Assembly (NCBI GenBank): GCA_050748205.1
Contig: JBOGOU010000513.1
Coordinates: forward strand, 9,966 to 73,965
Origin: Pyrinomonadaceae bacterium
Lineage (GTDB): Bacteria; Acidobacteriota; Blastocatellia; Pyrinomonadales; Pyrinomonadaceae
DNA length: 64,000 nucleotides
Direction of reading: 5' to 3'
The notes below the pieces were generated by a model. The model saw only the letters and a list, made by a program, of their open reading frames with translations, was not told the origin of the DNA and did no database searches. Shown piece by piece: positions 1 through 64,000 of the stretch (position 1 is its first letter; the number at the start of each line of letters is the position of its first letter). The position numbers were made by a program, and so were the translations under genes.

Positions 1-1366
1 GCGATATAACCAATGCGGAGCCGACGCTAAGCCGAAAACGGCCACGTCTTCCCCGAGTCGCCGTCTCTTTCAATGCCGATGTGAGATCAGTTCTTGTAGC
101 GCGGACGGCCGGGATGATGCCAAAGAGAAGCCCGGCGGCAAGCGAGATTCCGATGGTGAATCCGAGCACCGCAAAGTCCGGGTTAACATTCAGCGGCGCG
201 GTCTTGGCCAGGAGAGTAACTAAAACGCTGACAGCCCATTGCGCAAGAAAAATCCCACACATCCCTCCGATTACGGCAAGCAGAACACTCTCGGTGAGTA
301 GTTGGCGAATCAATCGAATGCGACTGGCCCCGAGCGCTTGTCGCAACGCGATTTCCGCTTGTCTTGCAGCGCCACGTGAAAGCAGCAGATTGCCGATATT
401 GGCGCAGGCTATCAACAACACCAGCAGCACGATCACCATCAGCATTTTCAAGGCTTCTGAATAGAAGAAACGCAATCCGGAAAGCCCGCGACCGCCTGGC
501 GCGAGCCGAACATATGAATTTTGTATACTTCGCCGGCGATCATCTGTTAACTGCGTTCCGGCTTGCTCGGTCAGGAATTGTTGTAGCTCCAGAGCGACAC
601 TGGCCTGGGCCTGTTCGATGTTGGTATTTGGCTTAAGCCGCCCCAGCATGTTTAGCCAGTAGACGGTTTCGTCCTTCAGGAATGAGTCCCGCATCCCTAT
701 CTGTGGCTGAAACGTAAGCGGCAACCAATAGTCCGGAGATCGTCGCACGCGCTCGCCGAAAAATTCGCGTGGCATGACACCAACAATTCTGAACGAGGTG
801 CCGTTCAGCACCACATCTTTGCCCACCGCTTGCTCGTCTTTGTTCCACTGCTGCTCCCAACAGCCGTAACTGATCACGGCTGCGGGTTGAGCATCAGGCG
901 CATCGTCTTCATTCCCAAGTACCCGGCCGTGCAAGGCACCGACACCGAGAACAGCAAAGTAATTACCGGAGACTAGATGACCCGATGCTCGCCGTGCGGC
1001 TCCACCACTCTGCGAGCCCACCTTCCACACACTCAGCCGGTCTTCGCCACTGCGAAAGGCGCTGAGTTCCTGGAAAGATGGATCATGATCTCGGAAATAA
1101 CGGTAGGCGGCATAAGAAAACAACCTCCATTCCCCGGTCGCCGGATCGCCTGTCGAGATCCCTTCACTTTCCGAATCGTTGAAGAGAACCAGGTCTTCAG
1201 GGGTTTTTACCGGCAGGGGTTTCAACAACACGGCATTAATTAATGTGAAGATGGCCGTGTTCGCTCCAATACCCAACGCGAGCGTAATCACCGCCACCAG
1301 GGTAAAGGCCGGACGCCTCAGTAACCCTCGGAGACCATAGCGAATGTCTTTCCAAATCGAGTCCAT
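1..1366 (-). CDS. ABC transporter permease, ADOP family (duplicated MacB_PCD+FtsX); N-terminal ~455 codons only, 3' end lies beyond the window start
   Basis: Minus-strand ATG at 1366 with GGAG upstream. My translation reads [40 protein letters not shown]... and later ...LLIACANIGNLLLSRGAARQAEIALRQALGASRIRLIRQLLTE, matching the 11 complete paralogs. The frame is open to base 2. It is missing from the ORF track only because it runs off the edge. Confidence 0.85.
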   Translation of the reverse strand, partial: MDSIWKDIRYGLRGLLRRPAFTLVAVITLALGIGANTAIFTLINAVLLKPLPVKTPEDLVLFNDSESEGISTGDPATGEWRLFSYAAYRYFRDHDPSFQELSAFRSGEDRLSVWKVGSQSGGAARRASGHLVSGNYFAVLGVGALHGRVLGNEDDAPDAQPAAVISYGCWEQQWNKDEQAVGKDVVLNGTSFRIVGVMPREFFGERVRRSPDYWLPLTFQPQIGMRDSFLKDETVYWLNMLGRLKPNTNIEQAQASVALELQQFLTEQAGTQLTDDRRRSIQNSYVRLAPGGRGLSGLRFFYSEALKMLMVIVLLVLLIACANIGNLLLSRGAARQAEIALRQALGASRIRLIRQLLTESVLLAVIGGMCGIFLAQWAVSVLVTLLAKTAPLNVNPDFAVLGFTIGISLAAGLLFGIIPAVRATRTDLTSALKETATRGRRGRFRLSVGSALVIS

Positions 1367-1470
1367 GTGCTCCAATCTCCTATTCCGTGAATCAATTTTC
1401 AGCGAACATTGTCGATTGCCGATTAACTTGGTCTTCGCACTTTGTTGCTAACGTCTGCTCACTTGGCGGC

Positions 1471-1517
1471 GACGCTAATCTCAAATCCGAAATCCGCAAT
1501 CCGAAAATTCGAAATTC
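1471..1517. repeat. Heptad array, family A (GAAATCC type), single arm with polar module
   Basis: gacgctaatctcaaatccgaaatccgcaatccgaaaattcgaaattc ends 1 nt from the stop at 1519. Only a degenerate partner (attgtcgattgccgatta, about 1407-1425) is present. Confidence 0.8.
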
Positions 1518-1518
1518 T

Positions 1519-3981
1519 TCATTCGTATCGCAGCGCCACCAATGGATCGACCTTTGTCGCTCGGCGTGCCGGGACCAGACAAGCGACGAGAGCCACGAGC
1601 ACAAGCAACAAAGGAAACACTATGAAAGTCGTCACGTCGTAAGCGCTGACCCCAATCAATACTGACGAAAGGACACGGGCAAGGGCGAACGACAAGGCCA
1701 GCCCGATTACCACTCCGACTAGCGCCAACTTCATGCCCTGATTCGTGATCAGCTTCAATACATCACCGCGTCTTGCCCCGAGCGCCATGCGAATGCCGAC
1801 TTCGCGTGTGCGCTGCGATACGACATAGGCCATGACGCTGTAGAGCCCAACCGCGGACAACAACAGCGCTACTACTGCAAACGACAATGACAGAGTCGCT
1901 GCCATGTTCGGCGCCCAAAGTGCCCAGGTCATGTGTTCGTTCATCGTCTTAATCGCAAATAAAGGAATGCGCGGATCAAGCGCCTGCACTTCGTTGCGAA
2001 TCGCGCCGACTAGATTGCGCGGATCGCCATCAGTGCGGACCATCAACGTCATGCTCCCAGGGCTGCGCTGCTCTAGTGGATAGTACAAATAGGGACGCGG
2101 ATCTTCTGCGAGTGCTCGGTACTTGCCGGTTTTCACCACCCCAACCACTTCAATCGCGTCAGGACTATTGGGACCGATGAAGATACGCTTGCCAACAGCG
2201 CTCTCACCCGGCCAAAGCATTTGCGCCATCCTTTCGTTGACGATGACGACGCGCTGCGCGCCCTTGCGATCGCGGTCATCAAAATCGCGACCAGCGATCA
2301 TGGGGATCTGTAATGTCTTGAAGTGTCCAGGGCTGATGACGTTGGTCAGGATAGTACGGCCAGCGCTTCCCGGGCTTAGTGTTTCGCCCTCTTTCAAGAC
2401 GGGGCCGTTTGAATTGGAGCTGTCTCCCAAAGGCACCAAACGCGCGAGGCTGGCAGCCTGCACGCCGGGCAAGTTGCCTGCGCGTTCCGCAATTTGGCGA
2501 AAGAAAGTCTTTGTCTGTTCCTCGTTATAGCCAACCAGTTCCGGATTCAATGAAACCAGCAGCGCGCTCCTGGCTGAAAAGCCCGGATCCATTGTCTGTG
2601 CGTTGCGAAAACTCTTGATGAAGAGTCCGGCACAAACCAGCACCACGAGCGATAAGGCAACCTGGCCCACAACCAGGGAGTTCCGCAGCGAAAGCCGGCG
2701 ACGTTTGCCTGATTGTCCTGTACCTACATCGCCCTTCAGTACCGGTACGATCTCAGGATTCGACGCGTGCCATGCCGGCGCGAGACCAAAGATCAACCCC
2801 GTAGCTAATGAAACAACCAACGTGAATACAAGGGCGCTCTCGTCGAGCGCAAAGAAATCGTTGACCACGTTGTAGGGCAAAACCGGAACGAAGCCTTGCA
2901 TCAGACCCGTTACCCAATTAGCCAGCAAGAGTCCTAGTCCGCCACCCATCAGTGAGAGCAGCAGGCTTTCAGTCAGCAGTTGACGAAGCAGACGTACGCG
3001 ACTAGCTCCCAGTGCCACACGGACGCCGATTTCTCTCCGGCGTGAGGCTGCGCGTGCCAACAGCAGGTTCGCGACGTTCGCGCACGCAATAAGCAGAATG
3101 AGACAAACTATCGCCATGGCGATGGCTGATGCGCTTTTCATGATTCGTGACGCGTCGCCCCAACGCCCGTCAACCTCTGTCCGCACCACTACTGCGGTGT
3201 TACTTGCTCGATCGGTTGGGTAGGCCCGGTTCAAACGTTGCGCGATTGCCGACATTTCCGCACTAGCCTGCGTCCGAGTAACGCCTGGCTTCAGCCGGGC
3301 GAACATATTCATCCAGTGGTCGCCACGCGAACTCAACAAATCTGGTGCGTGCTGGAGGTCTTCAACCATCATCATGGGCGTCCAGAAGTCGAGGGAAAGA
3401 CCACTTTTCGTTCCCTTGAAAGATGCGGGCGCAACTCCAATCACGCTATAAGTGCGGTTGTTCAGCTCGATCGTTTTCCCGACAATGTTCGGATCAGATG
3501 AGAGGCGACGCTGCCATAGGCTGTGACTGATCACGAGGACGGGTTTTTCGCCACGCGTCTTATCTTCGTCAGGCGCAAAGGGGCGGCCCATAAATGGCTT
3601 CACTCGCAAGACCTCAAAGTAGTTTCCACTAACCACCTGGCCCCAGATGACGTCATTTTGATTCTGGGTGCTTATTGCTGCCTGTGCCAGGTCTTCGGCT
3701 ACGATTCCTTCAAAGACCGTGTTTTGATCTCGATAGTCGACATAGTCGGGATAAGAGAAACTGTCATTGAGGCCGCGATCGTCGGTTGTCTCGAACGGCC
3801 GGACCAGTTGCTCTGGTTCGGGTACCGGCAACGGGCGCAAAACAAACGCGCTGACGCCGCTGAAGATCGCCGCGTTTGCGCCGATACCGAGGGCGAGCGC
3901 GAGCACGGCCACTATCGTGGTGCCCGGCGCCTTCGCCAGCATGCGAATTCCGTAACGAAGGTCTTGCCAGAATGTCTGCAT
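1519..3981 (-). CDS. ABC transporter permease, ADOP family
   Basis: ORF 1519..4071. I moved the start to ATG 3981 (MQTFWQDLRYGIRMLAKAPG) because the 30 upstream codons only translate the heptamer repeat (..NPKSAIRN..). It has two [12 protein letters not shown]/FtsX blocks and ends [15 protein letters not shown]. Confidence 0.9.
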   Translation of the reverse strand: MQTFWQDLRYGIRMLAKAPGTTIVAVLALALGIGANAAIFSGVSAFVLRPLPVPEPEQLVRPFETTDDRGLNDSFSYPDYVDYRDQNTVFEGIVAEDLAQAAISTQNQNDVIWGQVVSGNYFEVLRVKPFMGRPFAPDEDKTRGEKPVLVISHSLWQRRLSSDPNIVGKTIELNNRTYSVIGVAPASFKGTKSGLSLDFWTPMMMVEDLQHAPDLLSSRGDHWMNMFARLKPGVTRTQASAEMSAIAQRLNRAYPTDRASNTAVVVRTEVDGRWGDASRIMKSASAIAMAIVCLILLIACANVANLLLARAASRRREIGVRVALGASRVRLLRQLLTESLLLSLMGGGLGLLLANWVTGLMQGFVPVLPYNVVNDFFALDESALVFTLVVSLATGLIFGLAPAWHASNPEIVPVLKGDVGTGQSGKRRRLSLRNSLVVGQVALSLVVLVCAGLFIKSFRNAQTMDPGFSARSALLVSLNPELVGYNEEQTKTFFRQIAERAGNLPGVQAASLARLVPLGDSSNSNGPVLKEGETLSPGSAGRTILTNVISPGHFKTLQIPMIAGRDFDDRDRKGAQRVVIVNERMAQMLWPGESAVGKRIFIGPNSPDAIEVVGVVKTGKYRALAEDPRPYLYYPLEQRSPGSMTLMVRTDGDPRNLVGAIRNEVQALDPRIPLFAIKTMNEHMTWALWAPNMAATLSLSFAVVALLLSAVGLYSVMAYVVSQRTREVGIRMALGARRGDVLKLITNQGMKLALVGVVIGLALSFALARVLSSVLIGVSAYDVTTFIVFPLLLVLVALVACLVPARRATKVDPLVALRYE

Positions 3982-3990
3982 AGCGTCTCC

Positions 3991-4150
3991 AAATTGCCGA
4001 TTTCGGATTGCGGATTTCGGATTTTGTCTGAACCAATGTCGATTTATTCCGGGTCGAGTCTTTGTTGGCATTGCTCAGAACTTGTCAAACAGAATGCTAT
4101 TCGGTTGCACTACACAAATTTCGAAATCCGCAATCCGAAATCCGAAATTC
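3991..4150. repeat. Heptad-zipper element, family A, full copy
   Basis: The left arm is 3991-4025 (aaattgccgatttcggattgcggatttcggatttt). The right arm is 4116-4150 (aaatttcgaaatccgcaatccgaaatccgaaattc). They share 20 nt of perfect complementarity (atttcggattgcggatttcg) across a spacer of about 90 nt. Confidence 0.9.
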
Positions 4151-4157
4151 CTATGCC

Positions 4158-6596
4158 TCACTCGTAGCGCAGTGCCACCAGCGGATCGACTCTTGTGGCG
4201 CGGCGGGCCGGGAGGTAACAAGCAATTAGAGTGATCACAAACAAGCCAATTGCTACCGCTGCAAAAACGCTCGTGTCGGTCGTAGTTACTTCAAACAAAA
4301 GCGACACCATCAATCTGGTAAGTCCGAAAGACGCGATCAAGCCGGCTGCCACGCCGATTACTCCAAGGACGATGCCCTGTCTTACGACAAGTTTGAGCAC
4401 ATCGCTGTATTGAGCGCCCAAGGCCATGCGCAAACCGATTTCGTGAGTGCGCTGCAGCACGGAATAAGACATGACGCCGTAAATTCCCACCGCCGCCATC
4501 ACCAGGGCAACAAACGAAAAGACCGAGAGCAGTGTGGTATTGAAGCGCGACCGGGCAATGGACTTCGCAAGCAGACTGTCCATCGTGCTGACTTCACCAA
4601 TAGGTTGTTCGGGGTCGAGACCATGAATTACGTTTCGCGCAGCCGGCGCAATATTTAGAGCATCGCCTCGCGTTCTGATTACCACGGTCATGTACGGATA
4701 GGTCAGCTCCGGGTGGGCCCAGTAGGACATCGGTTCGATCTCCGCATCGAGGCCCATGTGTTTGTTGTCGCCGACGACCCCGATAATCTCCGAGGGGACA
4801 TTTTCGTCCTTCATGTCAATCGTTACTCGTTTGCCAATTGGATCTACCCCGGGCAAATACTTGCGCGCGAATGTCTCGTTAACGACGACGACGTGGCGCA
4901 TTTCACTCGCCTCTTGATCGGTGAAGAAGCGGCCCCGCTTGAGTGGGATCTGCATCGCCTGAAAATAGTATGCGTCGGTAACGCAGACACCGGTGATCAG
5001 TCCCTGGCCGGGCGGCAACTTTGGCTGGCCCTCGATTTCTACTCCTGTGCCCGAATGCGGTCCGGTGAACGGAAGAGTATTGATCGCTCCCACGGCCTCG
5101 ACTCCGGGAAGAGCTCGTACTTGCTCCACAGCTCGTCTGAAGAAATCGATTCGCTTGCTCTCGGTGTCATACTTTCTCATCGGCAGGCTGACACGCATCG
5201 TTAATAGGCTCTTTGGATTGAATCCAGGATCCACTGACTGCAGGCGGTTGAGGCTCTTCATGAGCAGACCGGCGCCCACGAGCAATACCAGGGCGAGAGC
5301 TACCTGGGTAACAACGAAGAGATTGCGGAAGCGATGACTACGCGCACCGCCGCCTATGTTTTTTACGCCTTCCTTAAGTGCTTCCTGGAGGTTGAAGCGT
5401 GCAGCCTCGAGCGCCGGCACCAGCCCGAAAAAGATTCCAGTCAGCAAAGACACGCCAAGTGTGAATCCCAGGACCGGGAGGTTCACTCTTACGTTACGGA
5501 GATCGATAAGCTCAGGCGGGCTGAGAGCGAGGAGAGCCTGCGTCCCCCACCACGCTACGAGCAAACCCAGCGCGGCTCCTAGTCCTGACAGGAGCACACT
5601 CTCGGTCAACAACTGCCGGACAATACGCCAGCGACTGGCGCCGAGCCCTGCTCTCACTGCTATCTCTCTTCTCCGTGAGGCAGCACGCGCCAGCAGGAGA
5701 TTTGCCACGTTCGCGCAGGCAATCAATAAGACAAAACCTACAGCGCCGAGCAAAATCAGCAACGGCTTGCGGATCTCACCGGTAAATTGAGCGCGCAGGG
5801 GAACAACGGTCACGCCCCACTTGGTGTTGAATTCCGGGTATTGCCCCTCGAGCCTCGCGCCAATGGTGTCCATCTCGCTCTGTGCCTGGGCAAACGTGAC
5901 ACCGGGCTTTAGGCGGGCCACAGCGCGGGCGAAGCGACCTTGACGCTGGCGCAATTCGTTTGAGACTTGCCACGGTGACCACATTTCCGCTGCCTTGTTG
6001 GTCATCGAGCCCTTCTGTATGTGCCACGCAAAATCGGCAGGTAAGACACCGATGATTGTGTTCTCCTGATTGTTTAGAGTGATCTTGCGACCAACGATCT
6101 GGGCGTCTCCACCAAAACGCCGTTGCCACAGTCCGTAGCTGATGACGATTACATTCGGCTGCCCTGTTTTGCCATCATCAGGTGCGAATGTACGTCCCAG
6201 AATTGAATTGACACCCAACAGAGAAAAGAGATTTGTCGTGGCAATTTGTCCCGGCACTTCTTCGGGTTCACCATTGCCTGTCAGATTAAGGGTGAGATCG
6301 AAAAACGCCGCCATGTCGGAGAAGACCGTGTTCTGCTCTTTCCAGTCGAAGAAGTTACCCAGATTAATCACGTTCTGCACGTCGGTCTTGCCCTTTTGTT
6401 TCTTCTCCCAGACGACTACCAGCCGTTCGGCGTCTGTATAGGGCAAGGCGCGCAGCAACACCGCATGGACCACACTAAAAATCGCAGTGTTAGCGCCAAT
6501 CCCGAGGGTCAAGGCGATCACCGCCACTAGAGTCACCACCGGGTTCTTCAGCAACATTCGCGCCCCAAACCGCAGGTCTTGCCACAATGTGTGCAT
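4158..6596 (-). CDS. ABC transporter permease, ADOP family
   Basis: 812 aa, MHTLWQDLRFGARMLLKNP ... [42 protein letters not shown] ... [26 protein letters not shown] lies about 5 nt upstream of the ATG. Confidence 0.92.
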   Translation of the reverse strand: MHTLWQDLRFGARMLLKNPVVTLVAVIALTLGIGANTAIFSVVHAVLLRALPYTDAERLVVVWEKKQKGKTDVQNVINLGNFFDWKEQNTVFSDMAAFFDLTLNLTGNGEPEEVPGQIATTNLFSLLGVNSILGRTFAPDDGKTGQPNVIVISYGLWQRRFGGDAQIVGRKITLNNQENTIIGVLPADFAWHIQKGSMTNKAAEMWSPWQVSNELRQRQGRFARAVARLKPGVTFAQAQSEMDTIGARLEGQYPEFNTKWGVTVVPLRAQFTGEIRKPLLILLGAVGFVLLIACANVANLLLARAASRRREIAVRAGLGASRWRIVRQLLTESVLLSGLGAALGLLVAWWGTQALLALSPPELIDLRNVRVNLPVLGFTLGVSLLTGIFFGLVPALEAARFNLQEALKEGVKNIGGGARSHRFRNLFVVTQVALALVLLVGAGLLMKSLNRLQSVDPGFNPKSLLTMRVSLPMRKYDTESKRIDFFRRAVEQVRALPGVEAVGAINTLPFTGPHSGTGVEIEGQPKLPPGQGLITGVCVTDAYYFQAMQIPLKRGRFFTDQEASEMRHVVVVNETFARKYLPGVDPIGKRVTIDMKDENVPSEIIGVVGDNKHMGLDAEIEPMSYWAHPELTYPYMTVVIRTRGDALNIAPAARNVIHGLDPEQPIGEVSTMDSLLAKSIARSRFNTTLLSVFSFVALVMAAVGIYGVMSYSVLQRTHEIGLRMALGAQYSDVLKLVVRQGIVLGVIGVAAGLIASFGLTRLMVSLLFEVTTTDTSVFAAVAIGLFVITLIACYLPARRATRVDPLVALRYE

Positions 6597-6620
6597 GTCA
6601 CTCTCCCGTAAAATCCAACT

Positions 6621-6655
6621 GGCTATAGGTCCAAAAAGTCCTATAGGTCCTATAA
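6621..6655. repeat. 9-nt tandem repeat, family B (TATAGGTCC / CCTATAGGA)
   Basis: ggctataggtccaaaaagtcctataggtcctataa, 10 nt from the stop at 6666. Confidence 0.85.
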
Positions 6656-6665
6656 CGCAATTCCT

Positions 6666-9074
6666 TCACTCATACCGCAGCGCCACCAGCGGATCGACTC
6701 TCGTGGCTCTGCGCGCGGGGATCCACGACGCAAACAGCCCGATAACAGTTAGCAACATCGAAATCGCAATAAGCGTTACGGGGTCGTTCGCGCTGACACC
6801 GAACAAGAGACCCTTCATCAACCGCGTCAAAGCAAGCGACGCCATTAGTCCAAGCCCGATTCCGGTCAGCGCCAGCACTAACCCCTGGCCCATGATCAAT
6901 CGCATCACGTCACCGGCCTGTGCGCCCAGAGCCATGCGTAAACCGATTTCGTGTGTTCGTTGCCTGGTCGAATAATTGATGGATCCATAAACCCCGATAC
7001 CAGCCAGCGTCAGGGCCAGGACAGCAAACGAGACGAGCAGAAACAGATTGAAGCGGCGCTGTCTCAGTGAATCATTAACGAGCTGGTCCATCGTCGCGGT
7101 TTTCGAGAATGTCTGATTAGGGTTGATTTGACGGATGGCTGTCTTCACAGCCGGCAGCACTGCCGCGGGGTCGGCTGTTGTCTTTACCACGAACGTCATT
7201 TGCACGGTCGGACTTTGGTGATAAGTAACGAACATCTCCGGTCGCGGGTTAGCGTCGAGCCCGCTATGCAGAACGTCGCCTATGACTCCAACAATTTCTC
7301 GCTCGACTGTCTGATCGAACATCACCGTAAGTCTCTTGCCCACCGGGTCTTCATCAGGGAAGAAACGACGCGCCATCGTCTCGTTTATGACGACGACCTG
7401 CGCTGAATCTTCTTTGTCGAACTTTGTGAAAAAACGACCACGTCGCACCGGGACGCTCATCGTGCTTAGATAATCGTTTGAGACTTCGATGTAGAAGGCG
7501 CTCGGTTCCTTTCCCTTTGGTGGCCCAGGTCTGCCGTGAATGGTGAACGGAGCGTCTTGTTCCAAATTGACAAAGGGCGGGCTGGAAACTAAGGCCGCCG
7601 ACTGCACGCCGGGCACAGACTGGACCTTCTCGAGCGTCTGGTCGAAAAACCCAGTGATCTGCTCGGGCTTCTGGTAGGTCCTGCTCAAGAAAACCTGCAG
7701 AGCAAGCAGGCGCTCTTTATCAAACCCCGGGTCAACTTGCTGCAAGGCCACGAAACTCCTGACGAGCAGACCAGCACCAGTCAATAGCACCAGAGCGACG
7801 GCTACTTCCGCCACCACCAGTGAATTCCGCACCCAGTAACCCGTCGAACCACCAACTGCGCCGCGTTCACCTTCTTTCAGAGTTGATTGAAGGTTGGGCC
7901 GCGAGAATTGAGTTGCGGGAATCAAACCGAAGATGATTGCTGTGAGAACCGAAACTGCCAGCGCAAATAACATCACCCGGGCATCTACGTTGACAGACTC
8001 GATGCGGGGAATTTTTGCAGAGTTGAAAGCGAGGATTAGCCTGACTCCCCACGAACCCAGTAGCAGACCGCCAACGCCTCCCAACAATGCGAGCAAGAGG
8101 CTCTCGGTCAACAACTGGCGAACCAAACGAACGCGCGCAGCGCCCAGCGCCGATCGAATCGCAAACTCCCGCTGTCTTTCAGCGCCGCGTACTAGAAGTA
8201 AGTTGGCGACGTTTCCGCAAGCGATCAAAAGCACGAAACCGACCGCCCCTAACAAAATCCACAGTGCTGATCTCACGTGGCCGGTCAGTTGTTCAGACAA
8301 GAGCACGACCGTCGCACCCATCCCGCCATTCGTATCCGGATACTCTGAGGCAAGCCGCGCCGCAATACCGCTCATTTCGCCTTGCGCCTGATCGACTGTG
8401 GTCCCCGGTTTCAATCTCGCGATCACATTCCAGTAGGTGGGGCCGCGCAACTGTCTATCGCTTTCTCGCAACACACGGGGCGCCCAGACTTCTCTGTCGG
8501 GCGGAAACTGAAACTCGGCCGGCATGATTCCGACGACGCTGTAAGGCTGACCGTTTAGTGTCAACTTTTGTCCAATTAAATTTTGATCGCCGCCGAAGCG
8601 CCGCTGCCATAAGCTCTGGCTGATTACCACAACGCGTTCGTTGCCTGGCCGGTAATCCTCTGCACTGAAGGTTCGACCGTGAAGCGCACTCGAGCCGAGC
8701 GTTTCAAAGAAACCTTCTGTCACGAGCCAGGCTGGGAACCTTTCCGGCTCGCCATTGCCTATTAAGCTGAAACCAAATGGCTCGACGCCCGCCATCGCTT
8801 CAAACGACCGGCTCTGTTCACGCCAGTCGAGGAAATTAGCAGGCGACACATCATTACGGGGCACACCAGCCTTCGCATTGTTTTGCCAAAGCGTGACGAT
8901 GCGTTCGGAGTCACGATAAGGAAGTGGGCGAAGGAGAACCGCATTCACAACACTGAAGATCGCCGTGTTTGCTCCGATGCCGAGCGCAAGCGTGATCACT
9001 GCAAACAAAGTAAAGGCAGGTCGCTTTAGCAGGCTTCTGACTCCGTAGCGAACGTCACGAAATAAGGTTTCCAT
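6666..9074 (-). CDS. ABC transporter permease, ADOP family
   Basis: 802 aa, METLFRDVRYGVRSLLKRPAFT ... [15 protein letters not shown]. Duplicated FtsX architecture. GGGGGA SD upstream. Confidence 0.92.
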   Translation of the reverse strand: METLFRDVRYGVRSLLKRPAFTLFAVITLALGIGANTAIFSVVNAVLLRPLPYRDSERIVTLWQNNAKAGVPRNDVSPANFLDWREQSRSFEAMAGVEPFGFSLIGNGEPERFPAWLVTEGFFETLGSSALHGRTFSAEDYRPGNERVVVISQSLWQRRFGGDQNLIGQKLTLNGQPYSVVGIMPAEFQFPPDREVWAPRVLRESDRQLRGPTYWNVIARLKPGTTVDQAQGEMSGIAARLASEYPDTNGGMGATVVLLSEQLTGHVRSALWILLGAVGFVLLIACGNVANLLLVRGAERQREFAIRSALGAARVRLVRQLLTESLLLALLGGVGGLLLGSWGVRLILAFNSAKIPRIESVNVDARVMLFALAVSVLTAIIFGLIPATQFSRPNLQSTLKEGERGAVGGSTGYWVRNSLVVAEVAVALVLLTGAGLLVRSFVALQQVDPGFDKERLLALQVFLSRTYQKPEQITGFFDQTLEKVQSVPGVQSAALVSSPPFVNLEQDAPFTIHGRPGPPKGKEPSAFYIEVSNDYLSTMSVPVRRGRFFTKFDKEDSAQVVVINETMARRFFPDEDPVGKRLTVMFDQTVEREIVGVIGDVLHSGLDANPRPEMFVTYHQSPTVQMTFVVKTTADPAAVLPAVKTAIRQINPNQTFSKTATMDQLVNDSLRQRRFNLFLLVSFAVLALTLAGIGVYGSINYSTRQRTHEIGLRMALGAQAGDVMRLIMGQGLVLALTGIGLGLMASLALTRLMKGLLFGVSANDPVTLIAISMLLTVIGLFASWIPARRATRVDPLVALRYE

Positions 9075-9094
9075 AGCGAATCCCCCACTTCAAT

Positions 9095-9124
9095 GCCAAT
9101 TGCCGATTGCCAATTGCCGATTTT
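9095..9124. repeat. Heptad array (GCCRATT x4)
   Basis: gccaattgccgattgccaattgccgatttt, 20-50 nt upstream of ATG 9074. Confidence 0.85.
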
Positions 9125-9288
9125 GGAGTGCGCCGGCAGAGCGAAGCGGCGACGGCGCTTTTGTCCGATAAACTTCAGTTTGTCTCTCTGGGGCGAAACC
9201 AGATTCCATCGAAGCATCGACAAACTGAAGTTTATCGGACAAATCCAAAGCGGTGTCGCGCTAGCGCTTGCCACCGCACTCCACAAAA
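9121..9288. repeat. Nested palindromic element, family C
   Basis: The outer arms are 9121-9163 and 9246-9288 (ttttggagtgcgccggcagagcgaagcggcgacggcgcttttg / caaagcggtgtcgcgctagcgcttgccaccgcactccacaaaa). The inner inverted repeat is a perfect 22 bp, 9163-9184 against 9219-9240. Confidence 0.9.
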
Positions 9289-9291
9289 GGC

Positions 9292-11751
9292 TCACTCGTA
9301 GCGCAGCGCTACCAACGGATCGACTCTCGTCGCGCGTCGCGCCGGTATGTAACAAGCCAGCAGTGCCACTACCAACAAACTCAGCGAGACCGCGATGAAG
9401 GTAGTTGCATCAGTGGCCGTCACGCCGAATAGCAAGCTCGTCATCAGTCGGGTAAGCGCCAAAGCGGCGACGAGACCAATGCCCACACCAGCGACTGCCA
9501 GGCGCATGCATTGACCAACCACCAACCGCAACACGTCCATCGCTCGCGCACCGAGGGCTACGCGAATGCCAATCTCTCGTGTGCGCTGGGCTACTGAATA
9601 CGAAAGCACTCCGTAGATGCCGGTTGCCGCCAGCACCAGCGCCAGAGACGCGAACATGATCAGGATGAGCAGCGCAAAACGGCGCGTGCCCACCGAATCA
9701 CCGACTAGGTCTTCCATTGTCTGGATCTGGTAGACGGGCTGGTTGCTGTCGACTTCGCGGATCGCTCTCTGGATTGATCCGACGAGGCTCTTGGGATCGA
9801 CCGTCGAGCGCACCGCGAGATTCATCCGGCGATAGCGTCCCGCCATCTGCCCCAGCGGGAAATAGACTTCGGGTTTGACTCCCACGTCGAGTGAAGCTTG
9901 CGCCGAGTCTCGTACTACACCTTTGACCGTAAACCACGGGTTCTTCGAATCTGCACTGGCTGCCGCGCCAGCGCGGCTGCCGGGCTCGGGATCTGCGATC
10001 TTGATCCGCTTGCCGAGCGGATCCTGATTCACCCAGAAGCGGTTCGCCATCGCCTGATTGATGATGATTACCGGCTGCGATTCCGCACCGTCTTGAATGG
10101 AAAAGAATTGGCCAGCGAGTAACGGGATGCCCATAGTCGTGAAGTAGTCAGAACTAATGGTGCGCGTGTCGACACTCTGGGTTTGCATTTCCTCGCGGAT
10201 AACATTGCTCTCAATTGTGAGCGGCCAGGCTTCAGTGAAAACAAAAGGCATGTGCGAAGCTACGCTCACCGCTTCGATTCCGGGCAGGCTCTTGACACGA
10301 TCGATCACCTGCTGGAAGAAGAGCGCATTCTGCGCTCCATCCTTCGACTTCGCCGGGGATCGGTTGATTCTCATCGACAGCACGTTTGCTGTGTTCAGTC
10401 CCGGATCGATGTTGGTCAGCTTGGCGTAACTGCGAATCATCAATCCGGCCATCACCAACAGGATCAGCGAGAGACTGACTTCCGCGACGACGAGCAGATT
10501 CTGAGCGCGGCGTGGCGCACGCGTTACCGAGCGCTGGTTGCCGGATTTCAAAGCGTCCTGCACCGGCGCGCGCGAGATCTGCAGTGCCGGCCACAGACCG
10601 AAGATGAAAGCGGTCACAAGTGATACGGCCAGCGCAAAAAGCAGCACCCGGGCATTCATGCCAACTTCCCGGCCCGGTGGTATGGTTCCCGTGGGGATGA
10701 GTGTCACGAGCGCCTTTGTGCCCCACGACGCGAGCAGTAATCCGCTTACGCCGCCCAACAGTGCCAACACAGCGCTCTCGGTTAGCATCTGGCGAATGAT
10801 CCGCAGACGATTCGCCCCCATCGCCGCGCGGACCGCGATTTCGTGCGAACGGCCCATCGACCTTGCCAACAGCAGGTTCGCGATGTTGGCGCAGGCGATG
10901 AGCAACACCAAACCAACTGCGCCCAGCAAAACAAACAGCGCTTTCCGTACCACTCCGAAATAGAATTCGCTCAGTGATTCCAGGTATATACCGCGGCCGG
11001 CGTACTCCGGATTAGTAGTGGCGAAAGCCTGCTCGTTTTGCCTGGCTAGCGTTGCTAGTTCAGCTTTCGTCTGCTCAGCCGTCTTTTCCAGCTTCGTGCG
11101 AACGAGAACCGCGACCTGGCGACCTCCACGCGGGGCCTGGGCAAAATCAAAAGGAAATGGGAACCAGGCTTCTGCGCCATCGTAACGAAAGCGCGGCGGC
11201 ATCACTCCGACGATGGTGAAGGGTTCATCATCAAGAAACACCTTCTGTCCGAGTACCGTGCGCTCGCCACCGAACCGGCGTTGCCACAACGCATGACTTA
11301 TTACCAGCACACGCGCGCCGTTGGGCCCCTGTTCTTCCGGTTGTATCGTTCGTCCTAGCTCAGGCTCGACGCCGAGCATCGAAAAGAATTCAGTTGAGAC
11401 CTTTCCCGCGGGCACTCTTTCCGGCTCTTCACCTCCAGTGAGATTGCGACTAACCGCTTCATAGGCGGCCACGCGCTCGAAGATTCCGCTCTGAGCGAGG
11501 TCAACGAATTCTGGTCCGGAAGCGCGGAATTGTTGCTGAACGCCGATCTTCGGCAGGCTTTGCCGGATGAAAAAGAGTTTCGCCGGATCGTTGTAAGGGA
11601 ACGGATTGAGGATGACGATGTTGACGATGCTGAATAGCGCCGTGCTCGCACCGATCCCGAGCGCGAGCGTCACTACGGCAACAATTGTGAAAGGGGGCCG
11701 CTTGCGCAACATGCGCAGGCAGTAACGCAGATCCTGTATGAAGTTTCCCAT
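9292..11751 (-). CDS. ABC transporter permease, ADOP family
   Basis: The ORF track starts at GTG 11757. I prefer ATG 11751 because AAGGAG lies 5 nt upstream, giving MGNFIQDLRYCLRMLRKRPPFT. Ends [15 protein letters not shown]. Confidence 0.9.
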   Translation of the reverse strand: MGNFIQDLRYCLRMLRKRPPFTIVAVVTLALGIGASTALFSIVNIVILNPFPYNDPAKLFFIRQSLPKIGVQQQFRASGPEFVDLAQSGIFERVAAYEAVSRNLTGGEEPERVPAGKVSTEFFSMLGVEPELGRTIQPEEQGPNGARVLVISHALWQRRFGGERTVLGQKVFLDDEPFTIVGVMPPRFRYDGAEAWFPFPFDFAQAPRGGRQVAVLVRTKLEKTAEQTKAELATLARQNEQAFATTNPEYAGRGIYLESLSEFYFGVVRKALFVLLGAVGLVLLIACANIANLLLARSMGRSHEIAVRAAMGANRLRIIRQMLTESAVLALLGGVSGLLLASWGTKALVTLIPTGTIPPGREVGMNARVLLFALAVSLVTAFIFGLWPALQISRAPVQDALKSGNQRSVTRAPRRAQNLLVVAEVSLSLILLVMAGLMIRSYAKLTNIDPGLNTANVLSMRINRSPAKSKDGAQNALFFQQVIDRVKSLPGIEAVSVASHMPFVFTEAWPLTIESNVIREEMQTQSVDTRTISSDYFTTMGIPLLAGQFFSIQDGAESQPVIIINQAMANRFWVNQDPLGKRIKIADPEPGSRAGAAASADSKNPWFTVKGVVRDSAQASLDVGVKPEVYFPLGQMAGRYRRMNLAVRSTVDPKSLVGSIQRAIREVDSNQPVYQIQTMEDLVGDSVGTRRFALLILIMFASLALVLAATGIYGVLSYSVAQRTREIGIRVALGARAMDVLRLVVGQCMRLAVAGVGIGLVAALALTRLMTSLLFGVTATDATTFIAVSLSLLVVALLACYIPARRATRVDPLVALRYE

Positions 11752-11788
11752 GTTCACTCCTTATTCGTACCTTAGTGCCACCAACGCC

Positions 11789-11880
11789 GTGGCACAGACT
11801 TCAGTCTGTGTGACCGCCTTGTTCACCCTCCAACCTTGAAAGGTTATTCATCCCCAAACTCAGACTGAAGTCTGTGCCAC
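11789..11880. repeat. 92-bp palindrome-terminated element, family D, copy 1
   Basis: It starts gtggcacagacttcagtctgtg and ends cagactgaagtctgtgccac. These are 20-bp terminal inverted repeats, and each is itself palindromic. Confidence 0.9.
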
Positions 11881-11914
11881 AGGCTTCTAGCGCCTCTTGG
11901 TGGTCAGCAACAGT

Positions 11915-11965
11915 CAACTGACGCCAATCTCAATTTCGAAATCCGAAATCCGAAATCCGAAATTC
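11915..11965. repeat. Heptad array, family A, single arm with polar module
   Basis: caactgacgccaatctcaatttcgaaatccgaaatccgaaatccgaaattc abuts the stop codon at 11966. Confidence 0.9.
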
Positions 11966-14404
11966 TCACTCGTAGCGCAGCGCCACCAACGGATCGACTC
12001 TCGTCGCGCGTCGCGCCGGTACGTAACAGGCAATCAAAGCGACGGCGATCAAAACGAATGAGACGGTGACAAACGTCACAGAGTCGGTAGTGGTCACGCC
12101 AAACAGCAAACCCTCCATCAAGCGCGTCAGTGCAAACGCCCCCAACAATCCAGCTGAGACACCAATCAAGGTTAGGAGCATCCCGTTTCCCATAATCAGT
12201 TTCATTATGTCTTTCGCCTGGGCCCCGAGCGCCATTCGTATCCCGATCTCATGGGTTCGTTGCGAAGCCGCATAAGACATGACGCCATAGATCCCCACAG
12301 CCGCGAGAATCAGCGCCAACGCGGCAAAGACGAGCAGCAAGAGCATGAAAAACCTCCTAATCAAGATTGATTCGCCCATTAACTGTTCGAGCGTCGTCAC
12401 ATTGAAAACTGCCTGATCCTTGTCGACCGCCAGGATCTCGCGCCGGATGGCGTTAGTCAGAGCGGTTGGTTCGGTTTCAGTTTTGACTACTATGCTGTTG
12501 AAGGAAGTAGGAAACTGCGCTTGTGGTACATAGATCTGCATCGGCGGCTTCCTGTCCAGCGCGTATTGCGCAACATCGCTGATAACGCCGACAACAGTGC
12601 GCCACGGTTGTGGATTCTTTTCACTTCCCGGAAAGCTTATACGTTTGCCTAGCGGGTCTTCGTTGGGCCATAACTGGGCGGCCATCGTGCTATTAATCAG
12701 CGCAATCTTGAATGAGTCGGGAGTGTCTTGTTCAGTAATCGAACGCCCTTTCAGCAGCGGGATCTCCAATGCGCGAAGGTAACCCGGTGTGGCGATGTAC
12801 AGGTCGACGGTAATCTCTTCGCCCCGAGGCTTGGGATGGTCTTCAACCAAAAGCCCTCTGCCGTCGAAGTTGTCGCTGAGTGGAAGCACGCTGGTCATGC
12901 CGGCGGCTTTGACTCCGGGCAGTGCCGCGAGGCGATCGGTAAGTTGTTTATTAAACGAGATCCAATTCTCCGGTTTGGGATACTTGATGCCGGGCAGGCC
13001 AATATTCATCGCCAAAACGTTTTGTGAGTTGAATCCCGTAGCGACATTCTTGAGTCGCGCCACTGTTCTGATGAGTAGGCCGGCACAAACCAAAAGCACC
13101 AGCGTCATCGCGATCTCGGAAATGACGAGCACGCTGCGCAAACGATTGCGACTTGCGGAAGGTCCAGAACCACGTCCCCCCTCCTTGAGCGATTCCGCCA
13201 GGTTTGGCTTTGATGTTTGCAAGGCAGGCGCGAGTCCGAAGATCAGGCCCGTGATTATCGAGATTGCGAAGGTAAATCCAAGTACACGGATATCCACGTG
13301 GATGTTCTGAAACATGGGATTGATCTTGTCGCCGAATGACGCGACCAGGCCGGTACCCCACATTGCGAACATCAAACCGAGAGCACCGCCCACGAGCGAT
13401 AGCAACAGGCTTTCGGTCAACAACTGGCGAAGGAGTTGGCTTCGCACGGCGCCAATGGCCGAGCGAATAGTCATTTCTTTGTACCTGACGGTCGCACGCG
13501 CCAGCAGGAGATTCGCAACGTTTGCGCAAGCAACAAGCAGAACAAAAACCACCGCACCAAATACCAACAAAAGCGTTGGCCGAATGCCGCCGACAATTTC
13601 ATCGGTTATGGAAACCACATCCGCGCCCTGGTTCTTGTTGGTCAACGGATGCTCTTGCTCAAGGCGTTGAGCGATGACATTCGTTTCAGTCTGCGCGTGT
13701 TCAAGCGTTACGCCGGGTTTGAGCCGTGCAATGGCGCGCAAGTGACGCTCGTCGCGGGCCGAGTCGTCGTAAGCTTCCGCAACGGGTCTGTAAAACTGGC
13801 CTTCCGGCGACACCAGAGATGAAGGAAGTGGTTGAAAATCGGCGCCCATGACGCCGACTATGTTGTAAGGGCGACTGTTGAGCGGGACGGTCTTGCCAAT
13901 GATATTTGGGTCGCCCCCAAAACGGCGTTGCCACAGGCCGTAACTCAAGACTATGACGAAGTCTTTACCGTCTTCTTGCTCTTCCGCGGTGAAGACGCGC
14001 CCGAGCAAAGGCTGGCCTTTCATTACTTTGAAGAAGCCGTCGCCCACCTGAATCGCGGGAATCCTTTCGGCTTCGCCATCGCCCGACATGATGGGATACC
14101 ACCCGGAATAAGTTGCGACCTCCTCAAAAACACTCGACTGAGCGCGGAAGTCTGCTACATCGGTCGCTGAAACCTGATTGTGCTTTCTTCGGTTGGTTTC
14201 CGATTTGGTGTCTCCCCACAGCAGCACGAGACTATTCGGATCTTTGTAAGGTAACGATTTCAGAAGCACTGCATTGACGACGCTGAATACGGTGGTGTTT
14301 GCGCCGATGCCGAGCGCGATCGACAGGAGAGCCACTGCTGTGAAGGCCGGGCTCTTGATCAACATCCGGACGCTGTAGCGAACGTCACGAAATAAGGTTT
14401 CCAT
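11966..14404 (-). CDS. ABC transporter permease, ADOP family
   Basis: 812 aa, METLFRDVRYSVRMLIKSPAFT ... [15 protein letters not shown]. Confidence 0.92.
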   Translation of the reverse strand: METLFRDVRYSVRMLIKSPAFTAVALLSIALGIGANTTVFSVVNAVLLKSLPYKDPNSLVLLWGDTKSETNRRKHNQVSATDVADFRAQSSVFEEVATYSGWYPIMSGDGEAERIPAIQVGDGFFKVMKGQPLLGRVFTAEEQEDGKDFVIVLSYGLWQRRFGGDPNIIGKTVPLNSRPYNIVGVMGADFQPLPSSLVSPEGQFYRPVAEAYDDSARDERHLRAIARLKPGVTLEHAQTETNVIAQRLEQEHPLTNKNQGADVVSITDEIVGGIRPTLLLVFGAVVFVLLVACANVANLLLARATVRYKEMTIRSAIGAVRSQLLRQLLTESLLLSLVGGALGLMFAMWGTGLVASFGDKINPMFQNIHVDIRVLGFTFAISIITGLIFGLAPALQTSKPNLAESLKEGGRGSGPSASRNRLRSVLVISEIAMTLVLLVCAGLLIRTVARLKNVATGFNSQNVLAMNIGLPGIKYPKPENWISFNKQLTDRLAALPGVKAAGMTSVLPLSDNFDGRGLLVEDHPKPRGEEITVDLYIATPGYLRALEIPLLKGRSITEQDTPDSFKIALINSTMAAQLWPNEDPLGKRISFPGSEKNPQPWRTVVGVISDVAQYALDRKPPMQIYVPQAQFPTSFNSIVVKTETEPTALTNAIRREILAVDKDQAVFNVTTLEQLMGESILIRRFFMLLLLVFAALALILAAVGIYGVMSYAASQRTHEIGIRMALGAQAKDIMKLIMGNGMLLTLIGVSAGLLGAFALTRLMEGLLFGVTTTDSVTFVTVSFVLIAVALIACYVPARRATRVDPLVALRYE

Positions 14405-14424
14405 AGCGAATACTTCCCCTTCTT

Positions 14425-14551
14425 ATTGCCAATTGCCTATTGCCAATTGCCAATTTCGAATTTGAAATTGGCGTCAGTTGATTCTGTTACCTGACTACCC
14501 AGAGATCGCTAAGCGCCAAATCCGAAATTCGCAATCCGAAATTCGAAATTC
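14425..14551. repeat. Heptad-zipper element, family A / ATTGCCA hybrid
   Basis: The left arm (14425-14477) is 7 heptads drifting from ATTGCCA to ATTTCGA, then ttggcgtcag. The right arm (14513-14551, gcgccaaatccgaaattcgcaatccgaaattcgaaattc) abuts the stop at 14552. Confidence 0.85.
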
Positions 14552-16354
14552 TCACTCGTATCGCAGCGCTACCAGCGGATCGACTTTCGTAGCGCGACGT
14601 GCCGGGATGTAACAGGCGATTAAAGCAACAAGCGCCAACAGCGTCGCCACTGCAATAAACGTCACGGGGTCTTTCGCAGTCACGCCATATAGCAAACTGG
14701 CCATCACTCGGGTCAGCGCGAATGCACCTACCAGGCCAAGTGCCACACCCAGCACCACCAGAGTCATTCCCTGGCGAACGACCAGCTTAAGAACATCAAA
14801 CCTGCGCGCGCCTAATGCCATTCGGACACCGATCTCGTGGGTTCGCTGCGTAACCGAATAAGACATCACACCGTAAATCCCAGTAGAGGCGAGCACCAGC
14901 GCCAGTCCGGCAAACAATCCGAGCAAAGCCGTGCGATAACGTGGACCCGCGACAGCGGAATCAACCCACCGTTCCATAGTTTTGACGGCGGCCACGGGTT
15001 GATCAGGATCGATTGCCTGCACTTCTTTCCGGACCGCAGCCGTCAGATTTGCAGGATCGCCTTTCGTGCGAATCACGACATTCATCCAGCCGGTCGCGTA
15101 GGTTGGCATGTACATCGCCGCAAACGGCTGGGATTCCAGGGCCCGGTGACGGATGTCACCAACGATGCCGATGATTATTAGACCAAAGATAAGAGCGGTA
15201 GAGAGCGAGAGCGCCAGAGTGAACAGCAGAACGCGAGGTTCGAGACCGATCTGTTCAAGCCGCGGAATGTTGCCCGGATTTAGCGCAACGAGAAGATCGA
15301 GGCTGGTCCCGGCCAGCGTGAGACCGGCGCCGCCACCGATGAGCGCCAAAATAAGACTCTCGGCCAGCAACTGCCGTATGACGCGCCACCGGCTTGCGCC
15401 CAACGCCGTTCGAATTGAGATTTCCTTCTGACGCGTTTCTCCCCGGGCCAGCAACAGGTTTGCTACGTTCGCACAGGCGATTAGCAACACAAATCCCACC
15501 GCGCCCAACAGCGCAAGCAATGCCAGTCGCACGTTACCCACAATCGATTCCTGGAGCGGCGTCAGGTATGAACGAAAGGATCCGTCTGCGGGGTAATAGG
15601 TGGGGTTCTCTTTTACTACTCTACCAATAATTAAATTGGTTTCGGCCGCTGCCTGTGAAGCAGTCACGCCAGGGCGTAAGCGCCCGATCGTGTTCACGCC
15701 GTGGCTGCCAAGATTCAAACTGGCATAGTTCAAGCCGAGCGGAGTCACGAGCTGGGCACTCACACCATTTTGCAAATCCGCCGGCGATTGGAAGGCCTCC
15801 GGCAGCACCCCGATAATGTTTAGGCTGTTGCCTCCGAGCGTAACTGTCTGGTTTATGACGTTCGGATTCGCGCCGAAGTGAGTTTGCCAAAAGTCGTAAG
15901 CCAGCATAGCCACGTTTGCGCGACTCTGCTCGTCTTCTCCCGACAAGAAGGTGCGACCCAGTCGCGGGTTGATTCCCAGTAAGGAAAAGAAATTATCCGA
16001 GACTACGGTTACACGAACACGCTCCGGCTCCCCTGCCCCGGTCAGCGTTAACGTCCCGCTTTGATAAGCGCCAACCTCCACGAAACTTTTGTTCTCATTG
16101 CGCAACCTCACGAATTCCATCTGAGTTAGACCAGCCTGTGAAAAGCCTGCCGAGGCTAACGAGTCGTTCACTTGCACCAGTTCCTGCGGTCGTTGGTAAG
16201 GCAAGGGTCGGAGTAGCACTGAATTGACTACACTGAAGATCGTCGTGTTTGCACCGATGCCGAGCGCGAGCGTAATCACTGCAACCGCGGTAAAACCGGG
16301 CCGCTTCAACAGATTTCTAACTCCGTAATGAATGTCTCTGAAGAGTGTTTCCAT
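14552..16354 (-). CDS. ADOP-family permease variant with an in-frame internal deletion of about 210 aa (possibly non-functional)
   Basis: 600 aa. The N-half is normal up to ...LALSLSTALIFGL, then the sequence jumps to IIIGIVGDIRHRALESQP..., which is the end of periplasmic domain 2. The junction is near 15176-15182. The C-terminus [15 protein letters not shown] is intact. Confidence 0.8.
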   Translation of the reverse strand: METLFRDIHYGVRNLLKRPGFTAVAVITLALGIGANTTIFSVVNSVLLRPLPYQRPQELVQVNDSLASAGFSQAGLTQMEFVRLRNENKSFVEVGAYQSGTLTLTGAGEPERVRVTVVSDNFFSLLGINPRLGRTFLSGEDEQSRANVAMLAYDFWQTHFGANPNVINQTVTLGGNSLNIIGVLPEAFQSPADLQNGVSAQLVTPLGLNYASLNLGSHGVNTIGRLRPGVTASQAAAETNLIIGRVVKENPTYYPADGSFRSYLTPLQESIVGNVRLALLALLGAVGFVLLIACANVANLLLARGETRQKEISIRTALGASRWRVIRQLLAESLILALIGGGAGLTLAGTSLDLLVALNPGNIPRLEQIGLEPRVLLFTLALSLSTALIFGLIIIGIVGDIRHRALESQPFAAMYMPTYATGWMNVVIRTKGDPANLTAAVRKEVQAIDPDQPVAAVKTMERWVDSAVAGPRYRTALLGLFAGLALVLASTGIYGVMSYSVTQRTHEIGVRMALGARRFDVLKLVVRQGMTLVVLGVALGLVGAFALTRVMASLLYGVTAKDPVTFIAVATLLALVALIACYIPARRATKVDPLVALRYE

Positions 16355-16370
16355 GGTGTCATTTCCCCAC

Positions 16371-16462
16371 GTGGCATAGACTCCAGTCTGTGTCGCCGCC
16401 TTATGGATCTCCCAACCTTCAAGTTATCGCTGCCGACGATCACAGACTAAAGTCTGTGCCAC
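16371..16462. repeat. 92-bp palindrome-terminated element, family D, copy 2
   Basis: It runs gtggcatagactccagtctgtg...cacagactaaagtctgtgccac. The interior is homologous to copy 1 (cgcctt, cccaacctt, gttat blocks). It ends 1 nt before the stop at 16463. Confidence 0.9.
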
Positions 16463-18502
16463 TCACTCATACCGCAGCGCCTCCAACGGATCGACTTTTG
16501 TGGCGCGTCGCGCGGGCCAGTAACAGGCGCTCAGCGCGACCGCCGTCAAGAGTAGCGATACAAAAACAAATGTGAGCGGATCGGTTGCACTGACGCCGTA
16601 AAGCACGCTGGTAATCGCTCGCATAAGCAAATAGGCGCCGAGTAACCCGAAAGACAGTCCCAGCACAGTAAGCTTCAAGCCGTGACTGAGAATCAGTCTC
16701 AGCACATCACCGAGCTGCGCCCCTAGCGCCATGCGAATTCCAATCTCCCGGGTGCGCTGCGCAACCGAGTAAGAGGTGACTCCGTAGATACCGATAGCTG
16801 CGAGCGTGAGCGCTATGAATCCGAAGACGCCGAGAACACTCGCCGCGACGCGCGCTGGAAACAGAGCCAGCCTCATGTGTTCAGTCAACGTCTTGACATC
16901 AAAGACGGGGAGGTTCGGATCAAGAGAATGTATTTCGTTGCGGACGACGGTGATAATTGATTGCGGATCCCCGACCGTGCGCACTATCACTGCAACTGAG
17001 CGCACGCCCGACAATGATTGAATGCGCTCGACGAGTTGCTGGTAAAACTGCTCGCCCCGTGTCTGGTCATAACCTTGAAGCCCCAGATCGAACGACAGTG
17101 TTAAGGCATCGCGCGGATCGAAGCCGGGATCCATTGTTTGAAGGTGCCGCAGCGTACGCACGACTAGTCCCGCGCCAATCAGAAGCACCAACGACAACGC
17201 GATTTGTGCGACAACCAATCCGCTTCGCAGGCGAGTGCGGCTGCCGCCCCTCTGCGCAGCCGTGTCTTTCAGGGCCGTTACGAGACTTGGCCGGGTGGCC
17301 TGTAGCGCCGGAACTAGCCCGAATACCGCGCCGGTCAGAAACGAAACTGTCAGGGAAAAAATGAGCACGCGCCAGTCAACGTTGACATCCAAAGCCAAGG
17401 GGAAGTCGACGGGTGGTTTGAACGCGAGCAACGCATTGATGATCCAAAGCGCCAGCCACAAACCGACAGCGCCTCCAATCACTGAAAGCAAAATGCTTTC
17501 GGTGAGGAGTTGCCGAATTAAACGGAAGCGGCTTGCTCCCATCGCCAGGCGTATGGCGATCTCCTTACGCCGATCGGTTGCGCGTGCCAGCAGAAGGCCG
17601 GCCAGATTCGTGCACGTGACCAAAAGGACCAGCGCCACAGCGGCCATTAATATCCAGGTGAAACTCACCACCGCGCCGCGTATGTTAGGAAGAATGAATC
17701 CGGGCGGTCCGACACTTATAGTCTGGCCCTCATTGGTGTCGGGGTATTCTTTACTGAGCTGCAGGGCTAACAGGTTCAATGAAGCTTCGCCTTGCTTGGC
17801 ATCGACGCCGGGCTTGAGGCGTCCAACCGCGAGAAAATTGCCGGAGTTCCGATTGTCGAGCCAGCTGGCCCCCGGTTCTGCCCATTCCAGCATCGCAACG
17901 GGTATCCACATCTCTGGCGTATAAACAAATTCGGTTCCTTTGAAACCTTCGGGCGCAATGCCAATAATCCTGAACGGGTGATTATTGAGCAGCACCTCTT
18001 TGCCAACGAGATCTGGGTCGGCGCCAAACCGACGCTGCCAACAGCCATAACTAACCACGGCCACGGGATGCGAGAGACGTGTGCGATCTTCTTCCGGCAG
18101 AAAGGTACGTCCCTTGATGGCTCGCACTCCCAGCACATCGAAATAGTTACCGGAAACCTCATAATTCCAGATTCGTTCGCTGGTGCCTCCGCGACTTAGG
18201 CTCATGGGCACAAACCGGTAAATCAGCAGGCCACTAAGGACCTCGTTGCGGTCGCGAAAATCAATGTAGTTGGGATAAGAATGGGCGACCATTGCGTCAC
18301 CCTTGCCGCGCGCCGAAACGGAGACGATTTGCTCGGGATGATCCACCGGCAACGAGCGCAGCAAGACCATGTTTACCAAACTAAAGATCGCCGTGTTCGC
18401 GCCAATGCCAAGAGCCAGCGTGATTACAGCGGTGACGGTAAAACCCGGACGCTTCAAGAGGTTTCTGATTCCGTAGCGAATGTCCTTTAGCAATGTTGTC
18501 AT
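16463..18502 (-). CDS. ADOP-family permease variant lacking the core of the second periplasmic domain (in-frame deletion of about 130 aa)
   Basis: 679 aa, MTTLLKDIRYGIRNLLKRPGFT... . At ...QQLVERIQSLSGVRSVAV|IVRTVGDPQSIITVVRNEIHSLDPN the middle of domain 2 is missing. The junction is at about 16987/16988. All 8 TM segments are retained. Confidence 0.85.
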   Translation of the reverse strand: MTTLLKDIRYGIRNLLKRPGFTVTAVITLALGIGANTAIFSLVNMVLLRSLPVDHPEQIVSVSARGKGDAMVAHSYPNYIDFRDRNEVLSGLLIYRFVPMSLSRGGTSERIWNYEVSGNYFDVLGVRAIKGRTFLPEEDRTRLSHPVAVVSYGCWQRRFGADPDLVGKEVLLNNHPFRIIGIAPEGFKGTEFVYTPEMWIPVAMLEWAEPGASWLDNRNSGNFLAVGRLKPGVDAKQGEASLNLLALQLSKEYPDTNEGQTISVGPPGFILPNIRGAVVSFTWILMAAVALVLLVTCTNLAGLLLARATDRRKEIAIRLAMGASRFRLIRQLLTESILLSVIGGAVGLWLALWIINALLAFKPPVDFPLALDVNVDWRVLIFSLTVSFLTGAVFGLVPALQATRPSLVTALKDTAAQRGGSRTRLRSGLVVAQIALSLVLLIGAGLVVRTLRHLQTMDPGFDPRDALTLSFDLGLQGYDQTRGEQFYQQLVERIQSLSGVRSVAVIVRTVGDPQSIITVVRNEIHSLDPNLPVFDVKTLTEHMRLALFPARVAASVLGVFGFIALTLAAIGIYGVTSYSVAQRTREIGIRMALGAQLGDVLRLILSHGLKLTVLGLSFGLLGAYLLMRAITSVLYGVSATDPLTFVFVSLLLTAVALSACYWPARRATKVDPLEALRYE

Positions 18503-18520
18503 GGCGATATCTCCGACCTT

Positions 18521-18626
18521 GAATTTCGGATTTCGGATTGCGGATTGCGGATTTGAGATCGGCGTCAGGTGGCTCGCTTTCTACCTAAACCAAAATCCGA
18601 AATCCACAATCCGAAATTCGAAATTC
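18521..18626. repeat. Heptad-zipper element, family A, full copy (polar module inverted)
   Basis: The left arm is 18521-18568 (gaatttcggatttcggattgcggattgcggatttgagatcggcgtcag). The right arm is 18590-18626 (ccaaaatccgaaatccacaatccgaaattcgaaattc) and abuts the stop at 18627. Confidence 0.9.
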
Positions 18627-21065
18627 TCACTCGTATCTCAGCGCCACCAATGGATTGACTTTCGTTGCCCTGCGGCCGGGTATGTAGCAGGCAACCAACG
18701 CCACAACGATGAGCAGCACCGCGATACCAACGAACGTTGCCGGATCGGTTGGTGCCACGCCAAAAAGCATCGTCGTCATCAATCGGGTAAGACCAAAGGC
18801 CCCAACCAGACCGAAAGCCACTCCAATCATTGCCAACATCATTCCCTGCCCGATCACCATTCGGAACACATCGCGCGATTGCGCACCAATGGCCACGCGA
18901 ATACCAATCTCGTGTGTGCGCTGCGTCACCGTGTAGGACATCACGCCGTAAATACCCACAATGGCGAGCACGAGCGCGACCACCGCGAATACGGTCAGCA
19001 ACAGCATGTTGAATCGCCGTCCCGAGATTGACTCCGCCAGAAGCTGTTGCATGGTTTTAGGGGCATCGACAGGCAGGTCTTTATCAATCATTTGAATCTG
19101 ACTCTTAACCGCCGCGGCGAGACTGAAAGGGTTTGAGTCGGTGCGGACAACAAGACTCATTGACGATGCCGCCATTTGCGGATAAGGAAAGTAGACTTCC
19201 GGCTTCGCACTTGAATCCAGGCCCAGTTGCCTCACGTCTCCGATTACGCCGACGATTGACATCCACGACTCTCCATCATCGAATGTGATTCGCTTGCCTA
19301 TCGGGTCTTCGTTGGGAAAGTAAATGCGAGCCAGGTCGGCGTTGATGATGGCAGCCTTGGGCGCGTCGCTTTTGTCTCTGTCAGAGAAATCGCGCCCCTT
19401 GATCAAGGCTATATCGAGCGTACGGAAATAACCCGGGCTGACGCTGCGCGTATTGATAATCATCTCTTGGCCAGCTTCAGGTTCGGGGCGCCCTTCGATG
19501 CGGAAATCAGAACCAGAAACGTTCAGCGTCAAGGGAAGACCTGTGGTTGCGCCGGCGGACTTTACGCCGGTCAGCGACTCCAGTCGCGCGAGCGTCTCTT
19601 GAAAGAAAGCTGCCTGCTGACGATCCTCAGGATACTTGGAACGCGAAAGCGTCAGGTTCACAGCCAGCACATTGTCCGGATTGAACCCAAGACTTATCTG
19701 CTGGAGTCGCAAGAAGCTCTTAATCATCAGGCCGGCGCCGATGAGCAGCACCAGCGAGAGCGCAACCTCAACTGCTACGAGAACGCTGCGAGTGCGCTTG
19801 CCGGCGGCGCTCCCCATTGAGCCTCTCAAACCTTCTTTTAGCGCTTCGTTCAGATCGGGCTTTGACGCGTGAACTGCCGGAATCAATCCGAAGAGAATTC
19901 CCGTTACGAGCGAGACCGCCAGCGTGAAACCAAACAGGCGAGCATCAGCTCCGACTTCATTCAGCCGGGGGATATTGTCCGGCGCGAGCGCCATGAGCGC
20001 ATCTGTACCCCAGAATGCAAGCAACAATCCCAGGCAACCGCCCGCGAGCGAAAGCATCAGGCTTTCCGTCAGCAAGAGGCGCAAGACGCGCAGCCGGTTC
20101 GCGCCCAGAGCAGTGCGAATCGCAATCTCCTTTTGTCTCGATGCTGCCCGCGCAAGCAGAAGGTTGGCGATGTTTGCGCAAGCTATCAGCAGCATAAAGG
20201 CAACTGCTCCGAGCAGAACCAACAACGCCGGGCGGATTTCCTTTACAGTTTGCTCCTGCGTCGCGATCAGACTTATACCGATGTCTGAGTTTTCGTCCGG
20301 GTACTGCTGTTCAAGACGGTCTTCGATAATCGTCATGTCCGCGCGCGCCTGATCAATCGTTACGCCGGGTTTAAGCCGTCCTATGGCGAAGAATGAATAA
20401 TTGCCCCGGTCGGCCTCTTTGCTGGTTGCGGCGATCGGAACATAGAGTTCGGTGGGGTCATTCAGTACTCTTCCGAGATAACCAAAGCCGACGGGAAACT
20501 GAAAGTTGGGGGACATGACGCCCACGACCGTGTAGCTTTGATTATTGAGTGTCAGCGCCTTACCTATGATTTCTGAATCGGAACCGAAGCGACTCTGCCA
20601 GACACCATGGCCCAGGATTACAACGCGATTGGCTCCATCCTTGTCCTCTTCAGCCAAAAATGGCCGTCCGAGCAGTGGCTTCGCGCCGATAAGCGCAAAG
20701 AGATTGGCGGAAGCTCTGACGGCACTGAGCCGGGCCGGCTCGCCTGCACCACTGAGGTTCAGATTGGTGAATGTATATGCCGAGATTTGCTCGAAGGAAT
20801 GGTTTTGATCTACCCAGTCGCGCAGGTTGGCATAAGACACCGGCATCTGATACATGCCGCGCAGCGGGCTCTCTTCCCAGATGGTCACGAGGCGATCGGG
20901 CTCATGGTATGGGAGGGGACGAAGGAGCACGCCATTGATCACGCTGAACATCGCAGTGTTTGCGCCGATGCCCAGGGCGAGCGTGATTACTGCGATGACT
21001 GTGAATCCCGGATGCTTCAGCAGGCTTCTGATAGCGTAGCGAATGTCTTTGAGTAGTGTTTCCAT
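18627..21065 (-). CDS. ABC transporter permease, ADOP family
   Basis: 812 aa, METLLKDIRYAIRSLLKHPGFT ... [16 protein letters not shown]. Confidence 0.92.
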   Translation of the reverse strand: METLLKDIRYAIRSLLKHPGFTVIAVITLALGIGANTAMFSVINGVLLRPLPYHEPDRLVTIWEESPLRGMYQMPVSYANLRDWVDQNHSFEQISAYTFTNLNLSGAGEPARLSAVRASANLFALIGAKPLLGRPFLAEEDKDGANRVVILGHGVWQSRFGSDSEIIGKALTLNNQSYTVVGVMSPNFQFPVGFGYLGRVLNDPTELYVPIAATSKEADRGNYSFFAIGRLKPGVTIDQARADMTIIEDRLEQQYPDENSDIGISLIATQEQTVKEIRPALLVLLGAVAFMLLIACANIANLLLARAASRQKEIAIRTALGANRLRVLRLLLTESLMLSLAGGCLGLLLAFWGTDALMALAPDNIPRLNEVGADARLFGFTLAVSLVTGILFGLIPAVHASKPDLNEALKEGLRGSMGSAAGKRTRSVLVAVEVALSLVLLIGAGLMIKSFLRLQQISLGFNPDNVLAVNLTLSRSKYPEDRQQAAFFQETLARLESLTGVKSAGATTGLPLTLNVSGSDFRIEGRPEPEAGQEMIINTRSVSPGYFRTLDIALIKGRDFSDRDKSDAPKAAIINADLARIYFPNEDPIGKRITFDDGESWMSIVGVIGDVRQLGLDSSAKPEVYFPYPQMAASSMSLVVRTDSNPFSLAAAVKSQIQMIDKDLPVDAPKTMQQLLAESISGRRFNMLLLTVFAVVALVLAIVGIYGVMSYTVTQRTHEIGIRVAIGAQSRDVFRMVIGQGMMLAMIGVAFGLVGAFGLTRLMTTMLFGVAPTDPATFVGIAVLLIVVALVACYIPGRRATKVNPLVALRYE

Positions 21066-21075
21066 GATGTCATTT

Positions 21076-21110
21076 CCAGGTCCAATAAGTCCTAGAGGTC
21101 CTATAGGTCA
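21076..21110. repeat. 9-nt tandem repeat, family B
   Basis: ccaggtccaataagtcctagaggtcctataggtca. The last 3 nt are the stop codon of 21108..23525. Confidence 0.85.
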
Positions 21111-23525
21111 CTCGTATCTCAGCGCCACCAGCGGATCGACTTTCGTTGCTCGACGCGCCGGGATGTAACACGCAATTAATGCAACGGCGACCAATGCCGC
21201 TGAAATGGCAGCGAATGTTGGGAAGTCGGTTGCGCTAATTCCAAAAAGCAAACTTGCGATCAATCGCGTTAATCCATACGCTCCGGCAAGTCCGACCGCC
21301 ACACCAATCAGCGCCAACGTCATCCCGTTTCTCATTACCAGCTTACGCACGTCGCCAACCTGCGCGCCGAGCGCCATGCGGATACCGATTTCCTGCGTGC
21401 GCTGAGTGACTGCGTAAGACATCACGCCATGGATACCTATAGAAGCCAGCAGCAATGCTGAGATTCCAAACAAACCCAACAAGAGAGTGCGGAAGCGGGG
21501 TTGAGCAACTGACTCCGCCGCGATCGTGTCCATGGCTCGCACTTTCCCGATCGATACCTGCTTATCGAGAATTCCCAATTCATTCCGCATCGCACCAGCA
21601 AGGCTCATCGGATCGCCAGAGGTGCGCACAAGCAATGTCATGTCTGTCCAGAACGGTGCCTGTGAATACGCCACGTAGACTTCACCGTTAACGTCCGCAT
21701 CAAGGCCGACGTGTTTCACATCGGCGACTACGCCGACGATTTGACCAGTGAAGTTGTTGATGCCCAATTCCAGTCGTTTGCCGATCGGGTCCTCGTTAGG
21801 AAAGAAGCGATCAGCCATGGCCTTATTGATCAAAAGGACAGCAGGCGCTTGCAGGCCGTCGCTTTCACTGAAAACACGGCCCTTGATCAGTGAGATTTTT
21901 AACGCTTTAAAGTAATCCGGAGTGACAAAACGACAATCCGCGCCCGGCGACCTGCCCGGCGGGAACGGTCGTCCTTCTATATCAAATGCAAAGTTCATGT
22001 TATCGCCACTAAGCGGAAGATGTTTTGCCGCGGCGGCTGACTGCACGCCTGGCAAGGATTGGGCGCGCTCGAGTAGCTGTTGGAAGAAAGCAGGTCTGCG
22101 CTCACGGGGGTAACTGTTACGTGGCAATGACAGTTCCATCGTCAAGACATTGTCAGACGTGAATCCAGCGCCGACGTGCCGCAAGCGGAGAAAACTCTGA
22201 ATCATCAAGGCCGCACCGATCAGAAGGATCAGGGCCAGCGCCATCTCCGACATCACCAGCAGGCTGCGCAGACTATGTCGATGACTCGACCCCGCGGAAT
22301 TTCTTCCGCTGGCCTTGAGAGCATCTACGAGGTCCATTTTTGTTGATTGTATGGCTGGAGCTAGTCCGAAGATGATGCCGGTCAAGACTGAAATGAGCAG
22401 AGTGAAACCAAGCACCCAACCGTCGATAGCAATCTCTCCACGACGCGGGAAATCAGGCGGCACGATTCCTGACAAAACGTGTACGCCCCACGCTGCAAGC
22501 AAAGTTCCTGTCATCCCGCCAGCGACGGAAAGCAGCAAGCTTTCGGTCAACAACTGGCGAATGATGCGAGTGCGACCAGCGCCGAGTGCCGCGCGAAGAG
22601 CAAACTCTTTCTTGCGCGAACTAGATCGAGAGAGCAGCAGATTGGCGACGTTGGCACAGCTGATGAGGAGCACGAATGCAACGGCGACCCACAGGACCAG
22701 CAGGGGACGGCGTGCCGTGCCGACGATTTGCTCTGCGAGAGGAACAAGCTTGACGTTAGAGCCAACAAAAAAAGTCGGGTACTGCTGTTCAAGTCTCAGC
22801 TGAATTGCGTCCATCTCCGCTGTCGCCTGTCCCACGGTTATTCCAGGTTTGAGACGACCAATGACGTACAACGAATGACTTGAGCGTTGACGAAGAGTTT
22901 CAGCATCCAGGGCCAGAGGAACCCATAACTCCGCGGGCGCCGGTGTATATGCCACGAACAATAAACCCAACGTGACCAGTGCAAATGTCAGAAGATCAGT
23001 CGGTCCTATGCCGAATAACAAACCCTGCAAGAGTCGCGTCAACGCCAGAGCGCCGGCCATTCCCACTATCACTCCGATAAGAGCCAGCATCATTCCGCTC
23101 TTCAAAACCAGCTTCAGCACGTCACCAACCTGCGCACCGAGTGCCATGCGAATACCGATGTCATGAGTGCGTTGAGTTACTGCATAGGACATGACGCCGT
23201 AGATGCCGATCGTGGCGAGCAGCAAAGCCAGTCCGCCAAATGAACTCGTCAGCAAAGCAGCGGTGCGTTCCCGCGAAGTCGCATCGCGCACCTGCTGTTC
23301 TAAAGTACGCACATTGAAAAGAGGCACGCGCGCGTCGAGGCCATCCAGTTCGCGGCGCAGGGCAGCCGCTAATTCCTTTGGCGCGGTGTCTGAGCGCACG
23401 AGCAAGTTCATTTCCGGCCGGTATCTCATGAAGAGGGCCAGCGTGATTACCGCAATCGCCGTGAATCCCGGACGCTTGAGTAGGTTTCTGATCCCGTGTC
23501 TAATGTCTCTCAAGAGTGATTCCAT
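21108..23525 (-). CDS. Mosaic ADOP ORF: TM1 plus the C-terminal FtsX block of one paralog, fused in frame to a second paralog lacking its first ~200 aa
   Basis: 805 aa. MESLLRDIRHGIRNLLKRPGFTAIAVITLAL|FMRYRPEMNLLVRSDTAPKEL...GIGPTDLLTFALVTLGLLFVA|YTPAPAELWVPLALDAETLRQRSSHSLYVIGRLKPG... . The junctions are at about 23432/23433 and 22949/22950. Confidence 0.8.
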   Translation of the reverse strand: MESLLRDIRHGIRNLLKRPGFTAIAVITLALFMRYRPEMNLLVRSDTAPKELAAALRRELDGLDARVPLFNVRTLEQQVRDATSRERTAALLTSSFGGLALLLATIGIYGVMSYAVTQRTHDIGIRMALGAQVGDVLKLVLKSGMMLALIGVIVGMAGALALTRLLQGLLFGIGPTDLLTFALVTLGLLFVAYTPAPAELWVPLALDAETLRQRSSHSLYVIGRLKPGITVGQATAEMDAIQLRLEQQYPTFFVGSNVKLVPLAEQIVGTARRPLLVLWVAVAFVLLISCANVANLLLSRSSSRKKEFALRAALGAGRTRIIRQLLTESLLLSVAGGMTGTLLAAWGVHVLSGIVPPDFPRRGEIAIDGWVLGFTLLISVLTGIIFGLAPAIQSTKMDLVDALKASGRNSAGSSHRHSLRSLLVMSEMALALILLIGAALMIQSFLRLRHVGAGFTSDNVLTMELSLPRNSYPRERRPAFFQQLLERAQSLPGVQSAAAAKHLPLSGDNMNFAFDIEGRPFPPGRSPGADCRFVTPDYFKALKISLIKGRVFSESDGLQAPAVLLINKAMADRFFPNEDPIGKRLELGINNFTGQIVGVVADVKHVGLDADVNGEVYVAYSQAPFWTDMTLLVRTSGDPMSLAGAMRNELGILDKQVSIGKVRAMDTIAAESVAQPRFRTLLLGLFGISALLLASIGIHGVMSYAVTQRTQEIGIRMALGAQVGDVRKLVMRNGMTLALIGVAVGLAGAYGLTRLIASLLFGISATDFPTFAAISAALVAVALIACYIPARRATKVDPLVALRYE

Positions 23526-23537
23526 GGCTTTGTCTCC

Positions 23538-23660
23538 AAATTTCGGATTTCGGATTGCGAATTTCGAATTTGGCGTTTACCGATCTTTTGAGTGGTCAGG
23601 CGACAGAATTAACCGACGCCAATCTCAAATTCGAAATTCGCAATCCCAAATTCGAAATTC
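23538..23660. repeat. Heptad-zipper element, family A, full copy
   Basis: The left arm is 23538-23576 (aaatttcggatttcggattgcgaatttcgaatttggcgt). The right arm is 23616-23660 (acgccaatctcaaattcgaaattcgcaatcccaaattcgaaattc). Confidence 0.9.
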
Positions 23661-23661
23661 C

Positions 23662-26157
23662 CTATTCATAACGCAGCGCCACGAGCGGATCTACTTTCGT
23701 TGCGCGGCGCGCTGGTAGGTAACTCGCTAACAGCGCCACTCCCCCCAGGAGCAACGAAAGTGATACGAATGTAACTGGATCTGTAGTGCTGACGCCGAAT
23801 AGCAGGCTTGATAGCAAGCGCATCAACGCGAAAGCCGCTGCCAGGCCGAGCCCGATGCCGAGCAGCGCCAGAATCATTCCCTGTCTGATGACTAACTTGA
23901 GAACGTCGCCCGCTTGCGCGCCGAGCGCCATGCGGACGCCGATTTCGCGCGTGCGCTGCACGACGGAGTAAGAGATGACCCCGTAAATGCCGACTGCGGC
24001 AAGCAGCAACGCCACCCCGGCGAACATCGTCAAGAGCAGGAAGTTGAATCGCGGCTGCGCGACCGAAGTTGAAAGCAGTTGCGACATGGTGCTGATGTTC
24101 GCCACGGGCTGGTCCTTGTCCAGACTCGCAACCGCTTGTCGCACCGAACCAGTGACGCTCATCGGATCGCCAGTGGTGCGTATGACAAGTGTCATATCCC
24201 TACTCGGGCGCTGCTCGAGAGGCACGTACATTTCCGGCGCGGCGGCCGTCGTCAGGCCGATATGCCTTACATCGCCCACCACGCCCACGATTTCGCGCAT
24301 GCCAGCGGGCAAATCCAAATCAGGCGCACGATCGGGATGAAACTTCATCGCTTCGAAATTGAGTGTTACTCGTTTGCCGATGGGATTCTCATTGGGCCAG
24401 TAGCGTCGCGCCATCGTTTCGTTGATGATCGTGACACGTGCTGAGTTTTCGTTGTCCTGGTCCGTGAAATATCGTCCTGCCCGCAGTTGTACGCCGAGCG
24501 CACGGAAGTAGTCCGGCGTCACATCGCGGTAATGCGTTTCCCAGTTTTGACCACGTCCCGGCAGCGGCCGGCCCTCAATGAAGATGCCCGTCGAGCTATC
24601 CAGACCGCTCAGAGGGAGATATTCGACCGCGCCAACTGAAACAACACCTGGCAGCGTTTTCACCCGCTCGATTAGTTGTTGATAGAACCCGTTGATCTGG
24701 CTGTTCTCCCGATACTTTGCTTCCGGCAGGTTAATGTCCATGGTCAAGACGTTGTCGGGCTGGAAGCCAAGGTCAACTTGCTGCAAACGCACGAAGCTTT
24801 TGATCATCAGGCCAGCCCCGATCAGCAGCGTCAGAGATAGTGCGAGCTCAGCTACGACCAACAGGTTGCGAGTGCGACCACGTCGCGAACCCGAACGTAA
24901 CCCGCCTTCTTTGAGTGCATCGTTCAAGTCGGGCCGTGAGGCCTGAAACGCAGGCAGGAGACCGAAAATAATTCCGGTCAAGAGTGACAGTGCGATAGTG
25001 AATCCAAGCACGCGCCCGTCAAGCCCGATCTGCTCTCGCGGAATGTCGTAGGGAACAAACAAGCTGCGGGTCGAGTAAGGGAATTTGGCGAGCACGGCAA
25101 CGCCCCAAACCGCGAAGATCAGACCGAGGCCGCCGCCCATAATCGCCAGCAGAATATTTTCGACGAGCAACTGCCGGATCAGGCGCCAGCGGCCCGCGCC
25201 AAGTGCGGCGCGGATGGCGATCTCTTTTCGTCTGGTGGTGACCCGCGCCAATTGCAGATTGGCAACATTGGCGCACGCGATGAGCAGAACAAAGCCCACT
25301 GAACCGAACAGGACCAGCAACGCCAGGCGCAAGTTCTTAACTACTTGCTCCTCCAGCGGCGCAACCTTGATGCTCCAGCCGGAATTGATGTCAGCGTACC
25401 GCTGTTCAAGCCGGCCCGCGATTGTGTTCAATTCGCTCTGCGCCTGGATCGCAGACACGCCCGGCTTGAGTCGAGCTATTACTCCGAGCGAACCTACGCC
25501 GCGCGCATACTTGCGATCTCGAAACGAATCGAGACCGAAGGGAAGCCAAACCTCAGTATCCTTGGGAAAGCTGAGGAAGTTGAATCCGGGCGGCAAGATG
25601 CCGGCGATTTCATAGCCCTGCCCGTCAAGCGTGATTGGCTTGCCGACAACATTGCGATCCGATGCGAAGCGTCGCGCCCATAGACTGTTGCTGATCAGTA
25701 CGGCACGCGAAGCCCCTGGCTGCTCCTCTTCGGGCAGAAATGCGCGGCCGTAACTCGGCGTCACTCCGAGCACCGAGAAGAAGTTTGTCGACACTATTGC
25801 GTACTGAACCTGCTCAGGTTCCGCGTTGTCGTTGCTGCTGTCCGTGAGATTGAACCGGCCGAGAGTCCATGCACTCATGCCGTCAAGAGTCCGGCTTTGC
25901 GCTTGCACATCGTTGAAGTTTGGCAGCGAGAAAGGCACTTGCAAGCGGCCCTGGTTAGGCTTGCTACCCCAAAGCAGCACCAACCGATCGGGTTCATTGA
26001 AAGGCAGGGCCCGCAACAGCACGGCATTGACGACGCTGAAGATCGCAGTGTTGGCGCCTATCGCCAGCGCTAACGCCAGGACGGCCACGACGGTAAATGA
26101 AGGGTTCTTAGCCAGTACCCGGGCGCCGTAACGTATGTCTTGCCACAGTGTGTGCAT
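23662..26157 (-). CDS. ABC transporter permease, ADOP family
   Basis: The ORF track starts at TTG 26178. I prefer ATG 26157 because of a GGAGA SD upstream, giving [22 protein letters not shown]. Ends [15 protein letters not shown] with a TAG stop. Confidence 0.9.
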
Positions 26158-26181
26158 GCCATTCTCCAGTGAATCCAATTC

Positions 26182-26220
26182 GGCTATCGGTCCAATAAGT
26201 CCTATAGGTCCTATAGGTCA
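26182..26220. repeat. 9-nt tandem repeat, family B
   Basis: ggctatcggtccaataagtcctataggtcctataggtca overlaps the stop of 26218..28638. Confidence 0.85.
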
Positions 26221-28638
26221 TTCGTATCGCAGGGCCACCAGCGGATCTACTTTCGTTGCGCGCCGCGCCGGCAAGTAGCAAGCGAGTAGCGCTACCAGGA
26301 GCAAACCGGCTGTGACGATCGAGAACGTCAACGAGTCGGTAGGCGTGACCCCAACTAAGAGGGTCGCCAGTAACCTTGTTAAAGCAAATGCTCCCGCCAG
26401 CCCGAGCACCACGCCAATCAAGGCGAGTGACATTCCGTTTGTAACTACCAGCTTCAAAACGTCTGCTGCTCGCGCTCCAAGCGCCATCCGGATGCCAATC
26501 TCTTGCGTACGTTGTGTGACTGCGTAAGACATCACGCCGTAGATCCCGATCGCTGCCAGGATTAGGGCCACGCCAGCAAAGATGCCGATTGAAACTGAGG
26601 AAAAACTGTAAAGAGATACTGAGAAGGCGCGCACCTGGTCCATTGTGCGCACGTCATATACTGGTTGGTCCTTATCCAGAGACCACACCTGCTGTCGTAA
26701 TGGCCCGGCGAGACTTATCGGGTCGACCTTTGTCTTTGCGACCAGCACCATCGATTGCCACGGATCCTGAGCGTGCGGCAGGTAGAAATCAGGAGTGACA
26801 GGAATGTTCAAATCGTGTTTGACGTCCTGCGCTACTCCTACCACTTCCATCCAGGGGGCCTTGTCCGGCGGCCCCGTGAAACGCATTCGCTTTCCAAGCG
26901 CTGTCGTGTCGGACCAGAACCTCTTTGCCAGGGTTTCGTTGACAATGATTACTAGTGGCGCGTCAGCTCTATCTTGATCCGTGAAACCGCGTCCTTTCAC
27001 GATCGGAATTCCCATCGTCTCGAAGTAGCGAGGAGTGCAAACTCTGTAGCGGCCGATGAAATCCTGGCCCGGTGGCGGCTCCGGAGCACCTTCGATCAGG
27101 AAAGCGTCCGATGAATTACTGCCGCCAAGAGGCAGATAATTCACGAGTGCCGCCGATTGCACACCGGGTACTGCTTCCACGCGCGTCACAAGTTCTGAAA
27201 AAAAGGAAGCCCGCTGCGGATTCTCGGGATACTTCGCTACAGGCAAAACGAGGTGCATCGTCATCAAATTGTCGGGATTGAAACCGGGGTTGGTCTTCAG
27301 GAGCGAAACGAAACTGCGCATCAACAGACCGGCGCTCACCAACAGCATTAACGAAAGGGCTACTTCTGAAATCACGAGTAGGCCGCGCAAGCGGTGCGGG
27401 CCTGAGGAAGTTTGCCGGCCGCCTTCTTTGAGCGCCCCATTGAGATCCGTTTTTGAGATTTGCCAGGCCGGCGCGAGCCCAAACAGGAAGCCACTGAATA
27501 GCGAGAGGCCCAGATTGAAGCCGAGCACAGGCAGACTGACTCCGAGTCGATCCCATCCAGGCGCAAACTTGGCAGCCTCACCCGGATTGAGAGTGCGGAG
27601 CAGATCAACTCCCCAGTAGGCGATCAGAATTCCAAACGTGCCTCCGATGAGTGACAGGATTATGCTTTCAGTCAGCAATTGACGAACGAGTCGCCAGCGA
27701 CTCGCCCCGAGTGCTGCCCGCAGGGCCATCTCTTTCTGCCGGCCAGCGGCTCGTGCCAGCATGAGGTTAGCGACGTTCGCGCAGACAATCAGCAAGACGA
27801 ATCCGACCGCCGCCATCAAGGCCAGTATTGCGGTCTTATATAGACGCACAGTGTTCTCGACGATCGGATAAGCAATCACGCCCCAGCCTGTATTCGATTC
27901 TGCATACTCTTTTTCCAGCCGGGAGGCGATTATGTCGAGATCAGCCTGCGCGCTTGCGAGCGTGACACCGGGTTTGAGACGGCCAACGACGTAATAAGAA
28001 TGGCTCTGCCGGCTGCGCGCCAATTCGGGAGTTAGTGTTAGCGGCGCCAGCACTTCAGCACCGGCGGGATAGTTGAATCCTTCCGGCATGACAGCAATAA
28101 CAGTGCGGGTCACACCGTTAAGCGTGATCGTCTTATTTACTATGCCGGGGTCACCACCGAAGCGGCGTTGCCACAAGCCATAAGTGAGGATAGCGACCGG
28201 GTCTTTGCCAGGTTGATCTTCATCCGACCGAAAACCTCTTCCGATCGATGGCTTTGTTCCCAGCACATCCAGGAAGTTCCCTGTGACCAAAAAACCCTGG
28301 ACTCGCTCGGGAGTTTCGAGGCCTGTAAGATTGCAGCTCCACCAACGATAGAGACCCAGGCTCTCGAATGTTTGATTCTGAGCGCGCCAGTCGAGGTAAT
28401 TTGCCATCGATGCTTCATTGCGCTCGACTCCCCGACTGGGCTGCTTTTCCCAAACCGCGACGAGGCGATCGAGCTCGGGAAACGGTAGCGGCTTGAGCAG
28501 CAGCGAATTGACAACGCTGAAGATGGCGCTATTGGCGCCTATGCCTATCGCCAGCGTGAGTATCGCTATGAAACTAAGAGTGGGACGCTTTAGAAGGGAT
28601 CGGGCGGAGAATTTCAAGTCCCTGAGCAGTGAATTCAT
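26218..28638 (-). CDS. ABC transporter permease, ADOP family (first gene of the array)
   Basis: 806 aa, MNSLLRDLKFSARSLLKRPTLS ... [24 protein letters not shown] upstream of the ATG at 28638. Confidence 0.92.
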   Translation of the reverse strand: MNSLLRDLKFSARSLLKRPTLSFIAILTLAIGIGANSAIFSVVNSLLLKPLPFPELDRLVAVWEKQPSRGVERNEASMANYLDWRAQNQTFESLGLYRWWSCNLTGLETPERVQGFLVTGNFLDVLGTKPSIGRGFRSDEDQPGKDPVAILTYGLWQRRFGGDPGIVNKTITLNGVTRTVIAVMPEGFNYPAGAEVLAPLTLTPELARSRQSHSYYVVGRLKPGVTLASAQADLDIIASRLEKEYAESNTGWGVIAYPIVENTVRLYKTAILALMAAVGFVLLIVCANVANLMLARAAGRQKEMALRAALGASRWRLVRQLLTESIILSLIGGTFGILIAYWGVDLLRTLNPGEAAKFAPGWDRLGVSLPVLGFNLGLSLFSGFLFGLAPAWQISKTDLNGALKEGGRQTSSGPHRLRGLLVISEVALSLMLLVSAGLLMRSFVSLLKTNPGFNPDNLMTMHLVLPVAKYPENPQRASFFSELVTRVEAVPGVQSAALVNYLPLGGSNSSDAFLIEGAPEPPPGQDFIGRYRVCTPRYFETMGIPIVKGRGFTDQDRADAPLVIIVNETLAKRFWSDTTALGKRMRFTGPPDKAPWMEVVGVAQDVKHDLNIPVTPDFYLPHAQDPWQSMVLVAKTKVDPISLAGPLRQQVWSLDKDQPVYDVRTMDQVRAFSVSLYSFSSVSIGIFAGVALILAAIGIYGVMSYAVTQRTQEIGIRMALGARAADVLKLVVTNGMSLALIGVVLGLAGAFALTRLLATLLVGVTPTDSLTFSIVTAGLLLVALLACYLPARRATKVDPLVALRYE

Positions 28639-28853
28639 CGATGGTTCTCCCAGCTATGACTGAAGTCGTCGTGCAAAACCGAATCTGCGAATCACCCGAG
28701 CCTCGTGCGAACAAAGTTATGGCCTCAAAAAGCCATGACACACGAGTGACGCGTTAAGGCATTCCCCAAATCCGCGTTTTCAATCAGAGCAACACCAGAG
28801 AACTAGACCTTCGGCGACGAGATCGTTTGAACATCGCCATGAAATGACATCAC

Positions 28854-30038
28854 TCAGGCGACCGTAATAACCAGCAGAGTCGCATCATCCTGAGCCTTGT
28901 CATCGCTGAATTCGCTAACCGCAGCAATAATCCGGTCTCGCAAGTCGTTAGCACTGAAGCGCCGACCACCGGTCAATAACTCCTGCAAACGCTCTTCGCC
29001 AAACTCTCTGCCAGAGGCGTTGCGGGCTTCCGTCACACCGTCGGTGAAAAGCACCAGGCAGTCACCCGGCAGCAAGTCGATCTCATCCTGCAGATAACCA
29101 TGACCGGGGAAGATGCCGAGTACCGGGCCGCCTTCTTTCAGCCTTACGCAATTCCCGTCACGGATCAGCATCGGCGGGCAGTGGCCGGCGTTGGCGTATG
29201 AAAGTTTCTTGTTTTGAGTATCTAAGAGAGCGTAGAAGCAACTAATGAATCTATACGCGACGATGTTGTCGCACATCACGCCATTGACCTGCGCGCAGAG
29301 CTCGCTGGGAGCCACCGTGTCTGAGGCGAAAGACTTCACCGCGGCCTGCACACTTGACATTACCAGCGCCGCTGGCAGGCCCTTGCCGGCAACGTCCGCG
29401 ATGCAGATTGCGGTATGACGGTCGCTGAACTTCAGCACATCGAAGTAGTCGCCGCCGACCGCGCGCGCTGGTTTCCAGCTGACGGCAACCTCAAAACCTT
29501 CGAGGCGCGGGAGCTGTTTCGGCAACAGGGCTTCCTGGATTTCTTGTGACTCAGTCAACTCCTGTTGCAGTTTTCGCCTCACGGTCCGGTTTTCCGCGTT
29601 CAGAAGTCTTTGTTGCCGCCGCTTACGGCCCAGTTCGATTTGGGTACGCAAACTCCTAAGCAGCTGCGGGTTGTCCCAGGGCTTTAACACGAAGTCGCGT
29701 ACGCCACGATGCATAGCTTCCACGGCCAGCTCAACAGAACCCCAGGCTGTAAGAACCACGACCGGTAACGTGCTATCCAGACTGTGAATATTTGTGATTA
29801 GGTCCAGACCCTCCTGGCCCGAGGTGGTGTCACGCGCGTAATTAAGGTCCATCAGCACCAGATCGAAATTGCTCTGCTTGATCGCCTCCAGCACCGCTGC
29901 CGGCGAACTTACTCCTTCGGTTTGGAAGCCTGCCCCTCGGAGCAACAAACGCAGCGCAGCCAGCACGTCGGGCTGATCGTCGGCGATCAGGGTGCGGGGG
30001 ACCGGCGCGGGAAGCTGTGTTGTACTCGTTATGTTCAT
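28854..30038 (-). CDS. Response regulator (REC) fused to a PP2C/SpoIIE-type phosphatase (RsbU-like)
   Basis: The REC domain reads IADDQPDV...FDLVLMDLNYARD...VVVLTAWGS...KPW. The PP2C part reads GGDYFDV...ICIADVAGKGLPAAL...GHCPP...LVLFTDGVTEA...DDATLLVI. A GGAG SD lies upstream. Confidence 0.85.
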   Translation of the reverse strand: MNITSTTQLPAPVPRTLIADDQPDVLAALRLLLRGAGFQTEGVSSPAAVLEAIKQSNFDLVLMDLNYARDTTSGQEGLDLITNIHSLDSTLPVVVLTAWGSVELAVEAMHRGVRDFVLKPWDNPQLLRSLRTQIELGRKRRQQRLLNAENRTVRRKLQQELTESQEIQEALLPKQLPRLEGFEVAVSWKPARAVGGDYFDVLKFSDRHTAICIADVAGKGLPAALVMSSVQAAVKSFASDTVAPSELCAQVNGVMCDNIVAYRFISCFYALLDTQNKKLSYANAGHCPPMLIRDGNCVRLKEGGPVLGIFPGHGYLQDEIDLLPGDCLVLFTDGVTEARNASGREFGEERLQELLTGGRRFSANDLRDRIIAAVSEFSDDKAQDDATLLVITVA

Positions 30039-30059
30039 AAAAACTCCGGGTAACGCTGC

Positions 30060-30725
30060 TTATTCCTTGACTACCCAGCCGTCTTCAAGCTTCACGATCC
30101 GGTTGCCGTAGGCCGCGTTGATTTCCGAGTGCGTCACTTGCACAATCGTGGTGCCTTCGTCGTTGAGTCGCTTGAACATATCCATGATCTCTTTCCCCTG
30201 ACTCGAGTGGAGGTTTCCCGTCGGTTCGTCCGCGAGAATGATCCGCGGCTTTGCCACTACCGCGCGCGCAATGCCTACAAGTTGCTGCTGTCCACCGGAG
30301 AGCTGGCTGGGGAAGAGATCCTTCTTAGCTACGATCTGAAACCGATCGAGCGTGTCACAGACAATTGATTGCCGATCTTTCCTGCTGACGTCTCGATACG
30401 AGAGAGGTAACTCGAGATTCTCGAAGACGGTTTGGTCATCCAGCAGATGGTAGCTCTGAAACACAAAGCCGATATTGCTGTTGCGCAAGTGCGCGCGCTT
30501 CTTGTGGTCGAGCGTATGAACGGGCACGTCATCGAAATAATATTCGCCCGCCCACGATTGATCGTGCATTCCCAGAATGTGCAGCAGGGTCGACTTTCCG
30601 GCGCCTGAAGGCCCCATAATCGAGACAAACTCGCCCGGCCTTATGTCGAGATCGATCCGGCGCAGGACAAATGTTTTCGTGGGACCGTGCGAAAATGCCT
30701 TCTCAATGTTGCGTAGAGTGATCAT
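30060..30725 (-). CDS. ABC transporter ATP-binding protein (MacB/LolD-type NBD), copy 2, with a variant D-loop
   Basis: Walker [11 protein letters not shown]-loop FVFQS, signature LSGGQQQL, Walker [10 protein letters not shown]-loop GNLHS (His where Asp is expected), H-loop VTHS. The start overlaps the upstream stop as ATGA. Confidence 0.9.
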
Positions 30726-31486
30726 CCAATCGCTCCAAAGCCACTCTCTTTCAGCTCACGCTTTGCTTCCTGGATTTCGCGCCGGTTGGATCCCGCCTCT
30801 TCTTCGACGATAAGGCCGTCAAAGAGGTGCACGATGCGATCGGCATGCTGGGCGTAGCGCGGATCGTGGGTAACCATGCAAATCGTCGCGCCACCGCGAT
30901 GCAGTTCGCGCAAGAGTTCCATCACCGCTTCGCCGTTGGTCGAATCAAGATTGCCGGTGGGCTCATCCGCAAGCAGGATGCTTGGCTGTCCGCCGACTGC
31001 GCGCGCCACCGCTACACGCTGTTGTTGGCCGCCCGAGAGTTGGCTGGGCAGATGCTTGGCGCGGTGCGCCATACCCACGCGCTCCAGGGCTTCAGTCACG
31101 CGCTTCTTTCTGTCGGCCGAGTTCATGCCGCGATACGTCAACGGCAACTCGACGTTTTCATAGACTGTGAGGTCGCCAATCAGATTAAAACTCTGAAAGA
31201 TGAAGCCTACCTCGCGGTTGCGAATGCGGGCCCGCTGAGACAGTGAAAGATCCTCAACGGGGTGGTCATTGAGAACGTACTCGCCATCGCTGGGTGTATC
31301 GAGTAACCCGAGGATCGATAGCAGTGTGGATTTACCGCAGCCCGACGGCCCGGCAATCGAAACGTATTCACCCTTCTTGATGTCGAGATGTATGCCGGAA
31401 AGCGCGTGTGTCTCGACTTCGTCGGTGTAGAAGACTTTCTTGACGTCGGCAAGGTGAATAAGGGGATCAGTTGAAGTCATTAGCAT
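30722..31486 (-). CDS. ABC transporter ATP-binding protein (MacB/LolD-type NBD), copy 1
   Basis: Walker [47 protein letters not shown]. All motifs are canonical. Confidence 0.92.
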   Translation of the reverse strand: MLMTSTDPLIHLADVKKVFYTDEVETHALSGIHLDIKKGEYVSIAGPSGCGKSTLLSILGLLDTPSDGEYVLNDHPVEDLSLSQRARIRNREVGFIFQSFNLIGDLTVYENVELPLTYRGMNSADRKKRVTEALERVGMAHRAKHLPSQLSGGQQQRVAVARAVGGQPSILLADEPTGNLDSTNGEAVMELLRELHRGGATICMVTHDPRYAQHADRIVHLFDGLIVEEEAGSNRREIQEAKRELKESGFGAIG

Positions 31487-31573
31487 GTCTCCTTCGTGCT
31501 ATTGGGAACACGATCACATTATCGTGAACACCGCAAGTTGGATTTCTATGGCAATTTCAACGTTGTGACTAAT

Positions 31574-32830
31574 TCAGCGCACGCGTATTCGATTGTAGTT
31601 GTCCAGGGTCGACGTATCAGACAGGATCACCTGATCGCCTTCGCGCAAGCCGCTCACTATTTCGATCACGCTGACCGAATTGCGCCCCAGGGTGACCTGC
31701 GTGCGCACCGCTTCCTGGCCATCGGCACTCAAGCGAAATAGGCCTACGGTTTGTTGTCCCTGCCCAAACGCGGGACGTCCCACGTACAAAACGTCGTTGA
31801 GACGCTCGAGTTCGATCGTTCCATCCACGCTCAAGTCAGGCCGGGCACTTGCAGGCAGTGGTCCAATCAATGTGGCGTCGACGGTGAATGTGCCTTCGCG
31901 GGCCGCCGGGTCGATGCGCGAGACTTCTCCTTGAATTACGCCGTTCCGCGTGTCGACCGCCACGGGTTGGCCGAGTTTGACGTCTGTGATTTGCGTCTCG
32001 GCAATCTTCAGCTCGGCCTTAAGGGAAGCGGGATCGGCAACTCGCGCGATGTTCAGTCCCGGCGTGACTTGTTGGCCCACCTGCACCGTGACCTGTTGCA
32101 ACACTCCACTGGTACCGGCTCTCACTTTCAGAGCCTCAACCTGTTCTCTTTTAAGTTTGGCAAGAGCACGCAATTGCTGAAGCCGTGCCTCCTGGGCATT
32201 GATTTGGGCTTTAGTTGATCTCGAGCTTATGGTTAGTCGCTGCTGCTCCACCTTGAGCCGGTTAGCGAGGTTCTGCACGTTTACGCGAGAGATTTTTAGT
32301 AAAAGGTCCGGGACGAGTCCCTGTTTGGCAAGCACCTCATCCGTGTCAAGCTGCAATTTTGCCTGGCTATACTCGGCATTGATCGTGGCAATCGCAGACT
32401 GCTGCGTCATGTTCTCGCTTTCCAGGCGCACGCGCAGATTCTCCTCGTCAGCCTGTGCCGCTTTCACTTGAAAGTCAGCATCAATTGCCTGTTGCTCCAT
32501 CTGCGGATTCGAAAGTTCGACAATTACCGTATTGACTCCTACTTCAACTCCCGCTTGTACTAGAAGCCTTTCGACTCGACCATCTGCGGGCGCCGGTACC
32601 CAGCGAATCAATTGCGGAACAAGTGTGCCAATGCCCCTAACCTCCCGCTTCATCTCTCCTCTCTTGACCGTGTCAATCACAGCAGTGGAACGGTCGAGGG
32701 TGGGCGCGGCAGGCTTGAGTTTGGTGAGACCAAAAGTGATTCCGCCGATGGCCACGAGACCAAAGACAATCAAGGTCGCGGTGCGAATCCGTTTCTTAAG
32801 TCTCGATTTTGCGGGGCGCTTGATATCCAT
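31574..32830 (-). CDS. HlyD-family / MacA-like periplasmic adaptor (membrane fusion protein)
   Basis: It has an N-terminal TM (TATLIVFGLVAIGGITFGL), a long coiled-coil-like Q/A/L-rich middle, and lipoyl/beta-barrel-like ends (G.V..L.V..G..V; I.GEVSRIDP). Confidence 0.85.
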   Translation of the reverse strand: MDIKRPAKSRLKKRIRTATLIVFGLVAIGGITFGLTKLKPAAPTLDRSTAVIDTVKRGEMKREVRGIGTLVPQLIRWVPAPADGRVERLLVQAGVEVGVNTVIVELSNPQMEQQAIDADFQVKAAQADEENLRVRLESENMTQQSAIATINAEYSQAKLQLDTDEVLAKQGLVPDLLLKISRVNVQNLANRLKVEQQRLTISSRSTKAQINAQEARLQQLRALAKLKREQVEALKVRAGTSGVLQQVTVQVGQQVTPGLNIARVADPASLKAELKIAETQITDVKLGQPVAVDTRNGVIQGEVSRIDPAAREGTFTVDATLIGPLPASARPDLSVDGTIELERLNDVLYVGRPAFGQGQQTVGLFRLSADGQEAVRTQVTLGRNSVSVIEIVSGLREGDQVILSDTSTLDNYNRIRVR

Positions 32831-33238
32831 GAACTTACTAAGAACTTTCTAACTGCCTGGAGACAACTTCCCACCGAAGGTTTCTGGAGAACTGTACTAG
32901 CCAGTTTGAGAGCGGCGAAGGTGCGCGGGAAGTGTTTGGACGTGAAAAGCCGGAAACTTCTCGGGCAACTGTACAGTTCTCCGAAAGTCGTATCTTCAAA
33001 GCGTGTGCCACCAAGGTGGGCAGCCAGCACTTCTACAATAACTTGCCTCAAACCGGCGAAATCATTGCGAATTTTGAGAATCGGGCTCGAGATCTGGTCG
33101 CCCTGGAAGACTGTAAGCTTGGAGGTCTAGATCGAGATAAGTATCGTTTGCGGGACTCCGGAATCCCACTTTCGAGAAAACTTCGAAATATCGTAGGAGG
33201 ATAATTGTGCAGTCGCGATCCCGATGGTAAAAAGTGAT

Positions 33239-33283
33239 CCAAAGCGCCGTCGCTGCTTCGCTCTGCGTGGCGCGCTCCAAAAA
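33239..33283. repeat. Solo outer arm of the family C palindrome
   Basis: ccaaagcgccgtcgctgcttcgctctgcgtggcgcgctccaaaaa is nearly the reverse complement of 9121-9163. Confidence 0.75.
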
Positions 33284-33521
33284 GACTTGTCTGGCGCAAG
33301 TCCCTCGGGCTCGCCCGTTCTCTTTTTGAGGAGGGATGGGCAACTCCGGAGGCGTGACGGCAGTTCTAACAACCCACACCAACCCGAGCGGGGCCAGTCA
33401 AGCAGTAAGTTCAGTCACGTCTCCCCTCCATCGAACTAAGAAAGATCCTGGGTAGCACTTCCCTTTTTAGCTGCCCGAAAACTATGTGATCAACTAACCC
33501 GAAACCGGGAGTCGACCCCGA

Positions 33522-36500
33522 GTGCATACGATTATGAAAACAATCTTCTCTATCGCTCTGCTCGCTTTTTTTTGCCTCTTAACCGCTTTCGCCCAGTCTG
33601 ATTTCTCGCAACTCAAACGCGAGGCGGAACAGTTCTATGTGACTGGCTCTTATGCGCGCGCCCATGAACTGTATTCCAGGATTGAGAAGACTCGCCTTTT
33701 AGCCGCCGACGCGCGCTGGGTGGACTTCCGGCTCGCCGATACTAAATGGCGCTCTCAGGCCGCCACCGAAACTTCTGACTCGACGAAGTTTGATCAGGCC
33801 CAGAAGGAACTGGAAGAACTAATCCGCGCCACCGACAAGGAAACCGAACGCGACCTGGTTTGGGTGCAGGCCCATGAATCACTGGGGGATTTCTTTTGGA
33901 CTCGTCGCAACCAGATGAACTGGGGCGCAGCCTGGTCTCATTATCAGCCGGCACTCGATTGGTGGGCGGGACAGCGCGACATCGACGTAGCTCGCGATCG
34001 ATACCTGGCGATCGTCTTCAAAGCAGCAGAGCCGCCACGCCCCCATGAGTATTACTTCTACACTTACTACGGCAACCACATACCGCTAGACATCCTGGAA
34101 AACGCTCTCAAAGTTAGTCAGAACGACAAGGACAAGGCACACCTGCGCTATCTCATTGCCATGTCTATGCGCATTTCCGGCGGCGATTGGGAAGCGCGCC
34201 AGCGTATATCGGATGAGTTTGAAGCCGCTCTCGCCCAAGGCAAACGAACTGAGTGGTATGACGACGCTTTGTTCCACTATGCTGAGTGGGTCAATAATAA
34301 CGGCACCGTTAGGCAAACGGATGAAGGCCAGTGGCAGCAAGAGCCTGACTACCGGAAAGCGCTCCAACTCTATCGCCGGCTGACGAGCGAATTTGCCAAG
34401 GGTGAAACACGCTACTGGGACCAGGCCCGGGATCAAATCCGCAACATCACCCAACCTACACTCAGCGTCGGAGTATCAAACATCTTCCTGCCCGATTCTG
34501 AACTCCAGTTTGTTTTGAATGCGCGCAACCTGGAACGTATCGGCTTTGCGCTTTACAGGGTCGATCTCACGCGCGACGTGAGGTTTACCCGAAATCCGGA
34601 AGAAGATGAGGGAGAAGGCGAGGATGGTAATGCCAATTGGATCAAGACTTTTTCAGTCGCGGGACGCGAGCCGGTCAAGAGCTGGTCGCAAAACCTAAAC
34701 AACAAAGGTGACCATCAGCCTATTACCAAAGAACTACGCATTGACAGCAAACTTCCCCCGGGCGCCTATCTGCTGGAAGCAAGAAGCGGCGCCAGCTCGG
34801 CGCGCGATTTGGTGCTGGTAAGCGACGCTTCGCTCGTTCTGAAGACTTCCGCGAGGCAGGCTCTCGTCTATTTCTGCAATGCTCTAACCGGCGCGCCGAT
34901 TCCTAACGCCAGCGTTGCCCTGTGGCAAAGTTATTACATTCAGGACAAATGGCATTGGCGCAAGCTCAAGCTAACAACCAACCGCGACGGCCTGGCAGTT
35001 TTCAATCTAAAGAGTAGTAGCGGCTATCACAATCTCTTCGCCGCGGCCTCGATTAACGAACGGCAGGCATTTTCCGGTGGCTATTCTTACGCGAACAACC
35101 CTGACACTCAGCCGTGGCGCATTTACGCATTTACTGATCGGCCCGCTTATCGGCCCAAGGAAACTGTGCGCTGGAAATTCATCGCGCGGCGATTCGCGGG
35201 AGGAGTCTATTCCACACCGGCGAACCAGGTTGTCGAGTATCAGATCACTGATCCGCGGGGAACCAGGATTAACGAGGGTAAAGCGACACTTAACTCCTTC
35301 GGGAGCGCCTGGGGTTCACTCGAACTGACGGAGCAATTACCGCTCGGCGAGTACAACATTCAATTCTGGGACCAGGGGCGCAATACTGGCATTGGCAGCG
35401 CAAAACTGTTTCGGCTGGAAGAGTACAAACTGCCCGAATTCAAGGTCTCAGTGAAAACGCCGGAAGAGAACGGCAAAAAGAGATCGTTCCGGCTGGGCGA
35501 GAAGGTTTCGGTAGATGTTCAGGCTGACTACTACTTTGGCGGTGCCGTAACAAACGCTTCGGTTGAAGTTGTTGTTTATCAAAATCCATTCTTTCATTAC
35601 TGGTACCCGCACCGTGATTATCCCTGGTATTACGAAGACATTGAGCGACAGCGGGGTTATTACTACGGCCAGGGACCGGTCATCAAACGCGAAACGCTCA
35701 AAACTGACGAGACGGGCAAAGCCACTCTCACATTCGATACGCCGCGCGAAAATTACAATCAGGATTTCGAGTATCGCATCGAGGCTCGCGTGACTGACTC
35801 TTCGCGCCGCGAAATCGTTTCGAGCGACAACGTTCGCGTCACCCGCCAGCGCTACTACGTCTACGCGCGTCCGAAGCAGAATATTTACAGGCCCCAGGAC
35901 AAAGTCACTGTTGAAGTCAAAGCGCTCGACGCCAATGAGCAGCCAGTAACCACGGAAGGCTCGGTAAAAATCACTCGCGACCACTGGTATGAAATCTGGC
36001 TCGACCCAACTGGTCGCGAGGTGAAAGGGGAAGAGCTTCGCTTGCTTCGTGAAAAGGGAACATTCCCGCCGCTCGTCAAAAGGCCCGTAGCTGGCCAACG
36101 ACCCTGGCGACTCAAGTTTCGCGGTTATCAACACGACGAAATCTCAACGACAACCTTGAAGACTGACGCCGACGGAACCGCGGAATTGACGTTTACGCCC
36201 GAGCGAGAAGGCTACTACCGCCTGGAATGGCAGAGTAGCCAAAAGAGCACCAAACGAGACCGGTTTCTGCCTAACATCAAGGCCGAGGCCTACGTGTTCG
36301 TCGCGACAAACACTACGACTGACCTCGGCTACCGTCACGACGGAGTCGAGATTATCGTCGACAAAGACACGTTCCGCGCCGGCCAGATGGCTCCCATCAT
36401 GTTGAGTGTGCCGACTAACGATCGCTACGTTCTTTTCAGCGTCGAAGGCGAAGACCTCTATAGCTACCAGCTCGTTCACGTCACGGGCACGGCAAAACTC

Positions 36501-39500
36501 ATCGAGATGCCAATCGAAGAAAAGCACGTTCCCAATATCTTCCTCAATGCTGCAATGGTTAGCGACACACAAATATTTGTTGACGCTAAACAAGTTGTGG
36601 TGCCACCTACCGAGCAATTTCTCTCAGTCGACGTGAAGGCGGATCGCGAGCAGTATCAGCCGCGCGAAGAAGGAACGCTCTCGATCAAAACCCGCGACGC
36701 TCATGGCAAGCCTGTCTCTACCGAAGTCGCACTCGGTTTGATCGATGAGTCAGTCAACTATATTCAGCAGGACTATGCAGGCGATCCACGCCAGTTCTAT
36801 TACGGCACGAAGCGAGGGCAGCTTGTTCAAACTCAAAGCACTTTCCAGCAAAAGTCATACGCGCGTCTTGTCCAGGGTGGAAAAGGCCAGTTGATTGACT
36901 ACCGTAACTTAAATCAACTTGAAGACAATGAACGAGAAGGCAAAGGGATCGGTTATGGATACGGTTATGGGCCGGGTCGTGGTGGCAACATTGGGGGCGC
37001 CGATGCACCTTATGCGGGGGAGTTTGGCGCGAGAGTAATGTCGGAAACGGTGTCCATAGATGGTGTGTCCAATCGACCTGCGAAGGATCTGGCTCTGCTG
37101 CGTCCCGGCGTAGCTGGTAAGGCCGAACTTCGACCATTAGGCACTAGACAGGAGCCGCCGAACGCTCTGGAGCCGGCAGTTCAAGTACGAACTGACTTCC
37201 GTTCCACGGTTCTGTGGCAGCCGGACGTAAAAACAGATGGCAATGGCGACGCGACGGTAAACGTGAAATATCCCGACTCACTTACGACATGGCAAGCAAC
37301 TGCTCGCGTGGCCAGCGCCGGAAATCAATTCGGTATCGGCACTGCTTCGACGAGAACAAAACAACCTCTGATCGTCAGGCTTGAAGCGCCACGTTTCTTT
37401 GTGGTTGGCGACCAGGTCACTGTCTCGGGCGTGATCAACAACAATACCGATCTGCCCATGATTGTGTCTCCTTCCTTGAGCACAGAGGGACTGACCGTTA
37501 CCGGACATGTCGTCAACGGCCAACCGCTGAAAGGAGAGCAGGCGCCAATTGAAGTGAAAGCCAATGGCGAGACGAGAGTTGATTGGCATGTTTCGGTGAC
37601 GCACGCGAGTGAAGCAAAACTCAAGGTCCAGGCACTGGCCAAAGAATATACAGATGCAATGGAAAAGACTTTTGTGGTCTACGAACACGGCATCGAGAAG
37701 TTTATCGCAAGGTCTGGGAAGATGCGGGGTGATAGCGTTTCAATTAAGCTCGATATCCCGGCCGAGCGTCGCGCCGATTCCACTACGGTAACTGTGCAAG
37801 TCGCGCCGAGCATGGCAACCACGATGCTCGATGCCCTTCCCTACTTGATTGACTATCCCTACGGCTGTACCGAACAAACGATGAGTCGCTTTCTCCCAGC
37901 TGCAATCACAGCCAAGACGCTGAGGGATCTCGGACTCAAACCAGAGACGGCCATGAACAAGATCTTCGGTGGTGTCGAGCAGTCGTCCGCGGCAGCAACC
38001 CATCCGAAGGGTAAACACGATCTTCGTGAACTCGACGAGATCACAGCTAAGAGCCTCGAACGTCTCTACAACTTCCAGCATTCTGATGGCGGCTGGGGCT
38101 GGTGGAAGGATGGTGATAGCGACCACTTCATGACTGCTTACGTTGTTTGGGGAATGACGCTCGCTCGCGAAGCGGGTATCCAGGTGAGGGCCGACGTACT
38201 TTCCCGGGCGGCGAACTACCTCGATCGGGAGCTCGTCGAAGAAGAAAACAACTACGACGGGCAGGCGTGGATGCTCCACGCACTTTCGATCTCTCACGCT
38301 TCGCTCAAGCAAGCCGAAGTCAGTAAGTTTCAGGCCAAGGCGTTTGACAATCTTTGGCTAAGTCGCGACAAACTTAACGCCTACACACGGGCGCTGCTGG
38401 CTCTGGCCGCCCACAACTTGGGTTACAGCGACAAATCGAGGACGCTCGTCGTAAATCTTGAAAACGGCGCGAAGATCGATTCCCAGCCCGACACCTCGAT
38501 TGTGCAAAATGGGGCGGCAAGCTCCGACCCTTCAGTTATCTCGACCGCACACTGGGGTGAAGATGGACTCTACTGGCGTTGGTCAGACGGATCTGTGGAA
38601 GCGACTTCGTTTGCTCTACGCGCCCTCCTGGCGGTAGATCCAAAAAACAAGCTAGTTGAGCCCGTCACCAACTGGCTGATCAAGAATCGTCGCGGCGCGC
38701 AATGGAGCAATACCCGTGATACAGCGATCGTAGTTCTCACCTTGAATGACTATCTGCGCGCAAGCGGAGAGATTCAGACTGAGCTGAGCTACGACTTGCT
38801 CGCAAACGGAAATCTCATCACTAGCAAACAGATCAATGCCGACGACGCGCTGGGAGCCCCAACAAAGTTTGACGTCCCGCGTGAGGTTCTCCGGGATGGC
38901 GCCAATGAGATCACCATCCGGCGAAAAAGCGGTTCCGGTCCGATTTACTTCTCAGCGCAAGGCAAGTTCTTCAGTCTCGAGGAACCCCTCAAGGCGGCGG
39001 GAAATGAGATTTTTGTCCGGCGACAGTACTACCGCCTCGTAAGTCACCCGACGCTTCTCAAAGGCCACGTGTCTGAACGCGTTCTTTTGCAGGACGGCGA
39101 AACCGTAAAAAGCGGTGACCGGATAGAATCAGTCATCACCGTCGAAGCGAAGAACAACTATGAGTATCTCCTTTTCGAAGACTTGAAACCGGCGGGTCTG
39201 GAAGCGGTTCAAATAAGGAGCGGTGAAAATCTGTATGTAAAGGAACTCAAGTCAGGCAGCTTGAGAGGCAAGAACTCGGCGCTCGTAAACTACGGCATCG
39301 CGTCTGACTTTACTGGCCGCACCCGATGGGTCTATCAGGAACTGCGCGACCGCAAAGTCGCGCTCTTTATCGATCATCTTCCGGAAGGAGTTTGGCAAGT
39401 GACTTACGAAATGAGGGCGGAGAGTCCCGGCTCGTTTCACGCGTTGCCCGTGCTTGGCCACGCCATGTACGTTCCTGAGATTCGGACCAATGGGCAGGAG

Positions 39501-39524
39501 GTCAAGATCAGCGTAGTGGACTAG
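33522..39524 (+). CDS. Alpha-2-macroglobulin family protein with a thioester motif (about 2000 aa)
   Basis: The signal peptide is MKTIFSIALLAFFCLLTAFA (ATG 33534 is an alternative start to GTG 33522). A long run of MG-like beta-rich sequence follows. The motif DYPYGCTEQTM and then a helical thioester-domain-like region (GGWGWW, ALRAL) are present. Confidence 0.85.
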   Translation: MHTIMKTIFSIALLAFFCLLTAFAQSDFSQLKREAEQFYVTGSYARAHELYSRIEKTRLLAADARWVDFRLADTKWRSQAATETSDSTKFDQAQKELEELIRATDKETERDLVWVQAHESLGDFFWTRRNQMNWGAAWSHYQPALDWWAGQRDIDVARDRYLAIVFKAAEPPRPHEYYFYTYYGNHIPLDILENALKVSQNDKDKAHLRYLIAMSMRISGGDWEARQRISDEFEAALAQGKRTEWYDDALFHYAEWVNNNGTVRQTDEGQWQQEPDYRKALQLYRRLTSEFAKGETRYWDQARDQIRNITQPTLSVGVSNIFLPDSELQFVLNARNLERIGFALYRVDLTRDVRFTRNPEEDEGEGEDGNANWIKTFSVAGREPVKSWSQNLNNKGDHQPITKELRIDSKLPPGAYLLEARSGASSARDLVLVSDASLVLKTSARQALVYFCNALTGAPIPNASVALWQSYYIQDKWHWRKLKLTTNRDGLAVFNLKSSSGYHNLFAAASINERQAFSGGYSYANNPDTQPWRIYAFTDRPAYRPKETVRWKFIARRFAGGVYSTPANQVVEYQITDPRGTRINEGKATLNSFGSAWGSLELTEQLPLGEYNIQFWDQGRNTGIGSAKLFRLEEYKLPEFKVSVKTPEENGKKRSFRLGEKVSVDVQADYYFGGAVTNASVEVVVYQNPFFHYWYPHRDYPWYYEDIERQRGYYYGQGPVIKRETLKTDETGKATLTFDTPRENYNQDFEYRIEARVTDSSRREIVSSDNVRVTRQRYYVYARPKQNIYRPQDKVTVEVKALDANEQPVTTEGSVKITRDHWYEIWLDPTGREVKGEELRLLREKGTFPPLVKRPVAGQRPWRLKFRGYQHDEISTTTLKTDADGTAELTFTPEREGYYRLEWQSSQKSTKRDRFLPNIKAEAYVFVATNTTTDLGYRHDGVEIIVDKDTFRAGQMAPIMLSVPTNDRYVLFSVEGEDLYSYQLVHVTGTAKLIEMPIEEKHVPNIFLNAAMVSDTQIFVDAKQVVVPPTEQFLSVDVKADREQYQPREEGTLSIKTRDAHGKPVSTEVALGLIDESVNYIQQDYAGDPRQFYYGTKRGQLVQTQSTFQQKSYARLVQGGKGQLIDYRNLNQLEDNEREGKGIGYGYGYGPGRGGNIGGADAPYAGEFGARVMSETVSIDGVSNRPAKDLALLRPGVAGKAELRPLGTRQEPPNALEPAVQVRTDFRSTVLWQPDVKTDGNGDATVNVKYPDSLTTWQATARVASAGNQFGIGTASTRTKQPLIVRLEAPRFFVVGDQVTVSGVINNNTDLPMIVSPSLSTEGLTVTGHVVNGQPLKGEQAPIEVKANGETRVDWHVSVTHASEAKLKVQALAKEYTDAMEKTFVVYEHGIEKFIARSGKMRGDSVSIKLDIPAERRADSTTVTVQVAPSMATTMLDALPYLIDYPYGCTEQTMSRFLPAAITAKTLRDLGLKPETAMNKIFGGVEQSSAAATHPKGKHDLRELDEITAKSLERLYNFQHSDGGWGWWKDGDSDHFMTAYVVWGMTLAREAGIQVRADVLSRAANYLDRELVEEENNYDGQAWMLHALSISHASLKQAEVSKFQAKAFDNLWLSRDKLNAYTRALLALAAHNLGYSDKSRTLVVNLENGAKIDSQPDTSIVQNGAASSDPSVISTAHWGEDGLYWRWSDGSVEATSFALRALLAVDPKNKLVEPVTNWLIKNRRGAQWSNTRDTAIVVLTLNDYLRASGEIQTELSYDLLANGNLITSKQINADDALGAPTKFDVPREVLRDGANEITIRRKSGSGPIYFSAQGKFFSLEEPLKAAGNEIFVRRQYYRLVSHPTLLKGHVSERVLLQDGETVKSGDRIESVITVEAKNNYEYLLFEDLKPAGLEAVQIRSGENLYVKELKSGSLRGKNSALVNYGIASDFTGRTRWVYQELRDRKVALFIDHLPEGVWQVTYEMRAESPGSFHALPVLGHAMYVPEIRTNGQEVKISVVD
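37866..37877 (+). other. CTEQ thioester motif codons inside the A2M gene
   Basis: TGT ACC GAA CAA, in frame with 33522. Confidence 0.75.
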
Positions 39525-39648
39525 GCATTTTCATTTTCCATTTGACATTTTTCATTTGTCATTGTTGGAGGAGGGGCCGTCACTCAGGCCCTTCCCTTCA
39601 ACAACGACGAATGTGCAATTATGTGCAATGACAAATGAAAAATGATGG
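39525..39648. repeat. Heptad-zipper element built from CATTTKN heptads
   Basis: The left arm is 39525-39568 and the right arm 39599-39648. The perfect 19-bp core is 39546-39564 (catttttcatttgtcattg) against 39626-39644. The ATG at 39635 lies inside the right arm. Confidence 0.88.
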
Positions 39649-40063
39649 CACACTCTATCGTCTGGGAATAGCTATTGTTGCGCTTAACTTTCTCATTAAC
39701 GTGGTGCACTCAGCGGCGCACTCAGCTTTGCACATCTTTCTGCCAGCTCTTTGGCAAAACGCGTACATCCTCTTAGTGATAGTCGCGCTGCCTATCGTGT
39801 CAGGTATTCTCCTCTGGCGGCGTGCGCGTGGCGGATTCTTCCTTTTGTTACTGTCAATGATGGGGTCGCTGATTTTTGGCGCCTATTACCACTTCATCGC
39901 TCCCGGACCAGACAATGTCGGCTCGTTGGGTCAGCATTCATGGGCGTTTCCTTTTCAGGTTTCTGCTGCACTCCTCGCCGTGACGGAAGCGGCGGGCTCA
40001 GCTGTCGGACTCATTGGTCTTAAAGCAGAGTTGCGGCGATCGCCTAAGACACCTGCATCGTGA
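39635..40063 (+). CDS. Small hypothetical membrane protein (about 4 TM, His-rich first helix)
   Basis: 142 aa with hydrophobic segments GIAIVALNFLINVVHSAAHSALHIF, AYILLVIVALPIVSGILLW, FFLLLLSMMGSLIFGAYY and FQVSAALLAVTEAAGSAVGLIGL. I recognise no family. Confidence 0.55.
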   Translation: MKNDGTLYRLGIAIVALNFLINVVHSAAHSALHIFLPALWQNAYILLVIVALPIVSGILLWRRARGGFFLLLLSMMGSLIFGAYYHFIAPGPDNVGSLGQHSWAFPFQVSAALLAVTEAAGSAVGLIGLKAELRRSPKTPAS

Positions 40064-40064
40064 G

Positions 40065-40216
40065 CGGTCTTGGTTTTGGGGTTTTTGGTCTTGGATCTTT
40101 GGTCTTTGTGCTTTGATCTTTGATCTAGCTTTGAAGTTGAACCTGTAGCTTCAGAATACAAAGTTCAAAGCTCAAAGGACAAAGTTCAAAGACCCAAAAC
40201 CAAAGGCCAAAGACCG
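40065..40216. repeat. Heptad-zipper element built from CTTTGNN / NNCAAAG heptads
   Basis: The left arm is 40065-40143 (..ctttggtctttgtgctttgatctttgatc..). The right arm is 40154-40216 (acaaagttcaaagctcaaaggacaaagttcaaagacccaaaaccaaaggccaaagaccg). The outer ends are cggtctt.. and ..aagaccg. Confidence 0.88.
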
Positions 40217-40293
40217 TTTTGCCTTAGAACATTTCTCGCCTTGCTGCGTATACTCTTCCCACGTTTGATCCTGTTCGGAACTGGAGACACTTA

Positions 40294-42000
40294 ATGCAAT
40301 TCCTTTCTCGTAATTATTTCCGACGCGCCGGATTATTGTCGGCGTTGCTGGCACTTTCGCTCGCCTCAACTTCTTCTCTTGCATGGCAGAGCGGGGCCGT
40401 GGCTACTGGAACTGCGACCAAGAAAGTTGCGGCGCCGCTCACCGACGTTGAGCGAAAAGCATCAGCGCGCATCAAGCTCGAAACAATTCGCGAAGTCACC
40501 ACAACGCTCTCGTCGCCAGAGTTTGAAGGACGTGGAACTGCTCAACCTGGCGCCGACAAGGCCGCGCGGTACCTGGCTGACCGTTTTGCCAGGCTCGGAC
40601 TCAAGCCGGCAGGGGAGAATGGCACTTACTTGCAAGCGATCAAGTTCAAGTCCGCTCAAGTGCTGCCAGAATCCACGTTCAAGGTTGGCGATGCGGATCT
40701 CAAACACGGTGAAGACTACGTTCTGCTGCCGCCTTACACTTCGGAGCAGATGGATGTGAGCGGCGGCACAATCTTCGCGGGCTATGGCGTTGTCTCGTCG
40801 GAGCTGAAACGTGACGATCTGGCCGGTCTCGATCTTAAAGACAAGCTGGTGGTCATTGTCAGCGGGCAACCAGCGGGCGTAGACGGCGGCGCCTGGCGTC
40901 GAGCAACCAACCCGCAGGCGAGAGCCATGAACATCTTTGGTCGCGGTGCGCTTGCCATGATTGTCGCCAACGCCGGCACGCCGGCCCAGCCTTTCTCAAC
41001 CATCGTCAATTATCTTTCGCGACGGCGGGTGACTGTCGCCTCTGGACCGGCAATGCCTTTTAAGATTCCGCCGGTACTGTTGGCTAGCAATGCAGCGCTG
41101 GAAAAAATCTTCTCCGGGTCGCCCATGACTTACGCACAAACCCTGGAGAAGATGAAGACGGGTGAGTCGGTTTCTCGCGACCTCGCTAAGCCGGCAAACC
41201 TCACGTTACGCATCAAGCTCGAGGAAGCTCCTAGCAGCAATGTTGCCGCTGTGCTCGAAGGCTCTGACCCGAAACTGAAAGAAGAGGCTGTGGTTTTTAC
41301 AGCGCATTACGATGCCTATGGAATCGACGGAAGCCGCATCTACCCCGGGGCCGCGGACAACGCGCTCGGCACAGCTACGATCACGGCAATCGCCGAAGCC
41401 TTCACAAAGGCCTTTCCAAAACCGTCATCCCGCCCGCGTCGCTCGATTATCTTTCTGGCCGTCACGGGTGAAGAGTATGGACTGCTGGGCGCCGAGCATT
41501 GGGTGCAACATCCGACATGGCCCCTGGAAAAGGTCGCCGCGGATATTAATTTCGACGGTATCGGCACAGAGGTTTATGCGCCTGTGAAACGCGTCGTGGG
41601 TTTTGGGGCCGAGCATTCCGAGCTTGGCACGATCTTCGAAGAAGTCTCGGGGGCCACGGGAAATATCGTCACGGCCGACCCGCTACCGGAGGAAAACGCG
41701 TTCGTACGTTCGGACCATTATTCGTTTGTGAAGAAAGGCGTACCTGCCTTGATGCTGATGGGTGGTCCGGAAGGTGACCCGTCGATCTGGATTCCGCGAA
41801 TGAAGAAATGGCTGGAGACTGACTATCACTCGCCTAGCGATACGGTTAAGCCTGATTGGAACTGGAGCGGGCCGCAGACTCTCGCGCAACTCGGCTTGAT
41901 TATCGGCCTGCGCGTGGCGAATGCCGATGCCATGCCTGCCTGGCGACAATCGTCACCTTTTAACAAACCAAGGAGTCAGCCCCGAGCGTCGGCACCGTAG
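40294..42000 (+). CDS. M28-family aminopeptidase (secreted)
   Basis: It has a signal peptide. The metal-ligand blocks are FTAHYDAYG, PGAADNALG, VTGEEYGLLG, NFDGIG and SDHYSF. GGAGA SD 5 nt upstream. Confidence 0.85.
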   Translation: MQFLSRNYFRRAGLLSALLALSLASTSSLAWQSGAVATGTATKKVAAPLTDVERKASARIKLETIREVTTTLSSPEFEGRGTAQPGADKAARYLADRFARLGLKPAGENGTYLQAIKFKSAQVLPESTFKVGDADLKHGEDYVLLPPYTSEQMDVSGGTIFAGYGVVSSELKRDDLAGLDLKDKLVVIVSGQPAGVDGGAWRRATNPQARAMNIFGRGALAMIVANAGTPAQPFSTIVNYLSRRRVTVASGPAMPFKIPPVLLASNAALEKIFSGSPMTYAQTLEKMKTGESVSRDLAKPANLTLRIKLEEAPSSNVAAVLEGSDPKLKEEAVVFTAHYDAYGIDGSRIYPGAADNALGTATITAIAEAFTKAFPKPSSRPRRSIIFLAVTGEEYGLLGAEHWVQHPTWPLEKVAADINFDGIGTEVYAPVKRVVGFGAEHSELGTIFEEVSGATGNIVTADPLPEENAFVRSDHYSFVKKGVPALMLMGGPEGDPSIWIPRMKKWLETDYHSPSDTVKPDWNWSGPQTLAQLGLIIGLRVANADAMPAWRQSSPFNKPRSQPRASAP

Positions 42001-42003
42001 CTA

Positions 42004-42087
42004 AGATCTTTGAGATCTGAGATCTCAGATCTCAGATCTCAGATCTCAGATCTCAATACGATTCACCATTTACCATTCACCATTTAC
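42004..42087. repeat. Self-complementary AGATCT heptad array plus a TYACCAT heptad array
   Basis: (GAGATCT)2(CAGATCT)4 spans 42012-42054, with a perfect 22-bp palindrome at 42012-42033. tcaccatttaccattcaccatttac spans 42063-42087 and overlaps the stop at 42084. Confidence 0.9.
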
Positions 42088-42782
42088 TCCTCCAGCAGCC
42101 GTTCCACGAGGTGATCAACGTGGATGCGAGTGGTATCGAGGAGGCGCACTCCGTTGTGCTCCTCATCGCGAAGAAGCAGCGGAAGCTCCGTACCGCCGAG
42201 GATCAGGGCTTCGATACCGTCGCGGGCTTTTAGTTCATCGGCTATCTCCAGCATTCGCGCGCGAGTTTCGGGCCGAAAAATGTTGTTGAGCAACTCACCC
42301 ATGTACCGCTCGTGAATGTATGTTTGCTCGTCCTCATTGGGAATCACGAGCTTTATGTCCGTGCGTGAGAAAACCTCGGGGTAAAAACGCGCTCTCATCG
42401 TGAACCGCGTCCCAAAGAGGCCGACTGTTTTAAAACCCAGAGCCTGGACCCGCTCACAAGCGGTTTCGACGATACTGATCAGCGGCAGCTTTACGCGCCG
42501 TTGGATTTCGTTAAAGACAATGTGTGGCGTGTTAGAAGCGAGGGCCGCAAAATCCGCCCCGGCACTTTGGAGCCGCCCAATTTCATCAACCAGATAGTCA
42601 GTTATCCTCCCCAGCTCGTTGGCAGTAATCCAAGCGATCAGACGCTGCAAGTCGACGCTGTTGATGATGATTGAAGGATAAGGGCCGCCACCAGTTCGCG
42701 CGCGATAGCCGGCAACGAGTAAGCGGTAATACTCAATCGTAGACTCTGGGCCAATGCCTCCGATAAGACCGAGTGTTTTCAT
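42084..42782 (-). CDS. Asp/Glu/hydantoin-racemase-fold protein lacking both canonical catalytic Cys
   Basis: I moved the start to ATG 42782 (MKTLGLIGGIGPESTIEYY). The family blocks are present, but ALASNTPH replaces ..CNTAH and ILGGTELP replaces ..GCTE.. . Confidence 0.75.
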   Translation of the reverse strand: MKTLGLIGGIGPESTIEYYRLLVAGYRARTGGGPYPSIIINSVDLQRLIAWITANELGRITDYLVDEIGRLQSAGADFAALASNTPHIVFNEIQRRVKLPLISIVETACERVQALGFKTVGLFGTRFTMRARFYPEVFSRTDIKLVIPNEDEQTYIHERYMGELLNNIFRPETRARMLEIADELKARDGIEALILGGTELPLLLRDEEHNGVRLLDTTRIHVDHLVERLLEE

Positions 42783-42786
42783 GGTT

Positions 42787-44979
42787 TCACTGCCCCACTT
42801 CATACTCCGGCTTCGCGACACCCAGCAACCACTTATCAAACCACCCGACGATGTGTTGCAAGCGTTCAATGCGGTGCCAGGGTTGGCCGGATCGTGACAA
42901 CTCGTGCGACTCGTTGGGAAAGCGCACCATTACTGTCGGGATCTTTCGATACTTCAGCGCACGAAACATTTGTTCGCCGCCCGCGCCTGTCGGTGTGCGC
43001 CAGTCCGCCTCGCCGAGAATCAACATCAAGGGCGTTGTCACCTTGTCGATATACGTGATGCCCGAACGCTTCTTGAAGTCCTCCGGATCCTCGAAAGGCG
43101 CTCCTTTGAACCAGTAGGGTTGAAATTGAGTGAAGTCTGCGGTGTACCACCAGTCGGCCCAATCTGAGATGTCACGCTGGGAAACAGCAGCAGCAAAGCG
43201 TTGGGTATGCCCGATGGCCCAGTTGGTAAGGACTCCTCCGCCACTGCCGCCTGTTATTCCGAGTTTCTTTTCGTCGATATAGCCGCGCCGTATCAGTTCG
43301 TCCACGCCGGCCATCAAGTCTTTGTGGTCGTCGCCAGGGTAGTTGTATTGAATGATGTTTCCAAACTCCTGACCGTAGGTCGTGCTACCGCGCGGGTTCG
43401 GATAGAGCACGACATAACCCTTCGCCGCCATCCACTGAAACTCGTGATCAAAAATAAAGCCGTACGCTGCATGGGGCCCGCCATGAATGTTCAGGATGAG
43501 CGGGTATTTCTTGTTCGCATCGAAGTCGGGTGGTTTCTGCACCCAGGCCTGAATGCGCTTGCCGTCGAAACTCTGGTACCAGATCTCTTCCGGGTCGGTA
43601 AGGTTGAGCCGCGAGAATAATGCTTCATTGAACCGAGTCAACTGCTTCGGCTGACCGCCACTCTCCAGCCAAAACAAATCGCCGATGCGCGTTGGCGTGG
43701 ACAGTATGTAAACAAACTTCGCACCGTCCGGCGTCGCGCGAACTGAGCTCACCGAATTGTTGCCACGAGTGAGATCCGTAAGTCGACCATCCGAGGAATC
43801 AAAAGCCGCGAGGTTTGCCCTTCCCTCCTTGGCATAAGTGACGATGATTGAGCGCCCATCCGCTGTCCAGACAGGCGAACCGCCGCCGCCGCCGCGAGGT
43901 GAACTGTTGTCTCCTGTAAGGCCGGCGCCGACGTCATTGTCGAGCCCCGCCGTGAGGTTGCGCGGCTTGGCATTGGTGGTGATGTCCATCACCCAAAGAT
44001 CGGGCTGCGAGTAAGACTTCACCGGCTGGCTCACAGATGCGAGAAAAGCGAATTGTTTTCCGTCGGGACTAACTGAGAAGCCGCCTGCGTCCATGTCAAA
44101 CGAGGTCAGCTTGGTGGGTTGGCCGCCGGCCACAGCAATGGAAAAGATGGTGGTCTTTGGTAGTTCGAAGTAAGGCTCGTCCATCTGATCAGACGTGAAA
44201 TAGAGGCGCGAGCTGTCCCTGGCCCAGGTAACGCTGTCTTCCGGAAAGCGGCCGCTGGTTAGTTGTCGCGGTGTCACCTTATCCGCAGCTGTGAGCGGAG
44301 CCGCAACTAACCAGATGTGTTGCGGGCGCTTTGGATCGAGATAGCCGGGGCCGTTGAAGCGATAAACAGCGCGGGTGATCACGCGCACGTCGCTCTCGCG
44401 TTTGTCGTCTGGGCCCTTAGTAGTGGCCGGGCTCGGATTTGGAGAAGCTGTGGCTTGCGGCGGCGTGCCAGGCGAGGGGTTCGGCTGGGTTTCTTTATCT
44501 TTCGCCAAGTCCTCCGCATTTGCGTTGTTGACAAAGGCAATCGTCTTGCCATCGGGCGACCATTGCGGCTGACCAGCTCCGCGCGGAACACGCGTGACCT
44601 GGAACGAATCGCCGCCAGCCAGAGACAACATGAAGAGTTGCGGCAGGTCCGGTCGTCCGTCCTTCTCCGTCACGCGAACAAAGACCAGGAACTTGCCATC
44701 GGGCGACCAGCGCGGCGAAGAATCGCGCGTGCCTGCCGTCAGTTGATTTGCATCCCCACTAGCTGGAGAGACGGTCCAGATAGACGTGTTGTAGCCATCT
44801 TTCTTTTCGTTCACGGTCACTCGGACAAAAGCGACGCGCGCGCCGTCGGGCGAGATTTGCGGATCAGCAACCCAGACAAAATCAAACAAGTCTCTTTCAG
44901 TGATGCTTCGCTTTTGAGCCAAAGCCGGGCTCACAACGAGCGCTATAGTGATCAAGACAAGCGAGAAACGAGAGCGCAT
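42787..44979 (-). CDS. S9 prolyl-oligopeptidase-family serine peptidase with an N-terminal TolB-like beta-propeller
   Basis: Signal peptide MRSRFSLVLITIALVVSPALA. Repeated SP.WSPDGK propeller motifs. The nucleophile block is GITGGSGGG, with Asp in GEADWRTP and His in NESHEL. Confidence 0.88.
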   Translation of the reverse strand: MRSRFSLVLITIALVVSPALAQKRSITERDLFDFVWVADPQISPDGARVAFVRVTVNEKKDGYNTSIWTVSPASGDANQLTAGTRDSSPRWSPDGKFLVFVRVTEKDGRPDLPQLFMLSLAGGDSFQVTRVPRGAGQPQWSPDGKTIAFVNNANAEDLAKDKETQPNPSPGTPPQATASPNPSPATTKGPDDKRESDVRVITRAVYRFNGPGYLDPKRPQHIWLVAAPLTAADKVTPRQLTSGRFPEDSVTWARDSSRLYFTSDQMDEPYFELPKTTIFSIAVAGGQPTKLTSFDMDAGGFSVSPDGKQFAFLASVSQPVKSYSQPDLWVMDITTNAKPRNLTAGLDNDVGAGLTGDNSSPRGGGGGSPVWTADGRSIIVTYAKEGRANLAAFDSSDGRLTDLTRGNNSVSSVRATPDGAKFVYILSTPTRIGDLFWLESGGQPKQLTRFNEALFSRLNLTDPEEIWYQSFDGKRIQAWVQKPPDFDANKKYPLILNIHGGPHAAYGFIFDHEFQWMAAKGYVVLYPNPRGSTTYGQEFGNIIQYNYPGDDHKDLMAGVDELIRRGYIDEKKLGITGGSGGGVLTNWAIGHTQRFAAAVSQRDISDWADWWYTADFTQFQPYWFKGAPFEDPEDFKKRSGITYIDKVTTPLMLILGEADWRTPTGAGGEQMFRALKYRKIPTVMVRFPNESHELSRSGQPWHRIERLQHIVGWFDKWLLGVAKPEYEVGQ

Positions 44980-45023
44980 AGGGTTTCCTTTCGGCGTGCA
45001 GCGGCAAAGATGGCGGCATTAGG

Positions 45024-45226
45024 CCGGGGCAGTAGCCCGACTGTCAAGGAGGGCTCACTCCGGGGCAGTAGCCCCCGGGGCTCACGCCGGGGCAGTAGCC
45101 CGACTGTCAAGGAGGGCTCACTCAAATAGCGAGTGTGACTCGAGCATTGTTGTTCGCGGATCTTGAGGAGCCCTCCTTGACAGTCGGGCTACTGCCCCGG
45201 ACTACTGCCCCGGACTACTGCCCCGG
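45024..45226. repeat. REP cluster upstream of the RAYT
   Basis: Forward units ccggggcagtagcccgactgtcaaggagggctcactc at 45024-45060 and 45086-45123, with a truncated unit at 45061-85. An inverted unit lies at 45156-45200. Two extra actactgccccgg tails lie at 45201-45226. Confidence 0.9.
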
Positions 45227-45245
45227 TGCTCAGATAAAAGATGAG

Positions 45246-45274
45246 TTGAGGAGCCGCGCGCGCCATGCTACAAT
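45246..45274 (+). promoter_or_regulatory. Candidate sigma70-type promoter for the RAYT gene
   Basis: TTGAGG (45246-51), a 17-nt spacer, then TACAAT (45269-74) preceded by TGc (an extended -10). It lies about 30 nt upstream of ATG 45305. The Acidobacterial promoter consensus is not known to me. Confidence 0.35.
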
Positions 45275-45304
45275 CCCGCAACTTGATAGACGCCTCACTT
45301 GTCT

Positions 45305-45824
45305 ATGGTACGAGACTTCGACGACAACGAATTCCCGCTCGCTTACCTCATTTCCTTTCGATGTTACGGTACTTGGCTGCATGGCGACCAACGCGGTTCA
45401 GTGAATCGCAAACATAACCGTTACGGCACTCCTCGTCTTCCATCTAATCCTAATCTTGTTAAAGCTGAGGAGAAGTTACTCAAACATCCACCAGTTAGAA
45501 TTTACCAAAGAGTGGCGAGGCGTTATAGAGGACGCGATTCGGGAAGTCTGCGTTCATCGAGGGTATTCATTGCTCGCATTTAACATTCGCACCAATCACG
45601 TCCACACAGTCGTTTCTGCGGCGCTAAAACCTGAACCCATTCTGCAGGCTTTTCAGGCTTATGCAACGAGAGCGCTTAGGCGCAAGGGCTTGTTAGCTCC
45701 CACTGTCAAACCGTGGTCGCGGCACGGTAGCACTCGTTATTTATGGAAGGAACGGCACGTTGAGAAGGCAATTGACTATGTACTCTACGGGCAGGGCGAC
45801 GACTTACCAACGTTTGATGATTGA
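45305..45824 (+). pseudogene. REP-associated tyrosine transposase (RAYT; IS200/IS605-like Y1 HUH family) with an apparent 1-nt frameshift
   Basis: The first frame gives MVRDFDDNEFPLAYLISFRCYGTWLHGDQRGSV...KLLKHPPV up to about 45496. The second frame gives EFTKEWRGVIEDAIREVCVHRGYSLLAFNIRTNHVHTVVSA...GSTRYLW...AIDYVLYGQG from about 45498. An HVH (HUH) motif is present. This could also be a sequencing error. Confidence 0.7.
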
Positions 45825-45962
45825 GGGCAGTAGCCTGGTGCGGCAGACTCGGAGCAGTAGCCCGGGGCGGTAGCCCGACTGTTAAGGAGGGCTCCTCAAG
45901 ATCCGCAGCAGAGTGGGTCGCTACTTGAGGAGCCCTCCTTAACAGTCGGGCTACGGCCCCGG
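45825..45962. repeat. REP cluster downstream of the RAYT (hairpin pair)
   Basis: A forward unit at 45862-45900 and an inverted unit at 45924-45962 (cttgaggagccctccttaacagtcgggctacggccccgg) are separated by a 23-nt loop. Partial gcagtagcc units lie at 45825-45865. The cluster sits between the convergent RAYT and GH92 stops. Confidence 0.9.
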
Positions 45963-45974
45963 TCTACTGTGCCT

Positions 45975-48900
45975 TCACTCGACCGTGATCTCATCAACAA
46001 AGATCCACGCGGCGCCGCCGTTGCCCGGATGCCAGGAGGGTATTCTTCCGTAGGTGTGCGCTCGGATGCGGATGTAGCGCGCTTCTTGCGCCCCGATCGT
46101 TTGCGCGAATTCCCTGGTTACCACGCCGTACTGATTCTCAGGCACATCGTTTTCAATAGACGCAGCCGGCACGAAATCGCGACCATCAAGCGAGACTTCA
46201 AAATCAACGCGAGACGGCATCCAGATCCATGAACCAATGTCCTGCAAAAAGCCCGCCCCTAGCTTTGATACTTTTTCAGTCTTTCCTAAATCAACGAGAG
46301 CGACAAAGTCCTGGCCTTGATAACCCTGCCAACCACCACCACTCCAATTCGTAGTGCCGCGGATTCCGTCAATCAAAGCAAGGTCTCCGCCGCCTGTGTA
46401 CTGGGAGTTGTATCTTGAAATCAGCGTGATGGTCCAGTTGTGCGGTACTTTGTGATACCGGGCGGTGGAGATGAGACTGCGATGGCCGCGCGCATTAATC
46501 GCTATTGCTCTTACAACGGTGGTGTGATCGATGAAGAAAGGTTTCGTGAACCGGGAAGACCTTGCACTGGGCTCCGAGCCGTCCGTAGTGTAATGAATTT
46601 TCAGGCGAGCCTTCGCCTGCCTGCTGCCGCCTGCCTCTTGACGCCTGCCTCCTGCCGTCTGCCTCCTGCCACCTGCCTCCTGGATCGCAATCTCCAGACG
46701 GTCTTTAAAGGTCCGACTCGAGGCTTTGATCACAGGCACGAGAACGATCTGAGCCCCGCCAATGCGTGAGATGGGCACATCATTCTCACCAGACCCCCAC
46801 TCTGTATTGGGTTGCGCTCCCATTTCAAAAACCAGCATGCCGCCAGCCATCAGGTCGTTGTGCGTAAGGTAAGACTTGTTGTACCGCTTGCCGTTCAGCC
46901 TGGCCGACTGGATATAGATGTTCTGAGGCGAGGCGCCGCGAGCCTTAATGACAAACGACTTTCCATTCTCGAGATTGAATCGCAGTTCTGGAAATAGCGG
47001 ACTACCAATCGCGTAAATAGGCGAGCCGGGAGTTACCGGATAGATCCCCGCCGCGCTCAACACATACCACGCCGACATCTGCCCGCAATCCTCATTTCCG
47101 ATCAGACCATCAGGCGCCGGACTGTAGAACTTATCCATGATCTGTCTTACCCGCGCTTGCGTCTTCCAGGGCTGATTGACGTAGTTGTAGAGGTAAGCCA
47201 TATGATGGCTGGGTTCGTTGCCGTGCGCGTATTGTCCGATCATACCTGTAATGTCTGCTTGCTTCCTGCCGGTGGTATTACCTTCGGCGGCAAACAGCTT
47301 ATCTAACTTGGACGCAAACTGTTTCTTGCCGCCGAGCAACATAATGAGACCGCTGACGTCCTGGGGGGCAAAGAAGGAGTACTGCCAGGAATTGGCCTCT
47401 GTGAAATTGAAGTCAACTTCACGCGGATCAAACGGCGCGAGCCAGCCGCCGTTACTGCGAGGTCTCATGAAGCCGGACTCGGGATCGAAAACATTCTTGT
47501 AGAACTGGGCGCGAGCGATGTAGCGGTTGTAACCAGCGGCGTCACCGAGCATTCGAGCCATCTCTGCGACGCACCAGTCGTCATAAGCGTATTCGAGCGT
47601 CTTCGAGACCGACTCTTTTTCCTCCTCCATTCCTATGAAGCCGTGGTCCTTGTAGGCGGCCAGTCCCAAATGCTGCAAGTCGGCACTATGTTTCATGGCG
47701 CCCAACGCACGGTCACGATCAAAAGCGACTATTCCTTTCGCGGCAGCGTCCCAGATCACCGAAACGGCGTGATAACCGATCATCGTATCTGTCTCATTGG
47801 CTGCCAATTCCCAGACCGGGAGCCGGCCGCCGAACTCATACTGGGCCAGAAACGTCTTGATGAAATCCAAAGTGCGTTTCTGGTCGATCATGGTGTAGAG
47901 CGGGTGCGCCGCGCGGAACGTGTCCCAGAGAGAGAAGACAGTGTAGTTGTCAAAGCCTTCGGCTTTGTGAACCTTCAAGTCGCGCCCACGATATTGCCCG
48001 TCGACGTCCATGAAGAGATTAGGCGCAATCATCGAGTGGTAGAGGGCGGTGTAGAAGTTCTTGAGTTGCGCCTCCGTACCGCCAGTAACTGCTATTTTGC
48101 GGAGTTCGTTGGTCCACGCCTCAGAGGCGGCCGTTTTTGTCTTGTCGAAATCCCAGTGGTTAAGCTCGGCGTCCAGGTTCTTTCGCGCGCCTTCGATGCT
48201 GACGCCGGAAATTGCCACTTTGACGAGAATTTCGCCGCCATCATTGACGTCAAAACGAAAGAAAGCCTTGATGTTCTTGCCATGGGCCGCAGAGATTTCT
48301 GAAGACAGCTTGTCATCGATAGCAATGCCCCTGGAAAGGAAAGCGCGAGAAAACTCCGCGACGAAATAGACAGTTTGATCCTTGGCCCAGGCTTCCGACC
48401 TCCGGAAGCCCTCGATGCGTCTGTCACTGACAACGCGCAAGTATGAGTCGAGCACTTTGTCACGGTGTGTCAGATCGAGAATTACGTTGGCCCGATCAGT
48501 CTTGGGGAAAAAATAACGGTGGAAACCAACTCGATTGGTGGTCGTGAGTTCCACGAGGATGTTGTCATCTTCCAACCGAACACCATAAAAACCCGGTCGA
48601 GCGCTCTCATACACGTGGCTAAATAGCGAAGCGTATCCATTTTCGGTGCGTTCGCCATCCCTGGCGTAGAGATGAATATCTCCGACAGTCGGCATCAACA
48701 GAATATCGCCATAGTCCGAGATACCCGTGCCGCTCAGGTGTGTGTGACTAAACCCGTAAATTAGACGATCGGAATAATGGTACCCAGAACAACCATCCCA
48801 ACCTGTTAGCCGAGTATCAGGGCTGAGCTGCACCATCCCGAAAGGCATCGTCGCGCCGGGATATGTGTGACCGTGACCACCGGTGCCAACGAAAGGATCA

Positions 48901-48980
48901 ACATAGCTAGTTAGATTCTGCTGTGAGTAGACGCAATGGCTAAGGAATAGAATCAGGAACAGGCTGGTGACACATCTCAT
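45975..48980 (-). CDS. GH92-family alpha-mannosidase with C-terminal carbohydrate-binding/F5-8-type-C-like domains
   Basis: Signal peptide, then YVDPFVGTGGHGHTYPGATMPFGMVQLSPDT, GFSHTHLSGTG and HGNEPSHHMAYLY, all typical of GH92. The C-terminus has IHYTTDGSEPS and a discoidin-like end. Confidence 0.88.
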   Translation of the reverse strand: MRCVTSLFLILFLSHCVYSQQNLTSYVDPFVGTGGHGHTYPGATMPFGMVQLSPDTRLTGWDGCSGYHYSDRLIYGFSHTHLSGTGISDYGDILLMPTVGDIHLYARDGERTENGYASLFSHVYESARPGFYGVRLEDDNILVELTTTNRVGFHRYFFPKTDRANVILDLTHRDKVLDSYLRVVSDRRIEGFRRSEAWAKDQTVYFVAEFSRAFLSRGIAIDDKLSSEISAAHGKNIKAFFRFDVNDGGEILVKVAISGVSIEGARKNLDAELNHWDFDKTKTAASEAWTNELRKIAVTGGTEAQLKNFYTALYHSMIAPNLFMDVDGQYRGRDLKVHKAEGFDNYTVFSLWDTFRAAHPLYTMIDQKRTLDFIKTFLAQYEFGGRLPVWELAANETDTMIGYHAVSVIWDAAAKGIVAFDRDRALGAMKHSADLQHLGLAAYKDHGFIGMEEEKESVSKTLEYAYDDWCVAEMARMLGDAAGYNRYIARAQFYKNVFDPESGFMRPRSNGGWLAPFDPREVDFNFTEANSWQYSFFAPQDVSGLIMLLGGKKQFASKLDKLFAAEGNTTGRKQADITGMIGQYAHGNEPSHHMAYLYNYVNQPWKTQARVRQIMDKFYSPAPDGLIGNEDCGQMSAWYVLSAAGIYPVTPGSPIYAIGSPLFPELRFNLENGKSFVIKARGASPQNIYIQSARLNGKRYNKSYLTHNDLMAGGMLVFEMGAQPNTEWGSGENDVPISRIGGAQIVLVPVIKASSRTFKDRLEIAIQEAGGRRQTAGGRRQEAGGSRQAKARLKIHYTTDGSEPSARSSRFTKPFFIDHTTVVRAIAINARGHRSLISTARYHKVPHNWTITLISRYNSQYTGGGDLALIDGIRGTTNWSGGGWQGYQGQDFVALVDLGKTEKVSKLGAGFLQDIGSWIWMPSRVDFEVSLDGRDFVPAASIENDVPENQYGVVTREFAQTIGAQEARYIRIRAHTYGRIPSWHPGNGGAAWIFVDEITVE

Positions 48981-49089
48981 GCGATTGTCTATAGCACGTT
49001 CATGTCGACTCGCCGAAGTGGATTTGTAAGTCAGGAACGCAATCCAATATACACCAACAAAATTTCGTGTTGCATAACAATTCAGACTT

Positions 49090-49278
49090 AGGCAATTTGC
49101 AGGTGGGGAAGGTGGGCAAGCGAAGCGCGCCCCCGCTCCAGCGTAGAGTCGCTCGCTACAGAAACCGCTCGATTCAGGTTCGGTTAAGCTTTAGGAAAAC
49201 TGGAGTTGATGACGCTACGCTGGAGCGGGGGCGCGCTTCGCTTTGTCCACCTTCCCCAGCTGCAAATTTCCCTTGCCT
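49090..49278. repeat. Long inverted repeat (arms of about 55 bp, spacer of about 68 bp)
   Basis: 49090-49146 (aggcaatttgcaggtggggaaggtgggcaagcgaagcgcgcccccgctccagcgtag) pairs with 49215-49278. There are a few mismatches and 1 indel. Confidence 0.88.
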
Positions 49279-49469
49279 GAATAGTTGATGCAAAGTTGAG
49301 CGGCTTACGAATTACCGCTTTAAGGCGTAGAATACCCATGCTAACTGGGTACATCGCAACCTTTTGCGCAAGACGAGCATCGCATGGGCCGGTTCACCCC
49401 TCTCCCGCTTGCAAAAGCATCCGAGTATTGCTAAACCTCCGTATTGAAATGCTCCCTGGGAGAAAACAA

Positions 49470-50222
49470 ATGAAGAAGATTTCCTACGTTATTTTGGCTG
49501 TTGGCCTGGCCTTTGCCCTGGTTTTTCCGGCCATCGCCGATACAATCCGCTTGAAAGATGGAAGCGTCATTCGAGGTCAGGTGATTGGCTTTAAAGATCA
49601 GCAGTTCACCATCCTCATCGGCGCCGGAGCCAAAGGCCGGCGGAGCCGGACTACCATCTACGTGGAGGACATCGAATCCATCGAGTTTGATTCGGCAACT
49701 ACAGCCGCGGCTGCGGCCCTGGCAAATGAGGATATCGGCTCCTCGAACAATAGTGAGCCTGCCCGATCCAACCCTCAGGCGGACATAAACGTTAGCAACC
49801 CAAGGCCGACCGGCTCCCCAACTTCAGGAGGGGCCGCCACGTTTTTCACGATTAAGGTCGCCGTCCGGGCAGACAGCGCCAATAACGGTTGGACAAATAG
49901 TGGACTGGTGGTGCGCAAAGGACAGCGTTTACGAATTAGCTCTTCTGGTCGGGTATCTCTTGGCAGAGGACGCTTCTCGACGCCCGGCGGCCTTTCAACG
50001 ATTCCGGATACCGAGAAGCTCATGCGAAACGAGCCCACAGGCGCACTGATAGCAGTTGTTGGCGATGATAACGATGATTTTGTTCTGATTGGCACGAGGC
50101 GGGATTTCATCGCGCAGCGGGATGGCGTGCTTTTCCTTGGAGTTAACGAAGGGGATCTGAATGACAATACCGGAGCCTATGACGTAGTTATTGAGGCTGA
50201 GGCGGGCGGCTCACCGCGTTAA
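49470..50222 (+). CDS. Secreted protein; the C-terminal region resembles the PA-IL/LecA lectin fold (tentative)
   Basis: I moved the start to ATG 49470 (MKKISYVILAVGLAFALVFPAIA; GGGAGA SD 6 nt upstream). The C-terminus reads GWTNSGLVVRKGQRLRISSSG...GALIAVVGDDNDDFVLIG...GVLFLGVNEGDLNDNTGAYDVVI. Confidence 0.6.
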   Translation: MKKISYVILAVGLAFALVFPAIADTIRLKDGSVIRGQVIGFKDQQFTILIGAGAKGRRSRTTIYVEDIESIEFDSATTAAAAALANEDIGSSNNSEPARSNPQADINVSNPRPTGSPTSGGAATFFTIKVAVRADSANNGWTNSGLVVRKGQRLRISSSGRVSLGRGRFSTPGGLSTIPDTEKLMRNEPTGALIAVVGDDNDDFVLIGTRRDFIAQRDGVLFLGVNEGDLNDNTGAYDVVIEAEAGGSPR

Positions 50223-50350
50223 AGCGGCAACCTGCAGTTTGTTTGCCGGCATCAGACCTTTCAAATAAAGAGTCGAAGCTTGAGGTTGCCGATCGAGGGG
50301 AAAACAAGCTAAGGCGGGAACTCTAAACCGTCGCTCTGAAGGGTCTTATT

Positions 50351-51571
50351 ATGAAACTCTCCAAGTCGTATCATTACCTATTCGCTATTACTCTGGTGTT
50401 TGCTTTGCTCTTGGGAGCATCAATTCCGCTGGCATTTGCGCAGTCGCGTCGCCAGCCTCCGGCCACCAACCAGAAAAAGAACCCCAGACCCGGTGAGAAG
50501 GAACAACAGGGTGAAAAACAGCAGGAGCCGACACCGCCAGATTTGGTGGGCAAGCCGCAGGACGCTGAAAAGGTCACGATTACCACGCAAATCGTCAATG
50601 TTGATGTCGTGGTTTACCACAAGAAGAGCGGTCAGATCGTAACCGGCCTGAAAAAAGAGAACTTCGCGATTTTTTCCGACGGCAATCCGCAAGTTATTAC
50701 AAACTTTGCAACACCCGAAGCGCCCATCACCGTGGTAATGGTGCTGGAATACAGCAAGTGGTCGGAGGCGTTTGGATATTATGGCAGCGGCGGCTTCGAT
50801 CCCGGAACGTATGAAGTGCTGCGTCCTACCGCGTCGTTTCTTTCGCAGTTCATCAAACCACCCGACGACTACGTTTCTGTTGTGGCCTACGACATGCGCC
50901 CTACGCCCTTGACTGATTTCACAAATGATCCGAGACGGATCAATCAAGTGATCAATCTCTTACTCCGTAATACGCCTGCGTTTAGAGAGAGCAATCTGTT
51001 CGACGCTCTGAAGTTCGTGCTTGTCGGTGGGCGAGGCGATTCAGTGGTCCTGGAAGATTCCAAGTCGGAGAAGTCTGATTATGCCGGTCTGGTGACGGTG
51101 CAGGGACGAAGGCGGGCGGTGATACTCGTGTGCTCCGGAATCGATACGTTCAGTAAGATCAACTACGGCGATGCGCGTAAGATTCTACAAAATGCCGGTA
51201 TTCCGATCTACATCATCGGTACTGGCAATCTCTTCTACAAGAAGTATGAACACTTATTGGGCGCAACGGATGGTCTCACCGGCAGCCCCGGCAGGATGAC
51301 ATTTCTCCAGGCCCAGAATACTCTGAACACTTTCGCGAAAGAGACCGGCGGTGCTTACTTCCCTTACACGTTCGAAGGCGAGATTCCTAACATTCTTCAG
51401 TCGATCAACGGTTTGCTTCGCAGCCAATATAGCCTTGCTTTCAATCCCGGAGACGTCCGTGATGGCAAGCAGCACAAGCTCAAGGTAAGCGTTGATGTAA
51501 ACGGAGACGGAGTTTATGACGACAAGGAGTTTGTGATTCAAGCCCGATCGGTTTACAACGCACCTAAGTGA
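50351..51571 (+). CDS. VWA-domain protein (VWFA-related Acidobacterial domain type)
   Basis: Signal peptide, a low-complexity Q/P/E linker, then VNVDVVVYHKKSGQ..GLKKENF.IF.DG..Q.I..F and RRAVILVCSGIDTFS, IPIYIIGTG. Confidence 0.7.
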   Translation: MKLSKSYHYLFAITLVFALLLGASIPLAFAQSRRQPPATNQKKNPRPGEKEQQGEKQQEPTPPDLVGKPQDAEKVTITTQIVNVDVVVYHKKSGQIVTGLKKENFAIFSDGNPQVITNFATPEAPITVVMVLEYSKWSEAFGYYGSGGFDPGTYEVLRPTASFLSQFIKPPDDYVSVVAYDMRPTPLTDFTNDPRRINQVINLLLRNTPAFRESNLFDALKFVLVGGRGDSVVLEDSKSEKSDYAGLVTVQGRRRAVILVCSGIDTFSKINYGDARKILQNAGIPIYIIGTGNLFYKKYEHLLGATDGLTGSPGRMTFLQAQNTLNTFAKETGGAYFPYTFEGEIPNILQSINGLLRSQYSLAFNPGDVRDGKQHKLKVSVDVNGDGVYDDKEFVIQARSVYNAPK

Positions 51572-51580
51572 TAGAACGGA

Positions 51581-51701
51581 GAATTTCGGATTTCGGATTT
51601 CGGATTTCGGATTTCGAATTGCTCTCCTTTGTTCTACGTTTGCTCTCTTCTGCGAAAATCCGGGCAATGGTAGCAAATCCGAAATCCGAAATCCGAAATT
51701 C
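51581..51701. repeat. Heptad-zipper element, family A, between convergent genes
   Basis: The left arm is 51581-51620 (GGATTTC x4 flanked by GAATTTC/GAATT). The right arm is 51675-51701 (GAAATCC x2 then GAAATTC). Confidence 0.9.
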
Positions 51702-51702
51702 C

Positions 51703-53010
51703 TCAGACACCATGCAGCCGCAAACGAAACTCATCATTAAACGCATAGGTTTCGCTGCGTTTCCCTGAGAACAAACGGGACTCGCGCAACAGCATCGGCA
51801 ATCCCCCCGGGGTCAAATTCAGACCGTAGGCGGGACTGCAAAAGATTGCCGAGATCCGGGGGTTCAGTCTTTCCGGTAATCCATAGCGAATGGCTTTCTG
51901 CGCCAGCGGAGAAAACCCTGCAGTGCGACGTGGGTTAACTAATTCGATTGTGCGGTCAAAAATGTTCAGACGGGTGGGCTGATCCCTCAGCGCGAGATCG
52001 CGATGCACGAGCATATTGGCGACCGCCTCTCTCAACGAGTCGCGGTGATAGTTTGCGCGGGCCGCAACGGGACTTTCCTCTGTTCCTGCGCCGGGAAAAA
52101 CTCGCGGACGACTGTCCCACAGATCGCAGTAACGACTAATGAAACGAAGAATTGACTCGTAGAGCGTCGACAAGTTTCCGGTGAGCTTAACCCGTTCGAC
52201 CACGGCAGCTTGAATCGAATCGCCCGCGAAGCGGGTTGCCACTATGCTTGAGCGCGGCAGCAGTTCTTTTACTCTCTCGTCGTGTCCAAATAGAAGCAGG
52301 CCGGCCGTGGTAGGTACGATTTCATTTCCATCGCTGGTAGCCAGCAATAGATCGCGTTCAAGCACCTCCGCTGTTGGATACCCCGAAAGCGACGCTTCGT
52401 CGAATGCGTCTCCTGCAAATTCGCGCAAAAAGCTCCAAAGATGTGCCTCATCAATGTCTTTGATCGACGCGCCAATCACAGCGACACTCTCGAAGCGAAT
52501 CGGCCGAGCTTCATCAAGGAGCGCCGACAACTCTTCGCGAGAAGCCTCGCGCTTCTCAGCACCAATGCGCAGGTAGAAGCGTCCGTCACGGGTGCGGTAG
52601 GGCCGGCGTTTTCCTTCAACGTCAAGGGCCACTATGCGCCGGCCATTGTCAAACGCGATGCGATCGATAAATGGCACCATGGGCGGTTGAATTTCTTCAC
52701 GACAAATGCGCACGAGCTCCTGTTGCACGTTCTCAGCATCATCGACGCCTTCCACGCGCATCTGGTCATTCACTCCGAAGACAATTACACCCCCGCCCGT
52801 GTTCGCGAGGGCAACGATCTCCTGGGCAATCTTTTCAGTGTTTGAGAGCTTTACTTTGAGCTCGAGGAAAGTGTCTTCACCGCCCCGAATGAGCCGTAGC
52901 AACTCAACTCTTGATGTCTGCGGTGCGGGTGTAGAAAGGATGTACTCCTGGAAGGAGCGTTCCGTATTAGGTTCGTGCCGTTGGTTGCTGCGAAATCTTC
53001 TGCGAGCCAT
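51703..53010 (-). CDS. AlbA_2 (Schlafen-type) DNA-binding domain plus HATPase_c_4-like putative regulator
   Basis: GGEDTFLELKVKLSNTEKIAQEIVALANTGGGVIVFGVND is typical of AlbA_2. The C-terminus has LREAVANMLVHRD. Confidence 0.6.
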   Translation of the reverse strand: MARRRFRSNQRHEPNTERSFQEYILSTPAPQTSRVELLRLIRGGEDTFLELKVKLSNTEKIAQEIVALANTGGGVIVFGVNDQMRVEGVDDAENVQQELVRICREEIQPPMVPFIDRIAFDNGRRIVALDVEGKRRPYRTRDGRFYLRIGAEKREASREELSALLDEARPIRFESVAVIGASIKDIDEAHLWSFLREFAGDAFDEASLSGYPTAEVLERDLLLATSDGNEIVPTTAGLLLFGHDERVKELLPRSSIVATRFAGDSIQAAVVERVKLTGNLSTLYESILRFISRYCDLWDSRPRVFPGAGTEESPVAARANYHRDSLREAVANMLVHRDLALRDQPTRLNIFDRTIELVNPRRTAGFSPLAQKAIRYGLPERLNPRISAIFCSPAYGLNLTPGGLPMLLRESRLFSGKRSETYAFNDEFRLRLHGV

Positions 53011-53096
53011 TTGTGTATTGGCGGGGCCGCTCTCCTTTGCCCGCCCGGATGCCTGCTAGCGGCATCTCTGGAATAGATTCAGTCTGTGTTTCAACT

Positions 53097-53128
53097 CATA
53101 GGTCCAATAGGTCGTATAGGTCCTATAG
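53097..53128. repeat. 9-nt tandem repeat, family B
   Basis: cataggtccaataggtcgtataggtcctatag, 9 nt from the stop at 53138. Confidence 0.8.
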
Positions 53129-53137
53129 TTTTGCCAC

Positions 53138-54832
53138 TCAATCATCAGCCGGTTCGCGGACGGCTTCGAGGATGTCCACTTCGCGTCTTTGAAGTGCTTC
53201 TCCCTGGCCCGAGATCAACAAGAGATATGATCCAATAGCAAGCATTGCGAACAATGCCAGTGTAACATACTCGACAGCCAGGCTCCGGGTGAAGTAACCC
53301 GCCGTTACGGCAAGGAGCGGCGGAAGTGATAGTAGAATAAGCATAGGAATCAGCAGCAGTCCTACCACGCCTGACACGTTTAGGCGCTTGCCAAACTTCA
53401 TGCGCTTCGGAAAACGCACCGAAAGCCAATTGCCGAGCACCGACATTGTCGCCGCAAATGTGACGAAGTTAAGGGCCACGAACAGGATCGCTCGCAAGGT
53501 GAGGTCGCGGAATACGAGCTCGTTGATGATCAGCAGAGCGACTGAGAACGCCAGCGCAACCAGTGTTACGGCGAGGTTCTTACCAATTAGGATTCTGCGA
53601 CGATCGACCGGCGCGAGAATTAGTGAGCGCATGCCTCCCTCTTCGAAGGCAAACTGGTTACACGAGAGACCCGTAAGAATCAGAAAGACGTACAACACAC
53701 CCCCCGTGGCCATTAATCCTTCACCGTAGAATAGAAAATCACGCATGAATGAAGATGCTCTCCGTGGTACGTCGCCTGAGCCGGTCATTCGTTGACTGTT
53801 CACTATTCTGACAACAATGAGTATCAGTGGCATTAAGACCATCATGCGCAGTTGGGCGTTGCGCATTACATACCGCAGCTCTTTCTCAGCTATGGCCGAG
53901 AGCTGTGGGGAAAGTAATGGGAGTTGCCAACCGGTATAACCCTCGGCCCTGGAGTCTATCGTGACCGGCGCGCGCTTTCGCTTTGACCCGCCCTTTCCGA
54001 GCACCGACCGCAGAGCCGTCCAATATGTGGCGAAAACCAGGATCAGCGCATACGCGGTGAGCGTTAACACCGCGAGCGTGTACTCTGTCACCGCCCCTTC
54101 TTGTAAGCCGTTAGTTAGCGCGAATGCGGCTGCGCCCGGTGGAGTCCAACGGAGTCCTTTAAATGACTCGGCGTGTCTGAAGATTGCCGGTGCGAGTTGA
54201 CCTATCAAAGCGCCTCCGAGTCCGGCCACGACACCAATCAGCGCCAGTAAGGTCTCGCCGCGGCTTCGCTTACGGCGAAGGAGTGAGCCAAGTGAAAGCG
54301 ACAGCCATTTCGAAAGGGCTATTCCAAATGCGGCCGCTGGTACTGTTACCAGCAGCGCTAGCCCCAGGCGGCCGGTTCCCAGTCCCGCACCCAGACCGAT
54401 GGCTATGATTGCCGGAATGGCAAAGAGAGATTGCAGAGTGGTGATCTCGCTTATGAAGTCGATGGTAAAGAGCTTGCGCAGGCTTAGCGGATACATGAGC
54501 AAACGTCCCGGCTCGAATTGTCGGGTGGTGCCGACGCTAAGAGGCAGAGTCGCCCACATCAGATAACAAAACGCGAAGATGGAGAAGAAGATGAACTCCG
54601 CGGAGGGAATACCCCCAGCCTTCTCAGTTGCCTGGCTCGCACGAACGAGTACTCCCCGCGAATTCAGGGCGTAGGCGCCGACGCCCAGGGCCAGGGCGAT
54701 CACCAGAGCAAATGCCAGAGCCGCCAGCATTCCAAGGATGGAGGCAATCCGGTTAACCACGGCCTTCGTCGTTCGTAGCGAATTCCGAAACAGCCGCCAC
54801 TTGAGCCAGATTAGTGTGGTGAGTTGAGACAA
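53138..54832 (-). CDS. Multi-pass membrane protein, putative ABC-exporter-type permease with no adjacent ATPase
   Basis: 564 aa, TTG start. N-terminus LIWLKWRLFRNSLR and about 12 hydrophobic segments. The family call is weak. Confidence 0.5.
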   Translation of the reverse strand: MSQLTTLIWLKWRLFRNSLRTTKAVVNRIASILGMLAALAFALVIALALGVGAYALNSRGVLVRASQATEKAGGIPSAEFIFFSIFAFCYLMWATLPLSVGTTRQFEPGRLLMYPLSLRKLFTIDFISEITTLQSLFAIPAIIAIGLGAGLGTGRLGLALLVTVPAAAFGIALSKWLSLSLGSLLRRKRSRGETLLALIGVVAGLGGALIGQLAPAIFRHAESFKGLRWTPPGAAAFALTNGLQEGAVTEYTLAVLTLTAYALILVFATYWTALRSVLGKGGSKRKRAPVTIDSRAEGYTGWQLPLLSPQLSAIAEKELRYVMRNAQLRMMVLMPLILIVVRIVNSQRMTGSGDVPRRASSFMRDFLFYGEGLMATGGVLYVFLILTGLSCNQFAFEEGGMRSLILAPVDRRRILIGKNLAVTLVALAFSVALLIINELVFRDLTLRAILFVALNFVTFAATMSVLGNWLSVRFPKRMKFGKRLNVSGVVGLLLIPMLILLSLPPLLAVTAGYFTRSLAVEYVTLALFAMLAIGSYLLLISGQGEALQRREVDILEAVREPADD

Positions 54833-54842
54833 TTTTTAGCTA

Positions 54843-54967
54843 GTGCTTTGTACTTTGTGCTTTGACCTTTGTGCTCAGAATAATACCGAACGCAGTATAG
54901 AATGGCGACGGCTCGTTCGTACAAGTAACCAAGTTCCAAGTACAAAGCTCCAGGGTACAAAGCACAA
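54843..54967. repeat. Heptad-zipper element built from GTGCTTT / AAAGCAC-type heptads
   Basis: The left arm is 54843-54876 (gtgctttgtactttgtgctttgacctttgtgctc). The right arm is 54919-54967 (..gtacaaagctccagggtacaaagcacaaa) and ends at the folK ATG. Confidence 0.85.
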
Positions 54968-55465
54968 ATGGCCACTCCGCACATCTACGTCAGTCTCGGA
55001 TCAAATCTCGGCGACCGCGCGGGTTTTCTGGTGCTTGCGGTGCGCGGGATGCTCGCCGCAGGCCTCTGCGTCACGCGCCTTTCATCAATCTATGAGACTG
55101 AACCCGTTGACGTGACGAACCAGCCGCGCTTCCTCAACATGGTCGCTGAACTCCGCGGAGATATACCCTTTTCACCGGAACAGGTGATGGCACGACTGCT
55201 TCGCGTAGAGTATGCCCTGGGACGCACACGCGAAATCCCTATGGGTCCTCGAACGGTCGATCTCGATCTCCTGCTCTATGGCAAAGAGACCCGCTCAACT
55301 CAATTGGTAACCATCCCGCATCCACGTCTTCATTTGCGGCGTTTTGTGCTTGTCCCTTTGGCGGAACTGGCGCCAGAACTTACTCATCCCACGCTCCGAA
55401 AAACCGTGGCCAAGCTACTCGAACAAGTAGACGACAACTGTGCGGTCAGACGCTGGCAGCCTTAG
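54968..55465 (+). CDS. folK: 2-amino-4-hydroxy-6-hydroxymethyldihydropteridine diphosphokinase
   Basis: YVSLGSNLGDR...YETEPVD...QP.FLN...GPRTVDLDLLLYG...IPHPRLHLRRFVLVPL. Confidence 0.9.
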   Translation: MATPHIYVSLGSNLGDRAGFLVLAVRGMLAAGLCVTRLSSIYETEPVDVTNQPRFLNMVAELRGDIPFSPEQVMARLLRVEYALGRTREIPMGPRTVDLDLLLYGKETRSTQLVTIPHPRLHLRRFVLVPLAELAPELTHPTLRKTVAKLLEQVDDNCAVRRWQP

Positions 55466-55472
55466 TTCGGGA

Positions 55473-55558
55473 GTGGCACAGACTTTAGTCTGTGAATTCA
55501 ACGGGCGTCGGCCCGGAAGCGAAAAACAAAGCACATCACATGCTAAAGTCTGTGCCAC
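55473..55558. repeat. Family D-type termini around a different interior, copy 3
   Basis: It starts gtggcacagactttagtctgtg and ends ctaaagtctgtgccac. It sits just after the folK stop. Confidence 0.8.
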
Positions 55559-55827
55559 AAACCTCGCTCAAGCCAAAATCCACGCAGACTTGTTTTAGGC
55601 GCCTTAAAACGCGATGTCGCGATAACCGTCCAACTTTCAGCCGTTTCGAAGGAATCCGCGGGAACGCGTTGCGCCAGTATTGAGTATTATTCGCTCATAC
55701 TTTTTCCTTTTTTGCTTTTCTCGTTATAATGACGCCACACTTGTTCACACGCGTTGCACATTTCAGAACCAGTCCGCGTTTGGGCCATCTAGTTAGCCAC
55801 AACAACGTGTCGAGAGAGAGTTGAAAT

Positions 55828-56721
55828 ATGCCGTATCTCAAACCTGAGCGTCCGGAAAAAGTCAGTGCGCCTTCTTTACGAGCGAGTAAACAACGCGGCG
55901 AGCGCCTCGTCTGCCTTACAGCCTACGATTACCCGACAGCCCGCATAGTCGACGAAGCCGGTATCGATGTCGTTCTTGTCGGTGACAGCCTGGGTAACGT
56001 CGTGCTGGGCTATGGCAACACCGTGCCAGTTACGCTCGATGAGATAATGATCCACGTGAAGGCCGTGCGTCGCGCGGTGCAACGCGCCCTGCTCGTTGCC
56101 GATATGCCTTACGGGTCGTTTCACACTGGCGCTGACGATGCGGTCAAGAACGCCTTGCGCCTGGTGAAGGAAGGAGGGGCCGAAGCGATCAAACTCGAAG
56201 GCGGTCGCAAGAGACTCCCCCTGATAAAGCGCCTAGTTGACGAAGAGATCGCGGTGATGGGTCACATTGGACTAACACCACAGTCGATCAATAAGCTGGG
56301 GGCCTATCGCGTTCAGGGTAAGACTGCTGAGGCGGCGCGGGAACTCCTCGATGATGCGCTGGCTCTTGAAGAAGCCGGGGCGTTTGCCATCGTGCTCGAG
56401 GTTGTCCCACGCGAGATCGCCAAACTCATCACCGAAAGTGTAAGCATTCCAACTATCGGCATCGGGGCTGGTGTGCATTGCGACATCCAGGTACTTGTCC
56501 TCCATGACATGCTGGGTCTGTCATTTGGAAAACTTGCGCGCTTTGTGCGGCCTTACGCAAACCTGCATGAAACGATTACTAACGCTGTTACCAAATATGC
56601 CGAGGACGTTCGGAGCGGCAGCTATCCTTCCCAGGCCGAGTCATACTCGCTGCCGGCGGAAGCGGCGGAGGAATTGAATCTGACCACGCCAGTGAAAGAC
56701 TCCAGGATCAACAAGTCCTAA
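55828..56721 (+). CDS. panB: 3-methyl-2-oxobutanoate hydroxymethyltransferase
   Basis: LTAYDYPTARIVDEAGIDVVLVGDSLGNVVLGY.NTVPVTLDEIMIHVKAV...VADMPYGS...GHIGLTPQS. Confidence 0.92.
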   Translation: MPYLKPERPEKVSAPSLRASKQRGERLVCLTAYDYPTARIVDEAGIDVVLVGDSLGNVVLGYGNTVPVTLDEIMIHVKAVRRAVQRALLVADMPYGSFHTGADDAVKNALRLVKEGGAEAIKLEGGRKRLPLIKRLVDEEIAVMGHIGLTPQSINKLGAYRVQGKTAEAARELLDDALALEEAGAFAIVLEVVPREIAKLITESVSIPTIGIGAGVHCDIQVLVLHDMLGLSFGKLARFVRPYANLHETITNAVTKYAEDVRSGSYPSQAESYSLPAEAAEELNLTTPVKDSRINKS

Positions 56722-56736
56722 AATTTCCCGAAAACT

Positions 56737-57621
56737 ATGGAGATCATTAATCGCCGTCAGCGCATGAGTTCCGTCGCGCGCAAGATTCGCCGCGAGCAAG
56801 ATCGGACCATCGGCCTCGTACCCACCATGGGAGCGCTTCATGAAGGCCATCTAAGCCTTGTGAGAGAAGCCCGCCGGATGTGTGATGTGGTCGTGGTTTC
56901 TGTCTTTGTGAACCCGGCCCAATTTGGACCAGGCGAAGACTTCGAGCGCTACCCGCGCGACTTAACGAAAGACACGGCATTGCTGACCGACTACAATGTC
57001 GATTTCATTTTCGCACCACCGATTGAGGAGATTTATCCGAAGGGCTTTGCCACTTTTGTGACTGTCGAGGGTCTTTCGGAGCAACTCGAGGGCACCGCTC
57101 GTCCCGGCCACTTCCGCGGCGTGGCCACCGTCGTGACGATCTTGCTCAATGTCGTGCGTCCCGACTTTGCTTTCTTCGGCCAGAAAGACGCGCAACAGGC
57201 AGTCATTATCCGGCGGCTCGTTCGCGACCTCGCTTTCGATACAGAAGTCCTTGTGCTGCCTACTGTGCGCGAGGATTCCGGACTAGCCATATCTTCCCGG
57301 AATTTGTATTTGAAACCGGAAGAGCAACAAGCCGGAGCTGTAATTCACCGTGCCCTGGCGAAGGCAAAAGAAACATACAAGGCAGGTGAGCGCAATGGCG
57401 TCAGGCTGGCGGAGTTGGTACGAACGACAATTGAGGCTGAGCCCCGCGCACGGGTGGATTACGTTAGCATCACAGATGCGGAAACACTCGAGAAGTTAGA
57501 CAAACTCGACGAACGCCCCATTCTAATCGCTGTGGCCGCTTATATTGGCAAAACGCGGCTGATCGACAATACGCTGCTCAACGCTTCCAAGAAGAAGGAC
57601 GGCGCCTCGGCAAAAGCTTGA
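56737..57621 (+). CDS. panC: Pantoate--beta-alanine ligase
   Basis: GLVPTMGALHEGHLSLVREAR...VVSVFVNPAQFGP.EDF..YPRD...GHFRGVATVV..L...V.PD.AFFGQKDAQQ. Confidence 0.92.
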   Translation: MEIINRRQRMSSVARKIRREQDRTIGLVPTMGALHEGHLSLVREARRMCDVVVVSVFVNPAQFGPGEDFERYPRDLTKDTALLTDYNVDFIFAPPIEEIYPKGFATFVTVEGLSEQLEGTARPGHFRGVATVVTILLNVVRPDFAFFGQKDAQQAVIIRRLVRDLAFDTEVLVLPTVREDSGLAISSRNLYLKPEEQQAGAVIHRALAKAKETYKAGERNGVRLAELVRTTIEAEPRARVDYVSITDAETLEKLDKLDERPILIAVAAYIGKTRLIDNTLLNASKKKDGASAKA

Positions 57622-57747
57622 AAATTTCGGATTTCGAATTGCGAATTGCGAATTTGCCTGTGGCTTGTCTTGAATGATCTCTTTGTTCTTACAATTCGCG
57701 TACCCGAAAGAAAATCCGAAATCCGATGTTCGAAATCCGCAATTTGC
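57621..57747. repeat. Heptad-zipper element, family A (imperfect)
   Basis: The left arm is 57621-57657 (aaaatttcggatttcgaattgcgaattgcgaatttgc) and starts at the last base of the panC TGA. The right arm is 57710-57747 (gaaaatccgaaatccgatgttcgaaatccgcaatttgc). Confidence 0.8.
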
Positions 57748-57810
57748 TACCCACGTGACCCCGCCCCTTTTGTTTTTTCCTGCCCCTTCTGTGACAATCA
57801 TCCTGGTCAG

Positions 57811-58341
57811 ATGTCAGATTTCGCAAAACAAAAAACCCACATCAAATTCACCTTAAATGGTGAGGCGGCCGAAGTTGCGTTTGCTCCGCACAAAACCCTG
57901 CTGGAAGTGCTCCGTGAAGACCTAAATCTGACTGGGACAAAGCACGGTTGTGAACTGGGTGAGTGCGGAACGTGTACTGTTTTGGTTGATGGTCGGGCAA
58001 TTCTGTCGTGTCTGATGCTGGGTCTCGATGCCGAAGGGCGCGATGTAAAGAGTATCGAAGGAATGGCTGAGGGCGGGCAGCTTCACCCATTGCAGGAGAC
58101 GTTTGCGGACACCGGCGCGGCGCAGTGTGGTTATTGCTCGCCTGGGTTCCTGCTCGTTGCCGAGGAGCTCCTTAAGAAGTCTCCCGATCCAACCCGTGCA
58201 GAGATTAAGGAGGCCTTATCGGGAAATCTCTGCCGCTGCACAGGCTACATAAAGATTTACGAGGCAGTTGAGTTGGCGGCGGCACGCATGCGCGGCGAAG
58301 AGATGGAACTGCCGAGGGAGTCTATTTACGGTTTGAGCTAA
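57811..58341 (+). CDS. (2Fe-2S)-binding small (gamma) subunit of a xanthine-dehydrogenase-family enzyme (HcrC/CoxS-like)
   Basis: I moved the start to ATG 57811 because the upstream ORF part only translates a repeat. The cluster motifs are GCELGECGTCTV and QCGYCSPGF...NLCRCTGY. Confidence 0.88.
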   Translation: MSDFAKQKTHIKFTLNGEAAEVAFAPHKTLLEVLREDLNLTGTKHGCELGECGTCTVLVDGRAILSCLMLGLDAEGRDVKSIEGMAEGGQLHPLQETFADTGAAQCGYCSPGFLLVAEELLKKSPDPTRAEIKEALSGNLCRCTGYIKIYEAVELAAARMRGEEMELPRESIYGLS

Positions 58342-58401
58342 GGCTTAAGTGAGTCTATCTCTCGAGTGAGGACTGGATCTTTTCAAGTCATGGGAATTCG
58401 C

Positions 58402-58476
58402 AGGTTGGGAAGGGTGGTTAACCCCCGGCCTGCCCTTCGCTTAAGTCAAGCGGGGGTAAACCGCCCTTCCTAACCT
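58402..58476. repeat. Intercistronic 26-bp-arm hairpin between the gamma and alpha subunit genes
   Basis: aggttgggaagggtggttaacccccg (58402-27) pairs with cgggggtaaaccgcccttcctaacct (58451-76), with 3 mismatches. Confidence 0.8.
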
Positions 58477-58514
58477 TTGAGACTCTACAACTTGGGAACC
58501 TAAGCAAAGGTTGA

Positions 58515-60968
58515 ATGGCTAACAATCCTAAAAAAGAGAATAAGCTCAAAGTAGTCGGCAAGCCATTTCGCAAAGTCGACGCGCGCGCGAAGTGCACTGG
58601 ACAGACGAAGTTTGCTGACGACATTGTCTTGCCGCGCATGCTCTACGCAAAGATCCTGCGCAGTCATCTTCCGCATGCGCTGATCAAGAGCGTCGATGTG
58701 TCCAAAGCTCTGGCCACACCCGGCGTTTTTGCAGTCATCACCGGCAAAGACTTGCCGATTCCTTACGGCATCCTTCCCGTCAGTCAGGACGAACACGCGC
58801 TCTGCATTGACAAGGTACGGTTTATTGGCGACCCCGTTGCGGCTGTTGTCGCTATCGATGAAGACACTGCGTTCGACTCGATGAACCTGATTGAGGTCGA
58901 GTACGAGTCGTTGAATTCAATCTCGACGATTGAAGAAGCATTGATGATCGACGAGCCGCGCATTCACGAATACGGGGATGGCGGCAACGTCCACAAGAAA
59001 GTCTCGCTTGAATTCGGCAACGTCGAGGAGGGATTCGCGGAAGCTGACCTGGTTCGCGAGGACACGTTTTTCTACGAAGGCAACACGCATCTGCCGATGG
59101 AACAGCACGCCGCGGTTGCCTATTTTGATACCGACAACAAACTAACGCTCTGGAGCGCCACGCAGACGCCGCATTACGTTCATCGTGCACTGGCGAAGGT
59201 CCTAGCGATGCCGGCAAGCCACATCAGGGTGATTGCCACCCCCAACGGTGGCGGATTTGGCGGCAAAAGCGATCCTTTCAATCACGAGATTGTCGTTTGC
59301 AAGCTTGCGATGATGACCGGTCGCCCGGTCAAATGCACTCTGACGCGCGAAGAAGTCTTCTACTGCCATCGCGGCCGCCACCCAGTGCTGATGCGCGTCA
59401 AGACTGGCGTCAAAAAGGACGGCGCGATTACGGGAATGCATTTCCAATCATTTCTCGATGGGGGCGCGTATGGCAGTTATGGCGTTGCCAGCACGTTCTA
59501 TACCGGCGCTCTGCAAACCGTCACCTACGAAGTGCCCCGCTACAAGTTCCAGGGTGTTCGTCTGTTTACTAACAAACCACCCTGTGGTCCAAAGCGTGGA
59601 CATGGAACTCCGCAGCCTCGCTATGCCCTGGAAGTGCAGCTCGACAAAATCGCCGAGCAACTCAAGCTCGATCCGGCTGAAATGCGCCGGCAGCATCTCG
59701 TTAAGCCGTACTCGGTAACCGCAAACTATCTGCGCATCGGCAGCATGGGTCTGGGAAAGTGTATCGAGAAGGTAGTCCAAGGCTCGGACTGGAAAAACAA
59801 GTTCTCAGGCTGGAATTCGAAGAATCGCAAGCTGCCATACGGCAAGGGTATCGGCATTGCGTGTAGCTCGTATATCTGCGGCGCCGGATTGCCAATCTAC
59901 TGGAACAACATGCCGCAATCGGGTGTTCAGCTTCGTCTGGATCGCCAGGGCGGCGTCTGCGTCATGTGTGGTTCGACCGATATCGGCCAGGGATCGGATT
60001 CGATCCTCGCCTACATCGTGGCTGAGGTCTTAGGAATCGATCCCTTTGACATACGCGTTGTTACCGCAGACACAGATCTGACGCCTGTCGACCTGGGAAG
60101 CTACTCCTCCCGCGTAACCTTGATGACCGGCAACGCCGCTATTCAGGCCGCCGAAAGAGCGCGAGAACTGTTGGTGATGGCCGTGGCAGAGAAACTTGGC
60201 GTGCCGATCGAGAATATTTCACTTGCCGAGCGACGCGCCTTCGACGTGGAGAATCCGGAGGTTGGCGTTTCATTTGCGGAAGCCGTTGTTTTGGCTGAAT
60301 CGAAGTTTGGCACGATAGGGACTGTCGGCTCGTATTCACCTCCACCATCTCCAGGTAAATACAAAGGGGCCGGCGTCGGACCATCCCCGGCTTATAGCTA
60401 CTCGGCAGCCGTCGCTGAAGTGGATGTCGATCCCTCCACCGGCATTGTGATTGTCGACCGTATCTGGATCGCGCACGACATTGGTCAGTCGATCAATCCA
60501 ATGCTGGTAATGGGCCAGGTTGAAGGAAGCGTCTACATGGGACTGGGCGAGATTTTGATGGAAGAGATGGCCTATCGCGGCAACCGCAATGTGGTACACA
60601 AGTTCCCCTCAATGCTTGAGTACAAGAGCCCGACGACGATGGAGATGTGCGACGTTAAGACTTATCTGATCGAAGACGCCGATCCCAATGGCCCGTTTGG
60701 CGCGAAGGAAGTAGGGCAGGGCCCTTTGCTTCCAGTTCCTCCCGCGGTTGCCAATGCGGTTTACGACGCGGTTGGCGTGCGCATCGACGAAGTGCCGATC
60801 ATGCCGGAAAAGGTTTCGAAGGCGCTTAAAGAGAAGGAGCGTGGGCGCGATCCCCGTTACGGTCCGGATTCAGTTCCGTCAGTAGATTGGCCCGATCCGT
60901 TGAAGGTGTTAACGCCAGCCGAGGGCGGCGATGGCCGCGAGATGCCGCGGGTGGCGGTGCATTCGTGA
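58515..60968 (+). CDS. Molybdopterin-binding large (alpha) subunit of a xanthine-dehydrogenase-family enzyme (4-hydroxybenzoyl-CoA-reductase-like)
   Basis: 817 aa. VGKPFRKVDARAKCTGQTKFADDI, FGGK, GQGSDS, and the C-terminal PFGAKEVGQGPL block. Confidence 0.85.
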   Translation: MANNPKKENKLKVVGKPFRKVDARAKCTGQTKFADDIVLPRMLYAKILRSHLPHALIKSVDVSKALATPGVFAVITGKDLPIPYGILPVSQDEHALCIDKVRFIGDPVAAVVAIDEDTAFDSMNLIEVEYESLNSISTIEEALMIDEPRIHEYGDGGNVHKKVSLEFGNVEEGFAEADLVREDTFFYEGNTHLPMEQHAAVAYFDTDNKLTLWSATQTPHYVHRALAKVLAMPASHIRVIATPNGGGFGGKSDPFNHEIVVCKLAMMTGRPVKCTLTREEVFYCHRGRHPVLMRVKTGVKKDGAITGMHFQSFLDGGAYGSYGVASTFYTGALQTVTYEVPRYKFQGVRLFTNKPPCGPKRGHGTPQPRYALEVQLDKIAEQLKLDPAEMRRQHLVKPYSVTANYLRIGSMGLGKCIEKVVQGSDWKNKFSGWNSKNRKLPYGKGIGIACSSYICGAGLPIYWNNMPQSGVQLRLDRQGGVCVMCGSTDIGQGSDSILAYIVAEVLGIDPFDIRVVTADTDLTPVDLGSYSSRVTLMTGNAAIQAAERARELLVMAVAEKLGVPIENISLAERRAFDVENPEVGVSFAEAVVLAESKFGTIGTVGSYSPPPSPGKYKGAGVGPSPAYSYSAAVAEVDVDPSTGIVIVDRIWIAHDIGQSINPMLVMGQVEGSVYMGLGEILMEEMAYRGNRNVVHKFPSMLEYKSPTTMEMCDVKTYLIEDADPNGPFGAKEVGQGPLLPVPPAVANAVYDAVGVRIDEVPIMPEKVSKALKEKERGRDPRYGPDSVPSVDWPDPLKVLTPAEGGDGREMPRVAVHS

Positions 60969-60993
60969 CTGAAACTTATCATGAGAGTAACGA

Positions 60994-61272
60994 ATGGAAT
61001 TCGAATGGGACGGGAAGAAAGCAGCGGCTAACCTTCGTAAGCACCGTGTTTCATTCGAGGAAGCGGCTACAGTTTTCAATGATCCGCTTGCAACGGTCTA
61101 CGAAGATCCAGACCACTCAGTAAGCGAAAAGCGATTTCTAACGATTGGGACATCTGCTCGCGGACGATTGCTTCATATCGCGTTCGCGGATCGAGGGGGG
61201 CGACTTAGAATAATCAACGTCCGAGAAGTAACGAGAAGAGAAAGAGAACTCTATGAAGAAGAAGAGAGATGA
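60994..61272 (+). CDS. brnT: BrnT-family (DUF497) toxin
   Basis: MEFEWDGKKAAANLRKHRVSFEEAATVFNDPLA...DPDHS..EKRFLTIG....GRLL.I....RGG.LRIINVR..T..ER..Y. Confidence 0.8.
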   Translation: MEFEWDGKKAAANLRKHRVSFEEAATVFNDPLATVYEDPDHSVSEKRFLTIGTSARGRLLHIAFADRGGRLRIINVREVTRRERELYEEEER

Positions 61273-61531
61273 AGATTCGGATGAGATGAGACCGGAATAC
61301 GATCTCAGAAAACTCAGATTTGTTGGCCGTGGGATCTACGCGAAACGATATCGCTCCGGCACGAATCTGGTGCTCTTAGATCGTGACGTGAGGGAAGCTT
61401 TTCCCGATGATGAGTCGGTAAACGAGGCCTTGCGAGTAATCGCGAAGGCTGCGAAGCAGCAAGCTTTGCAGGTTCGGAAGACTCCTGTTCGTAGTCGACG
61501 ACAATCGTCGCGCTTGCGACGGGCGGGGTAA
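61253..61531 (+). CDS. BrnA-like antitoxin (putative)
   Basis: It overlaps the brnT stop by 20 nt. ..MRPEYDL..L.FVGRGIYAKRY..GTNLVLLDRDVREAFPDDESVNEALRVI resembles partners of DUF497 toxins. The start could instead be ATG 61286. Confidence 0.55.
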   Translation: MKKKRDEDSDEMRPEYDLRKLRFVGRGIYAKRYRSGTNLVLLDRDVREAFPDDESVNEALRVIAKAAKQQALQVRKTPVRSRRQSSRLRRAG

Positions 61532-61537
61532 CCCGGT

Positions 61538-61756
61538 ATGAGCGAACCACCAACTTGTAAGCCTCTGGTCTTTACTTTAATTGAAGACTATGGCGAAAAC
61601 GTTACCATCGAAATCTCGGAAGAGGACTACCAAGCCGATCTGGCCGCGGGAATCGACGAAGAGGATACGTTGAAACCCGGTCGCTATAAGATGAAGCGTG
61701 GCGGCTTCCTCGCGCGCCACCCCGAGTTTAAGCTCGAGGAGAAGAAGAGAGCCTGA
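61538..61756 (+). CDS. Small acidic hypothetical protein (72 aa)
   Basis: Tightly packed ORF, 6 nt after the preceding stop and 3 nt before the next start. No recognisable motif. Confidence 0.45.
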   Translation: MSEPPTCKPLVFTLIEDYGENVTIEISEEDYQADLAAGIDEEDTLKPGRYKMKRGGFLARHPEFKLEEKKRA

Positions 61757-61759
61757 CGG

Positions 61760-62221
61760 ATGCCCTCGGCACTTCCTGAGGAGTTGCGAATGAGTCGAGC
61801 CCGAACCCTAACAGGTCAGCAGGGCGCAGAGGCTGTGATTGTCCAGCTTACTAATCGAGGTCATGTTGTGAAGGGCATGCCTAATCACAACAAGGGCTTT
61901 GATGTCGACTGTCAATCTCCCAACGGGTGTCAGTTTCGGGTTGAGGTAAAGACTTCTAGTTCGAAGAACACTCACATACCAATCCAACTTCATCATGTAG
62001 AAGGACCTCTCAAGCCCGACTTGTTCTTTGTCCTAGTTAACAAACTCGAGGTTGCCCCTTTTTTCGAATACTACATTTTGACCCATGAGGAGCTAAAGGC
62101 TGCGTGGATCCCAATGCCGAAACAAATGATGAATGAGAAGCCATACGTCATTGATCGGGCTCACATAGATTGGAGGCTCATCGAACTTCAACGTGAAAGG
62201 TGGTACAAGCTGCCAAAGTAA
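61760..62221 (+). CDS. Hypothetical protein with a PD-(D/E)xK nuclease-like motif pattern
   Basis: GQQGAEAVIVQLTNRGHVV ... GFDVDC ... FRVEVKTS matches the G..GE / D / (E/Q)xK ordering of PD-(D/E)xK folds. The call comes from the motif pattern only. Confidence 0.45.
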   Translation: MPSALPEELRMSRARTLTGQQGAEAVIVQLTNRGHVVKGMPNHNKGFDVDCQSPNGCQFRVEVKTSSSKNTHIPIQLHHVEGPLKPDLFFVLVNKLEVAPFFEYYILTHEELKAAWIPMPKQMMNEKPYVIDRAHIDWRLIELQRERWYKLPK

Positions 62222-62226
62222 TTCCT

Positions 62227-63213
62227 ATGATGCGACTTCCCAAGTTTGAATACCGCGTACCGCGCACAGTTGCGGAGGCGGTGAAGACTATGGCCCACGC
62301 CGGGCCGGAAGGGCAGTTCGTCGCTGGAGGCACCGACCTCTACCCAAACATGAAGCGCCGGCAACAAACGCCACGGACCGTAATCTCTGTTATGCGTTTG
62401 CCGGAGCTGAATCAGATCACGGGCGACGGAAAGTCCGGCTTGAGGATTGGCGCATCGGTTTCGCTGACTGACATCTGCGAACACCCGATCATCAATCGCG
62501 ACTATCCAGTAGTAGCGCAAGCGGCCCACACAATTTCCACGCCCATCCTGCGCAACATGGGAACAATCGGAGGCAATCTCCTGCTCGACACGCGCTGCAA
62601 CTACTACGATCAGAATTACGAATGGCGTAAGGGGATCAACTTCTGCCTGAAGAAGGATGGCGACGTTTGCTGGGTGGCGCCGGGAAGCTCGAAATGCTGG
62701 GCCGTGCAGTCGTCTGATCTGGTACCGGTGATGGTGGCAATCGGCGCCAGGCTCCGCTTTGCTTCCACTCTCGGCGAGCGCTTGATCGACGCGGCTGGTT
62801 TATACAACGACGATGGCATCGACTACTTACATAAGCGGCCTGACGAGCTTCTTGTCGACATTCAACTCCCGCCGACTAACGGCTGGCGCGCCTCCTATCA
62901 GAAACTCCGCCGGCGCGGTGCATTTGATTTTCCCGTGCTGGGGGTTGCCGCCTGGGTGCAAATGGACCATGCCGGCTCAGTCAGCGATGCGCGGTTGATC
63001 CTCGGCGGTATTGCGCCATCTCCTATCGAAGTGAAAGAAGCCGGACAGGCCCTGATTGGCAATCCCTTGCGTGCCGATCATATCGAGGCCGCCGCCGAAG
63101 CCGCCTATATTAAAGCCCGCCCACTCGATAACACTGACTTCGTCATGAACTGGCGCAAACAGATGACGAGGCAGTACACGCTTCGCGCCTTGGAAGAATT
63201 GCGGCATGAGTAG
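62227..63213 (+). CDS. FAD-binding medium (beta) subunit, HcrB-like, with a 4-Cys insertion
   Basis: I moved the start to ATG 62227 (MMRLPKFEYRVPRTVAEAVK). FVAGGTDLYPNMK, NMGTIGGNL, then RCNYYDQNYEWRKGINFCLKKDGDVCWVAPGSSKCWA. Confidence 0.85.
   Translation: MMRLPKFEYRVPRTVAEAVKTMAHAGPEGQFVAGGTDLYPNMKRRQQTPRTVISVMRLPELNQITGDGKSGLRIGASVSLTDICEHPIINRDYPVVAQAAHTISTPILRNMGTIGGNLLLDTRCNYYDQNYEWRKGINFCLKKDGDVCWVAPGSSKCWAVQSSDLVPVMVAIGARLRFASTLGERLIDAAGLYNDDGIDYLHKRPDELLVDIQLPPTNGWRASYQKLRRRGAFDFPVLGVAAWVQMDHAGSVSDARLILGGIAPSPIEVKEAGQALIGNPLRADHIEAAAEAAYIKARPLDNTDFVMNWRKQMTRQYTLRALEELRHE
62596..62697 (+). other. C-X15-C-X7-C-X8-C loop (putative [4Fe-4S] site) in the beta subunit
   Basis: Cys at residues 124, 140, 148 and 157 counted from ATG 62227. 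Confidence 0.6.
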
Positions 63214-63223
63214 CGCGCTCATG

Positions 63224-63390
63224 TGGAGTGCGCCGGCAGAGCGAAGCCTCACCATTACAGAACCGGGAGCGGTAGCGACCGGATGCCAGACTCAACGCTA
63301 CTAACATGTTCTTGCTTCAGTTGAAAGCCAACATCCGGTCGCTACAGCTCCCGGTTCTGTAATGGCGCTGCGCTTTGCCACCGCGCTCCA
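63224..63390. repeat. Nested palindromic element, family C, copy 2
   Basis: The outer arms are tggagtgcgccggcagagcgaagc (63224-47) and gcgctgcgctttgccaccgcgctcca (63365-90). The inner 34-bp inverted repeat is 63252-85 against 63332-65, with 1 mismatch. Confidence 0.9.
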
Positions 63391-63430
63391 ACTGCTCGCC
63401 GTCTTTATCCGAACACTTACCCAGGCAACA

Positions 63431-64000
63431 ATGACAAAGGCCCAAAACCCAAAACCAAAGACCCACGAAATATGCGCCATCCTGCTCGCAGCCGGTCGAT
63501 CCCAACGAATGGGCGCCTTCAAACCTCTTCTGCCCTTTGGCGAGACAACAGTCATCAATACTTGTATCCAGAATCTCCGCGACGCGGGAATTGATGACAT
63601 TGTCGTGGTGCTGGGCCACAGGGCTGACGAAGTGAAACAGAGTCTGAATAACCTCAATCTCAATTTCGCGATTAATCCAAATCCCGATAGCGAGATGAGC
63701 GCCTCAATAGCCTGCGGTGTGAAGGAAATCTCGAAGAAAACCAAGGTAACGCTTCTTACTTTGAGCGACCAGCCGGCAATCCCTGCCGATGTCGTGAACG
63801 CGCTCGTGAAGGAATGGAAGGCCGGAGAGAAACTCGTAATCCCAGAATTTCAGGGTCGTGGCGGTCATCCTGTCTTAATTGATCTCTGCTTTCGGGAGGA
63901 GTTGGTCCATCTCGATCCAAGCGGCGGTCTCAAGTCGTTTTTCGACGCCCACAAAAGCGAGGTTAAGAGACTTGCTGTCAGTTCGCCCTATATTGCACGC
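63431..64000 (+). CDS. MobA-like NTP transferase (molybdenum cofactor cytidylyltransferase, MocA-like); 3' end lies beyond the window
   Basis: My translation reads MTKAQNPKPKTHEICAILLAAGRSQRMGAFKPLLPFGETTVI...IVVVLGHRADEV...LTLSDQPAIP...GRGGHPVLI. It is open to base 64000. Confidence 0.8.
   Translation, partial: MTKAQNPKPKTHEICAILLAAGRSQRMGAFKPLLPFGETTVINTCIQNLRDAGIDDIVVVLGHRADEVKQSLNNLNLNFAINPNPDSEMSASIACGVKEISKKTKVTLLTLSDQPAIPADVVNALVKEWKAGEKLVIPEFQGRGGHPVLIDLCFREELVHLDPSGGLKSFFDAHKSEVKRLAVSSPYIAR

Follow-up and report, generated by a model that had tools for sequence, protein, structure and literature searches.

An ATP motor most likely exists for the very large family of permeases named in the literature "acidobacterial duplicated orphan permease" (ADOP), and this motor is probably a shared one. 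The association of ADOPs with an adaptor/ATPase module is seen in a soil acidobacterium, where the window (the whole 64,000-nt stretch of DNA that was analysed) carries, all on the minus strand and in this order, an HlyD adaptor gene, two ATPase genes (NBD1 and NBD2), a REC-PP2C gene and 12 ADOP genes; a motor is assigned to the family because this pairing is found again in the majority of related genomes, which come from three phyla. With moderate confidence the locus is read as a split and modular version of a type VII (MacB-like, mechanotransmission) ABC system, with a single adaptor/ATPase module that would serve many alternative permeases. The gene coordinates and common strand given in the preliminary description were all reproduced, as was the claimed 45% of the window taken up by the array (28638/64000 nt, 44.7%), and the gaps between ADOP genes, put there at about 39-216 nt, measure 39-217 nt. 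That the ADOPs are the sole FtsX/MacB-type permeases near the NBD genes also holds: an ADOP/FtsX profile run on all window ORFs of at least 90 aa and Pfam/NCBIfam scans of the remaining large ORFs revealed no other FtsX/MacB permease in the 64,000 nt, and no further ABC component, TolC-like protein or histidine kinase. Neither here nor in the 10 related loci checked is there an outer-membrane factor gene near the module.

The putative motor is the conserved core module of HlyD adaptor plus NBD1 (plus NBD2). The adaptor (31574..32830, minus strand, 418 aa) is of the HlyD/MacA periplasmic type, with a match to TIGR01730 of 98.7 bits (cutoff 94.9), Pfam matches to HlyD_3, HlyD_D23 and Biotin_lipoyl, and DarC, EmrA and DevB matches that fall below cutoff; inspection of the sequence places an N-terminal membrane anchor at about residues 18-38. 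HlyD lies immediately 5' of NBD1 in 59/73 related loci. NBD1 (30722..31486) and NBD2 (30060..30725), both on the minus strand, are MacB/LolD-type ABC ATPases that are 48% identical to one another. The Walker A, Q-loop, signature, Walker B-Glu and H-loop elements are intact in both; NBD1 has the canonical motifs GPSGCGKS, LSGGQQQR, DEPTGNLD and VTHD, while NBD2 reads LSGGQQQL, has a D-loop His (DEPTGNLH) and carries VTHS/N, all of them specific to its family. NBD1 is 71-95% identical to its orthologues across three phyla. The differences at the D-loop, the residue after the signature motif and the H-loop are invariant (92/92 NBD1 versus 49/49 NBD2 orthologues), and on these sequence grounds NBD1 and NBD2 are two distinct ATPase families.

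All 12 genes of the array match ADOP, in keeping with the preliminary description, although three of them are rearranged (ADOP3, ADOP5 and ADOP6) and ADOP12 is cut by the window edge. The 11 complete ORFs, from 28638 down to 1519, score 719-1055 bits against the family profile TIGR03434 and so all exceed its cutoff of 622 bits. ADOP1 (26218..28638; 806 aa, 1024 bits) is a canonical eight-helix duplicated permease with 72% orthologues in two related loci (L002 and L004), and it is followed, likewise on the minus strand, by ADOP2 (23662..26178; an 838-aa ORF from TTG with its true start likely at M8, 1041 bits), ADOP4 (18627..21065; 812 aa, 1055 bits), ADOP7 (11966..14404; 812 aa, 980 bits), ADOP8 (9292..11757; 821 aa, 932 bits), ADOP9 (6666..9074; 802 aa, 1013 bits), ADOP10 (4158..6596; 812 aa, 1016 bits) and ADOP11 (1519..4071; 958 bits), whose 850-aa ORF matches the family from residue 34, so that its likely start is at 3981. 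The chimeric ADOP3 (21108..23525) has three FtsX matches and one MacB_PCD match, and in the alignment about residues 32-190, which make up the start of periplasmic domain 1 (~160 residues), are swapped for a C-terminal FtsX-type segment. Alignment also reveals internal deletions in ADOP5 (16463..18502; 679 aa), where a stretch of periplasmic domain 2 corresponding to ADOP1 residues 498-631 is missing, and in ADOP6 (14552..16354; 600 aa), where the loss corresponds to ADOP1 residues 390-598, takes in TM5 and the greater part of periplasmic domain 2, and has probably broken the topology. ADOP12 (1..1366) is present as its N-terminal 455 aa only, covering ADOP profile positions 1-421, and the gene runs past base 1.

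Many of the spacers between the permease genes are filled by long REP-like hairpins, e.g. that at 18503..18626 on the minus strand (-55 kcal/mol, z about -7), with others at about 23526-23661, 14405-14551, 11758-11965, 4072-4157 and 1367-1518. The only hairpin in the 215-nt spacer between REC-PP2C and ADOP1 (28639..28853, minus strand) is a weak one (-19 kcal/mol, z -1.8); terminator-like sequences gave a single weak match there, and promoter-like sequences gave none. The spacer does not resemble its counterparts in relatives, where the flanking genes lie 19-49 nt apart or overlap. Given this spacer before the array and the very stable hairpins between many genes, a single transcript is unproven; co-transcription and operon structure, like the substrates and the direction of transport, are matters that we can only infer. 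The 7-nt unit motif of the hairpins has 37 matches against 0.39 expected. It is found outside the ADOP array too.

The AF2 model of ADOP1 (pLDDT 84.4, pTM 0.73) has eight long helices, assigned as TM helices, and predicts a direct 4+4 single-chain MacB-type permease, in which residues 301-309 and 711-719 form the coupling helices and residues 799-804 a terminal helix. Among PDB structures the model matches YbbP best, along its full length (E 2e-20), followed by MacB, Spr0695, LolE and BceB; by sequence, Spr0694/0695, MacB, YbbA and LolD are the closest solved chains. Each ADOP would thus be a pseudo-dimer of two directly joined MacB-type half-permeases, each half with four TM helices and a single MacB-type domain in the periplasm. 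An ADOP has no ATPase of its own, and the separately encoded ATPases would dock through the two coupling helices and the C-terminal tail. The paralogues are 32-50% identical overall, and among the eight canonical ones mean pairwise identity reaches 92.5% in the C-terminal tail, 80% in coupling helix 2, which contains the MacB-type motif QRTxEIGIRMALGA, and 60% in coupling helix 1, against about 35% in the periplasmic domains; the proposed contrast of conserved TM segments and termini with divergent periplasmic domains is thereby confirmed quantitatively. The paired periplasmic domains may be capped by the adaptor, a role proposed in likeness to that of MacA on MacB, and their divergence would give differing substrate specificities. 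Mean identity to the 76 non-close loci declines from NBD1 (78%) through NBD2 (68%) and the adaptor (50%) to the best ADOP (43%). This sequence gradient fits an ATPase constrained by many partners, but is only suggestive since NBDs are always the best-conserved ABC subunit.

Synteny in relatives was surveyed from both sides, with 80 NBD1-orthologue loci from Acidobacteriota, Gemmatimonadota and Verrucomicrobiota and 80 ADOP-centred metagenome loci. At least one same-strand ADOP is present in 54/80 NBD1 loci, and the gene right after NBD1 is an ADOP in 33/68; two of the ADOP-centred loci (L082 and L157) have the exact window order HlyD-NBD1-NBD2-REC/PP2C-ADOPs. FtsX permeases other than ADOPs are absent from all 80 NBD1 loci, so that orthologous modules elsewhere are not always supplied with another permease of their own and kept apart from ADOPs. 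Within 10-kb flanks the number of ADOPs per related locus ranges from 0 to 7 or more. NBD1 and an ADOP are not together within 10 kb in 26/80 NBD1 loci and in most ADOP-centred loci, and adjacency is therefore frequent, not obligatory.

It has also been possible to read the ADOPs as ATPase-free, i.e. as passive receptors, anchors or sensors whose adjacency to HlyD and NBD genes reflects only co-regulation or envelope-gene clustering. The family was after all named "orphan"; 64/80 ADOP-centred loci, many of them on short contigs, have no ATPase within reach, and a large subclass of solitary ADOPs is paired with a PadR regulator instead. Yet this would leave without a role the coupling helices and the C-terminal tail, where conservation among the paralogues is highest, which match the MacB docking motif and which, as judged from sequence, are kept in the solitary PadR-type ADOPs too; the predicted fold is that of an ATP-driven type VII permease, and in all 80 loci the module has no other permease to drive. 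This reading is very improbable. The earlier view that ADOPs practically never neighbour an ATPase is outdated, with NBD1 or NBD2 present in 16/80 ADOP-centred loci, but remains apt for the many PadR-linked ADOPs that are physically orphan. The suggestion that the locus reveals the missing motor is supported by the ADOPs beside NBD1 in relatives and by the conservation of the NBD-docking elements.

Whether one engine serves all the permeases is a separate matter. Gene stoichiometry together with conservation suggests that it does, and with a single adaptor gene and a single NBD1/NBD2 pair to at least 12 permease genes, the permeases would have to take turns on it. The alternative of an ordinary one-to-one pump, in which adaptor and ATPases serve one cognate ADOP (the proximal one or few) and the rest are decaying duplicates or use ATPases encoded elsewhere, draws on the many related loci with a single ADOP between or after the module genes in the manner of a classical operon (L021, L026, L029, L034, L039, L056), on the recombination that rearranged three of the 12 window ADOPs and on the strong hairpins that break up the array; the host genome may indeed encode other MacB-type ATPases. 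It is nonetheless unlikely, given that eight full-length ADOPs have intact ORFs above the family cutoff and that their docking elements are 80-92% identical despite 32-50% overall. Distal ADOPs also have conserved orthologues (ADOP7, 73% in L003), and paralogues so old with positional orthologues at 72-73% argue for maintained diversity and against recent junk. Single modules accompanied by arrays of 4 to 9 or more ADOPs are met repeatedly (L005, L102, L113, L126, L157). Moreover, all same-strand NBDs beside ADOPs in the 80 ADOP-centred loci are orthologues of NBD1 (at least 390 bits) or NBD2 (at least 322 bits), the sole other ABC ATPase match being one of 62 bits on the opposite strand (L135). 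Finally, 26/80 NBD1 loci are permease-free, among them L011 and L013, which consist only of HlyD, NBD1, NBD2, a response regulator and a kinase in varying order, and such modules must work in trans.

The module would form complexes with the ADOPs through both its NBDs and its adaptor, and NBD1 and NBD2 would probably pair as a heterodimer whose asymmetry mirrors the non-equivalence of the two permease halves. Such a heterodimer is not required by the data, since NBD2 occurs in only 37/80 NBD1 loci and often lies beside a response regulator instead of NBD1, which is immediately upstream of it in 16/43 cases. LolCE, a heterodimeric type VII permease, works with an NBD homodimer in LolCDE. The fused type VII permease YbbP does so as well, and YbbAP thus provides a precedent for a rather unlikely two-engine arrangement in which the ADOPs are powered by the adaptor and a homodimer of NBD1, and NBD2 is part of the signalling machinery (response regulator and kinase, or REC-PP2C), much as in BceAB-BceRS modules, where the kinase senses transporter activity. 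Its absence from 43/80 NBD1 loci favors assigning NBD2 in this way, as does a receiver protein next to it in 15/43 cases and within 3.5 kb in 26/43, and its position in some loci apart from NBD1 beyond permeases, or upstream of HlyD (L005, L011, L014, L017, L020). Against such a division, in the window, where the end of NBD1 and the start of NBD2 share 4 nt, and in its closest relatives (L001-L004, L031, L080, L082, L157) the two genes overlap or abut, which suggests coupled translation. The NBD2-specific substitutions also fall at motifs that we take, from general knowledge of ABC structures, to face the partner NBD at the dimer interface, and the docking elements of the two permease halves are unequal (60% versus 80-92% identity).

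Expression or activity of the system may further be tied to a two-component pathway. In the window this would be the fusion of a receiver (Response_reg) with a SpoIIE/PP2C phosphatase at 28854..30038 on the minus strand, in which the receiver Asp and PP2C motifs are present. REC-PP2C occurs at the equivalent place in L004, L045, L058, L082, L102 and L157, and most other related loci have a sigma54-activator response regulator and a histidine kinase in its stead.

A HlyD-family adaptor of 418 residues (31574-32830; TIGR01730 above cutoff, Pfam HlyD_3 and HlyD_D23), with a hydrophobic anchor at its N-terminus as judged by inspection of the sequence, begins a minus-strand gene series that continues with two separate MacB/LolD-type ABC ATPase genes and a receiver protein, all three identified by profile searches. 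These are NBD1 (30722-31486), NBD2 (30060-30725), whose first 4 nt coincide with the last 4 of NBD1, and a receiver + SpoIIE/PP2C protein (REC-PP2C, 28854-30038). A spacer of 215 nt (28639-28853) follows, and then a same-strand array of TIGR03434 (ADOP) permease genes, ADOP1 to ADOP12: eleven complete ORFs from 28638 down to 1519, all above the curated TIGR03434 cutoff, and ADOP12, which runs from 1366 to base 1 and is open at the window edge. Both ATPase genes thus lie 1.4-2.8 kb upstream of the array on the same strand, and the inter-permease gaps are 39-217 nt. The order, strand and coordinates of a preliminary description were reproduced by ORF listing and profile searches, and the ADOPs are, as it had claimed, the only FtsX-type permeases near the NBD genes, since a scan of the window gave none other. 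Among the window ORFs no non-ADOP FtsX permease, other ABC component, TolC-like protein or histidine kinase was found, and an Rfam search of the window gave zero matches. An 817-residue ORF on the plus strand (58515-60968) has the right length for a thirteenth ADOP but encodes a molybdopterin subunit of the xanthine-dehydrogenase type. Divergent from the adaptor gene, across an intergenic region of 691 nt, is a gene for a bacterial alpha-2-macroglobulin of 2000 residues (33522-39524, plus strand), followed by peptidase genes of the M28 (40294-42000) and S9/TolB-like (42787-44979) types.

The eleven complete ADOP ORFs score 719-1055 bits against the TIGR03434 cutoff of 622.3, and the truncated ADOP12 scores 463 bits over profile positions 1-421. 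Two MacB_PCD and two FtsX stretches are found by Pfam in each of ADOP1, ADOP2 and ADOP4, and ADOP7-11 match the ADOP profile, by which they were searched in place of a Pfam scan, over its full length (positions 1-803). Neither a PadR regulator nor an N-terminal "permease prefix" is present with the window ADOPs. In Acidobacteria the ADOPs form large paralogous families, and the window holds twelve paralogues, of 32-50% pairwise identity. ADOP1 has orthologues of 72% identity at the corresponding place in two related loci (L002 and L004) and ADOP7 one of 73% in a third (L003), all three loci carrying an NBD1 that is 92-94% identical to that of the window; the window ADOPs are old paralogues and no recent duplicates. 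The nearest ADOP homologues carry the names Pyrinomonadaceae or Blastocatellia, and the family is also found in Gemmatimonadota and Verrucomicrobiota loci and has been reported in Bacteroidota. A search with ADOP1 gave 75,581 cluster representatives at 50% identity (E <=1e-30), and ~30 ADOP copies have been reported for single genomes, so that the ADOP-type permeases are among the largest uncharacterised membrane-protein families of soil bacteria.

Eight of the complete ADOPs are canonical, and three are rearranged with their reading frames still open. ADOP3 (21108-23525) is a chimera that has a C-terminal FtsX-type segment in place of the start of periplasmic domain 1, ADOP5 (16463-18502) is missing ~134 residues of periplasmic domain 2, and ADOP6 (14552-16354) is missing ~209 residues including TM5, so that its topology should be broken. 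As in-frame recombination products with open frames, the three genes suggest that array members still undergo unequal exchange with one another.

ADOP1 was modeled with AlphaFold2 from 30 aligned paralogues and orthologues (pLDDT 84.4, pTM 0.73). The model shows an internal duplication of 4+4 helices with two beta-rich domains, the TM and coupling-helix elements being our own assignment on the predicted secondary structure. In the first half, an amphipathic helix at the N-terminus precedes TM1; a beta-rich periplasmic domain (residues 59-264) separates TM1 from TM2 and a coupling helix (301-309) separates TM2 from TM3, after which comes TM4. A short cytoplasmic linker (404-411), disordered and of low confidence, leads to the second half, where TM5 and TM6 enclose a periplasmic domain (458-673), a coupling helix (711-719) joins TM6 to TM7, and TM8 is followed by a terminal helix (799-804). 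The type VII unit, in which TM1 and TM2 bracket an extracytoplasmic domain and a coupling helix links TM2 to TM3, is recognizable in this model, and a Foldseek search of the PDB ranked E. coli YbbP at the top with a whole-chain match (E 2e-20), followed by MacB, S. pneumoniae Spr0695, LolE and BceB, each matching one half; HrtB is a further type VII match. The solved chains nearest by sequence are Spr0695 and MacB. The ADOPs are thus, on the modeled structure, permeases of the type VII fold.

Conservation is distributed unevenly along the permeases. In mean pairwise identity among the eight canonical window paralogues, the C-terminal tail stands at 92.5%, coupling helix 2 (QRTxEIGIRMALGA, a MacB-type motif) at 80%, coupling helix 1 at 60%, the TM helices at 50-65% and the periplasmic domains at 34-36%. 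The earlier impression of conserved TM segments and termini and divergent periplasmic domains is borne out by these figures. The docking elements are selectively conserved, and their 60-92.5% against the 34-36% of the periplasmic domains indicates that the parts corresponding to the ATPase-docking elements of MacB-type transporters are held constant while the substrate-facing domains diverge. Between the window and 76 loci that are not close relatives, identity falls from NBD1 (78%) through NBD2 (68%) and the adaptor (50%) to the best ADOP (43%).

Walker A, Q-loop, signature, Walker B-Glu and H-loop are all intact in both ATPases, which by these motifs are catalytically competent members of the MacB/LolD/FtsE subfamily; the solved chains nearest to NBD1 by sequence are Spr0694, MJ0796, MacB, YbbA and LolD. 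NBD1 and NBD2 are 48% identical and belong to two consistently distinct families, as seen when all orthologues in the 160 related loci (L001-L160) and the window were collected. The signature motif reads LSGGQQQR in 92/92 NBD1 sequences and LSGGQQQL in 49/49 NBD2 orthologues, the Walker B to D-loop segment reads DEPTGNLD in 92/92 and DEPTG(N/S)LH in 49/49, and the H-loop VTHD in 92/92 and VTHS or VTHN in 49/49. NBD1 is invariably canonical at all three motifs, and in NBD2 the D-loop Asp is replaced by His without exception; a second ATPase family with such an invariant histidine looks new. These three diagnostic motifs are presumed, from general ABC structure, to face the partner NBD in the ATP-bound dimer. 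What makes an NBD1-NBD2 heterodimer plausible is the motif differences, the 4-nt gene overlap and the fact that the two halves of the permease are unequal in their docking elements. A main rival to such pairing supposes that there are two engines and that NBD2 belongs to signalling, in the manner of Bce modules.

A survey of related loci was conducted from the ATPase side by scanning one genome per species, yielding 80 NBD1-centred loci with flanks of <=10 kb (NBD1 identity 71-95%) from Acidobacteriota, Gemmatimonadota and Verrucomicrobiota, whose ORFs were labelled with profiles built from the window genes. The gene just upstream of NBD1 encodes HlyD in 59 of 73 loci, and of the 80 loci 37 contain NBD2 and 29 the receiver protein. 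The preliminary description proposed that one adaptor/ATPase engine could serve a library of ADOP permeases; at least one ADOP is found on the NBD1 strand in 54/80 loci and the next gene after NBD1 is an ADOP in 33/68. The contrary pattern, in which the module would carry a non-ADOP permease of its own and never adjoin ADOPs, was not seen, there being no non-ADOP FtsX permease in any of the 80 loci by profile labels and, for large unlabelled neighbours, by Pfam. Where ADOPs are lacking, the large unlabelled ORFs beside NBD1 that were considered as permeases are a glycosidase, a lipase, a hybrid kinase or of no known kind, with none of the FtsX type. Twenty-six of the 80 loci have no permease in reach (<=10 kb flank), and such permease-less modules are exemplified by L011 and L013, two loci that combine HlyD, NBD1 and NBD2 with a histidine kinase and a response regulator of the sigma54 type, each locus in its own order and surrounded by unrelated genes. 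The highly conserved adaptor and NBD1/NBD2 module is a specific and regular genomic partner of the ADOPs in at least three phyla.

The number of permeases per module ranges from 0 to 7 or more among the related loci, and the window has 12 permease genes to two ATPase genes and one adaptor. A second main rival is that of a one-to-one pump amid paralogue clutter, for which the rearranged ADOP3, ADOP5 and ADOP6 speak; set against it are the eight canonical window ADOPs with their common docking elements and the modules that have no permease within reach.

From the permease side, metagenomes were scanned with conserved ADOP motifs as seeds. In the 80 additional loci so obtained, most ADOPs form tandem arrays of up to 8-9 genes within ~20 kb. 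An ATPase is present in 16/80, and in 4/13 among those flanked by ~10 kb on either side. By their scores, all ATPases encoded on the ADOP strand are orthologues of NBD1 or NBD2, and the sole other ABC ATPase match is one of 62 bits on the opposite strand of L135. In two of these loci, L082 and L157, the gene order is identical to that of the window. A second ADOP subclass of ~900 residues carries "permease prefix" domain 1 at its N-terminus and is preceded by a gene for an acidobacterial PadR regulator of TIGR03433 (L085, at 9388-9741 and 9698-12424, L147, L109, L154 and others), and it is often solitary; of 19 PadR ORFs, 16 immediately precede an ADOP. Two related loci, L033 and L061, contain a PadR ORF and an ADOP of ~930 residues directly upstream of HlyD-NBD1.

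"Orphan" in the description of TIGR03434 presumably means that no ABC ATPase gene is fused or adjacent. That feature is not found in the window, and it is a descriptive part of the name, outside the HMM definition. The statement that ADOPs are essentially never near an ABC ATPase gene accordingly does not stand for the window or for the 54 NBD1-side loci with an ADOP, and it does stand for the PadR-linked subclass, which is truly solitary. The solitary genes would suit a further main rival, that ADOPs act independently of any ATPase, which fits poorly with the data as a whole, including the selective conservation of docking elements.

An ATPase dimer-permease complex would be consistent with both the synteny and the conservation of the docking elements, features of sequence and gene order. 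NBD1, alone or together with NBD2, would drive the ADOPs, and the adaptor would cap them; one module would serve many permeases, in cis and in trans, and the divergence of the periplasmic domains would mirror differing substrates. By analogy with MacB, LolCDE and YbbAP (PMC12646458), the periplasm or the outer leaflet would be the source of these substrates. A combinatorial type VII system, in which one very slow-evolving engine of an asymmetric NBD1-NBD2 heterodimer and a MacA-like adaptor docks interchangeably on dozens of alternative 8-helix single-chain permeases, encoded in cis arrays or in trans as PadR-controlled solitary genes, is offered as a tentative reading with chances somewhat below even. 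If the combinatorial reading is true, soil bacteria would mount on a common motor a whole library of periplasmic heads for substrate recognition, in an exporter counterpart of the group II ECF transporters, and a mechanism would be in hand for a family of ~75,000 clusters at 50% identity. "Function unknown, orphan" is replaced by a concrete testable model of MacB-like mechanotransmission pumps with exchangeable permeases and a shared motor.

The system as proposed would work like MacAB or Spr0693-0695 with the single-chain logic of YbbP, and it fails the defining features of MacAB and of YbbP, having no fused ATPase and eight rather than ten helices. MacAB-TolC of E. coli, A. baumannii and A. 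actinomycetemcomitans (PDB 5NIK, 5GKO, 5LIL) shares with the ADOPs the half-permease fold of 4 TM helices with MacB_PCD between TM1 and TM2, and with the window system the coupling-helix motif, the C-terminal tail, the ATPase subfamily and the membrane-anchored HlyD-family adaptor. However, MacB is a homodimer with an N-terminal fused ATPase, whereas an ADOP has two halves in one chain and its ATPases are separate genes; the window system also differs in its two differing ATPase genes, its 12 permease genes per adaptor and the lack of a TolC-like gene nearby. An OEP-family (TolC-like) gene was found neither in the window nor directly upstream of the module in 10 related loci. E. coli tolC is encoded apart from macAB, and by analogy an outer-membrane factor gene could lie elsewhere in the genome. 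Spr0693-0694-0695 of S. pneumoniae (PDB 5XU1) is the best solved sequence match (NBD1 2e-65, permease half 5e-20) and likewise has adaptor, ATPase and permease as separate genes, but its permease is a single-domain homodimer, and permease and ATPase are each encoded by a single gene.

YbbAP-TesA of E. coli (PDB 9GE6-9GE8) provides the best whole-chain fold match of ADOP1. YbbP is described as a type VII permease formed by one pseudo-symmetric chain that has two extracytoplasmic domains and binds separately encoded ATPase subunits through two coupling helices (PMC12646458). It has 10 TM helices (4 + 2 linkers + 4), unlike the 8 of the ADOP1 model, and YbbAP has one ATPase gene (a homodimer), no adaptor and a TesA hydrolase partner, unlike the window; NCBIfam YbbP matches are ~21 bits against a cutoff of 999 and YbbA matches 163-213 against 336. 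Among type VII permeases, the fused examples on record, YbbP and BceB, contain ten TM helices, of which two are linkers. The direct 4+4 fusion predicted for ADOP1, absent by keyword from the MacB-family review, looks new. LolCDE also has two non-identical MacB-type half-permeases and a separately encoded ATPase, gives fold matches and has in LolD one of the best matches of the NBDs, but LolC and LolE are separate chains, LolD is a homodimer motor, there is neither adaptor nor array, and the function is lipoprotein extraction.

DarD of the darobactin exporter DarBCD is the top NCBIfam match of both ATPases (257 and 249 bits), DarC matches the adaptor, and DarB is a duplicated permease too, with a profile of ~777 positions; the Dar matches are nevertheless far below the equivalog cutoffs (375, 450 and 700 bits), those of ADOPs to DarB being merely 18-44 bits, and no dar biosynthetic genes are found in the window. 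BceAB-BceRS, like the ADOP loci, links a type VII permease and ATPase genetically to a two-component system, and BceB is a fold match. It differs in the 10 TM helices and one extracellular domain of BceB, in an OmpR-type regulator in place of a sigma54 activator or REC-PP2C, and in having no adaptor and no arrays.

The proposed logic is known from importers: in the group II ECF transporters and with MsiK/MsmK, a singly encoded energising module serves many membrane components whose genes lie elsewhere. To our knowledge no type VII (MacB-like) shared-ATPase system has been described. FhuC of S. aureus is a shared ATPase of importers (PMC10147376). All of these shared-ATPase systems are importers of other ABC types, and sharing is what we infer for the ADOPs. 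Genomic island 43 of Psychroflexus torquis, a member of the Bacteroidota, contains a 42-kb cluster of ~ten ADOP paralogues that adjoins other transporter genes, some with ATP-binding regions, and its ADOPs are abundant in the proteome; that report proposes no drive of ADOPs by those ATPases and presents no comparative survey (PMC3914696). By word search the ADOP family is not discussed in the YbbAP paper (PMC12646458) or of the MacB-family review, and a literature search found no paper linking ADOPs to a dedicated ATPase. All parts are thus of known kinds, and the clustering of ADOP and ATP-binding transporter genes was already drawn in 2014 without interpretation (PMC3914696), making the proposed system an extension of known biology and not a new category. 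Its real interest comes from the very large size of the family and from an "orphan" status that becomes directly testable.

The receiver protein of the related loci is usually a REC-AAA+-HTH sigma54 activator, and the REC-PP2C version recurs in seven of them (L004, L045, L058, L082, L102, L117, L157). Receiver domains at the corresponding module positions score 170-200 bits in mutual profile comparisons (the window and these seven loci against L011, L013, L054 and L064), and a PP2C output in some lineages and a sigma54 AAA+ output in most looks like an output-domain swap. The spacer 28639-28853 between REC-PP2C and ADOP1 forms only a weak hairpin (-19 kcal/mol, z -1.8) and has no sigma70-like or promoter-like match; in relatives this junction either measures 19-49 nt or is an overlap. 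That the spacer is what remains of a lost permease was rejected, since it shows no similarity to relatives. Sigma54 promoters are likewise not apparent in the window, where TGGCAC-N5-TTGCW is not enriched (34 found against 34.4 expected) and the best site (33010-32995, minus strand) is without the GC of the -12 box. Matches to the -24/-12 elements, with <=2 mismatches, an intact GG/GC core and a distance of 21-77 nt, precede the HlyD start in 13/69 related loci (L005, L016, L019, L026, L038, L046, L054, L056, L057, L068, L073, L074, L077) compared to ~4% of control segments, although the bearing of this enrichment on the window is not clear.

Hairpins of high stability (-50 to -56 kcal/mol, z -6 to -7), made of 7-nt units or of an 85-nt inverted repeat, fill many inter-permease spacers. 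Those of 7-nt units are near-perfect, consist of tandem TTCGGAT, TTCGAAT and TGCGGAT and begin directly after stop codons, within the array at 1477-1505, 4118-4146, 11933-11961, 14519-14547, 18525-18622 and 23542-23656 and outside it at 51585-51697 and 57626-57727; the unit motif has 37 matches in the window against 0.39 expected. Tandem 9-nt units (CCTATAGGA-C/T; 9 matches against 0 expected) lie directly after minus-strand stop codons at 26190-26217, 21080-21107, 6629-6656 and 53102-53129, behind three ADOPs and one unrelated membrane protein gene. The ~85-nt inverted-repeat element (GTGGCACAGACTTTAGTCTGTG ... CACAGACTGGAGTCTATGCCAC) has three copies (16373-16460, 11791-11878, 55475-55556), one of which folds at -49.6 kcal/mol (z -7), and its TGGCAC end mimics a sigma54 -24 box. 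Since hairpin elements are also found behind unrelated genes, they look like a genome-wide REP-like family with no signal specific to the array; in the spacers they could terminate, pause or stabilise transcripts. REP-like hairpins also flank a Schlafen/AlbA_2-domain gene (51703-53010, minus strand), whose neighbouring ORFs (49296-50222 and 50351-51571) are without a family match. A GC-rich element of ~25-45 nt, GAGCGAAGCAGCGACGGCGCTTTGG, is common to the ADOP8/ADOP9 spacer (9139-9163, plus strand) and the region upstream of the adaptor gene (33239-33263, minus strand), in opposite orientation, and the former spacer (9075-9291) has an inverted repeat of its own (9161-9184 / 9219-9242).

Follow-up and report, generated by a model that had tools for sequence, protein, structure and literature searches.

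To our knowledge, the excess of heptanucleotide repeats in bacterial genomes has never been explained. It was noted for the STRR elements in 1990, by Mrazek in 2007, in Geobacter in 2009 and in Xanthomonas and Beggiatoa in 2015; PMC4679880 and PMC4692102 cite Mazel 1990 and Mrazek 2007 on the STRRs and on the excess of heptanucleotides among long SSRs, and PMC4679880 gives polymerase slippage as a proposed source of the period-7 bias. In Geobacter metallireducens, Aklujkar et al. (2009) described eight pairs of sites lying on opposite strands at a variable distance, 15 of the 16 sites being made of five tandem MTYCTGA heptads, and called them class 3 global regulator binding sites; they occupy operon spacers, such as that between proB and proA, and a second family, of four heptads, is found both between and within genes (PMC2700814). 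In Xanthomonas, Rehm et al. (2015) counted 70-75 convergent inverted GGGAATC pairs per genome, mostly of four units, with arrays at an average of 28 nt from the upstream ORF (PMC4692102). The GGGAATC heptamers of Xanthomonas and the GGGGA(C/T)T heptamers of Nostoc are 89-93% intergenic, have their G-rich strand sense after a stop codon and antisense before the next ORF, and vary in length and sequence between close species, and no function was found for them (PMC4692102). The original prediction on the present DNA knew of no described paired-heptad element in Acidobacteriota; the full-text literature indeed returned nothing on heptanucleotide tandem repeats in Acidobacteria, and no match for the strings GGATTTCGGATTTC, GAAATCCGAAATCC or KSEIRNP, but the paired arrays described in Geobacter and Xanthomonas had been overlooked.

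The window, by which we mean the whole 64-kb stretch of DNA analysed, carries inverted arms built of GGATTTC/GAAATCC heptads, which we call zippers when both arms are present. All eight predicted loci, six full copies and two single arms, are found where they had been placed:

1471-1517: single GAAATCC arm, directly 3' of the stop codon of the ADOP gene 1519-3981(-)
3992-4027: zipper 1, G-rich GGATTTC/GGATTGC arm (on the + strand), adjoining the start of the ADOP gene 1519-3981(-)
4114-4149: zipper 1, second arm; the ADOP gene 4158-6596(-) has its stop codon (4158-4160) 8 nt away
11931-11965 (locus 11915-11965): single arm, a perfect (CGAAATC)x3.9; the ADOP gene 11966-14404(-) has its stop codon immediately adjacent (11966)
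14425-14468: zipper 2, left arm, mostly ATTGCCA x4 (a different heptad) and ending in ATTTCGAATTTG
14515-14551: zipper 2, arm of GAAATTC/GAAATCC units; the permease gene 14552-16354(-) has its stop codon immediately adjacent (14552)
18521-18554: zipper 3, G-rich arm; the gene 16463-18502(-) has its start codon 18 nt away
18593-18626: zipper 3, C-rich arm; the ADOP gene 18627-21065(-) has its stop codon immediately adjacent (18627)
23538-23571: zipper 4, G-rich arm; the gene 21108-23525(-) has its start codon 12 nt away
23627-23660: zipper 4, C-rich arm; the gene 23662-26178(-) has its stop codon 1 nt away
51581-51622: zipper 5, G-rich arm; the acidobacterial VWA gene 50351-51571(+), which matches TIGR03436, has its stop codon 10 nt 5' of the arm
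51674-51701: zipper 5, C-rich arm; the convergent Schlafen/AlbA_2 gene 51703-53010(-) has its stop codon 1 nt away
57622-57655: zipper 6, G-rich arm, whose first base directly follows the stop codon of panC (57619-57621)
57712-57745: zipper 6, C-rich arm, 65 nt 5' of the start (57811) of the 2Fe-2S subunit gene

The arrays hold 3.6-6.1 copies of their unit (TRF and our own detector), the six full copies have stems of 27-36 bp that are 76-100% Watson-Crick around loops of 38-86 nt, and the folding energy of most copies lies 3.4-7.4 SD below that of shuffled sequences. At the locus 3991-4150 the left arm reads CCGATTTCGGATTGCGGATTTCGGATTTTG and the right arm CGAAATCCGCAATCCGAAATCCGAAATTC; without gaps, the best stem joins 3992-4027 to 4114-4149 (36 positions, 32 of them Watson-Crick), the variant unit GGATTGC sits at matched positions of both arms, and the whole spacer has an MFE of -55.9 kcal/mol versus -40.1±4.2 for shuffles. 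Watson-Crick pairs account for 31 of 34 positions in zipper 3 (18521-18626; MFE z = -6.3), 32 of 34 in zipper 4 (23538-23660; MFE z = -6.1), all 27 in zipper 5 (51581-51701; MFE z -7.1 on the + strand and -5.9 on the - strand), 26 of 34 in zipper 2 (14425-14551) and 27 of 34 in zipper 6 (57621-57747; MFE z = -1.2). The arms had been expected to pair in several registers, and sliding one of them by 7 or 14 nt does preserve 71-93% complementarity. In an alignment of the window copies conservation is confined to the arms, the loops differing in sequence and length; the outermost unit is usually a (G/A)AATTTC variant, and the arms in the ADOP spacers are near-identical, with GGATTGC at the same position in most copies. 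No partner arm was found for the single arm at 1471-1517. The remainder of the spacer that holds the arm at 11931-11965 is a different long hairpin.

GGATTTC shares the window with several other heptad families. The initial inventory of eight loci was real as far as it went, but it overlooked about five loci with other heptads (9094, 39526, 40066, 42011 and 54843), which appear here with the remaining period-7 features:

9094-9122: solo array TGCCAAT x4.1, just 5' of the ADOP gene 6666-9074(-) and its start codon
39526-39645: zipper CATTTGT ... ACAAATG (arms 39526/39627), enclosing a GC-rich inner hairpin
40066-40215: zipper GGTCTTT/GATCTTT ... CAAAGAC (complement AAAGACC; arms 40066/40158), 2 nt after the stop of the gene 39635-40063(+)
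42011-42055: single array of the self-complementary AGATCTC x6.1 between convergent genes, folding back on itself (z = -5.8)
42057-42087: unrelated CACCATT array, right after the AGATCTC array
46614-46682 and 63441-63465: two more arrays, within genes
54843-54967: zipper CTTTGTG ... CAAAG (arms 54843/54925), between the divergent genes 53138-54832(-) and folK 54968(+)

The zipper at 39526-39645 runs from 1 nt past the stop of a 2000-aa gene into the next start codon (19/19 Watson-Crick; MFE z = -7.4), that at 40066-40215 has a 47-position stem (38/47 Watson-Crick; MFE z = -5.7), and that at 54843-54967 turns an A/C-rich arm toward each of its two start codons. The 64 kb thus hold eight GGATTTC loci and no fewer than five of other families. 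Roughly a sixth of the non-coding DNA of the window consists of zippers and arrays.

Period 7 is the sole enriched tandem period in the window: a strict detector run at periods 4-12 returned 12 arrays for period 7 and none or one for every other period, and the two-unit pattern with at most 2 mismatches has 37 matches where 0.85 are expected. The arrays are not equally common in coding sequence, since non-coding DNA, 11.8% of the window, holds 21 of the 24 period-7 arrays (binomial P=4e-17). Nor are they an assembly artefact, an alternative raised at the outset: separate Logan contigs of SRR27067740, one covering the zipper 54843-54967 (L224) and one covering zipper 6 (L001), are 100% identical to the window over 54843-54967 and 57622-57745, and the same arrays are present in complete and long-read genomes. 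Exact-protein look-ups with panC, the Fer2 subunit and folK matched only sample SRR27067740, whose contigs serve as a sequence check only.

General rules were drawn from about 220 loci, made up of relatives and of loci picked for containing GGATTTC x3, the source genome being covered by one 64-kb window; gene boundaries in the fetched loci are ORFs of at least 150 codons, not annotation. Pairing, as predicted, is a recurrent trait, with 170 of 402 arrays over all loci having an inverted partner within 250 nt, and the solo arrays, which have no inverted partner, represent 58%. Array length peaks at 31-34 nt for any unit: 100 of 171 GGATTTC arrays lie in this mode, and the other units show a matching peak. 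Among related neighbouring arrays, the G-rich arm comes 5' in 60 inverted pairs and 3' in 7, and 14 pairs are direct; counted by unit family, the polarity is 21 versus 5. The G-rich strand is the sense strand 0-7 nt after a stop codon, and the C-rich strand is the sense strand before the next start. After stop codons, G-rich arrays outnumber C-rich ones 63:21, before start codons C-rich arrays prevail 70:21, and array starts per nt amount to 8.2 at positions -3 to 2 and 6.0 at 3-7 nt after the stop, versus 1.2-2.0 beyond 15 nt. Since solo arrays obey the same orientation rule (32:10 in favour of G after stop codons, 35:13 in favour of C before start codons), this rule accounts for the polarity of the zippers (60 versus 7). 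A matching preference of strand and position was reported in Xanthomonas and Nostoc (PMC4692102).

The comparison of orthologous junctions, which the original prediction had called for, shows sites filled or empty and unit families that differ among relatives. Between panB and panC, 14 relatives have a zipper that begins close to the panB stop and reaches almost to the panC ATG, in five unit families (CAGAAGT, GTGGTCA, GGTCTTT, AATCGTG and AGTCTGG), and the zipper is absent in the window and its closest relatives. Between panC and Fer2, relatives carry GGATTTC, AGATTTC, CAGATTA, CGTAAAT, other hairpin repeats or a 4-nt overlap of the genes. The families seen at both junctions recur elsewhere on the same contigs, and several unrelated families can lie within a few kb of each other, in the window and in two other loci (L139, L126). 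Point mutation was considered as the source of the unit changes, the panC-Fer2 units GGATTTC, AGATTTC and AGATTAC being one base apart, yet the recurrence of the same families at other loci of the same contigs fits replacement from a shared library better, neither being proven. Duplication of the ADOP genes as the source of their shared arms was rejected: the paralogues are 39-52% identical in protein, far too old for neutral spacers to have stayed alike.

The arrays also enter genes. The spanning-ORF test for coding arrays is noisy, as none of the six frames of GGATTTC contains a stop codon, and we retained only cases with protein domains on both sides. One and the same loop of the XDH-type large subunit holds an in-frame array in three loci (L147, L149, L153), with three different families represented, and perfect GGATTTC blocks lie in frame within IleRS, DnaE and UvrA. 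Identical blocks of the same unit are found in at least 10 phyla. In the MAG SZAS-13, 11 of the 8-kb blocks fetched contain GGATTTC matches, up to 5 per block, and two zippers have partly shared inner flanks. Viral contigs gave 22 matches to (GGATTTC)3, with no sign of phages as a vehicle.

The model that we tentatively favour, giving it a little less than an even chance, is that the zippers are DNA-level, concertedly evolving dispersed repeats which fill gene spacers, their hairpin being a by-product or weakly useful. The basic unit is one array of about five heptads, roughly 33 nt, placed with its G-rich strand sense directly past a stop codon or with its C-rich strand sense just before a start codon. 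Where the same unit family stands on both sides of a spacer, the result is an inverted pair whose polarity is always 5'-(GGATTTC)n ... (GAAATCC)n-3', whichever strand is read, and which is able to fold into a hairpin of 27-47 bp over most of the spacer. We infer that the arrays are made and kept at the DNA level from two observations, the near-identical arms between old ADOP paralogues (39-52%) and the G·U pairs of the zippers (30), which are about as frequent as A·C (25). Within an array, units would be gained or lost through replication slippage; between arms and loci, sequence would be copied by template switching, gene conversion or another mobilising activity, and each genome would thus keep a small library of unit families overwriting one another. 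The hairpin, most likely a by-product or weakly useful, could zip out the inserted spacer, thereby keeping the stop and the next start close, and would supply a generic 3'-end structure, like REP/BIME, and not a sequence-specific regulator.

Somewhat unlikely, in our opinion, is the alternative that the hairpin itself is selected as an intercistronic or 3'-end RNA structure (message stabiliser, RNase III cut or stop-start translational coupling) whose sequence drifts while its arms go on pairing. The panB-panC zipper, kept in 14 relatives with arms complementary despite the change of unit, could equally mean just this and is a counterpoint to the DNA-level model, and the strong stems (27-47 bp, 76-100% Watson-Crick), the folding energies of most copies (3.4-7.4 SD under shuffles), the 5' arms that in the window begin 0-8 nt past the stop codon (10 nt for zipper 5), the overlapping or closely spaced genes of zipper-less relatives and the transcription of most such Xanthomonas repeats (PMC4692102) all point in the same direction. 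Against it, the copies at 57621 (27/34, MFE z = -1.2) and 14425 (26/34) are poorly paired, the element is missing at the same junction in close relatives and 58% of arrays are solo. The zippers also carry no signature of selection on RNA, since over 25 zippers sense-strand G·U pairs (30) are not above A·C (25). The terminator or stabiliser suggested by the original prediction is therefore not supported, there being no U-tail either: beyond the terminal ...GAAATTC of the 3' arms the sequence is non-T, which rejects a canonical Rho-independent terminator, and none of the terminator-like sites between 39000 and 58500 (21 sites versus 23.3 in shuffles) coincides with a zipper. A known RNA family is likewise rejected by the Rfam 15 search, which at the gathering threshold gave 0 matches in the whole window. 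The GGA-binding CsrA platform, also suggested, lost its ground as GGA lies inside the predicted stems and the CAGAAGT, AATCGTG and GTGGTCA families share the architecture without any GGA. This sharing of one architecture by other unit families rejects the G-quadruplex model as well, which we hold to be extremely improbable: the G-rich arm would act as proposed for Xanthomonas GGGAATC, four or five units giving the four G-tracts needed. GGATTTC arrays do have GG every 7 nt; two-tetrad G-quadruplexes with 5-nt loops are, however, weak, and the same length mode and paired polar architecture are found in CAGAAGT, AATCGTG, CAGATTA, CGTAAAT and AGTCTGA, which have no GG. GGGAATC-type repeats with a mode of four units do form G-quadruplexes in vitro (Rehm et al., PMC4692102), but since the length stays near 33 nt for every unit, "four units" no longer speaks for a G-quadruplex.

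Three further alternatives would locate the cause in a binder, a transposase or a writing machinery. The omega repressor of pSM19035 is a ribbon-helix-helix protein that binds 7-bp heptads, and the arrays might similarly be the platform of a DNA- or RNA-binding protein reading 7-nt steps, a nucleoid or global regulator or one of ribbon-helix-helix type, about five units being the footprint of an oligomer. The narrow length around five units for any unit and the few families per genome would suit such a protein, in Geobacter this architecture was annotated as class-3 global-regulator sites (PMC2700814), and cold-shock proteins bind one heptamer each according to MacGregor et al. (PMC4679880). 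We nonetheless judge it very unlikely, since a single specific binder fits none of four observations: unrelated unit families coexisting within a few kb, a family at the orthologous site that differs between relatives, in-frame arrays within genes, and the same unit in at least 10 phyla. The non-autonomous mobile repeat of the original prediction stands in part, the zippers being dispersed, replaced between relatives and represented by in-frame blocks in genes, but no target-site duplication was found and the loops are unconserved in the window. Each zipper would then be a transposable element (MITE, foldback or REPIN-like) with the heptad arrays as terminal inverted repeats and a transposase encoded elsewhere, which we regard as unlikely. 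Many dispersed copies per genome, a fixed polarity such as terminal repeats would show, the (G/A)AATTTC variant usual as outermost unit, filled and empty sites among relatives, inner flanks common to two SZAS-13 zippers and the blocks in frame in IleRS, DnaE and UvrA speak for it; the loops, varying in sequence and length (7-86 nt), and the solo arrays that follow the same orientation rule speak against it. A MITE with target-site duplication is rejected, duplications of at least 2 nt occurring in 3 of 71 pairs versus 5.9 expected from shuffled partners. The sharp 31-34 nt mode for any unit is a counterpoint to the DNA-level model, being unlike the prediction of simple slippage. The third alternative, likewise unlikely, is that blocks of about 33 nt and five units are written in one step by a dedicated length-measuring process present in at least 10 phyla, the intergenic zippers being its most visible footprint; candidates would be templated 3'-end extension, snap-back synthesis at breaks, and block conversion or transposition. 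Such writing would explain why the length mode is independent of unit sequence, why unit families swap at fixed sites, including inside a coding loop, and why the G-rich strand points toward the centre on both strands, as expected from extending two 3' ends; moreover, the in-frame blocks of IleRS, DnaE and UvrA would need frameshift intermediates under +7 slippage.

The DNA-level model that we favour, like any other explanation, has to accommodate a set of constraints: period 7 only, about 33 nt, an orientation fixed even in solo arrays, upkeep at the DNA level, replacement of families, and cross-phylum blocks that extend to essential genes. In practice, heptad elements inflate intergenic spacers, can break short-read assemblies and can pass for terminators, small RNAs or regulator sites.

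In conclusion, the zippers are no new kind of element: they are the paired form of the widespread bacterial heptanucleotide tandem arrays, already noticed in Geobacter and Xanthomonas, and the window shows this class in Acidobacteriota at high density. As in heptameric long SSRs and STRRs, at least 3 units stand head to tail, in dispersed families with a non-coding bias. The comparison with the cyanobacterial STRRs drawn by the original prediction was apt, both being tandem 7-nt units, intergenic and dispersed, with several families per genome, but STRRs are described as direct arrays, hairpin pairing is not their defining trait and their units are unlike GGATTTC. The window units (GGATTTC, GGTCTTT, CATTTGT, AGATCTC, TGCCAAT and CTTTGTG) match none of STRR1-3 (CCCCAGT, TTGGTCA and CAACAGT, respectively), and the GTGGTCA and ACTGTTT of relatives are close to STRR2 and to the complement of STRR3. 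REP/BIME and REPIN elements of proteobacteria, short intergenic sequences that often form inverted hairpin pairs after genes, come in genome-specific families and likely have a generic effect on mRNA 3' ends; REP/BIME was thus a reasonable functional analogue to name, but each REP is an imperfect palindrome, whereas the arms here are direct arrays without internal palindrome, except AGATCTC at 42011, and REPINs have conserved spacing and a cognate RAYT transposase, whereas the loops here vary. The FB foldback transposons of Drosophila also have long inverted arms of short tandem repeats and a variable or absent centre, but they are eukaryotic, of kilobase scale, built of 10-31 bp units and linked to a transposase. 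The Geobacter sites share with the zippers the paired heptads on opposite strands, and MTYCTGA is the complement of the TCAGAAG unit of two relatives (L146/L147); they differ in phylum and in a unit unlike the GGATTTC of the window, and they were read without test as sites of an IHF/HU-type protein, without statistics on polarity, length or turnover. From Nostoc, the zippers differ in that few inverted pairs occur there, and from both Nostoc and Xanthomonas in that the G3-G4 tracts of those repeats form G-quadruplexes in vitro, whereas strong G-quadruplexes are out of reach for GGATTTC and for most families here; GGATTTC has only GG and several families have none. With the paired arrays of Geobacter and Xanthomonas the zippers do share arrays of one unit on opposite strands, a short and variable distance, about four to five units and a convergent orientation.

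The zipper observation is real. All matches in the window to the two-unit probe GGATTTCGGATTTC, with up to two mismatches allowed (37 observed, 0.85 expected), fall exactly on the eight GGATTTC/GAAATCC loci of the original prediction. Tandem Repeats Finder places a period-7 array of 3.6-5.4 copies at each arm, and a strict detector returns 12 arrays of period 7 in the window versus 0-1 for each of the other periods from 4 to 12. At 3991-4150 on the + strand, the arms CCGATTTCGGATTGCGGATTTCGGATTTTG and CGAAATCCGCAATCCGAAATCCGAAATTC are separated by 86 nt. Two contigs of an independent Logan assembly (run SRR27067740) are 100% identical to the window over 52988-55502 and 56260-59094, two zippers included. 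Gapless pairing of the two arms gives the following stems.

Watson-Crick pairs in the six full zippers, named by start coordinate
3991: 32 of 36 positions
14425: 26 of 34
18521: 31 of 34
23538: 32 of 34
51581: 27 of 27
57621: 27 of 34

Most of the left arm of zipper 14425 is made up of a different unit, ATTGCCA. The remark that the stems could pair in several registers is correct, since 71-93% complementarity is left after a 7- or 14-nt slide of one arm. Heptad families beyond those originally listed are also present, with the architecture of the GGATTTC zippers:

39526-39645, CATTTGT...ACAAATG zipper
40066-40215, GGTCTTT...AAAGACC zipper with a 47-position stem
54843-54967, CTTTGTG...CAAAG zipper
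42011-42055, AGATCTC array, self-complementary unit
9094-9122, TGCCAAT solo array (a single arm)

By arithmetic from the coordinates, zippers and solo arrays make up about 1.3 of the window's 7.5 kb of non-coding DNA. The possibility, raised beforehand, that arrays are equally common in coding DNA is not borne out: of the 24 arrays of period 7, 21 fall within the non-coding 11.8% (P=4e-17). A CCTGCCT array of 9.6 copies (46614-46682) lies wholly within a minus-strand GH92 gene (45975-48980), where a heptapeptide repeat would be expected in the glycosyl hydrolase.

The minus-strand genes at 1519-28638 are duplicated permeases of the ADOP family; the one tested (4158-6596) reaches 1015.7 bits with TIGR03434, whose cut-off is 622. 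Zipper 51581 is preceded by a gene of the acidobacterial VWA family (TIGR03436 match) and zipper 57621 by panC. In all window cases the 5' arm starts 0-10 nt past the upstream stop codon, and the gap between the 3' arm and the following start codon is variable, anything from an overlap up to 78 nt. As the ADOP paralogues share just 39-52% protein identity, the near-identical arms between them cannot be remnants of those duplications and are either of later origin or kept alike. The permease ORFs 14552-16354 (600 aa) and 16463-18502 (679 aa), separated by a hairpin-bearing spacer, occupy the place where a single ADOP gene (about 810 aa) would be expected, suggesting that a paralogue was split or rearranged. 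Other repeats are found in the window:

6623-6654, 21078-21109, 26184-26219 and 53098-53128, a second dispersed repeat, 31-36 nt long, in which a 9-nt unit (TATAGGTCC/CTATAGGTC) recurs about 3.5 times in tandem
9075-9291, 11758-11930 and 16355-16462, long near-perfect hairpins of a separate family (core CACAGACTGAAGTCTGTG / GGACAAACTGAAGTTTATCGGAC) in other ADOP spacers (first two: MFE z = -7.5 and -6.4)
45024-45226 and 45825-45877, REP-like palindromic element (GGGGCAGTAGCCCGACTGTCAAGGAGGGCTC...)

The 9-nt-unit copies at 6623, 21078 and 26184 each fill a short ADOP spacer, beginning at the stop codon and reaching the Shine-Dalgarno region.

The window and about 220 fetched loci yield common rules. 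The length peak of GGATTTC arrays is at 31-34 nt (100 of 171), and that of arrays of other units in the GGATTTC-bearing fetched loci at 32-33 nt; nothing comparable is seen in this material for periods 5, 6 and 8-11. Perfect GGATTTC runs cluster at 26, 33 and 40 nt, the dominant 33-nt run being five GATTT cores linked by CG. An inverted partner lies within 250 nt of 170 of the 402 arrays. Related arrays neighbouring each other at 5-200 nt comprise 60 inverted cases with the G-rich arm 5', 7 of the opposite polarity and 14 direct ones, mostly split arrays; tallied by unit family, the polarity is 21 versus 5. Since an inverted repeat is identical when read on either strand, this asymmetry is real. 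Next to ORFs of at least 150 codons, array starts are concentrated 0-7 nt past stop codons. On the sense strand, G exceeds C in arrays starting within 15 nt past a stop codon (63:21) and C exceeds G in those whose end is no more than 20 nt upstream of a start codon (70:21). Solo arrays by themselves are biased alike (32:10 and 35:13), so zipper polarity stems from a single-array rule.

Junctions were compared in 80 relatives obtained by a panC metagenome scan. Between panC and the 2Fe-2S subunit gene Fer2, several have a gene overlap (ATGA) or a plain short spacer, others zippers of other units (CAGATTA in L125, AGATTTC in L126, CGTAAAT in L139, TTCGTGA in L136) or AGATTTC heptads with no clear right arm seen (L135), and further ones hairpin repeats of unrelated type or an inserted pair of small genes. 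This two-gene cassette (L122, L138, L148) looks like a toxin-antitoxin pair. The REP-like GGGGCAGTAGCCCGACTGTCAAGGAGGGCTC element also occurs at this junction in L123 and L124, its loop inverted between them, and a zipper loop of L126 holds 9-mers similar to the 9-nt unit of the window. Between panB and panC, 14 relatives carry zippers of five unit families, reaching from 0 to about 40 nt past the panB stop to just upstream of the panC ATG, and in the window and its nearest relatives the spacer is only 15-50 nt long. The same few families recur elsewhere on the same contigs, and in the XDH-type large (molybdopterin) subunit of L147, L149 and L153, in-frame arrays of three families share one loop. 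This surface loop, flanked by KFSGW and GKGIGIACSSY, is a hot spot of in-frame inserts (window 59806-59844; L138, L146, L147, L149, L150, L152, L153, L156), palindromic and REP-like in five relatives and heptad arrays in three. Junction turnover thus looks like a common library of mutually overwriting unit families rather than slow in-place divergence; some units may have changed through point mutation and subsequent homogenisation.

An exact (GGATTTC)3 scan, one genome per species, gave at least 120 loci. The matches listed include Verrucomicrobiota, Planctomycetota, Acidobacteriota, Chloroflexota, Bacteroidota, Myxococcota, Gemmatimonadota, Patescibacteria, Nitrospirota, several proteobacterial classes, a Heliobacteriaceae MAG, the complete Planctomycetes chromosome CP087563 and long-read assemblies, and, in the acidobacterial MAG SZAS-13, up to five matches in one 8-kb block. 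Viral contigs gave 22 matches only. In Planctomycetota, Bacteroidota and Verrucomicrobiota (L041, L073, L004, L056, L049, L038), perfect in-frame GGATTTC blocks of 29-34 nt are contained in IleRS (L041), DnaE (twice; finger domain in L073), UvrA (L004), a permease of FtsX type (L056) and two proteins resembling debranching enzymes, always translated as KSEIRNPKSEI; read directly, GGATTTC is free of stop codons in all six frames. Growth in +7 steps would throw these genes out of frame, which points to blocks arriving in one step, by insertion or conversion.

The reading we favour, though tentatively, is that zippers are DNA-level dispersed repeats evolving in concert, whose hairpin would be a by-product or weakly useful. 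The 7-nt period, the 33-nt ruler and the identity of blocks across phyla leave room for a putative writing mechanism. A selected RNA hairpin, which the stems between genes might form, is rather unlikely: in 25 zippers between co-directional genes, 30 G·U versus 25 A·C mismatches on the sense strand give no signature of RNA selection, no terminator-like tail was found at the zippers, and Rfam returned no match. We doubt still more that they are mobile foldback or REPIN-like elements, despite their dispersal, and no target-site duplication was found at them. A platform for a protein, improbable in our estimate, recalls the guess of an IHF/HU-type function made for Geobacter metallireducens (Aklujkar 2009, PMC2700814).

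In that species, eight pairs of sites lie on opposite strands at variable distance, one of them between proB and proA; 15 of the 16 sites consist of five tandem MTYCTGA heptads, and 49 four-heptad elements occur within and between genes (PMC2700814). Heptanucleotides are the commonest long SSR class according to Mrazek 2007, as summarised in PMC4679880, where polymerase slippage is given as the suggested origin. The Xanthomonas GGGAATC arrays (Rehm 2015, PMC4692102), with a mode of four units, 70-75 convergent pairs and a distance of 28 nt from the upstream ORF, have the strand and position preference of those described here; they are transcribed, and the study found no function for them. Their four-unit preference was linked to G-quadruplex formation (PMC4692102), whereas the length mode here extends to units without a G-tract, so this explanation of unit number cannot be general, and we regard G-quadruplex formation as highly improbable for the zippers. 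The heptad zippers are an additional member of this already known class of repeats.
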